Below are positions 1-64,000 of a DNA stretch of 64,000 bases, piece by piece. The position numbers and the translations under genes were made by a program. The notes under the pieces are model-generated. The model saw only the letters and a list, made by a program, of their open reading frames with translations. It ran no database searches and was not told the origin of the DNA. The DNA is from Anthoceros angustus (Eukaryota; Plantae; Anthocerotophyta). Numbering within the stretch: the stretch's first letter is position 1; every line of letters begins with the position of its first letter. The stretch spans positions 620,001 to 684,000 of the forward strand of contig MU008153.1 in assembly GCA_010909165.1 (NCBI GenBank), given 5' to 3'.

Positions 1-2181
1 TGTCAGCTTCGCCTTCCGTTCCTGCTCCTTCTTCTCTCACTCCTCCTCTATCTACCACCCCAACTATATGTTGCCAAGCTGCTGAGGTCATTCAAACACC
101 CCTCCTCCTCGTCCCCAGCCTCGTCTCATTGTAGACCGACTTCTTGAAAAATGTGCAAGCTGCATCGCCAGAGCAAACAACGCCATCAAGATTCTCTGAC
201 ATACTTGTCTGAAAATCCTATAGTGCACCCGTTGGCTGCTGGCCAACCTGGGACTTGCTTGTCCAATGCCCAAAGTTACGGCAGCCACCTTGGTAATAAT
301 CTTTTTAGTGAACTAGAACGGGTTTACTTAATGATAATTTTATATTTTACTTGAAGATAGTATTTTTTAGTGAATATATTCTATTTAATTTAGAGGATCT
401 CAATAAAGCCCTTCAATATGCTGCCAGTAAAAAGGCCACAAGTGTTGGCTTCACTCCCAATTTAAGACATACGCAATTTCGCAAAGCTCTCACACTCTCG
501 ACGCAACACTAGGCTCAAAAAAGCCCGTTATCAATTGATGACTCGCAGACTAGCTCCTCAAGGGGCTACTCTTTATTCAAATAATATACCATAGAGTCTA
601 GCTATATACACCCTTTTGTCCCACCCTTGACTCGGCAATAAGTTCGTCTAACCGATCTCTCCTTAGCTACCACAACACAAGCCATAGACTAGAATGCAGT
701 ACAACAATAGTTCTCTAAGCCTTTGCTCTAGTCCTTACATATCCCGCAGGCTGCCCTCGATCAACTAGGCAACTGCTAACCTTGGGAATTCTTGCAGACT
801 ATTGATCACTATGAGTCCTCTCTAGGCACTTCTAAAACATGCAACCACATGAAGCTTCTTAACATGGCATTTATTAATTAACTCATTTATTTTTTATTTT
901 CTACCTTTTTTATATTATTTCATCATTATCTGTTACTCTTCAAAGGATATTACAACAGCGGAGATAACCAACCACGAAGTGCCAAAGAACTTTATAACAG
1001 CGAACCATTGGGTAGAGATCGTATATCGGGCAGCCTTTGATGATCTTACATTAGCATCCCTTTTTCTTTTGGGCTCAGATGAGCTCAAGGAGGATCTTAT
1101 ATCAAGCGGCCCCCAAGGGCTTTGACAGCAAAGATTTTATATCATTCAGCCCCGAAGGACTTCTGAACAAGTAGGCCATTTAGGGAAATGACTCGAGGAT
1201 TGCTTAACCATGAATTTGCAATGAGCTCCTGGCTATCCTGTCACTCCTCAAGGAAGAACAAACTCCCTGCTATCGTCTCACTCCTCAAGGGAGGACAAAC
1301 TCCCACCTATCGTGTCGCTCCTCAAGGGAGGACATGTAATAATCTTTGTGGTTCCTTTCTATGTGTATTAGGTATTTGAAAAGGTTAATTAGTATATTTT
1401 GACATATGCTCTGCAGGTTCAGACACTACTCCTTCATATTCTTTTCTATGTCAGTTTTCTGCATTGGTTTAGACATTGTTCCTTAATAATCTCAGCTGGT
1501 TTTCCACGTTGGTTTCAAACATTTCTCTTTAATACTCTTTTTAACTTTGGCTCGGACACTCCTCCTTAATAAATATGTAAGAGTTTTAATTCTGAGTAAA
1601 GCTAATCGCTATACAAATTAAAAATAGGTATTTTAATTACCCAGGTGGTTCTACCTAGGAGCATAAGGGGTTCAGACATTGCTCCTCATTAGACTAGAAT
1701 GGATTCTCCTTCTTCCTTAATAAACAGATAGGTCTTTTTATGTCCTGACCCATCTAAGATTTTAAATTCTGTTTATGAAGTATAAGGCTTTCTCATTACT
1801 TGGAAAAACCTTGCTCCCATCCTGCTACATATCTTATAGGTAGCGAATGAAATTATAATTTTATCTATTTATATTATTAAAATAAAAATTTAATGTTTTT
1901 TATTTTCAATTCAGTACAAATTGATCACTGATTTTGATACACCTAGGTAGTTTTTTGTTCTAACAAAGCTAGAGGGTCCTCTATGTAGTTTAGAAAGCCC
2001 TATAGAGGACCAATCCATGTTGCTTAGTGACATTTACTTTTTCCATGTGCAAGACCTAAGTATGTAGAACTTGTTTTCATTGGAAAAAGAGTTAGTATCC
2101 CTATGAAAAAGATAAATCATAGGAAGGCATTCATGCTATAAAATACCAATGCACTTCACTACCAAGCACTAAACAAGGGTA

Positions 2182-3179
2182 CGAACATCACAGCACCTCC
2201 CGAGATGATTTGTAGATCAACTCTTTACTGAAACAACTGCCGCTAGATATGAAGACTACGCTAGAAAGAACCTAGAAAGAACCGTTCATAGACCATTAAT
2301 GTAATGATTAGTTTAATAAAATTAAGCACACATAAAGATGAGTGGCCCCATCTACCCCAAGAAAAAAGCCTTCAAAGTCATGGCAAAGTGGAGAGAAGTT
2401 ATAAGTTGCCACACATCGAAGTAGATGCAATTATAATATACCTACTATGTTACAATAATGTTTTTTTTAACTCTAAATTCAACCAAAACAAGAACCATAG
2501 CAACTCCTCACTGCAGCTCTTGCAAAGGGTATGTAACTTAAACAATACCATCCAAGCGCTAAGACTTCACCCACTATGCAAACTACAGTCAAAATAAAAC
2601 TATGAAGATGCATAGAAAAGAGAGCTGCACACAGGCTACCAATGTACATAAAACTGGCTGATGCTCTATCCGGGTCGAACATCACAAAGACCTCCCAGAT
2701 GATTTGTAGATCAACTCTTTCTTTGAAACAAGCGCTAGATATGAAGACTACGCTAGAAAGAACCTAGAAAGAACCGCTCATAGACCATTAATGTAATGAT
2801 TAGTTTAATAAAATTAAGCACACATAAAGATGAGTGGCCCCATCTACCCCAAGAAAAAAGCCTTCAAAGTCATGGCAAAGTGGAGAGAAGTTATAAGTTG
2901 CCACACATCGAAGTAGATGCAATTATAATATACCTACTATGTTACAATAATGTTTTTTTTAACTCTAAATTCAACCAAAACAAGAACCATAGCAACTCCT
3001 CACTGCAGCTCTTGCAAAGGGTATGTAACTTAAACAATACCATCCAAGCGCTAAGACTTCACCCACTATGCAAACTACAGTCAAAATAAAACTATGAAGA
3101 TGCATAGAACAAAAGAGAGCTGCACACAGGCTACCAATGTACATAAAACTGGCTGATGCTCTATCTGGGTCGAACATCA
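2182..3179. repeat. Tandem duplication, ~494-bp unit x2, covering the SFT2 3' half and its 3' flank
   Basis: Identical 97-aa spurious ORFs at 2304 and 2796. The 9-mer CGAACATCA occurs at 2182, 2676 and 3171, marking the unit boundaries. The copies differ by small indels. Confidence 0.95.
2479..2685 (-). pseudogene. 5'-truncated duplicate of the SFT2 C-terminal 68 aa
   Basis: MMFDPDRASAS...CYGSCFG matches the end of 2971..3507 apart from one codon deletion (ALFS vs ALFCS). Confidence 0.85.
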
Positions 3180-3507
3180 TTTTACACTGTTTTGTTGGTC
3201 CCATGAGGAACATTGAGCTTCCCATTGCTAGTAAATTTCCTAATGTGAAAGTGGAGGCAAAACGTTTAGGTGTTATGATCATAAATGTGGAAATAAATAT
3301 GAAAAAAATACCTAAACCAAGACAAATTGCAAATCCATACATTCTACTAGTACGTGACATATTACAAGCTTGGCCTAGTTCATCCATGGTAGATTGTTCT
3401 TGAGGATTCACTGCACTGGAAGCCATATTTGCCATGCCACGCATCTTGTCCATAGCTGAACCACCGCCCCCCACACCAAAAGCGGCGGCAGCAGCAAACG
3501 AATCCAT
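2971..3507 (-). CDS. SFT2: Got1/Sft2-family vesicle transport membrane protein, intronless, 178 aa
   Basis: Family motifs RMYGFAICLGLG, FTLGNLLAMGSSMFLMGP.KQ..MMFDPDR and WYCLSYIPFAR, plus four hydrophobic segments. Confidence 0.9.
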   Translation of the reverse strand: MDSFAAAAAFGVGGGGSAMDKMRGMANMASSAVNPQEQSTMDELGQACNMSRTSRMYGFAICLGLGIFFIFISTFMIITPKRFASTFTLGNLLAMGSSMFLMGPTKQCKMMFDPDRASASFMYIGSLCAALFCSMHLHSFILTVVCIVGEVLALGWYCLSYIPFARAAVRSCYGSCFG

Positions 3508-4217
3508 TGTATTTCTTATGGCAAGTAGTTAAGGAGAAACTGCTCTTTAAGACATTCTTCTCAAGCTCCGGGGAGTGTTTTGTTGATGATGATGTTAGCT
3601 TTTTTCATAGTGTTAACATTCAAATCCTTTACAAATTAAGAATGGAAAGAAGTGACTAAATTTGATTTGTTGGTTTGTCTTTATCTTAAGTTCTCGGTTG
3701 CCAAATTCATATATCCCAATGCATTTTTTTCAAATATGGCTTGATCAAATATTCTTACTACACATTTCTGTCAACCTTCTCTGGTCCTTCTAAATAATGG
3801 TATTATTATTCCTACATTCTTGGTACTTTTGTATGCTTATCATTTTTCTTCAAACATTGATTTTCGTTCCTTCATTTTCCCTCCTTCCATTCTTGTTTCT
3901 TTCATTTTTCTCTTCATTTTTCCCTTCTTTCATTCTTGTTATCATTTCTATGAACAGTTATGCGTGATATAATAATACATTAATATTTAACATTTCAAGT
4001 AATAGCAACATCCGTTAGGTGAGCTTCAGAAGAATCCATTAAGAAGTAGGTTAATAGACCCCTAATACCCCGTTAGGGGTGAGAATTTCTTTTCTACAAA
4101 TAAAGGCTTTACACAGTTCGTCAAAGTGAGTTCGATCCAAATGGAACGAGACTCGGCCAGCCTGAGGGTTTTATCGTGCGTTGCGCACACAAAAGCAAGT
4201 GGGTTGGATCGATCAGG

Positions 4218-5964
4218 CTAAACCCTGGTGGCGTTCATACTTCTCCAGAGTTTTTCTTTGAAAGTCCGTTCCACCTCAAACATGCTGGGTCTAAGTCTCT
4301 TGACACTATTCGTACAGCGTCTGGCCACTTCCAGCACAACCTGCAGCTCGGTGACATCCACCTCCTTGCCCAGCAAGGGATCCACAAGGGACAACGGGTC
4401 TTGAGAGGCAGAAATTTTGTGTGCCCAGGAGGACATGAGCTCTTGTTCTGGAACACCCAACAGCAACTCCAACAACACAACACCAAAGCCGTGAATGTCC
4501 TCCTTCAGGGCAGATGCCCGAGGAGACTGCACCTCAGGAAATCCCAGAGCGTTGCTGAACTTGGAGAAATTTCCTGCAACTGCATCTGGCCTCATGAGCT
4601 TAAGCAAGCACCAGTCTCCCAGCTTAGCCGAGCAGGGTTCACCTAGAAAGATCTTGGATGACTTGATGCTGCCGTGCATAATCGGGGGGATCATAAACTG
4701 GTGCAAGTACTGCATCCCACTTGCAACATCATATGCAATGCGCATTCGGTGTGCCCAGTTCAAGGCTGCTGCTGCAGCACCTTTAGAGCTGTGGAGCCGG
4801 TCGGATAGGCTTCCCTTCTGCATGTGCTCCAAGACAACGATGTGCTCTCCTGCAAGGTGGGCACACCCAGTCAGAAACACCAATCAATCAATCAGTCACG
4901 AGGGCTTCATAAAGTGTGCTAGTACACCTACCTCTCTCTTGACAAAAGCCCAGAAGATCCACCAGACAAGGATGTTGGACTTTAGCAATGGAGGATGTTT
5001 CAATGTTGAAGTCCCCATCATAGCCTCCACCCGAAATCTCCCTCTTCACAACGGCCCAAGTCTTGTCCGGAAACCGAGCTATGTAGGACTCCCAAAACTC
5101 ATCCTTCCCCACCAGAGTAGTGAACTGGCTTGTTGCATGCTCCAGCTCTTCGTAACCGAACATCCGCAGCCTACTGGGCGCATCACTCTCTGCTGAACGA
5201 CAGGAAAAGGGGCCGCTCTTCTCTATAAGCCTGGTGAGCTCCGAGGTCTTCTGAGCTCGGTACTTATGCCAAAACAGCCACAGCAAGACTCCGAACACAA
5301 ATGCCAACGCCCAGCCCAAGGAGGCAGCAACAGCAAGCCCTACAATCAGAAACATGTTTAAATTAAATCCTCCATGCTCCTCCCCCTGTTCTTCCTCCCC
5401 ACGAGATCTCAAACTCCGATCCTGCAACGTGTAGGCTTCTCCAACCCCTTCTTCCCTTGCTGCCAAGAGTGTGAAGCTCATCCCAGGTGCAACCTCGGTG
5501 AGCGTCAAATTTGCAGCATCGTCCGATTTCTGCACAACCTTCAAGAACATGGTTTTCCCGCCAGTAATCCGAGATGGCCCGTGCTCAAACATCCTCCGCT
5601 TGTAAACCCACCTCTGGCTCTCAATCTCACTGCAATTCCCAAGAACCAACCCACAACACCCAGCATTGGCCCATACTGCTTCCGCACACAGCGTTCCATC
5701 TCCCTCTACAGACAAAGAGCCCGCACCAACATCGTACCTCCAACGCTGCGCACCACCTCCCACCCAACAGGGAGCCAGATACACAGCACCGCCCACTCTC
5801 ACGTTGCCCGCTTTCAGACACCAGGCCTCCCCCAATTCCGGGCCTTCAGCAACAACCCAACTCCAGGCCGCGCATTCCTGCAACCCGGCGCTCCAGGTCA
5901 GCAGCACAAGCAGTCCTAGAGCCGCCACCCTGAGCATCCGAGCGATCTGCAACCGGCCCATCAA
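4218..5964 (-). CDS. Receptor-like (pseudo)kinase with ricin-B/R-type lectin-like ectodomain; 2 exons (5964-4932, 4849-4218), 554 aa
   Basis: Signal peptide; CL..(QxW) repeats WCLK...AQRWRY...LCAE...SQRWVY; TM helix LIVGLAVAASLGWALAFVFGVLLWLFW; RLK/Pelle kinase (FGYEELEHAT, QHPCLVDLLGFC, LNWAHRMRIAYDVASGMQYLH, RPSMFEV). The 82-nt GT-AG intron 4931-4850 joins the two ORFs in frame. Confidence 0.9.
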
Positions 5965-7429
5965 CCCACCACCACATGTCTGTCATGTAGCATGACCCAA
6001 GCTCTTCCCACCACGCCTTTTCCCCATCTTGATATCCCCCATTAAGCTCAGCTCGTCCCCTGACCATCAACAGGTTACTTGTGCTGGGCAACGGTAAACT
6101 GGGTCGACTCTCGGCTGTCCCAGTCCCGATAATTGCAGGGCTCGTGAGTGCGGCTATGCCCATCGCTCTTCACGGCACACTGCTGTTACAGGCTGCGTGT
6201 ACGACAGATGAGCGACAGCAGAGGACGCTGGATGTGCTGAGAGCCTGGTCCCAGCCGCGCCCCACCCAGGGGCCAGCTAGCAGGTTGCTGTCCTATGTAG
6301 ATACACACATCGATGCTACAGGCCGGCAAATGTAGACGGTTTGTAGACCGACGATCTTTTGTTACATTTGACAAGGTCTGACTTTACGCCGTCTTCCCAC
6401 GTCTCCACTTAATTCTACGTCACTCACTGTTGGAAAACAGGCAGCAGTGTCGTCTCTAAAGGAACTTCTTCCGCTTCAGCATGCGTCCAAAGCGTCTCAG
6501 GCCCTCGGGCCTCTTTCAGGTCCTGTGTGACCGTTTTTCTCTTGGGATATGTTCATCAAAAAAACCTTGACAGTACGAAAGACACGCCCGATGCTACTCC
6601 TGACGGACCGATCGCCTCTGTTTGTTGATGTCACCTATTATTATGGTCCTGTAGTTATGTGAATCATTCGCTTCTAAGAGACACTCTTACCACCTATCCC
6701 TTCCAAGTATTCAAAAGCTGGTGCTGGAAGATGTGCGTAGATTCCATTTCAGGTTTCGAGGGTCAAATTCTTCAAGCACAACTATTGGCGGAGTGTCGGC
6801 CTCGTATCGCATACTCTACCCACCTCACGGACCATCTGGCTCGATCTCTGTCCGAGTCTTTGATATCAAGGTGGTAGAGATATCACACCTTGGTAGAGAT
6901 ATTAGACAACATATCTGTTGTTCTGTACAGATGTTGTCCCACCTTGATTATATACTCGTTGTGAGAACTCTAATGTCGTGCAAGTGCCACTTAGCTGCAT
7001 CAAGTAGCCAATTACGGTCACACTAACTTAATTTGTTATGTAATTATTGGAACACGCTCATCACATAAGCAACCTCATGCTGCAGCCTACACTTGATGAA
7101 ATTGGGCTTCACCGCCTGCAGTGCATGTACACTTCTTGCCACATTTACAAGTGAGCCGGCTTGGAAAGGGTCATGCAATCTTCATTCTTACACACATGCA
7201 TACACCTCAACACACTCGCACACAACATTCAATTTATTGCTTAGACCACGAACCAGCAACAGCTAGTTTGTGCGATGCACTACAGGCTTTGCATAAGCTT
7301 AGCTTAGCGCTCCTTTATCTTGATGTTCCACGTCTCAGTTCGTCTTCGTCGCCTTAATGCCGCCGAAGCTCGCTATTGGCACATGTGCGGGGTGCTGCTC
7401 AGCCTATGCTACGCCAATCGTGTTGTTGT

Positions 7430-7900
7430 GTCTAAACATTGCTGAGCCTGCATGTTGAACGTTGCTTACTTTGCAAACTAGTTGAACGTTTATGAGCAGA
7501 TTGCATGCATGCTGCTACTGCTGAAAATTCCTTGACGATTTTTTTTGCTGAGTTTTGTTGTTTGATCCTGCTATGCTCGTTTAGATTCATGTTGCTGTGC
7601 TTGAAGGTTACTAAGCCTACATGTTGAACGCTGCTAACCTTGCAATCTGGTTGCATGCTGCTAACATTGCAATCTGGTTGAACGCTGCTAACCTTGCAAT
7701 CTGGTTGACCGTTTATCAGTAGATTGCATGCTGAGCACTAAAACTGCTGGGAATTCCTTGCCGATATTTTATACTGAGTTTTAATTTGTTGTTCGATCTC
7801 GCTATGCTTGTTTAGATTCGAGTTGGTGTGACTGAACGTTGCTGAGCCTCCAAACTGAACGTTGTTGACCTTGCAATTTGGTTGAACGTTGTTGGGATTG
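7430..7900. repeat. Diverged ~230-bp tandem repeat containing short GCTGCTAACCTTGCAATCTGGTT subrepeats
   Basis: The block GGAATTCCTTG..GAT..TTT..ACTGAGTTTT..GTTTAGATTC recurs near 7525 and 7750. The subrepeat occurs three times at 7630-7710. Confidence 0.7.
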
Positions 7901-9493
7901 TATGCTGAACTTTGTTAAGCCAGAACATTGGTGAGCCTATTGCACGTTGTTGAGCCTACTACACGTCACTGAGCCTGCCAGCATCCTGCTGAACTTAGTT
8001 GCTTGCCTTGGAGGGTTTGCTTTGAGTTCATCAAATTTAAAAGGTGTGTCTCTGTTTGCTTTGAAGTTGTGCGTTTGCAGTCATGTGCCATCTTGTACAC
8101 AAATGCACATTATGTGCTTGCTAGACGCCTACTAGTGCTCTAATTTCGTGGGCTTTGAATTATGACTGTGCATTTTGGTTATCTGAAAATTTTGCTTTTG
8201 GGAGTTGAGCATTTCATCATGAAGTGCCTTGCAGCCCATCAGGCACGTGGAGTAGTTGAGTATATAGTCATGTCTTACCTACTAGTTAGTTGGCTAGGTA
8301 ATGGACATGTGGTCTAGTTTCGTTTTGTCACTTATGGATGTTGATCATTTTGTCACATGTGTACTTTGATCATCACTCATGTATTGCCATTTGGTCATCC
8401 TCCACCTGTCCAAATGCAGAGCCCTGCATCTTCACATGTCTTGTTGTGCCTCTAACATGTGTAGGGTTTGATACTTCGGAAATTTAAACGAAGATAAGAA
8501 TACAGTTGATGACAAACTTCATTGGCCTTTCAGAATCAAAGAGCCGTTTCGCAGCTAGTGCCATTGAGAACATGGCCAATTTGGTAACAGTTAAAATGAT
8601 GTTAAAGGTGAATTATTCTGTGAAGTAATACTACCTTCAAATACCTTCAATCCTGAATCATGCTGATGTGGTTTTGCAGGTAAAGGATGCACATGTTGCT
8701 CGAGTTTAGTGTCTCACTAAGAAGAATCAAGAGTTAAAAGAATAATAAACATGCCAACAATAAGAAGCGTGACGACTTGCTTTTTACCATCAACTTGGTC
8801 GAGGATTTACGTCAAGCCCTCAACCGATACATAGTTTGAGTCTGAAAAAGCCAAGCATTCCTAAGTGGATTCCAACTCCTTGCTACACCAACCAGGATAC
8901 ATCCCTCCGTATCATGAGGTAGTATTGTGTGTGCGCTAAGTTGTCCTCATGCTATTTTTGGGAACTTGGTTCGTCTTCTTCAATCATTGTCCACTACCCT
9001 AATTACAATAATTGCCTTGTGGTGCTTTATAGGGGGTTTTCTTCTTATGATTTTGTGGTCCTCCCTTGTGGACTTTTTTATCATTATGCATGCCTTTAGC
9101 AACACTTGCTGATCAAGCTGACGTGTCCCAATCCTGCATGCCAGGTTCAAGGATCCCTACACAGTAAATAAATTGAAGGCTAAGGGTTGGCCATCTACAA
9201 GAGGCGCAACCACCCAACTCTATATGGCCTCATCCACTGGTTCGCTCTTGGCAGGAGATGTAGAGCTCTGTAAGGGACGTGTACACGAGTTGTGGTGGTG
9301 CCTTGCACAAACTCCCTTAGTATGAGTCAAGAGGAGGCACGCAAGTGTGACGAGGTATTTTGCTACCACCCGTGACAGTCCACTACCAGGTCCCTGGAAT
9401 TGGAGCATATGGGTATTGACCATGCCGCCTTGACCCGCCTCCAACTCTCGAGAAAATCACACACCACATACCAACCACAAGTAGCCTATGCTC

Positions 9494-9618
9494 GCCACAA
9501 GCCTTGCCCACCTGTTGGGCTGAGAACACCCATGCCCGCCACAAGCCTTGCCCGCCTGTTGGACCGAGAACACCCATTCCTGCCACAAGCCTTGCCTACC
9601 TGTTGGACTGAGAACATC
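9494..9618. repeat. 44-bp minisatellite x3
   Basis: GCCACAAGCCTTGCC..CCTGTTGG..GAGAACA starts at 9494, 9538 and 9582. Confidence 0.9.
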
Positions 9619-10631
9619 CGTAATCATTGCTCACTAAAGTAAACAGCAAACCATGCTTGCACCCTCAACCTTATGAATTCAACTAGGAATGTGTTGGATT
9701 GCATATCCCAATGAGTTGAGGGAGGAGCTAATGAATTTGGTGCATATAGTCCATCCAATTGTGCGGTGCAAAGGGTCACATGGTGAAAATTTTGGGAAGG
9801 TTTCTCGAGCTCGCAATCATAGTACCTTGGGTAATGTGAAGCCAACAACACAATCAGATGAGGACAAAAGGTATGTCGAACGAAAACCTTCACCCGGCTT
9901 CTGTTAGGCAGGATGCTTGGCAAGAATTCCCTCGTCCTTGCCCTACGACGCCATCCACAAGAGAAATTGCCTGTAAGATGCAGAAGAAAGACACGAAATG
10001 AAAGCATAATGGAAGCAAGAGGGCGAGGATTGTGCAGGGTAAGATGTAGAGGCTCCTCGTTGGAGCTCACTTTTGACATGTGAACTAACTGCGAAAGCCC
10101 TACAAGGATGCTACAAGGTTGTGTCTATGCTTGAATTTGAGAAATGAGCAATGTGGCTTTCCCTTTTGCTCATATGTCCAGTCACGATTTAAGCTCTTCA
10201 CTCTTACTGGTATCACAATATTTGTTTTTGGAAGGGAAGTCTTCAGCGCCGAAATATGTACGTTACCTGTTTGCACAGGGAGGGGTATACAGGACCTACA
10301 CGAATACAAGTAAAGTACGTCTGCAACCGGCTGGGACCCACGCTACTATGGACACGATAGAGGGGCCAGAAGAAGTAGTGATTTCCAAACAAAGAAAGCT
10401 GGTGTTGTGACACCCGGAGGGTTGCGTGCCGCACTGTCTTGCCAACACCCACTTCACTCATTTCGGTGGCAGGTGCTGGACTCGGCGATTGAAACGAGCC
10501 GGGCTTGCTTGCTTGCTTAGTCCAGTCCACGCAGCTTTGCTTCCTCCCGGAGCTCGCACTCGCACTTCACTCGTGTTGGCAGGGCCAGATCCAGGCGGAA
10601 GAATTTGATTCAAACTGTGCCCGGGTCGTGA

Positions 10632-27561: not shown

Positions 27562-29475
27562 ATGGAGGCGGTGAAGGAGAGGTGGGCGAGCGGGGATTCC
27601 TGGTCCCTGCTGCATGCGGACTGGGACAAGGGCGGGGGCCTGGGGGAGCACCTCCGCCTGGTGGCCCTGGTGGTGGCGCACGGCATCGTCTGGTTCGCGA
27701 AGCTCATGCTGGTGCTGCTCCCGAGCCCCCTTTCAGCGCTGTTGCTGGGTCCCGAGAGCGGGAAGGCAGCATGGGGCGTGGTCGCGGCGGGGAAGAAGGG
27801 GGAGCAGGAGCTGGGCCTGGCTGGCGCCGCGGGTGGCGGCGCCGCCGGCATGATGGTCGTGGGTGGCCCTGGGCGGCGGCCAGGGAGCAAGCCCAGCATC
27901 GGGAGCAGCAGCCCTGTGGGCAGGGCGCTGTGCCAGGTCCTGGCCCTGGTGAACGACATCCCGGCCTCGAGCAGGAAGTACGAGTTCGCGCGTGGGCTCG
28001 CGGAGGCGATCGTGGAGGAGAATCATCGGCACGGGGGCGAGTTGACGGCGGTGAACAAGGCGGCGCTGGGCGCGGGCTTCCACCGCACCGTGGTGCTGCT
28101 GGCGAGGGTGCTGGCCCGCTCGCAGCGGCAGCAGCAGCAGCAGCAGCAGGGCGGGATTCCGGGCTCCTGGCTGTGGAGTTGGATCCCGTTGCCCGGGCTC
28201 GGGGCCGCGCTCGGCCGGCCGCTCCCCGGGGCCGTGTCGTGGGCGGTGAGCCTGTGTCAGGCGATGCTTGCTGCGGGCTCGGGCTCGGGCTCGCAGCGCG
28301 CGCCGGAGGATGAGACTGACGACCTGAATGACGCGCCTGAGAAGCTGGCGCAGGAGCTGCTCTGGATTTCAGAGAAGATGGTGCAGTGCCATGCTGTAAG
28401 GGACGCTGTGCTGCTGTGGGCTAACGCGGGCCCGCTCGCCTTCTTGTCCATCTCCGCTCCTGCCAAAGTGCAGCGCTCGCTGGTCAGGCTCTCTGGTGAG
28501 TTTCTCTATTGCCCACCAACGCTGCATGCGCTTTGTTTCCTTTGCTTTGCTTCCCGTTGCTTGCTTCCATGTTTTTCCCATTGGCTTACTTCCTTGCATG
28601 TTTTTCTCGGTGGTATGCTTCCTTGCATGTTGTTGTCATCGTTGTGCTTCCTTGCATGTTGTTGTCATCGTTTTGCTTCCTTGCTTGCATCCATTGCTTC
28701 CTTGCCTCTTTCATGGCTTCCTTGCCGCTATTGCTGTCTTGCTTCCTCCTCCATCGCTTCCTTGCATGTTTCATGGCTTCCTTGCCTCCTCCATTGCTTT
28801 CTTGCTTCCTCCTCCACATCACTTCCTGTCTTCCTCCATCTTGCTTCCTTGCCTCCTTGCTTCCTCCATTGCTTCCCCCATGGCTTCCTTCCCTCCCCCC
28901 GTGGCTTTCCTGCCTCCCCCATTGCCGACCTTGGTAGTTGGGCTTGACCGCCTAGCCCAGCTGGTATACCAGGCGGGCCTGGCAAGCGGAGCTCCAGTGT
29001 TCGAATCCCGAGCCCGCCAGAAAGGCCGACTCTTGTTTCACTGTTTGATCATTTCCATGTCCTCCTGTATGCATGCGCAGTGCTACTCTGCAGGGGGCTA
29101 GTGGAGTCCGACCCAACGGACCTACCCAGTGACGTGAGGATGAAGCTTCTACTCCTCTGGCTGCCGCTCTTCTGCAACGCCACCCACGGGGGCGACGGCC
29201 CCATCTTCTCCTCCGCCGAGCGGACCAGCAACGAGAAGATGCTGGAGCAGCTCATCAGCGTGCTGCCGGAGGTGGATCAGGAGGAGATCTTGTCTCTCTG
29301 GCTGCACGAGTACGCCTTCTCGCATTCGGACTGGCCCAATCTGCAGCACTGCTACACCAACTGGTGTTACTCGTCTCGGAAGCTGGGCCAGCAGCAGCAG
29401 CAGATCACGGCATCAGAGCAACTTCCCCTCGTGCCTGCTCGGAAACCCAGCAAGAGCAAGTGTGGGAGGCCGTGA
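27562..29475 (+). CDS. Uncharacterised plant protein, At5g64230/At3g19920-like; 2 exons (27562-28495, 29081-29475)
   Basis: Motifs KYEFARGLAE.IV.EN, QELLWI.EKM..C.AV.DAV..W and MKLLLLWLPLFC.A..G.D.P...LSLWLHE....SDWPNLQ.CY..WC..SRKL. The GT-AG intron 28496-29080 is phase-compatible. Confidence 0.8.
28520..28925. repeat. Intronic pyrimidine-rich degenerate repeat (CTTCCTTGC-like units)
   Basis: Many CTTCCTTGC / GCTTCC variants inside the 585-nt intron. Confidence 0.8.
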
Positions 29476-30266
29476 TCGGAATCCCTTCACTCCCTCCCTG
29501 TGCCGCCGGCCTGCGACATGTTTGTACATACCAGGACATCCCTTGCAGATCACACTGACTGGAAGGATTAGGAGTGTAGGAAGCGAGTGTCCGGTGGGTG
29601 GCATGGGAGATCATTTTTTAGTGCTGATTAGCGTAGCTAGACATAATTCCCAGCACTACGTTGGACCATTCATTCATCCATCCTGGAAATTGGTGAACGC
29701 TTCTTCCTTGATGAATGCCCTCGGGTCATGTTTGTGTGAATGCGCCTTTAGCTTTCATCTTTCACACTCCTTTGAGACGCCTGATCCTATCGATTCCAAA
29801 CTGGCTGAAAAGGAGGACCTTGAAGGGTGCTGCAAGTTGGAGAACCATCAAATACTGTTTCGTTTTTTTGTAATAAAGCATGTCTGCCGGTAGACTATGA
29901 CCAGACCTAAACTTATTGGTATCGTCTATTGCTAGATAACATATTAAAGCAATTTTGAAAAATAGATGGTTAAATTTAATTAAATAAATAACTGTTAAAT
30001 AATGGAATAGAATACTTTATCAGAGATAATAAAATTATTCGTCTATTTACTAGATGAAGGATTTTGAAGGGCCATTCGTAGCTCAAAAAAGAACTTGACG
30101 AGTTTAGCGTTACAAACTTGATATCACTGGCTTCATATGGATATAAAGTAGGAGTTGGGTTAAGTACCGTAGTCCATGGAGTCCAAAAGTAAGCCTCTAT
30201 TCCAAATAGAGTTCCCTGGAGCCAAAGACTATTTGGGACAAGCAGCCATTCCAAAGAGCCCGGTAA

Positions 30267-30390
30267 GGGCCAATACTATTAGTAAGCATCTCATTCCAAA
30301 TAGCACACTAGAGACTTTCCGATAGACTGGGCCAACACTATTAGTAAGCATCTCATTCCAAATAGCACACTAGAGACTTTCCGATAGACT
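30267..30390. repeat. 62-bp direct repeat x2
   Basis: GGGCCAA.ACTATTAGTAAGCATCTCATTCCAAATAGCACACTAGAGACTTTCCGATAGACT occurs twice. Confidence 0.9.
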
Positions 30391-31129
30391 TTCTGGTGAG
30401 TCTAGTTTCGACATGGCTATGACGAATTTCAGCAGCTCCATTGACAACACCAGTACCATTTTGGAATGACAATACTACTTGTTATGTTCCTCAAGTAGCA
30501 CTTTCCCTGAAAACATCGACATCACTTTGGGGTGGTGATAAAAAAGTTGATATATGCCGATAATGTGGCTATGCCTGTGTTAGCTGCTCTGGCTCAAGAT
30601 GCCTAGTCTTTTTAGATAGTATATTTGTGACCAGCCATAGAGGTTGATGATCATATTTTGATGTACTCTTTTTTAAATCAATCTAAACAATAATGCACAA
30701 AAACTTTGGAGACGATAATACTTAGGGCATCACTAGACTAGCCCTTTACCCTATAAACACTAGCATGGTTGATGATTTCTAGTGTCCTTACGTTACTTTT
30801 CACGTCAATCGCTATTTGGTTGGGTAAACAGAAACCCTACAACATTAAGGTGCATTTCAAAAAGTTACGGACTCGAGATCTTCAAGAACGAGTAGTGATC
30901 ACCAAAATATTACTAGATCGGTAAGGGTGAGCCCTGCTGCTTGTTTTTTGAAATAAAGAGTGAGAGTCTCTCATCCAAGCTCATGGTTTACATTTTCCTT
31001 CGAATCATCGTAGAACCAGAAGGTAGAACTAGAAGGTATGTACCGAAGCTTCAGAACTTGGCAAGAAGGTGCATACTGAAGCTTCACAAGGTATTTATTG
31101 AAGCAATTATGAAATCTGCAAGTTGTCTA

Positions 31130-31715
31130 CCAGTATGCGGAGGCTTTAGTTGCAGAGCTGAACATCCCGCGTCCATTTGTTATGTAGATGTGGGACAAGG
31201 ATCATGTACTAGTTGATTCATTGGCCCAGTCTTTAGGAGCACTATGGGAATTCACACTGGATATCATCTCAGTGAGCTTCACCACTTTTCCTCTCACTTT
31301 CACGCACACAAAATCTTTTGTTAGAAACTCACGAAGATTCTATCAATTGTTCGAGAGACTTGCCAAAAATTTCTCCTCTCGATTTTTTTAATTTCAAACC
31401 ATAAAAATTAAAAAAAATCAATTATAAGTTGTCCGCCAGTATGCGGAGGCTTTACCTGGGAGCTGAACATCTCGCATGCATTTGTTATGTAGATGTGGGA
31501 CAAGGATCATGTACTAGTTGATTCATTGGCCCAGTCTTTAGGAGCACTATGGGAATTCACATTGGATATCATCCGAGTGAGCTTCGCCACGTTTCCTCTC
31601 ACTTTCACGTACACAAAATCTTTTGTTAGAAACTCACAAAGGTTCTATCCATTGTTCGAGAGCCTTGCCAAAAACTTCTCCTTCAATTTTTTTTTTAATT
31701 TCAAACCATTGAAAT
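31130..31715. repeat. ~305-bp tandem duplication x2; homologous in inverted orientation to 38050-38300
   Basis: Near-identical ORFs MWDKDHVLVDSLAQSLGALWEF at 31188 and 31493. The reverse complement of 38100-38250 aligns with the same block. Confidence 0.85.
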
Positions 31716-32090
31716 AAAAAAAATCAATTGCACAAGGTAGAAGTTCAAAAGGCGAGGTAGGTGAAGGCCAAAGGTCAAGTAGCTAAAAGGCCAAAGGCCA
31801 TATAGGTTAAAGGTCAAGGGCCACGTACATAGTTGAATGAATCTATTACAAATTTTGACTACATATAAGTAGTCTGTAGCGTACCTTGTGAGACAGCCTT
31901 GAGTATTTTGCTAGTGTTGTGTGTAGCCTTGTGTGTTTTGCTAGTGTTGTATGTAGCCTTGAGTGTTTTGTTAACGTCTTTGGGTGTCATCCCATTTTAT
32001 AATGCACTCTATAAGTTTATCTTGATTTAAGAGATATTTCATTTGCAAGCCTCTTATCCTTCATTTCTTTGGTCTGAAGTTGTGACTAAT

Positions 32091-32234
32091 ATGAGTTATC
32101 CAGATGATGTACTTGGATTAACCAAAGCAGAAAAAAGAATATATGAAGGACATATAATTGGGCTTCCAAATGAGGTGAGTACTACATTTCTCTATTGTAT
32201 TCTCTTTTTTATGGCTTTGTTTACCACATTGATG

Positions 32235-32280
<46 letters not shown>

Positions 32281-32518
32281 TATGTAAAATTATGTTTTGC
32301 AGATGGATTATGATATAAGAATAAACATCTTCAAGGCATTACTGGACTTGCCTAATAGTTTAATTCAACCGGGGAAGTCTGCTGAGCTACATAATATTGA
32401 AAATTCAAGTCTCTTTACAGAAGGTCCTTTTGTCTGGAGGGAAGCTTTTGCAATAGAGGAACGAAATAATCCGGGCTCCTCAAGTAACTGCTCTATGAAC
32501 GTCGAAGTCATATTTTAA
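32091..32518 (+). CDS. Novel two-exon family member A (exons 32091-32174, 32303-32518; 99 aa)
   Basis: MSYPDD...GLPNE|MDYDIRINIFKALL...NSSLFTEGPFVWREAFAIEERN. Intron GTGAGT...TTTTGCAG. Homologous to the genes at 37567 and 55756. Confidence 0.65.
32235..32276. repeat. (ATA)n microsatellite inside the family-A intron
   Basis: About 14 ATA units, directly visible. Confidence 0.95.
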
Positions 32519-32529
32519 GTTCTCCAAAA

Positions 32530-32890
32530 TGTGTACCTACACTTGCATATAAAAGAATATATGAAGGGAATGTAACTGGGCCTCCAATAAGGCAAATACT
32601 ATATTTCCCTGCATTTTCTCTCTTTTATGGCTTTACTTACTATATTGACCTGATATAAAGTATATCTATGCATAAATTTGTTATGTAGACTGATTACGAT
32701 AAAAGAATGAACATCTTCAAAGCATTCTTGCACTTGCTTAATTGGTCAATTCTACACGGGAAATGTGCTTAATAAGTCAATTCTACACGGGAAATGTACA
32801 AAGCTGTATAATATTAAAAATTCAAGTCGTTTCAGGAAAAGTTTGTTCTGCACTGCTGAAAGCTTGTACAATAGAGATAAAAAATGATAT
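32530..32890 (+). pseudogene. Degenerate family member B
   Basis: KRIYEGNVTGPP, then an intron ending TTATGTAG, then TDYDKRMNIFKAFLHLLN followed by an internal duplication and a stop. Confidence 0.7.
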
Positions 32891-33439
32891 GGTAGTCAGG
32901 ACAAGTATTATAGGTTTATGAATGGAAAGCTCTCGTTATATTATTTGTATTCTTCGTAATCATGTGAATTCTATAACAATTGATAAATAACACATTTTAT
33001 TAGATTGTATATTCTATTGGTATCTTTTGACATAATCTGAAGTGATATACAAAATTTATAATTAAGATAATGATTGGAAACAAGGTCGTTTAAAATGATT
33101 ATATGTCTTATTTGCCATTTGAACACTTATGTTTTATAACCACATACATATACTATAATGATGAAAAATATCATTCATATCTTGAGTTATGTGAGCGATG
33201 ATTGAAAATTAATGTATATGTACACAAACATTCAAGGAGACGACACCTCTCCATGCAATCTGTATGCCAAAAATTTTGAAGAAAATGTATACGTAATACT
33301 TAATATATGTAAATGATTTGTAGCTACATTTGTGCTTTTGTTTAAAATGAATAATGATAATTATTATATGTTTAAATCTTCTTTAACTACTATATATTTG
33401 AGATCTTCGCTACAATGTGTGGATCTCATCTATCTTGCT

Positions 33440-33750
33440 AATGTGACTAAGTGACTCAAAATACTTGCTCATTGTCCAACTTGTTGCCCAATAGTGTAGT
33501 TTTTATCTAAAAAATGATACACAATACATTTATCTCACATCTGTAACAGCAGCTTCTAAAAATTTACTTAAGCTAACTAGCGATGAGACTGCGATCATTT
33601 TAACCCCTTTCTCCTCCAACAACAACAGCATGAAGTCAAGCTACCATATTTTTTGCAGATCATGTGCCAGATTCTAGTCTACCAGCATATTACAAAATAG
33701 TGTGGATTCTTTCATATTGCAAACTTTCTGAGGACAACTAACTCTTGTCA
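33440..33750. repeat. Diverged copy of the GT2 3' flank (38996-39325); a second copy lies at ~35565-35880
   Basis: Shared blocks CATGTGCCAGA.TC.AGTCTACCA.CA.ATTACA...TGGATTCTTTCA and TTCTGAGGACAACT. Confidence 0.7.
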
Positions 33751-33862
33751 CCAGGAAATTAAATCTCTTTTGTCCTCACTCTTGTCACTAGGGGACTAAG
33801 TCCAGGTACCTCAATTAGACGCTCCAGATTAGGCTCAAGATCTGGACATACTGAGGGTGAGT

Positions 33863-33976
33863 GAGCAGAGGTAACGAAGGGTTTGGCAAAATATAGTAAG
33901 GGCGAGCAGAGGCAACGAAAGGTTTGGCAAGATATGGTAAGGGTGAGGAGAGGCAACGAAGGGGTTTGGCAAGACA
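33863..33976. repeat. 41-bp minisatellite x3
   Basis: GAG.AGAGG.AACGAA.GGTTTGGCAA starts at 33863, 33904 and 33945. Confidence 0.9.
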
Positions 33977-34749
33977 TTGTTCTCCACTAAGCGGATCGCA
34001 ATTTTGTTTACAAACCTAGGGCCTTCTTGTAGATTGAATGCTTTATAATTTTAAGTTTGATTATATTATACACTATCCTTTAACACCTTTCTAGTAGGAG
34101 CCTCTTTTAACTAAGCCCGAAACATTTAGTGTGATTTGGCATAAAAATCATTTGAAAATTGATAGATGCACAAGTTGTAGTAACCTAGAATATTGATGAC
34201 TTAGTACGGGCATATTGTGATATATGGATATTCCTCACTAACATAGAATATAGGCAATTTAGTTCGGATATATCGTGAGAATTGTGATCTATGTTTATCC
34301 CTCACTAAAAATGAAAACCCTACAAGGTAGACGTTATGTAATCAATAGATTCATAGAAGTTACATCAATGTATAGGTTAGTATGTGGTAAAAATACATGT
34401 CTGTTTTTGCATTGGAATATTAGATTAGCAACCATTATTACGAGCAATATTAGTGGTTTATGAATAACCAACCTTTGGTTATATTATTCCTAAATTCTTT
34501 AATGATCATGTTAATTGGGATATAATAAAATATCATGTCATATTATATTATACTAAAAAGAGTAGAGTAGACGTTATTAATAGATGAAATGGGAAATCCC
34601 AATCTACCCATGAAGTTCGAGGAGGAACAACCTAAAAAGGGCTAATAGTAAAAAGGGGAGTCCTAGTCTCCTCGAAGGCCTTCTACTTACTCCACCAATG
34701 ATATCGTGATCAGGGATGATGAAGGACCTACCTACCACCGGTGCTGAAG

Positions 34750-35090
34750 AAGCCGCTAGTCTTGCGCATGTAGCCGTCCTATAAACAACATTAGCCAGCG
34801 CTTTCTGCAGAGTTATGGAAACTGTTGTGAAAGCCTACAGAGGAAAGGGGAGGCCCTCCAATTCTGTGCCTGAGCTTTTGCACACTCCTTAATTAACCTA
34901 GAGAAGTCCTTGCCCAAAGTCTCATGAGTCTCGAGGGCGAGGGGGATGAAAACATGGTCGTCTTGCATAAGAGAGTACTTGTGAGTCTTGCTAGTTGCCG
35001 CCCAGCTCGGGGGGTTGATGATGATGTGGTCGCATATAGAGTCCCTCGTGGGATTCGTGACAACCACATCAGCGATGTAAATTTGCTCCC
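34750..35090 (-). mobile_element. 5'-truncated non-LTR retroelement remnant: C-terminal restriction-like endonuclease (RLE) domain
   Basis: EQIYIADVVVTNPTRD...WAA...K..KYS...HVFIPLALET...LGKDF..LI...Q...V.LQKA resembles the D-(x)-P...K..KY...FxPxxxET pattern of RLE-clade elements. Confidence 0.65.
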
Positions 35091-35984
35091 CTCAGTTTAA
35101 AAAAGGTACTAAATGATCTCATAATTTCAACAAGTATCACACAGAACTTACAAATCTAATAAAAGACCCTATATCATGATTATGAAGCATCATTCACTTC
35201 TCATTTAAAAAATTAATTAATTTATGTATTATAATGATTGCCACTATGTTCCAAGTTGTCCACAGGAGCAAGAGCTAGAACTACAACTAAATGTTTACCA
35301 AATCACAAATCTTCAAGGAGACATGACACTTCCTGTGATCTATACGAAAGAATATGTGAAGAGAATGTATATATAGCATGTGAGTTATGAATTTTTCATT
35401 GAGTTTTATGGGTGTTTATGCTTGCCTAGCATAAACATGTACAAAAAGGGTTGTTATTAAAAATATTTTATAGTTGATAGTATAAATAAATAAGTAAGAT
35501 ATTAAATATATAAAATAATTATCTAAAAATTGACACTCTTATGATCTCGTTATTCTTCTATCCTACTAACAACTCGTGCAAGTTGCATGATAATTCAGAA
35601 GACAGCTAGCGCATTATTAACTTCTCTCATTGGCTTTCATTCAAAGAAAGTACATGTATAGTAATGTGTTTTGCATCTGCAACAACTATAGATAGGAGCT
35701 TCTAAAAGTACACAAGCTAGCTTGCAATGATACTCCAATTACTTTATGTCTTTGTTCTCACGGCAATATTAGGAAGCATTAGGAAGTTGGGCAACCATTT
35801 CTCATCGCACACATCCATCTGCCACACTCCAATCTACTATCACATTAGAGGTAGTCTGAAATCTCTCAATTTCATTGCCTACAATGCACAGTTATGGGGG
35901 CAGCTTCACATCATTATTTCACCGCAACTTTGTGGGAACAAACCACGGTGCACACAATTCCCCTTTCCACAAGCAACTCAAGAC

Positions 35985-36130
35985 ATCAAGCAGGCCTCCC
36001 AAACTCCTTATTTACACATCTGATCGTAATTCCTCTGCATAATATTATAATTATATATATTAATTATAATCAAGTCAATAATGTAAACAAAGCCAATAAA
36101 GAGTTGGGATGCGTCCTAATTTTGGTCGAT
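35985..36130 (-). pseudogene. Remnant of the novel family (intron 3' half plus the first codons) fused to a copy of the GT2 3' flank
   Basis: The minus strand reads CTCTTTATTGGCTTTGTTTACATT...TTATGCAG|AGG AAT TAC GAT, then ATCAGATGTGTAAATAAGGAGT, which matches 39460-39490. Confidence 0.55.
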
Positions 36131-36164
36131 GCCTCCCTTCTTCTGCAAGATAAAGTTACATTCT

Positions 36165-36355
36165 GTCTTCTCATGGAACTCCACCCTTTTTCCCACCAGC
36201 AATTGATATCAATCATGGTGCAGGCAATCCAAGTAATCTGCAGTCTGCCGTCAACACTTACGTAGGGGACCTCGTGCACGTGAACGTGAAGTTCCATCAG
36301 ATTTATTCTCCGTCCGTGATGACAATGATGCTATGGCGAGCGTTTCAAACCCTAA
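36165..36355 (+). pseudogene. Highly diverged GT2 (AGlcS-like) exon-2 fragment
   Basis: Reads FSWNST..PTSN (frameshift) ...VNTYVGDLVHVNVKFHQIYS...MLWRAFQT versus FSWNSTFTFVPTSNID...FNTYLGELRHVKFHLLYS...VLWRGFQT in the intact gene. Confidence 0.75.
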
Positions 36356-36511
36356 ACCCTGTTGGAGGCTAGGAACAACAGGAGTTGCTAAAGAACGAGC
36401 AGGAGCTGCAAGAGCAATACCAGGGGCTACTTGAGGAATGATAGGAGGTGTTGTAGGAATGGCAAGATCTACCGGAGGGACCATAAGAGTTGTTGGAGGA
36501 ATGACAGGAGC

Positions 36512-37567
36512 TTATGGAAGAATGTCTATAGAGCTATTGGAGGAATGACAAGGATGAACAAGAGCTATTTGAGAAGAGATAGAAGTTGCTTGAGTAAGGA
36601 TAGGAGTTGCTTCAGAAACAACAGAAGTTGTTAGAGGAACGATAGGAGTCGCTTGAGGAACGACAGGAGGTGACGGAGGAATGACAGAAGTTGGCTTATG
36701 TTTCGCTCGGTAGAGGACTTTAACTTGAGGAATGATAGGAGGTGATGGAGGAAGAGTAGGAGCTATTTGAGGAACGACTGAAGTTGGCTTGGGCCTTCCT
36801 TGGTTGAGAACATAAATTTCAGAAACGACAGGAGCTGCTTGAGCGATGACTGAAGTTGCTTGAGGCATGTCTAAAGGTGCTTGAGGAACAACTGAAGTTA
36901 CTTGAGAAACGATAGGAGGTGCTGGAGGAATGACATAAGCTAGTTGAGGAACGACAAAAGTTTCTTGAGAAATGATTGGAGTTGCTTGAGGAATGACACT
37001 ATCAGGAGGAGTTGCTAGAGTAACAATAGGAGCCATTGGAGGATTGTCAAGAACTGCTTGAGGAATGACAAGAGTTGCTTCAGGAACAACAGGAGCTGCC
37101 CGAGGAACTACATGGGTTCCTTGAAATATGACAGGAGCTACTTGAAAAACGTAGTTGTTTTCGTCAAAATATGTCAATGATGTTGGCAGAGGAGTTGCTT
37201 GGTCGTCTTTTAGAGGAGCTGCGAAATTTCGTTCCTCTATTGGAGAATATTCATTCCATACAAGAGGACCATCTTGGAAAAGACTTGAATTTTGAGTATC
37301 ATGTAGTTTGGCCAATATGGGAGCTTGTGGAATTGATGTTTTGGGCACGCCCAAGAAAGCTCTGAAATCGCTCATTCTTTTATCATAATCTATCTGTATA
37401 ACACAATCATACATATATTTACTTGCAATTTTGTCAACATTGTAAACAAAGCCGCTAAAGAGAGAAATTATGAGAAATATAATACTCACCTCATCTGGGG
37501 GCAAAATTACATTCCCTTCACATATTTCTTGCAATTTCCATGCGAACATATCTTTTGAAGAACCCAT
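36512..37567 (-). CDS. Novel two-exon family member C with a Pro/Val/Gln repeat tail (exons 37567-37490, 37393-36512; ~319 aa spliced)
   Basis: MGSSKD...ILPPDE|IDYDKRMSDFRAFL...NSSLFQDGPLVWNEYSPIEERN, followed by heptad-like VIPQAxP repeats. The 96-nt GTGAGT...TATACAG intron is stop-free and in frame. Confidence 0.7.
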   Translation of the reverse strand: MGSSKDMFAWKLQEICEGNVILPPDEVSIIFLIISLFSGFVYNVDKIASKYMYDCVIQIDYDKRMSDFRAFLGVPKTSIPQAPILAKLHDTQNSSLFQDGPLVWNEYSPIEERNFAAPLKDDQATPLPTSLTYFDENNYVFQVAPVIFQGTHVVPRAAPVVPEATLVIPQAVLDNPPMAPIVTLATPPDSVIPQATPIISQETFVVPQLAYVIPPAPPIVSQVTSVVPQAPLDMPQATSVIAQAAPVVSEIYVLNQGRPKPTSVVPQIAPTLPPSPPIIPQVKVLYRAKHKPTSVIPPSPPVVPQATPIVPLTTSVVSEATPILTQATSISSQIALVHPCHSSNSSIDILP

Positions 37568-37599
37568 ATGTAGTTTGACTTACTTCACCGGCAGTTGAA

Positions 37600-37760
37600 T
37601 CAATACAGCAGGCAAGTCCTGGGATCCTTTGAGCATATCGTATTTCGTCTGCATAACACAATTATACATATGATTAAGTCATTATAGTGAGTGAAACTGG
37701 CAAAGAGAGAAACTATGGGAAAATGTAGTACTCACCTTGTTTGGAGGTCACCTTAGTTCT
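37600..37760 (-). pseudogene. Truncated family member D immediately upstream of member C
   Basis: CCAAACAAG|GTGAGTACTACATTT...TGTTATGCAG|ACG AAA TAC GAT...GAC TTG CCT...ATT CAA, homologous to member A. Confidence 0.65.
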
Positions 37761-38344
37761 TTAGACATTAGTTCTTTAAACCACCTAAGACCAAGAAACA
37801 AATGAACCCAAGCTTGCAAATGACTCATCTCCTATTTAAAAAAAACTTACAAGTTGTACTAATATATAGGGCGGATCGGTCATAACACCCAAAGACACTT
37901 ACAAAGCAATTAAGGCTGTGTCACTCAAAGCTCTCACACAATGTCGTCCAGTGGTATGTATATAGATTGACTTATAACTCAAATTTTTGAAATATTCCTT
38001 CCTTTAACCTACATGGCCTTTGGCCTTTTAGCTCCTTGACCTTAGGCCTTTCAGCTACTTGGCCCCTTGGACTTCTCCTCGTGCAATTGATGTGTGGTCA
38101 GAATCCTTATGGGCTTGTGACGGAAAATTTTGTGCTCGTGCAAGTGTGAGGAGAAGTGATGAAGCTCAAGCCAGCTGATGTCCAGTGTAAATTCACAGTT
38201 GAAGACTGGTCCCCAAAATATCAACCAGTACTTGATCCTCACATCTAGCTCCACAGTTTCAGCCCCCGCATGCCCGCAGACAGCGTGCCGATTTCTGAAG
38301 CTTCGATACGTACCTCTGCCATCCCCAGATTCTTTCTGAAGTGA

Positions 38345-38925
38345 GGATGCTCTCGTCAACTAGGGTTTCGAGTCTGTCTACCTCAACGAGAAGCTCCAGA
38401 TCGGGCTCACCCCGCAGACATTCGAGGGCTACATCAAGCAGAGTCAGCGATGGGGTTCCGGAGCCATCCAGTTGTTTGCAGGAACGTGGAAGTCCATGCT
38501 GGGATGGGGATGGAACAACGACCTCAACCTGGTGCTGAAGCTGCTCCTCGTTCTTGCAGACTGGCAGTGGGTACTACTATGTCTCCATCGTCAACATGAC
38601 TCTCATGGGAGTGCTGTTGAGCACCCTATAATATGGCGGCTGCAATGGATCTTGGTTGTTCCTACCAGCAATATCGATCATGCTGCAGGCGGCCAGAGCA
38701 ACCAGTCAGTTTCAACACGTATTCAGGGGAAGTCAGGCATGTGACGTTCCATCTGATTTATTCTGCAGTAGTGTTGACAATGGTGCTATGGCGGGGGTTT
38801 CAGACCTTCTGCAACTACGGCCTTCTGGACTGGAGAGGGAGCTTGTTCCTGATCGGCCTGTCCATGTTCCTGCTCTGCTCTGTGCCGCACATGATGTGTC
38901 CTGCCATGTACATCCTGTCTCCATG
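38345..38925 (+). pseudogene. Inverted partial duplicate of GT2 exon 2 (corresponds to ~40640-39875) with two internal deletions and frameshifts
   Basis: High nucleotide identity, e.g. GTCTGTCTACCTCAACGAGAAGCTCCAGATCGGGCTCACCCC. It includes the region encoding QRQRW (mutated here). Confidence 0.93.
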
Positions 38926-39662
38926 AAATTATGTTCACTATAATCAACGCAACATTTGAAAATCAACAATTTTTGGGTATCATTGATCGATGTGGGTTAG
39001 TAACACTTCGCGCAAGTTGTGCATGACAACTCAGAAAATCTTGCGCATTATCAACTTGTCATCCGACAGTGTGGCTTTTATTCAAAGAATGGTATACAGT
39101 ACATTTGTGTTGCATCCGCAACTATAGACAGCAGCCTCTGGAAGTACTCAAGCTAGCTCGCAATAATTTTAACCTCTTTGTGCTCCCGGCAACAACAGGA
39201 AGTCGAGCCACCATTTCCCATCTAGCAAATCCATGTGCCAGACTCCAGTCTACCACCACATTACAGGGTAGTCTGGATTCTTTCAATTCCACTGCCCAGA
39301 CTGCAAAGTTCTGAGGACAACTTCACATCATAAGTTCACCACTTCTCCGTCGAGACAGCAACGTCCTGTGGGCGAAGATGGGGAAGCTTGATACCTTGAG
39401 TTGCATGTGGAAAGGAGTGCTGTGCGCACCGTGGTGTGTTCCCGTCGAGCAAGGTCCTCCTACACTCCTTATTTGCACAACTGATGATGAGACTGTAAGT
39501 TGGTAGGAGGGCAACTACTGACCTGTCGTCAAAGTCATCTGGTCCTGTTCCTGACTGCAGAGCCTTCAGAATCGATAGTTTCGGGCTGGAGAAACAACAT
39601 ATTAGCTAGCATCACACTATCTGGATGCTTAGGCCTGGATGAGCCATGCATGGCCTGTTTCC

Positions 39663-42005
39663 TCAGAACGATCCACCTTCACAGAACTCCACATCCAAGC
39701 CAGTGTTAATGACATATAGCACCCCAGTCCAGAAAACTAGGACGAAGACGGACATCCCCTCATAAATGTAGACCGTCCAATGCCATGTGGGCATGCCGTC
39801 TCCCTGGTTGAAACGGGGCACCCCATCAGCATCATACCGCAACAATGACCGTCGCTGCGTAGGCTTGTAATTTCGAGGAGACAGGATGTACATGACAGGA
39901 CACAACATGTGAAGCACAGTGCTGAGCAGGAACATGGACAGGCCAATCAGGAAGAAGCTTTCCCTGCAGTCCAGAAGGCCGTAGTTGCTGAAGGTCTGAA
40001 ACCCCCGCCATAACACCACTGTCACCACAACAGCAGAGTAAAGAAGGTGGAACTTCACATGCCTGAGTTCCCCTAAATACGTGTTGAAGACAGACTGGTT
40101 GCTCTGGCCGCCTGCAGCACGGTCGATATTGCTGGTAGGAACAAAAGTGAAGGTGGAGTTCCAGGAGAAGATGGATTGCAACACCATCCTGAAGAAGAAG
40201 GGAGTCATCCACCAGAAATGGGACTCATCCCGGTTCCTGCTCAGAATGGACTGCGGCACCGGCAACCAGAGCGAGATCCATTGCAGCCGCCATACCACAA
40301 GAGTCACAGCAAGGTATGAAATCAAGCGCCGGTTGTCATCAGCATCGCCCACTGTGAGGTTGAGGTGGAAAGCTAGGGTGCTCAAGAGCACTCCCATGAG
40401 AGTCATGTTCACGATGGAGACAAAATAGTACCCAGTCTGCCAGACAAAGAGCAGCTTCATCACCAGGTTGAGGTTGCTGTTCCATCCCAGCATGGTCTTC
40501 CACGTTGCTACAAACTGCTGGATGGCTCCCAAACCCCATCGCTGCCTCTGCTTGATGTAGCCCTCGAATGTCCAGGGGGTGAGCCCGATCTGGAGCTTCT
40601 CGTTGAGGTAGACAGACTTGAAACCTTGGTTGAACAGAGCGAATGCAGTCATGGTATCCTCCGTAATGGACTGAGGCTGGAATCCCCCAATCACATTCAG
40701 ATGCTTCCTCCGGAACACAGCCCCCGTGCCTATGCAGTTTGCGGTTCCCAAACTGTCCCTGTGCACCAGAACTCTCTCGTACCCCATCATGCACGAGTCG
40801 TTGAGAGGATCCCCTGGAGGCAAGTTGTAGAAGGATTGCGGCACCTGGACAAAGGAGACCTGCGGAGAGTCGATGATGTGAGGCATGAGCCGGCGCAGAA
40901 AGGTCGGGTGCAGAATCATGTCGGCGTCCATCATCACCACGTACTCCGCATTGGAATGCTCCAGCCCGAAGTTGAGATTCCCGCACTTGAAGTTGTGCGG
41001 TACTCCTGGTACCTGCAACATTCAATTGAACCAGTCTGAGAATACATTGATTCCATCACAGCACACGGCAATCAACATCACTTTCGCTTCTTTCCTTCTG
41101 CGTAGATCTCTAACGGCAGCTGGGCAGCAGCAATTCCTCCACCCCATCAACAACTGTCATCCTTTGTTTGCGAATCCGGCAGGACAGCTCAAACTTTTGC
41201 AGGACAACTCAAACTTTTGCAGGACCCTGACAGTGCTTCATGAAGCCTTCAAGCACCTATCATTCTCAGCAAAAGACAAAGATCCTGGAGATGGGCAGTC
41301 GAGATTCAAGCATTCACTATCGCCCACAAAAGCCAGAATTCATGGAGCAGGACGAACAGTGTATACCTTCTTCCTTCGGAGATACGCAACCTGGCCTCCG
41401 GTCTCCACTTGCAAGGCCTCACAGAAAGCTCTGAGCTCGTCATCAACGCCGTCGTCAAGCACAAGCACTTTGAGGCGGTCCTTGGGATAATGCATGGCCA
41501 GGGCGGCTCGGATGCTCTCCTTGGGGACATCCGTGGGCTCGTTACAGCAAGGCAGCAGAACGTGCACGGTCGGGTAGCTCTTCCCCTTCAACGAGAGCTC
41601 GGGGCGAAAGCTCGGGGGAAGGAGATGATCCACAGCCGCGCACACCAGGGTGGTGAAGTAAACAAACTCGCAGCAGACTAACAGCAGGAGCCAAGGCGCC
41701 TTCACGGCCTGATCCCACTCTCTGGAATACAATCCCACCTTGAACGCCAGGTAGTTGGAGTTGGCAGCAATCTGGGCCACCATGAGGAAGCTGGTGAAAA
41801 TGTACATCACAACCTTCCGCTGGTACGTGTTCCGATCCGCGCCTGCCTTCCAGTTCGGCAACGACCCATTGCCGAGCTTGGATCCGTCCTTGTCCGTCCC
41901 CGCGGAATACAGCAAGAACTCGGAGTCTTGGTCTTCCTCCTCTTCCTCCCATTTGGTGTCCTTCTCCCCTGGGCCGTGCCTCAGGGCCAGCTGCGCCAAC
42001 CGCAT
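39663..42005 (-). CDS. Processive GT2 glycan synthase, AGlcS/fungal Tft1/BcsA-like; 2 exons (42005-41367, 41012-39663), 662 aa
   Basis: Motifs PCCNEP, VLDDG, FKCGNLN, MDAD (DxD), QVPQSFYN, GTGAVFRR, ITED and QRQRW (QxxRW), with multiple TM helices. It lacks the plant CESA zinc finger, P-CR and CSR. Intron 41366-41013. Confidence 0.88.
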
Positions 42006-42366
42006 CTTGCTCGTCTCTCTCAATCCCAATAAATCACGCTGCAATGCGCAGCAGATAGCAAGCTGCAAATGCGCAGCAGATACAGATACAGAAGGTCTCG
42101 CTCGCACTCAGCAGTCTACCACACCGAGCCTCCAAACTAGCCGGATCGTATTCACAACCACGGATCCAGATTTGTGATCAAGAAGCAGGGTCTTCTCAAG
42201 TTCTCACACACCGATCCTCGGATCCACAGCCCACAAAAATGAATTCGATTCCCTACCGCCTCATCTCTACAGCAGATCCCGGATCAATAACACCGAACGA
42301 AGCCGCAATGCTGTGCATTCAGAGCTTGGTGCGGATGCATCAATGCAATGCACTCACGAGATGGAC

Positions 42367-42450
42367 TCTACCTTTCAGGCTATCACCTAGCGCAACAGCC
42401 AAACTTGCTACTTTCAGGCTATCACCTAGCGCAACAGCCAAACTTGCTAC
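42367..42450. repeat. 42-bp direct repeat x2, followed by (GATA)n and (TCTTCC)n tracts upstream of the GT2 gene
   Basis: CTTTCAGGCTATCACCTAGCGCAACAGCCAAACTTGCTAC occurs twice. Confidence 0.9.
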
Positions 42451-45057
42451 ATAGATACATCAGCTATGAAGAATGATAGATAGATAGATGGATAGATTGC
42501 AACGTCCTGCGAGGACAAGAAGAACGGCAGCCCAACCCACAATGCGATTTCGCTGGCTGGCCTCCTTTCCTTCCTCTTCCTCTTCCTCTTCCTCTTCCCC
42601 TTCCTCTTCCTCCACTACTTCTCCTTCTCTTCCCCCTCCCGCTCCCGCTCCCGCTCGAGAGCTCGAGAGCTCGAGAAGGCGAGCTCTCCGCGTTCAGACC
42701 CCGCTTTGTGTGCGCCTGGGCTGGCCGATCTGGTGGTCAGCGTGATAGGCGCTCGGCAAGCTGTACTGTAGCCAGTCCAGCCAGGCTTGCACGGCGCCCG
42801 GCTCTGCCCGCAGTCGGCTTTCTCGGCGTCGAGGCCGTGTTTTGCCGATGCCAGCTTGTCTGGCTGAGGATGGCCGTTGTTTCTGGAGTCAACTGTGTAC
42901 TGTTCCGTGTAAGATGTTATTCAATTCACTCCCCTCGAGAAAGGAAAAAGAAAATCTTGACAGCTTGAATCACAGGCTGCAGTCTGCAGCCACACTGGCA
43001 GCCCCATGCCCCGATTAGCTGTATGCTGGGAGATACTCCTGTAATGCAAGCTTTGAAAGGGGCGGCATATAATACGAGCGTTTTTGAAGCTTTCAGCAAC
43101 TTACCAAAACAGAATAGTATGGTATAGTCGGTGCCCACGTCTGCTCCTACGTGTATCAACCCCCTGAAAGGCGACAATGTGGCCTAGCAAAACGGGGGAC
43201 TTGCTCTTGGTCGACATGCTTGCCCTTCAGCTAACCTAGGCGAACAGCCCCGATTGCTTTACTCCTCTGCTGTATCGAGGCATCGAGCCGTGGACATTTG
43301 CTGAATCGGCTCAATTAGTGAACTTGGAATCCAAGCAAAAAACATTTGCACATGGTAACAGTAAAAGGAGATTTTGAGGGAATTGGGAGTACACTATCCC
43401 TCCTTATCTCACCATGAAATGTAGGCCGTGTGTGTACCGTCCCTTATCTGTCGGTGAAGTACGCGATTATTCACACATGTGGACGAGGCGGGATTCCCAG
43501 ATTCCGGATGTCAGGCTGTATGTAGCCTGCTGGGGCTTGTTGCTGCTGCCTCTTCTGCATATGATATGTATCGCAGTATCTACATCGGGTAAATGGTGTG
43601 GTGTTGTCTGTGAAAATCTATTTGGCAAACCGGCATAAGCTTCTAGCAAGAGCCCGGGTGTCAGCCTCCCCGCATTTGCAATTTGCATAGCGTTGCTAAT
43701 GCAATAAAACGTGGTATGAGCCAACTGTTCTCCTATTCGCCGGCAGGGATTCCGGAAACCTGTATAGAAACGCACAGGAATGGGCCACCACACACATACT
43801 AATACGAGTGCGATGCCTGGTAGAGGCACGCCACAAAGCCCACCGAACACATGAAACGAACTGGTCCGTCAACATTGCCAGACTGCTGGATGTGAGCCGA
43901 AATAGCAAGTTGCGGAAAAGCGCCAATGGGACTGGGAAATTTGGAAGGTAGCACCTGAGAAATGACCGCTCACCTCTTGACCTGACCTGGGACGTGACCA
44001 GCTGTCGGAAGAAGACGCTGATGGCGGGCATAGGCTTGACGATGTTGATACCTTCGCCGACGGGAAGGTGGGTTCGAACATGGGCATAGCTGGCCCATCT
44101 CAGTCTACCACGAGACTGGATACGACAGGTGTGGGGCTGGCTCTCCACTGTGCTCGAGCTGGCCTCAATCGCAAAAGCAAAGCTCGCATCGGCATGGTAT
44201 CAACAGGAGGGCCCCTCCCGACTCCATCATAGATCTCTCTGGCAAGCACACACCGACTATGTTAGAGACCCCCGGGCCTGGCCACCCTGGACATGGTCTG
44301 TACTTCTAACTGGTTTACGAAATGCAAACTAAAGTAGCAAGAGTGGCGCCAGGTGCACCTGTATGTGCTTCCGTGCTCGTCTGGGCAACAGCTTTCCATG
44401 GCTGGCACCTCACTTCAGAAGTGACTGCAGGTGGAGAAGCGACGAGGCCTACGGTCCCCTCGGGTCACTGGATCACATGGCAGGCGTTACCGAAAGCACC
44501 CCCCGTGCGAGATACTTCGGTTCCGATGGGTAACACCTGCACGAGTCTCCACCTCCATGGCTCTCCTATATGATATAATAACATATAATGTAGTTTCTGA
44601 CTCTGATTGGGTGTCCCCACACGTTTGCTTCACAGGAAGTTCCCCACAGTAGGTCACCATGGGCATGGCATTTCCCTGGGGTCGACACTGGGAAAAAGCG
44701 CCATAGTTTCTGGAACTCATAGTTTGGGTGTCCCCACATGTTGCTTTGCAGGAAGTTCCCCAGAGGAGCTCGCCATGGGCATGTCATTTCCCTGTGTGTG
44801 AACGCTGTGAAAAAGCGCCTGCCAAAAACACGAGGAGGAAGCACTTGGTTGACAACAAGAGAGGGCAGACACACTGAATCACCATCTCTCTCTATGGCTG
44901 ACCTTCCTTTCCAGAACAGAGCACATGACGATACCCTTCCCATCGCACTCGGGCAGAAGTTTGCTAGGACAGTCACCTTTAATTGCGAGCTTTATTGATC
45001 AGCCACTGGTTCCACCGGGCTCCAGAGGGCTTTGACAGCCATGGCTTCCACCGGGCT

Positions 45058-47265
45058 CTAGAGGGCTTTGAGTGTTTTCTTGTACTCCTGAAATGTACCG
45101 TGGAATGCTGTTGCTTTACCTTCAGAGATTACCCAGAGTTCATCCACACTGCCAGAGATAAGATGCTCATCGTGACTGATCATCAGCACCCCTCCCTGAA
45201 AGAGATTGAGCCCCGCAATGAGCGCCTCCACGGCATCCAAGTCCAAGTGATTGGACGGCTCGTCGAGAAGAAGGATGTGTGGCTTGTTGAAGGTGATTTT
45301 GGCGAAGGCAACACGACTTTTCTGGCCACCAGAGAGGGTGTACATGGGCTGGAGGGCCAGGTTACCTGAGATACCGAATGAGCCCAAGTGGGAACGAAGC
45401 TTTTGCTCCACAGATCCGGGGAAGCAACTTGCCATGTAGAGCAAAGGGGTGGAAGACAGGTCGAGTCCGTCCACGTGATGCTGGCTGAAGACCGCCATTC
45501 TCACCTTGGCCGACCTGAAAACAGTACCTGAAATTGGCTCCAGCTCGCCGGAGATGAGCTTCAACAGAGTGGACTTCCCAATGCCGTTAGGACCGACCAT
45601 GGCCAGACGGCTGTCCAGGTCCAAACCGAAGTTGAGGTCCTTGAAGAGAACAGGACCGCCTGGATATGCGAAAGAGGCATCACTGAAGCTGATGATAGGA
45701 GCACTAGGCTTGTCATCTGGTGTCGGGAACTCGAACTTGTAGTCCGGATCATTCACCACAGCGTCCACATGCCCGATCCTCTCCAGCGCCTTAATCCTGG
45801 ACTGAACCAGGGCTGCCCGCTTAGCATTGTACCGGAACTTGTCCACGAACGCCTGAATGTGAGCCCGGGTGCGCTCATTGGCTTCGTGCGCCTTCTGCTG
45901 ATTCCGCAGACGCTCATCCCTGGTGCGCTCAAATGTGTCATAGTCCCCCTTGTACGTCACCAGCTTCTGCTGATGAAGATGCAGAATATCCGTCACCACA
46001 GAATTCAGAAACTCTCTCGCATGAGACACCACAATCAGAGTCTTTGGCCACTTCACCAAATAAGTCTCCAGCCACAACACGGCGTGCAAGTCCAGGTGAT
46101 TGGTCGGCTCATCGAGAAGAAGCAAATCCGGCTCCACAAACAAAGCCCGGGCCAGAGCCACCCGCATCCTCCACCCTCCGGAGAATGTCCTGGTCGACCT
46201 AGCCTGCATCCCCGCATCAAAACTCAAACCGGCAAGAATGGATGCCGCACGCGCCTCCGCCGAGTAAGCATCGATAAGCTCCAACCTCTTGTAGATCTGC
46301 TCCAATCTGGCCGACACAGCGTCCTTCTCCTTCTCTTCCTCCTTTCCCTCCTCCCCGTTGGCCAGATCCGCCGCCTTCTGCCGCGGCTCCGCCCCGCTCC
46401 CAGTCTCCCTCTGCTGCGCTACCAGCCTAGCCTCCTCCTCCAGCAGCTGCGTCCTCTCGATATCCGAGCTCAACACGCACTGCAACACCGTTGTGTCATC
46501 TCCTACCACCTCCTGCTCCACATGCAAGATCTGGCAGTTCTTCGGGATCCCGTCGATCGCATGCTGCGCCATATGCTTCAAGAAGGTGGTCTTCCCGGTC
46601 CCGTTCCTCCCGACTAGGCCATACCGCCGGCCGTATGCCAGCGTCACGGTGCCCTCGTTGATTAGCTCCTTCCCTCCCATGGAGATGGTAAAATTCTCCA
46701 ACCTAATGTCCTTCGGCACGCTTCCCTCCCCGACTCCGCCATGATTCACCAGCACCGCCGGCATCCCTACCACCGCCGCCTCCGCCGCTGCCAGATGCGC
46801 CTGGTAATCTGCCTGCCGCTGCCGCTCCTCCTTCCGCCTCCTCCTTTCAAGCTTCAGCCGCTCCCGCTCCGACACCTGCGGCGTCCCGGCCCCCTGCTCC
46901 GGCCTGCCTGCCAATCCGCTCTCCCGCATCCCGTCCGACATCCGCACAGGCGCAGCCAGGCTGCGGTAACCTCCCCTGGCGGCGCCATTCCTGCCTGCGA
47001 ATTTCTGCGACCATGTCGCACAGACTTCCCTCGCCTCTGCATCATCCTGCACGCACTCTGCAGCCACCAGCAGCGGCCCCAGCGCTTCCAGCGCCAATTC
47101 TCCTTCCCATCCGAAGTCGAACGCCTCGTCCTGAAGCACCCGGATGATGTAGTCGATGATGATCTCGTCCACCTGCTCCGCTTTCTTCCCCAGCACCTCG
47201 TACACGCCTTTCTCCACCATCTCGTCCCGCAGCGGAGCTGCCGAACTCGGCATTGGAACCGGCAT
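45058..47265 (-). CDS. ABCF3: ABC-F subfamily ATPase ABCF3/GCN20, intronless
   Basis: N-terminal VYEVLG...VDEIIIDYII.VLQDE.FDFG; two ABC cassettes (GRNGTGKTT, FSGGWRMR, LLLDEPTNHLD; GPNGIGKST, LSGGQKSR, LLLDEPSNHLD); no TM segments. First ATG at 47265. Confidence 0.95.
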   Translation of the reverse strand: MPVPMPSSAAPLRDEMVEKGVYEVLGKKAEQVDEIIIDYIIRVLQDEAFDFGWEGELALEALGPLLVAAECVQDDAEAREVCATWSQKFAGRNGAARGGYRSLAAPVRMSDGMRESGLAGRPEQGAGTPQVSERERLKLERRRRKEERQRQADYQAHLAAAEAAVVGMPAVLVNHGGVGEGSVPKDIRLENFTISMGGKELINEGTVTLAYGRRYGLVGRNGTGKTTFLKHMAQHAIDGIPKNCQILHVEQEVVGDDTTVLQCVLSSDIERTQLLEEEARLVAQQRETGSGAEPRQKAADLANGEEGKEEEKEKDAVSARLEQIYKRLELIDAYSAEARAASILAGLSFDAGMQARSTRTFSGGWRMRVALARALFVEPDLLLLDEPTNHLDLHAVLWLETYLVKWPKTLIVVSHAREFLNSVVTDILHLHQQKLVTYKGDYDTFERTRDERLRNQQKAHEANERTRAHIQAFVDKFRYNAKRAALVQSRIKALERIGHVDAVVNDPDYKFEFPTPDDKPSAPIISFSDASFAYPGGPVLFKDLNFGLDLDSRLAMVGPNGIGKSTLLKLISGELEPISGTVFRSAKVRMAVFSQHHVDGLDLSSTPLLYMASCFPGSVEQKLRSHLGSFGISGNLALQPMYTLSGGQKSRVAFAKITFNKPHILLLDEPSNHLDLDAVEALIAGLNLFQGGVLMISHDEHLISGSVDELWVISEGKATAFHGTFQEYKKTLKAL

Positions 47266-47469
47266 GGCTGCTCCCCTCAGTGATCCGATCGCTCGAATGC
47301 AGCCTTCTGTCACGCACACACAGCGCGCCTTCACGCTCCAACAATCTTCCCTAGGGCTGGAACGTCAGGTGACCGGCTACAGCGAAGATGACCGGCCGTA
47401 CAATATGTGGCCGGTTACTGGTTAAAGAATGTTATTTACATACATCTGTAGGTTTGCGGGTAACATTTT

Positions 47470-49451
47470 TTATGACAATCTGTACATGTCTGTTGGTCGA
47501 ACAAGAGAGCGAGTTTCAGGGTGCGTTGGAATCTGGGAAGTCCCAAGCCAAGCGAACAACGCCCTGCCCCTGTACAAGAACTGGGCAGCACAGACGGATT
47601 TTCAAGTAAGGGAACAGTTGTCTTGCTTGTGCAGGAGAGGCTTTCAGTCAGTGGAAGGAGAGCTAGTTTAAAAACTCACAGCATGATCCTTGTCGATGTT
47701 CTGGTGTCTCTGGATCACAGCCACCACGTCAACAGTGATAGTGCCATTCTGCCAACAGGAGTACAGATGAGTAAGGTTGCACAGAACTGGTAAGCAGTAT
47801 GAGATGACGTGATGTGAGGGAAGACATACCGGGCAAAGCAATGGTTCTAGGCTAATGCAGCACGTGGGAGTGGAGGATGGAGAATCGGTTCTGTCTGGAG
47901 GAGTGTCGAGGATGTGGTCGGCATCGGCACATTCGATGACATGGAGACTTTCTCCACCTACAAGGGCTCCAAGAACGGCTTTCCTCACCTGCCGCATGAG
48001 ATGGTTGGAAAATGGCTTCAGCACCCTCTGCTGGAAGGAAAATGGCTTCAGCACCCTTTCTGAGCCTTCTTTTGGTCTTGAATGGTGCTTACCTGGAAAG
48101 GCATGGCTGATACGTAGGCTTCTTCTATGCAGAAGTTCTGAGAGAGTGTGTGCTGGACCTGAACTTCCTCAGCCATCATCTGCAGCGAGGTGAAGAAGAG
48201 TGAGCTTCAGTTTTCCCGGTTGGATGTTGCAGCAAATATTGCACATGGGTACAGTAGAGAGAAGCACACTACCTCGTCGGGATCAGAGTTGGCAAAGTCC
48301 TGGTGCTCGCGGTGGCTCTTCTCAGCCAGCCCAGCAATAGCTTCCATCTGCAGTCAAGTATTTGAGACCCTGGATGAGGCTCGATAGGATGGATCACCAT
48401 GAAGGAGCTCATATTTGACATGCTGGACAGAGAAACAACATGAATCTTGTGGCGGAAGTGAACAGACTTACGAGATAACCGAACAGCAGGCCAGTGTTGT
48501 GATTTGAGCATGCAATGGCCATGATGTCTCTGCATAATCAAAATAACCTTAGAATTTCTGAGGTCGTAAAGCAGCCAAACAAGAACTTGGTAGTGAGAGG
48601 CCCTTCAACTCTGACATGCCTGAGGACTTTGGGATCTGAAGAACGTCGCCATAGTAGCTGGTCGACGGCCTTGGATGTTAAGGACTGCACATTGCCGAAC
48701 ATACATGACCATTAGGCTAATCGGCACATGGGCAAGCACGAGAACGAGCAGTAGCTACTAGCAAACATGAAGACAGCACCATCAGCTGTCCTTTCCTTTA
48801 CCAGAAGAAATGCTTGTTGCTCCAAAGTGAGACGCGGATTTATGAAGACCTGAGAGTGGAATCAGATAAAAAGCATTCTCGTGAATCATGTGCTCATGGA
48901 TGAAGCAAGAAACAGCTTATGCTGCAACCAATTGCGTATGTTGCAAGGACAACAGCTAGGTGAAAGCTCCCCGTACCATGAAATTCCAGAGTCTGCACAT
49001 CACCCAGTGTCCAGAGGTCGCGATATGCACACAATCAGCTGAACTGTTAGGACAACTGTAGTTCCACAGGGTTCCCAAACAATCTCCGACTCCCAGAATG
49101 TGAAAGCAGCAGAGACTAACCTCCGCACGACAAATCGCACACTCCATTGCTTGAACACGCCAGAGACCCTGACGATCTGAGAATACCCAGAACAGGACGA
49201 TGTCAGATGCGTGCAGTCTTTCACTCATTGATGGTATGGAACACGGAAGGAACCCACAAAGGAAGACATACCTCGTCATACACGGTGAACAAGGCAAATT
49301 CTACGACACCAAGCACTGGTTCTGCAAACAGGTTGCCTGTTAGCCGAATACATGAGCAATCCTCTCGCAATTCAGCCCGATCCTCAGAGTCTGGATGGCT
49401 TTCCGAGAGCGAATTATTGCGGGATCGGAAGATCAAGAAGTCTGGGGCCAT
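47470..49451 (-). CDS. Unknown 328-aa protein, 11 exons, with a C-terminal degenerate U-box/NleG-like segment
   Basis: Manually spliced exons 49451-49272, 49176-49121, 49055-48977, 48849-48802, 48684-48620, 48529-48472, 48347-48273, 48179-48093, 47988-47830, 47748-47680 and 47580-47470. All phases are consistent, with nine GT-AG introns and one GC-AG intron of 65-127 nt and no internal stop. Confidence 0.75.
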
Positions 49452-50098
49452 TTCTGGCCCCCGACAATGCTAAGACAGCCTTTATTCACAAATGCAGGTC
49501 AGTTGCTGTCATTGGCTGTAATGCTGCATTTGCTGTTATTGGTTGTAACAGAATGCCAGGCTCTTGGACTTCTCTAAATTTAGGAGACGTCCAATGCTCT
49601 GATTGGAGGCTTTCTAAAGACACGACACCGATCACTCATAATCCAGCCTATCAAGCTGCGTAATATAATGGTGGGTTGTAGCCTTTGCAGTGTGGCCAAT
49701 GGCGTTCGAAGATGTGCAGGAATATCTCTGGACAATATAGCTATGGACGTGTATCACTGGAAAGCCTAGCCATGCCAGTCTATCTCTGGAAGGCATAGCC
49801 ACGAAAGTCTCTGGAACATGGCAACGGAGGTCTATCTCTGGAAAACATAGCTATGCACTGGCCTGGGCTTCCCTGATTCGCAATCACATATGAATGAACG
49901 TTGACTACTTGGTTCAATCACACAACTACGGAAAACATAGCTGTGGAAGACCCAATGAACTACTTATTTCAATCACACCTATGGAAGATATCCACCCGTA
50001 TGAATCTTCTCTTTCTGTTTGTACTGGAGCAAGGAACTGCGCAGGCAACTGTCTGGAAGAAACATTTTCTGTTCTGAGGATCTGAAAGCATTTCTCTG

Positions 50099-52027
50099 CT
50101 ACTCGGCTTCACTCCACCCTTCGTCATCACCACCAAACATCGCTGCCATCTGCATTGCAAGCCTTGCTGCTGTGTCCCGCCTGTGGGAATCTGACATGTT
50201 GCGCATGTTCTCTCGTAGGGACAGCATTTCCTGCATCAATTTCTCCACGTCATCTATCCCAAGCTCCCTGTCGTCTGGTGGAGATCGGCTCACAGAGCCT
50301 TGTGTCGCATGGTCGTTCCCATTTTCTTGTGCATTTACACCTATGGTGTCAGGTATTGGCACACCAGGTTGGACCTCTGAAGTAAGGTCCATAGATCTGG
50401 TACTCCCAGCTTCCTCCACCACAGAACTGGAGGCAGATGTTGTGGGGGCACTTAACTCTGAGTGTCGTTCCTCATCGGAGCCGTCGCCTCTCTCATTGAC
50501 TGCATCTGGCCCAGCATTCGCTGCTTCGCCACTTGCATCGAAGACTGGCACCTCGACCGTTGAGTCCCTGTCTGATTGTTTCCACTGATGCTCGTTCACG
50601 TCCCACACTTCCTCTGCAGAAGCATTAGAGAGAAGTTCATATTCAATGGAGATTTCTGACTCGTCATCACTGAAGGCTTCTGCTGCGGGTCGAATGAAAC
50701 CAATCAAAGATTTGTTAGCATAGGACCAAGGTAGGACCAAACCTCCTCCAGTCCACATACAAGAAGCTAAAGGTGTTGAGAGAAAACACTGACCGTCATT
50801 CTCCACGCTGGGTGGTGCGTCACTGAGTTTTGCAAGAGGCTTCATCACCATCCCAGGCCACATGTGTGCAGATAGTGCGTCTCCAACACGAGAAATCCCC
50901 TGAGAGTCCCCCTCCACTGACAGACCTGTTGTCAAGGCAATCACATCATCCAAGCTCAACAGAGGCTGGTGGAGAAGTCAAGCACTGATACGTTACAGAA
51001 AAGCTAGTGATCAACATACACTTATCAAAATCTTCGTTGATGGCACAGGTTTCGATATACTCGATGCCCCTCTCACTGCACCACTCAATGCAAGCCCGTC
51101 TTCTCTCATCAGATGTTGTGTCCTCTTCCTCAGCCAGCAAACTGCTGCCCTCTGTTCGCTCAAGCCCATACTCCAGAAACTCCGGATGCGGATCACTGGA
51201 CGATTCACCCCTTTTCAAAAGCCACCTCCTGTATTCCACATGCCCAAAATGTTCTGGAACACGGTCAGCCTTATTTCCCACACACAAGATAATCTGGACG
51301 CTTTCCAGCTGTGCTCCATCAGCCCAAGCTCGGATGGCATCAAACGACGATGACTGCACACAAACGTCGTTCTCACATCAACCCAAATGGATCAATCCCA
51401 CCACCATCCTTGTTGCCCAGCTTGCAGAATTCAAAACAACCACAAACCCAACAGAAATTCTCCTCATCCCCAGAGAACTTACATCGCTCAGGTCAAAAAC
51501 CATGACTACCGCCTCACAATTTCCCGCCATGGAATGCATCCTACTGCCATCATCCACCTGCTTGTCCTCAATCGGGCCCACCCAGATGCTCACATCGGCT
51601 GTGTAGTACTTAGTGTCAATCCTCCACCTGCAGCAAAAACCTACAAATCATCATCTGCACCCAACTCCAAATCCACCCAACCCACACCCGAACATCATCA
51701 TCCAACACCCAATACCTTCAAAACACCTCTGATGCTCCATACGGGCACCTACCCATGGCAACTGACCCCGGAAGATGGTGCCCCACCAGACGCTCCTTTC
51801 GTCAATTCTACGAACACCAAAGCACAATATGCATCTCATGTCCCAGCAGCAACCAAGCTCAAAAACCAGATGAAGCATTGCAACAAGGGCAAGTGCAAAC
51901 ACTTACTATTCAGAATGGACCGCTTGCCAACATCCCGTGGTCCAAGCAGCAGTATGCTAGGCCTGGCAGACAGAGCACGTGCATCAGCACCGTGCTCCTC
52001 TACTGCCACCGGTACTTCCATGCCCAT
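50099..52027 (-). CDS. AAGAB: Alpha/gamma-adaptin-binding protein p34, multi-exon
   Basis: RPSILLLGPRDVGKRSIL, IDTKYYTADV, VMVFDLSD, LCVGNKAD, WCSERGIEYIE, ALSAHMWPGMVMK and RRDTAARLAMQMAAMFG. Confidence 0.9.
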
Positions 52028-52304
52028 CCTCCACGACCCGCACGCTTACGCTTCGTCTCAGACCAGATTTCGACACTTTGGCTACTCAGATGCAACCTCC
52101 TCCCTTGCCTGTTGTGAACAGCCTGAGTAAGAATCTCTCGTCGTCTCCGAAGTGTTGTTTTGGTATTTCTCTGTCTACAGCAGAGAACTGTAAGATAAAA
52201 AAACTCGGCATCCATACAGTATATACCTGTCACAGGTTGCAGGTCTGACCTGCTGGAGGGAGCAACATCCGCTCCATCTGCCTCTGCCTCAATTTTGTCG
52301 CAAG

Positions 52305-54573
52305 ATGATGAATCCAGGGCAATGGCTTCTGGTCTCCTATGTGGCAATCTTGCCGCTGATCGTAGTGGTGCTTCTGTGTGGGGAGAAGCGGGTGTTTGAG
52401 GGCACGTTTGTGCAGCGTGCCCACTATTGGATAACCAGCGGATCCTGCGATTGCTTCCAGTAAGTTGGGTCTGGACTCACATCACTCTTAATTGTGAGGG
52501 TGGGCTGCTTCTTGAAACTGGATTTGATAATGTGATGTATGCGCAGGACGCTGGTCGGACTCGTTTTCGGTGAGAGGGGTACGCGGGCATGTGCTTCTAT
52601 GGAGCACGCCTGCTGTGAACGGCCAAATCCTGTATTGCAGGCATGTACCAACAATTGGGTTCTGTTGATCGTATGTTGTTGGTATGTTTGGGTGTATAGT
52701 TTTCTGAGGGCAACATGTTGATTTTTGCAGCTCTTTTATCTGTCCTTAATTCTTGGGATCTATTATACGTTCATCATTACATGCTTCAAGTTCATTCCTG
52801 GATACTATGTCCCAGCTCTGCACAAGTAGGCTTCCTGGAATCCTCCTTGTGTATAGCTAGCGTGTGTATCGAGTTAGCTTCATTTCTGTGAGCCTTTGGA
52901 ATCATGTTGTTGGTTCTTCAATCCTTTGAGAGCAGTATGAGAAGTGTGTTTGTTTGTTCAGATATACAGGAACTGCGGCAGTGCTTTTTGGGTTGGTGAT
53001 CTTCCTGGTGACTAGTTTCTCTGATCCAGGCACCATAACAGCGGCAACCTTGGCCCAGCACGAGGCGACGTATGCATATGACAATATCATATACGAGCTG
53101 AAGAACTGCACAACCTGCAAAGTCGCTCGGTCTGTTTTGATTCCTGGTGGTTTTCCTGGTGGAAGGGTCTCATGGTGTGTGGAAGGCTCATGTTTCGTAT
53201 GAAGAAGTTTGTTTAATGTCTGTTAATACTGACTCCTGGGGTTGTTTGCCTCTGCAGTCCTGCTCGATCCAAGCACTGCAGCATTTGTGATCGTTGTGTT
53301 GCCCGCTTTGACCATCATTGTGGTTGGATGGTCAGTGCTGCGAACCTCCAACTGCTGGCAATGCCTCTGCAGCCTTGAAAGGTTACTGTTGTGACCTTTG
53401 TGTTTGGTCTGACTGCCTGTAGCTGTCAAGCCCCTTCTGTTTGTTGCTGAGCTTTTGTGGATGTTGTGCAGAATAACTGCATAGGGGAGAACAACCTTCG
53501 TTACTTCTTAGCTTTTCTTGTGTGGTGAGTGTTTGGTGCAGTGTATTTGATGCTTTACTGTGTCCACGGCCCGACATGATGTTAAGGTTGCAACATGCGT
53601 GACGGTTGTTCTGAGCAGGCATTCCCTGCTGTGCTGGTACGGGGTGTTTGTCTTGATAGCCATTTTGGCTGGAGAGGTACGAGACAGAAGGGTTGTGCAC
53701 ACACTCAAGTGTATGTACTTACCTCTGTCAGAGTTGGTTCACATATTGTGCTTTTTTTCCCCTTGATGCTCTTCAAGTTCATCCAGTACAAATAGATCTT
53801 GATTGCTGTGTCTGAGTCCAGTCACTTCTTAATCTGCTGTTTGTTGGGGCAGATTACTTTGGGCCAAAAATTCCTCTGCAGGACGTAGTTATCCATGTTA
53901 CTCAGGTATTAAGAGGCACTGAATCCTCACGACGTCTTTTGTTCGTTACTACACCTGCTTGTAAGTATCATGAGAGGATGCAATGCCATGTGATGAGATA
54001 TAGCTTATTTGTGTGCCGCGTTGTCTGTGCTTTGTTTGCAGTGGCTCATGGCATACTACTGGACGCAGTTACTGTTAATGCTCTTCCTTGTAGTTATATC
54101 ATTCTTGCTCATGGGTTTTCTGGGCTACCATCTGTACCTGGTGGCAACCAACACTACTACAAATGAGGTGTGTGCTAATTGCGCTCGTGCAGTGTTTTGT
54201 TGGGCATTTTGCTTCCTGAGTACAAAATGCATGCCAAGTTCTAGCACCGAGCGGGGTGTATCACTTGAAACTGCACAGCATCCCAGCTATGTAGGCCACT
54301 AACTTCCCAGTGAATGTGGTGTATCAGTCCTTCAAGTGGGACACCTATCTAAGGTACCATGAGCAGCTCGCAGCACAAAGACAAGCTGCGGAAGGCAGTC
54401 AGTCCAAAAGCAAAGCATCCAGTGTCGCACAGTGGTTGTGCTTCTGGCATGGAGGAAGGGGGCAAATCCCAGTGAAGAAGAAGAACATCTACAACAGGGG
54501 TCTTCGAAGCAATTTCATGGAGATTTTGTGGCCTCGCAGCACTCAATCAACAGCATCTCGTAAACAGAAATAG
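52305..54573 (+). CDS. DHHC protein S-acyltransferase (PAT17/Swf1-like), multi-exon
   Basis: [43 protein letters not shown]|[24 protein letters not shown]|[15 protein letters not shown] and NIYNRG. Confidence 0.92.
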
Positions 54574-55280
54574 GAGTGGCCAGTGGGTTATGCACAAAGC
54601 TTTCATTCTTAGGAGGCGTGATCTGCCTATATCACAAGTTGAGGAGGACGAAAGGGGAGAGAGCATCGGCGGCAGCTATATTACTTCCATAATTGTTGTT
54701 TTTTAGATGGGTCCCGTCTCGAACTCAGAGATCATGGGTTGGCATCGCCCTGCCGATCTGTTTGCTGTGCACTCATCATCTCCCTGAACTGATTCTGAGT
54801 GGCATGTCCTCCATTTGCAAACTCGCTGCCAGGAGCTCTTTGGGCCAATACCAAATGGCACAAATGCAACCTAAGGGTGGACTCCTCTGCAGACACGGGT
54901 TTCACATTACAGTTAGAGCTGTCACCATAATCTTGTCTCTGAGGCAACTGCCTCAGAGCAAGTTGCTTTGTGTCATACCTGCCATCTCGAGACGGTAAGC
55001 TTGTATCTGTCTGGGTACAACTTGGAATTCAGATGGATGGCTTTGAAATTTGCAAGCAATTGTTCATAGCCTTTGGGAATCCGATGTCCTGGCCAGTTCT
55101 GGCTGCCAGAATGGTTGGGTACTCCCGGGAACGGCATGCCGGGATTAAGAAAATCATGGTACTGTCAGAAACTGTAGGATTGAGAAAGTCGTACGGGTTT
55201 CCAGAACTGCTTTCCATTTGCATTTGCTCGGATCCTCCAGTCTCACAAATTGTACCATCGCATATTCATGGCAGTGACCA

Positions 55281-55465
55281 AAATACAGAACTAGATCGAT
55301 GAGATCAGTTTACTTTAATCTACTGAAAAAGCTTGCAACTCTCAAAATACAGAACTAGATCAGTTTACTTTAATCTACTGAAAAAGCTTGCAACTCTCAA
55401 AATACAGAACTAGATCGATGACATCAGTTTATTTTGATGTACTGAAAAAGCTTGCAACTCTCAAT
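55281..55465. repeat. ~55-64-bp tandem repeat x3
   Basis: AAAATACAGAACTAGATC...TACTGAAAAAGCTTGCAACTCTC occurs three times. Confidence 0.9.
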
Positions 55466-55755
55466 AAGTGTGGCCACTCTCTCTGGCCATTTCCTTCATA
55501 TAACACTCATCATTTAGTTACTTGTGATGTCTTAAACCTTCCACACCCTAGAATATGGACTTTGATTTAAGCTTCTGTAAGCCGTGTTCTATATATATAT
55601 ACATATATAATATAAATTTATTTACGATAAGATTGTATTCTCATTATTAACCTTGGGTTTCGACATCTTATAACTCGATCTAACTCTACATGCTCTATAT
55701 ATGAAAACCTCCTGTAAATCATAAATCATGTCTGAGTTTAAAGTTGTCTACCAAC

Positions 55756-56288
55756 ATGAGTTCCAAAGGTGACGAGCCCTCTTCATCTTCGCATGATTAT
55801 TACACGGATTTGTACGAAAAAATATTTCAAGAGAATGTTAGACTTGCGAATGAGGTGAGTGCTACATAGTTTCTCTCTTTTGCAACTTTGTTTGCTACAT
55901 TTACTTACAATATATAACTATGTATAATAATGTTATGCAGGTTGATTATGATACAAGAATGCACCGTCTCAAAGCATTTCTAGAGTTTTCTTCTAGTACA
56001 AAAGTTTCAATGCCTCAAAGGTCCCTCGAACCACATGATGTTAAATCGAACAGTCTCTTTCAAGATGGTCCTTTTATTTGGAACGAAGCTCCGGGAATTG
56101 AAGAACAAAATGTTCAAGCACCTCCGGTAGAAGAAGAGAAGTGCAATCTTCCAGCTTCGTTGGAAGAAGAGCAGAATTGTCTTCCGATTCCAGAGGTGAC
56201 ATCGGTGTCATCCAAGAAGAACGAAGCTATTCCTGTTCGTCAAGTCATCCACCAAGTGGGTTTCAAGATTGTCCCAAAATTGGCTTAA
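55756..56288 (+). CDS. Novel two-exon family member E (exons 55756-55854, 55941-56288; 148 aa)
   Basis: MSSKGDEP...YEKIFQENVRLANE|VDYDTRMHRLKAFL...SNSLFQDGPFIWNEAPGIEEQN. The intron GTGAGT...TGTTATGCAG sits at the same position as in members A and C. Confidence 0.7.
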
Positions 56289-56624
56289 GCTTTGTTGTAG
56301 ACTAAAAGCGTTGGAATTTTAGAATTTATCAACTTCAGTTGATATTCAAACATTAATAGTTGCTAGTATGTTGTAGTGTACAAGGAACATAGCCAACATC
56401 TGTTGTGACATTGATATGTTCCCTCCTATGTGTGTATCAAAGTTCAATGTTGTAAACACCGTCTACGGAGAAAGGGGTTCTCCTCGTGTAAGGGGTTATG
56501 GCTTGAAATCGCTATGTTTTTGAGCAACAACGCATCTCTACTGTGTTTTTTCTAGATTTTTGAGGGATTTTCCTGCTGGATTGTAGTGTTGAAAGGTGCA
56601 CTGCCAGAATATGTATGTCCACTT

Positions 56625-56886
56625 TGTAAGGGTATTAAAGCCCAATATACTTAGACTAATACACTTAGTCTAAGTTAGGTGTCAGTTAAGTATCATTAGC
56701 TTAGCTTAAGCTAATCACTAGGAAGCTTCTTGTGCTCCTTCCTAGGAGCTTCTTGTGGAGCTTCCTAGGGAGCCCTATTGGAGGGTATAAATACCCTCCA
56801 AGCCTCATCTCAAAGGGGAGAGAGCTACTCTTGCCTCCTCCTCTCCTCTCCTCCTTCCACCAGCATGGCTGCCCCACGATCCTTCA
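56625..56886 (+). repeat. 5' LTR (262 bp)
   Basis: TGTAAGGGTATTAAAG...ATCCTTCA, with a near-identical copy at 61785-62043 and TATAAATA at 56786. Confidence 0.95.
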
Positions 56887-56888
56887 AC

Positions 56889-56900
56889 TGGTATCAGAGC
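56889..56900 (+). promoter_or_regulatory. Primer-binding site complementary to initiator tRNA-Met
   Basis: TGGTATCAGAGC begins 2 nt after the 5' LTR. Confidence 0.93.
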
Positions 56901-57542
56901 CATGGTTTGTGTGTGTAGTGATGCTAGAATTTTCTAGCTGCAGAGCAGACAGCAGCTCGTGGAATTGCAGGTGATCCAGATCGCGGTCAAGGCTGCGAAC
57001 GCCGCAGCAGGCCGTGAGCAGGGCGAGGCCGTGTTTGCCGCGACCGCGACCGCAGAGGCCGCGCGGGCACGGTGGAGGCCGTGCGGACGCGGCGCGGGCC
57101 GTGCGGGCACGGCGGAGGCCGCGGACACGGGCGCGCCGCGGGGCGCAGCGGCGATCGCGGGTGCGGCGTCGGCCGCGGGTGCGCAGGCCGCGCGGGCGCG
57201 GGCCGCGCGCGGCGCCGGCCGCGGGCGCGCGACGCGCGGCGCGCGGAGCGCGGCCGCGGGCGCGGAGCGCGCAGGCCGCGGGCGCAGGCCGCGGCCTGGC
57301 CGCGCGCGGCGCGCGCGCCAGGCCCGCGGAGCGCGCCAGGCCGCGGAGCGCCGCCAGGCCCGCGCGCGCGCCGCCAGGCGCGGAGCGCGCGCGCGCCGCC
57401 AGCCGCGGGCGCGCGCGGGCGCGGGCGCGCGGGCGCGCGCGCGGGCGCGCGCGCGGCGCCGCCGCGGGGCGCAGGCCGCGGGCGCGGGCGCGGCGCGGCC
57501 GCGGGCCGCGGGCGCGCGCGGCGCCGCCGCGGGTGCGCAGGC

Positions 57543-57574
<32 letters not shown>

Positions 57575-60500
57575 CGCAGGCCCGCGAGGGGCGCGCGGCG
57601 CTCGGAAGCCCGCAGGCCGCGGGCGCGGCGCCTGCTGCCGCGCAAGCCGCCGGCCGCGACGCAGGCTGCAGAGCGCGGCTGGCCGTGCGGGTGCGCAGGC
57701 GCGGGGCGGCTGTGGCCGCGCGGGCGTGGCTGTGGCCGTGCTGGGCGTGGCTGTGGCTGTAAGGCGCCGGCGGTGGCCGTGCGGGCGCGATGGTCGCACA
57801 GGCGCTGCGTGACGCGGGGCAGGTCGACGGGCGCGGCAGCACAGAATTGAGGGTGCCAAACGCCGGGCGGTGAGCAGAAAATTCGTCGAACGATTCGGCG
57901 GATTACTCAGGTGGAACAGTCAACAGCAAAATACACGGACCGTACGGTGACTGCTTTCTTCTTTGACTTTTCTAACAAGGCGAGTTGAGTGTTTAATCTG
58001 TATCGATTTTTGAGTCATGATGTCTTCATCGTCAGAAAACGTCATGTTCAATATCGAGAAGTTAGATGGTACTAACTTCCCGTTCTGGAAAGAACAAGTG
58101 TATAATGTTCTAGTGCGTAAAAGCGATCAAGCCCATAAAGTTGTTAGGCCAAACCGATAGTATGACTGTGATGAGTGGCGTGACTGGATGAGCTTGCTAG
58201 ATCTACTATCATGCTAACATTGTCAAAACAGGTACTTCAATGTGAAAGATAAGACCACGAGTTACGGATGGGGGTGTGTAGGACTGTATGAGAAGCAAAG
58301 TGCGGCTTCGTGTATTGGTTGAAACAAATGGTGGACTTGAAGATGAAGGAAGGGACGAGGATGTCCGATCATCGAATGATTTCAATACCATTTTCAGCCT
58401 CATCTCAAGGTATCACGCTCCTGATTCCGTGAGAGCTATGTTTCATGGTCACATTACCGAGAGTTGGGACACTTTCGCATGCCTCGAGTAATCGCCTCGC
58501 TAGTGGTCTTACCATTGTAAATGTAGAAGGTAGCCTGTTAACCGAGGAGGTGAACAGAAAACATGGAACCTTCCAAAGGTTCCAAAGGTTCTCATAGTGA
58601 GAGGGAGGTCCACCGCAAGGGGAAGCAACCGGACAAGCTTCTCGTAGCAAATCTCGTAGTCGTAATAAGAATGTGGAGTGTCACTATTGTCACAAAAGGG
58701 GTCACTTCAAAAGAGAGTGCGAGAAGTTCAAAAGGACCAAGGAAAAGAGAAGAAGCAGACGACAAGAAGGCGACTTCGTCTGTTGGAAGAGTTAAACTCG
58801 TTGAGGACGGAGATGTCCTTATCTCTTCTTACTTGAATGCGCACAATGTACCGTGGATAGTCATTTATTCCGCAATTGGATAATTGATCGTGCATCTTTC
58901 CATGTTACTCCGCATAGAGAGTGGTTTAGCACGATGATGCTACAAGGAAAGGATGCGTTAGGCTTGGAAATAACTATGCATGCCGATCGCAGCGAGGTGA
59001 TGTGCAACTCAAGTTTGACAACGGATCTTCATTCATGCCAAGGACGTTAGGCATGTTCCAAGTTGACAAAGAGCATGATTAGCGCAGATGCTTGGATGAT
59101 GCCGGTTACCACCGGGTTTTGGGGATCACTCTTGGAAGATCTCCAAAGGTTCTCTTGTGTTAGCTCGTGGATCAAGTGTGGCACTTTGTACTCACTTGTA
59201 AACATCCAAAGATCATGTGATCGGTGATGAGCACCAAATGTTTCCTTGTGGCATTGCTTAGGACATATGTCTCGTAAGGGAATGAAGGTTTTATCTCGCT
59301 CGTTATATCCTCGTTTTAACTTCTCGATCTCTCGATGTGTGAGCACTGCTTATATGGGAAGCAGACAAAATCATCACATCGAACACGAGGTAAAAGTAGA
59401 AGTAAACCTCTTGAGTTGGTTCACGTGATGTATGTGGACCTATGCTCATCGCATCATTAGGCGGTGCCTCCTATTTTGTCACTTTCATAGATGATTTCTC
59501 ACGCAAGGTGTGGGTTTATCCTTTGAGGAAAGGATGAAGTTCGACGGTGTTTCGTAAATTTGTCACCCTTGTAGAGAATCACCGCCACCGATTGAAGTGT
59601 CTAAGGACGATAATGGTGGAGTATGTTTCGAAAGCTTTCCGCCATTCGTGATTCCAAGGAATCAAAAGAGAATTGATCACCAGATACTCCTCCACAAAAT
59701 GGTGTGGCGGATGAATGTAACCATTCGAGAGGATGCGAGTTTGTTGTCAAACTCGATTGCCTAATGGGTTTTGGGCGTATGGTTCATCGCAGCTCATCTT
59801 ATTAACAGATCTCCTAATAAGGTGTTGATGAGCAGTTCCAGGAGCTATGGTCCGAAAGAAACCATCCTACAAGCATCTGAGTGTTTGTGAGGCATACCGC
59901 CATGTTCCAAAAGAGTTTCGGGACAAGTTGGCACCTAAGTCCAAGAAATGTATTTTTCTTGGCTATGGTGATTCGTGAGATGGGATACCGCCAGGGATCC
60001 AGAGGCTAGAAAGGTTGTTCAGACTAACGACGTGTTCTTCAATGAGAACAAGATGCAGGAAGCCTACTCCAACCGTGGAGGTGCGAAGGGTGATCTTCCA
60101 AGAAGATGGACATGATCATCATGGGTGTTGAAAACTGTGTGTGCAGAGCACATTCCTCCACCGTAGATGAACCAAGAGTCGAACAAGCTCCTATAGAGGT
60201 GCCGTGGGTCGCGTGATTACACCTCCGATGGTATGATCCATCTGGATTATGTCATGTCGATGACAGTGGGGAACCCTCTTCTTACAAAGAGGCTCAACGA
60301 GTAACAAAGAGAAGTGGGAGAAGGCCATGCAAATGAATTGTGATAAGAACCAAACTTGGGAGTTGGTTCCGTTGCCTAAGGATAAGAAGGCACTACCGCA
60401 AATGGGTGTACAAGATGAAGGTCATACCGCTTGATGGCAAACCAAAGTACAAGGCCCGATTGGTTGCTAAGGGTTTCAAGCAACAACTGTGCATTGACTT

Positions 60501-61773
60501 TGATGAGATTTTCTCACCAAGAGTCAAAATGACAACTTTGCGATGTGTTCTTGCTTTGGTTGCTGATGATATGGAACTTGCGGATGGATGTCAAGACGGC
60601 ATTCTTGCATGGTGACCTTCAAGAGGACGTCTACATGCAAAGAACCAAGGTTTTGTTGAGAAGGGCAAAGAGCATCCGTGTGCGGTGGAAGAGCCTTTAT
60701 GGTTTGAAACAGCACCCAGAGTGGTATCACAAGTTCCACTCATTTATGCTTTCTCAAGGCTACAAACGAAGCGATGAGGATCATTGCCTCTATACGAAGC
60801 AAGCTAAGGATCAAAGCTTGCTCATTTTGATCCTCTATGTGGATGATATGCTAATTGTAAACAAGATCGATGAGATTTCGTTGAAGTCAAAGTTGAATGC
60901 TCACTTTGAAATGACAGACTTGGGAGAGGCGAGCCATATACTTGGCATGCGATTCGCGGAATGTATAGCCGCTTTATTTGTCTCGCATTTTAATACATTA
61001 ATGGTGCTTCAACGCTTCAACATGGAGAAGGGGAAGCCATTGGGTACCCATTGCCTCCATATGTGAAACTTTCTGCCGGATTGCCCAAGCTCGAGGAGGA
61101 CAAAGTCGAAATGGAGAAGGTCCCATACTCATCACCGTAGGGAGTTTGATGTATGCAATGATTGCTACACGCCCGACATTGCCTTTGCAGGAGTGGTTAG
61201 GTGTTTATGTCAAACCCCGCAAGAAGCATTGGGAGGCAAAAGGAGTTATGAGGTATCCGAATGGTACAAAAGCTTTGTGCATATGTTTTGGTAGTGAAGA
61301 TGCATGTGGTTGGGTACATGATGCGATTATGCGGGATATGGACAAAAGGAGGTCCACATCGTTATGTCTTCACGCACCGGAGGGGCCTCATGGCGATCTC
61401 GCTTGCGTGCATTACGCTATCTACCACAGAGGCCGAGTATGTTGCAAAGAATCGAGGCTTGCAAGGAAGCCATATGGCTTGCTCGCTTAGTGGGAGACTT
61501 GGGGATCAAGGTTGATGAGCGTTGTTGCATTGTGATAGCAGTGCTATCCAATTGGCAAAGAATCCAAGTGTTTCATGCGAAGACTAAACATGTGGATGTG
61601 AAGTATCACTCATTCGAGAGGTGTTGGACGACAAGAGGGTACAACTTGTCAAGGTTCACACCACCAACCCCGCAGATATTCTTACCAAGGGACTCTCTAC
61701 GAGCAATTTGCACAAGCTCTATAATCGATGGGCATGAGATAGTCCATTCTCCCACGAAGGTAAATTGGCCTTT

Positions 61774-62043
61774 AAGTGGGAGGTTGTAAGGGTATTAAAG
61801 CTCAATGTACTTAGACTAATACACTTAGTCTAAGTTAGGTGTCGCTATATCATTAGTTTAGCTTAAGCTAATCACTAGGAAGCTTCTTGTGCTCCTTCCT
61901 AGGAGCTTCTTGTGGAGCTTCCTAGGGAGCCCTATTGGAGGGTATAAATACCCTCCAAGCCTCATCTCAAAGGTGAGAGAGCTACTCTTGCCTCCTCCTC
62001 TCCTCTCCTCCTTCCACCAGCATGGCTGCCCCACCATCCTTCA
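61774..62043 (+). repeat. Polypurine tract (AAGTGGGAGG) and 3' LTR (259 bp)
   Basis: The purine run lies directly before TGTAAGGG at 61785. Confidence 0.93.
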
Positions 62044-63503
62044 CACTTAGCCCTCGTGTCTTGCATCCACGAGGAGCAAAGCACTTATGAAACACTGTCA
62101 GCCAGCGTGCGGTGGAATCGAAGCATGGCCGAGGCTCCGCGCTAGGCCGTCCCTGCGCCATCCCCCTCGGCGCCAGCGACATTCGATGTTCCTTTGTGCT
62201 GAGGCGTAATCCCATGTTGTGGCTGTGATATCCTGTTGTGTCTCTATACCACTAGGATCCCATGGCTTTAGGATTTAGACTTGGGGACCCTATCCCTTTT
62301 CTTGCTTGGAGACTTTGTTCCTTGCTTGGGCAAACTGTCTCTAGAATTGGGGGCTCTGTCCCTTCTTTTCTTTTGCATCTCGACCCATTCATTTGGACGC
62401 ACTGGACTCCCTACGGCGAGTTCTACTGCGAGAGAGAACTTTTTGCACAATGGTAATGGTAATATATGCAATCCTTTAGAGTGGTATACTACCATGAATA
62501 GCTCTACATCGCTAAATCTTTTGCACACTGGAAACCATATATCATCAAGGCAAAAGATTACAATTGCGACAAGAATTACCATAAGTGTGAGAGTTAGAAC
62601 CCCCAAAAGATTCAAAATGAACCCCAAAAAGATTACGTCAAGTAGTTGCGCCGGATAGGCAGACATGATCAAATATATTCAAAGTAAAAGATCGCAATTG
62701 CAATGAGAATTATCATCCATGCGAAAGTTACATTCCTCAAAAAGATTCAAAACGAACCCCAACATGATTATGTCAAGCAACTGCGCCTTGGACTACGTCA
62801 CATACCCTGCCTACCGACCGCGACTATCTATTTAATCCATTACGGGAATGAAGCTAAGGAATAACACACAGTAGTTTGGTATTCACCTGTAGACTATGGA
62901 ATGTCTCAAACTGAAACGGTCTCACACTATAATTGGCTTATTGGCAAGTGTTTTGCTCACCGGAGCTTTTCCAACTGTTACTAGAATCACACACAAAATA
63001 GATTGTTGGATAGAGATTTGGCTGGAGAACTTTGATCATAAGATTTTAAATTTGAAAAAAAATTGAAAACTTAATTTAAAATAATATTTAAAAAATTATA
63101 CTTCTGAAAAACAGCCCGTGGTTCGGGGTTAAGAGTTCTGGGAGACGTCTAAAGGCGAGATCCGCATCCTATGAGTGAGCCATGTACATACCAAGCAAGG
63201 ATATGTATTGAGAGTTGGGAGGGTGGATAATAATAGTCAGGCGAAAGTTCTCAACGGCGAAAGCAACAGGCTTCGACGGCGGCGTAACTTCCACCAAATT
63301 GCAGAGAGGCGTAGACGTGATCAGGAGGAGGAGTGGAGGTGACGAAGTCGGGAGTAAGCGCTGTACGGCACGCGGGTTTGTGAACGTGAACACCCTTGAG
63401 CACCATTCCGATACGATACTTCGGCATATCACGTTCACCACACGTTGCGACTGGTGGATCTACCAACACTTCTGTTTGCCGCTGCGTCTACGCTGTTTGC
63501 GCG

Positions 63504-64000
63504 ATGTCTGCTTCTGGGATTCAGGGCCAGGTGCTCGAGCTCACGGGTAAGTGTTAGGCTATGCCGGCTGGATCATGTGTTCGTGCTGCTCGTGTCTCTG
63601 TGTTGCTCAGGTTTCCGTCTTGGTTAGCGGTGTGGGAAATGAGCAATTGGAGGAGGAAGCGAGGATGTGAAGGGGTGTTGCCGTGTTGTGGCAGTGGTTG
63701 GAGCGAGAAACCTGAGGGATAAAGAGTGGATCTCGCGGCAAGACCCCTACGTGATTGTCGAGTATGGCCACAACAGGTTTCGGACAAGGACTGATACAGG
63801 TGTGATGGCTTGCCTTTGTTTTGTTGCTCAGTGGCATATTGGAGGGACATGGAAGGTTTAAGTGAGCTGTGGTTTGGTCGTAAAATCAGATGGGGGAAAG
63901 AATCCATCGTTCAATGATAAGTTCGCGCTGCCGCTGATTGAGGGGCTCCGGGAGGTACATGTGCAAGTGTGGAACAGCAACATGACGTTCGACGACTTTA
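63504..64000 (+). CDS. C2 (CaLB) domain protein, 5' part, runs off the window (exons 63504-63546, 63695-63799, 63890-)
   Basis: Spliced: MSASGIQGQVLELT V VGARNLRDKEWISRQDPYVIVEYGHNRFRTRTDT D GGKNPSFNDKFALPLIEGLREVHVQVWNSNMTFDDL. Confidence 0.9.

Follow-up and report, generated by a model that had tools for sequence, protein, structure and literature searches.

The stretch of DNA analysed here, referred to as the window, comprises 64,000 nucleotides of Anthoceros angustus contig MU008153.1 and contains a family of short two-exon genes. A search of the window with a DNA profile of 343 nt detected exactly seven copies. Three of them are readable (m1 to m3) and four are decayed (r1 to r4), and all seven are confined to two spots 18 kb apart:

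32091-32518, plus strand: m1, with exon 1 at 32091-32174 (28 codons), intron at 32175-32302 (128 nt) and exon 2 at 32303-32518 (71 codons and stop)
37567-36512, minus strand: m2, with exon 1 at 37567-37490 (26 codons), intron at 37489-37394 (96 nt) and exon 2 at 37393-36512 (293 codons and stop)
55756-56288, plus strand: m3, with exon 1 at 55756-55854 (33 codons), intron at 55855-55940 (86 nt) and exon 2 at 55941-56288 (115 codons and stop)
32518-32887, plus strand: r1, a decayed copy of full length that follows m1 directly in tandem
37776-37568, minus strand: r2, a decayed copy directly upstream of m2 (DNA profile E 8.5e-28)
36163-36023, minus strand: r3, consisting of the intron's 3′ half (GGCTTTGTTTAC...ATGCAG) and a few exon-2 codons (NYDQM), then a stop (DNA profile E 1.2e-8)
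35325-35420, plus strand: r4, an exon-1-like piece (DLYERICEENV), then GTGAGT and the start of the intron (E 2e-5; in the DNA profile census the match covers 35325-35369, plus strand, E 9e-4)

An earlier, sequence-only reading of this DNA had placed intact members at 32091(+), 37567(-) and 55756(+), and all three lie exactly there. The three remnants that it listed were also recovered (32518+, 37776-, 36163-), but it missed the fourth, r4 at 35325+.

The readable copies share one predicted gene structure. As had been proposed, the first exon encodes 26–33 residues with a (P/A)(N/D)E ending, which reads LPNE, PPDE and LANE in m1, m2 and m3, respectively. It is followed in all three by a phase-0 intron that starts with GTGAGT, in the donor context GAG/GTGAGT, and ends with CAG. 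The m1 intron contains an (ATA)14 microsatellite, the m2 intron is in frame and free of stops, and the m3 intron carries stops in the exon-1 frame. Given the 128-nt intron of m1 and the intron stops of m3, only splicing can bring the two conserved frames together in these copies. Differences in exon length are multiples of three; intron lengths differ by 10, 32 and 42 nt. The exon-2 core motif described earlier was likewise found, as 56 residues with the invariant positions D2 Y3 D4 R6 A12 L14 H S L F G P W E I E E N. Taken together, the conserved unit joins the last 15 or so residues of exon 1 ([YL]x[KRE]I[YCF][EQ][GE][NH][VI]...[ND]E) to 56–74 residues encoded by exon 2. None of m1, m2 and m3 shows damage in exon 1, at either splice site or in the core.

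The decayed copies have lost this structure to different degrees. In r1 the ATG is lost, the 5′ splice site GT is changed to GC, and a 1-nt deletion, a 1-nt insertion and stop codons interrupt the frame; a 31-nt internal tandem duplication occupies 32735-32797. Its identity to m1 is 70%, compared with 63–66% among the intact copies themselves, and r1 nonetheless carries at least five disabling lesions. Exon 1 of r2 has shrunk to ..PPNK with an in-frame TGA, and its exon 2 is truncated after about 22 codons, while its GTGAGT...CAG intron is intact. Upstream of r2 lies a sequence resembling the 5′ leader of m1 (TCATTTGCAAGC...). In r4 the ATG is in a different frame, and r3 adjoins a fragment of a neighbouring GT2 gene. 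Perfect splice consensus is retained only in the readable copies and in r2. Intron sequence is kept in six of the seven copies, unlike in retro-copied (processed) pseudogenes, which lose their introns.

A conserved tract within the intron had been noted before. Six of the seven copies contain the tract, TTCTCTCTTT..GGCTTTGTTTAC, and r4 has only a loose version of it, but its special conservation did not hold up statistically. In the exons the fraction of invariant columns is 0.51 at codon positions 1 and 2 and 0.44 at position 3, a weak codon-position signal that is not significant and counts against the coding reading. In the intron the fraction is 0.47–0.53, so that conservation there does not exceed that of the exons. 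This near-uniform DNA identity over exons and intron, together with the head-to-tail arrangement of m1 and r1, which leaves no spacer and defines a unit of about 440 bp, would be expected of a non-coding repeat with accidental open frames, be it a tandem-repeat unit, a regulatory element or an RNA element.

The open frames argue against a non-coding repeat. Under neutral drift of the observed size, all three readable copies remained free of stops over 80 shared codons in a fraction of 0.0007 of 20,000 simulations, which makes such frames very unlikely by chance in AT-rich DNA. The mean pN/pS was 0.67, as compared with 0.92 ± 0.16 in stop-free neutral simulations, of which a fraction of 0.032 fell at or below the observed value. 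A comparison of dN and dS among the copies, suggested with the original description, gave a dN/dS of 0.39–0.63 for the core, below the value of about 1, at a dS of about 0.7–1.0 among m1, m2 and m3. The in-frame indels of the exons, the restriction of perfect splice consensus to the readable copies and r2, and the contrast with the lesion-bearing r1, which is similarly diverged, point in the same direction, and Rfam and tRNA scans of the window returned no matches. We consider a non-coding repeat very improbable. These results indicate that constraint on the family coding sequence is weak but real, and that the copies were held readable by selection through most of their history.

Beyond the core, the C-termini were said to differ completely. 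This is not the case, as m2 and m3 have about 18 further residues in common past the core (N..AP........LP.SL). The m3 tail is acidic and the gene shows no visible lesion. In m1 an 11-nt gap relative to m2 puts the tail into another frame than in m2 and m3, and the product terminates 15 residues past the core. In the m2 tail, 21-nt units (7 residues, VVPQATP type) are repeated in an array that runs on beyond the present stop:

36251-36511, minus strand: continuation of the m2 tail repeats, in the same frame, past the stop at 36512-36514

Over 307 codons this frame is interrupted by a single stop, as against 13 and 17 stops in the two remaining frames. Since the frame stays open past 36512-36514, the present stop, which lies inside the array, looks premature, and it probably is. 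With tail lesions in two of the three readable copies (the m1 frameshift and the probable premature stop of m2), the local cluster may be dying. The lesions are also what one would expect if the family was once coding and every copy in the window is now a pseudogene or becoming one, so that the open frames merely reflect how recent the decay is. Four of the seven copies are clearly dead, the intron is conserved as well as the exons, and the AT-rich composition is unlike that of most neighbouring genes, all of which is consistent with relics of a dead family. However, m3 is without a lesion, and the lesions in m1 and m2 spare the conserved unit. Exon 1, the splice sites and the core have stayed intact in all three despite a dS of about 0.7–1.0, and the simulated odds of retaining open frames are as low as given above. 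We regard complete death of the family as unlikely.

The family has no recognizable relative in the collections searched. In Pfam, the three exon-2 products matched nothing at E ≤ 10, and m2's read-through ORF of 351 residues matched nothing at E ≤ 1, in agreement with the initial impression that no known domain is present. A word-based search with exon 2 of m3 yielded no candidate homologue, the ESM Atlas gave no usable match, the best hit of a sequence profile search against the PDB had an E of about 1, and scans of metagenome and viral contigs produced pattern matches of which none was confirmed. A profile of the core, proposed earlier as a check, was compared with 1.84 billion (1.84e9) protein representatives and gave 28 matches with E down to 4e-9. 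These proved to be six-frame translated CRISPR arrays in which ‘LFQSTPSVWRET’ recurs 4–8 times and sums to the score, covering only profile positions ~33–51, and they were rejected. The check thus disclosed no true relative, within a defined scope: the protein libraries lack close kin of the source plant, the best matches to two neighbouring genes being 84% and 32–35% identical, and the search therefore excludes only relatives outside the lineage of the plant. As far as sequence comparison reaches, the family appears to be an orphan, with no homologue outside its lineage in large protein collections.

The family has a GC3 of 0.21–0.37; of four neighbouring genes measured, three have a value of 0.72. 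Upstream of the m1 locus and of the r2/m2 pair we found two homologous blocks in inverted orientation:

31185-31823, plus strand: block upstream of m1, whose inverted counterpart lies upstream of the r2/m2 pair (38001-38247)
38001-38247, minus strand: block upstream of the r2/m2 pair, 72–87% identical to its homologue upstream of m1

The first block region includes a 23-nt minisatellite at 31764-31823, which matches 38001-38064, and a 305-bp tandem repeat at 31120-31729. The blocks show that the m1 and r2/m2 loci are inverted copies of one duplicated segment, 5′ flank included. In this zone, fragments of the neighbouring GT2 gene have been duplicated as well, and local segmental duplication therefore explains the family copies. 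A more specific history, in which an A-B tandem pair underwent inverted duplication and then reciprocal loss, is hinted at by local blastn identities, but global pairwise identities fail to separate A and B types and we did not retain it. Local duplications, tandem and inverted, built up the cluster, whose copies are now decaying one after another in the manner of birth-and-death evolution. The earlier suggestion of a fast-evolving, lineage-specific birth-and-death family is supported by the lack of an outside match, the weak but real constraint, and the tandem and inverted layout of three readable and four decayed copies.

The same reading offered a second option, an accessory gene of an unrecognized mobile element, and described the copies as lying in TE-rich zones. 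That description could be confirmed only for m3, where a copia LTR begins at a distance of 336 bp (about 340 bp had been reported); ORFs in the surroundings of m1 and m2 yielded no transposon domain. The copia element has an LTR pair at 56624-56886 and 61784-62043 (96.6% identical) and an RVT_2 domain at 60545-61066, and is a separate, younger insertion. A Helitron, a Pack-type or another non-autonomous element that spreads the two-exon unit as a passenger would account for copies in AT-rich, repeat-bearing DNA and for remnants that adjoin fragments of an unrelated GT2 gene, as in gene-capturing elements. However, no terminal inverted repeats were found around the members, and no flank is common to all three readable ones. 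Homology of m3 to m1 and m2 is confined to the gene, ending some 55 bp upstream of the ATG and some 50 bp past the core, and the flank that m1 does share with m2 is accounted for by the one inverted segmental duplication. Adjoining ORFs carry no transposase, helicase or RT domain in Pfam, no relative appeared among the TE proteins of the 1.84e9 representatives, and the seven copies sit in two spots rather than being dispersed. Pack-MULE and Helitron gene fragments resemble the present case in forming several partial copies beside unrelated host-gene fragments in repeat-rich DNA. Unlike such cargo, the copies here are local, have no terminal repeats or shared ends, and, where complete, keep start codon, splice sites and open frame. 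The mobile-element origin thus seems quite improbable.

What its products look like was addressed by structure prediction, a check also put forward earlier. The AlphaFold model, made from an input of three sequences, is of low confidence, with a mean pLDDT of 57.5 and a pTM of 0.18, too poor to serve for a fold search. It is confident only for a helix at residues 3–16 of exon 2 (pLDDT ~90), with the rest predicted as coil. The start of exon 2 (DYDxRMxxFKAFL) is thus a predicted amphipathic helix, followed in predicted coil by two invariant short motifs, SLFxDGPxVWxE and IEExN. Net charge per exon product is -2 to -6. One general class of small plant proteins is intrinsically disordered and works through short linear motifs. 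By analogy, the family products could resemble this class in having one short helix, invariant aromatic and acidic motifs in predicted coil, and variable low-complexity tails, a likeness in type of architecture only, with no sequence match to a named family.

Our verdict is that this is a real but ordinary orphan family. Its products are probably small, acidic, largely disordered proteins that derive from two-exon nuclear genes of a lineage-restricted family. As for how they might work, we infer that the modelled helix and the two linear motifs would dock onto a conserved cellular partner. The tails, whether short, acidic or a translated 21-nt minisatellite, would then be free to vary. The AT-rich composition would suit genes that arose from AT-rich intergenic DNA, or have long lain in such DNA, with low expression. 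A bolder version can be offered only tentatively and is rather unlikely as a whole: a hornwort-confined family, tens of millions of years old, that arose from AT-rich intergenic DNA and carries a new docking motif (SLFxDGPxVWxE with IEExN) beside an amphipathic helix, within a tandem unit of about 440 bp that continually gains and loses copies.

If expressed, these genes would encode a protein family so far undescribed, in a lineage that diverged early among land plants. Their compact, well-defined conserved unit would then be directly testable for partners and phenotype, and hornworts are transformable. The locus also offers a small, clean example of birth and death, with tandem and inverted duplication and the loss of different copies at each locus. 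‘Unique’ gene families are very numerous in bryophytes, for which 36,481 de novo gene candidates have been proposed (PMC12513842; Nat Genet 2025), and our finding therefore leaves the general picture unchanged. Like the taxonomically restricted families of that survey (PMC12513842), the present one has no recognizable domain, no homologue outside its lineage, short products, few exons, atypical composition and rapid turnover. Unlike very young proto-genes, its paralogues are old, with a dS of about 0.7–1.0, and have kept a defined unit of 56–74 residues, which sets the family apart from a very young proto-gene.

Both the sequence and the ORF lists confirmed three readable two-exon copies of an orphan gene family (m1, m2 and m3), as an earlier sequence-only reading had claimed. 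That reading had also listed three decayed copies, to which a DNA profile made from four full-length copies added a fourth, r4. In all, the profile detected seven copies across the 64-kb window and no more: members m1–m3 and remnants r1–r4.

Copies of the orphan family (members from sequence and ORF lists, remnants from the DNA profile)
m1, + strand: exon 1 32091-32174, intron 32175-32302, exon 2 32303-32518
m2, - strand: exon 1 37567-37490, intron 37489-37394, exon 2 37393-36512
m3, + strand: exon 1 55756-55854, intron 55855-55940, exon 2 55941-56288
r1, + strand: 32518-32887, remnant in tandem with m1
r2, - strand: 37776-37568, remnant directly upstream of m2
r3, - strand: 36163-36023, remnant
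r4, + strand: 35325-35369, remnant

Exon 1 comprises 28, 26 and 33 codons in m1, m2 and m3 and ends in LPNE, PPDE and LANE, respectively. All three introns start with GTGAGT, end with CAG and are in phase 0. Since the m1 intron is 128 nt long and the m3 intron contains stops, splicing is needed to join both conserved frames in these copies; the 96-nt intron of m2 is in frame and open. The exon 2 products have a core of 56 residues in common, with 18–19 invariant positions (DYD.R, A..L, H, SLF, GP, W.E and IEE.N) and pairwise identities of 44–50%. All three members retain this conserved unit undamaged, and the tails, i.e. the residues after the core, are damaged in two of them. No lesion is present in m3. 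In m1, a gap of 11 nt relative to m2 directly follows the core, and the tail leaves the m2/m3 frame as a result, ending after 15 residues. In m2, an array of 21-nt repeats is translated into the tail, as units of the VVPQATP type. As the array and the open frame run on for about 70 codons past the present stop (36512-36514), this stop is probably premature.

Several lines of evidence make it most likely that the family is coding, though none is overwhelming. Exon lengths differ among the copies by multiples of three, and intron lengths by 10, 32 and 42 nt. Neutral drift was simulated from a consensus ancestor, with the number and spectrum of changes set to those observed; in a fraction of 0.0007 of 20,000 runs, no stop arose in any of the three copies across the 80 shared codons. 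The core dN/dS was 0.39–0.63 (Nei-Gojobori), and the mean pN/pS for exon 1 and core pooled was 0.67, a value reached in only 3.2% of neutral simulations conditioned on the absence of stops (0.92 +/- 0.16). The remnant r1 is no more diverged from m1 (70% identity) than the intact copies are among themselves (63–66%), and yet it has lost its ATG and splice donor and carries two 1-nt indels, a 31-nt internal duplication and stops. Over 307 codons, the long tail of m2 has a single stop in the reading frame, compared with 13 and 17 in the two alternative forward frames. Counting against coding, the codon-position signal is weak, with 0.51 invariant columns at positions 1+2 versus 0.44 at position 3, which is not significant. 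GC3 is 0.21–0.37 in the family, 0.72 in the nearby ABCF3, trihelix and cellulose-synthase-like (GT2) genes, 0.32 in a Got1-like ORF and 0.48 in an adaptin-binding ORF. The low family value fits low expression or an AT-rich intergenic origin and proves neither.

The conserved intron tract described by the earlier reading is real as a pattern, but its conservation does not exceed the exon level: invariant columns in the intron (0.47–0.53) do not differ significantly from those at exon codon positions. The tract is U-rich and ends in ...TTTAC. This ending fits yUnAy, the pattern of a branch point, and would be in keeping with a short plant intron. Intron retention would encode hydrophobic, membrane-span-like stretches in m1 (32175-32302, VSTTFLYCILFFMALFTT...) and m2 (37394-37489, VSIIFLIISLFSGFVYN...). 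As m3 and r2 have stops at this position, the stretch is probably a side effect of the intron being U-rich.

The m1 and r1 copies directly abut each other in head-to-tail orientation, forming a unit of about 440 bp, and r2 and m2 display the same layout on the opposite strand. Upstream blocks including a 23-nt minisatellite are common to the m1 and r2/m2 loci in inverted orientation (31185-31813 versus 38247-38001), and the m1 leader has a similar counterpart upstream of r2.

Neighbouring features in the window
38349-38931 (+) versus 39868-40640 (-): inverted partial duplicate of GT2, 86–89% identity, with an internal deletion, adjoining GT2
39663-41021 (-): GT2 (cellulose-synthase-like) ORF
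36106-36351: older GT2 fragment, adjoined by r3
56624-56886 and 61784-62043: LTRs of the copia element

Together, the shared inverted blocks and duplicated GT2 fragments point to a zone where segmental duplication occurs readily, and this is enough to account for the copies. Global pairwise identities do not settle the order of the duplication events. The alternative, that the family is transposon-borne, proposed earlier as an accessory gene of a mobile element, is not supported: no inverted repeats were found flanking m1, m2 or m3, the homology of m3 to m1/m2 covers the gene only (from roughly -55 to roughly +50 past the core), and ORFs adjacent to the members contain no transposon domain. 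The copia element that lies 336 bp away from m3 inserted independently and more recently; its two LTRs are 96.6% identical.

Other repeats were observed as well. A stretch of about 300 bp occurs in three direct copies (33458-33714, 35564-35923 and 38998-39340; 70–72% identity), interleaved with family remnants and GT2 fragments. Upstream of m1, a 305-bp unit is present twice in tandem (31120-31729, 91% identity), part of it recurring inverted at 38100-38247. Just inside the copia 5' LTR lie about 700 bp of very GC-rich sequence, a degenerate (GCGCGG)n-like tract (57055-57757) spanned by ORFs open in six frames (56884-57859). Four long ORFs of 680, 445, 629 and 461 residues (19018-26804 (-) and 27562-28947 (+)) had no Pfam match at E<=0.001.

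Searches for relatives of the family gave no Pfam match at E<=10 (E<=1 for the 351-residue read-through ORF of m2) and no candidate in a word-based homologue search. When 1.84 billion representatives were searched exhaustively with the profile, 28 matches emerged; these were translated CRISPR arrays with recurring LFQSTPSVWRET, aligned only to the SLFxDGPxVWxE part, and were rejected as spurious. No relative was found in the ESM Atlas, PDB sequences, metagenome contigs or viral contigs. Against the profile, the members themselves scored 109–118 bits. Any relative separated by no more than the distance between paralogues would have been detected. The libraries contain neither this genome nor close kin, and the searches therefore rule out relatives outside the lineage, not inside it. 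The best library identity of the neighbouring ABCF3 gene was 84% (Logan contig), with 79% in mosses and liverworts, and that of the adaptin-binding gene only 32–35%. With a dS of about 0.7–1.0 between paralogues, the family would be old enough for sister species to carry copies.

An AlphaFold model of m3 exon 2, built with the three-sequence alignment, was confident only at a helix spanning residues 3–16 (YDTRMHRLKAFLEF, pLDDT about 90) and predicted coil elsewhere (mean pLDDT 57.5, pTM 0.18). The exon products are acidic (net charge -2 to -6 each), and reading their sequences by eye revealed no hydrophobic N-terminal stretch of the signal-peptide or membrane-span type. Our best guess is a small, soluble, mostly disordered protein, whose amphipathic helix and two invariant linear motifs may dock onto a partner, leaving the tails free to vary.

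The family is real and most likely protein-coding. The lack of Pfam matches and of outside relatives, together with the local copies, agrees with the earlier description of a lineage-specific, birth-and-death family without known domain, and the data indicate that it evolves by gaining and losing copies locally, with weak purifying selection acting on it. Lineage-restricted families without known domain are very common in bryophytes (PMC12513842), and the present one thus adds another of a familiar type.
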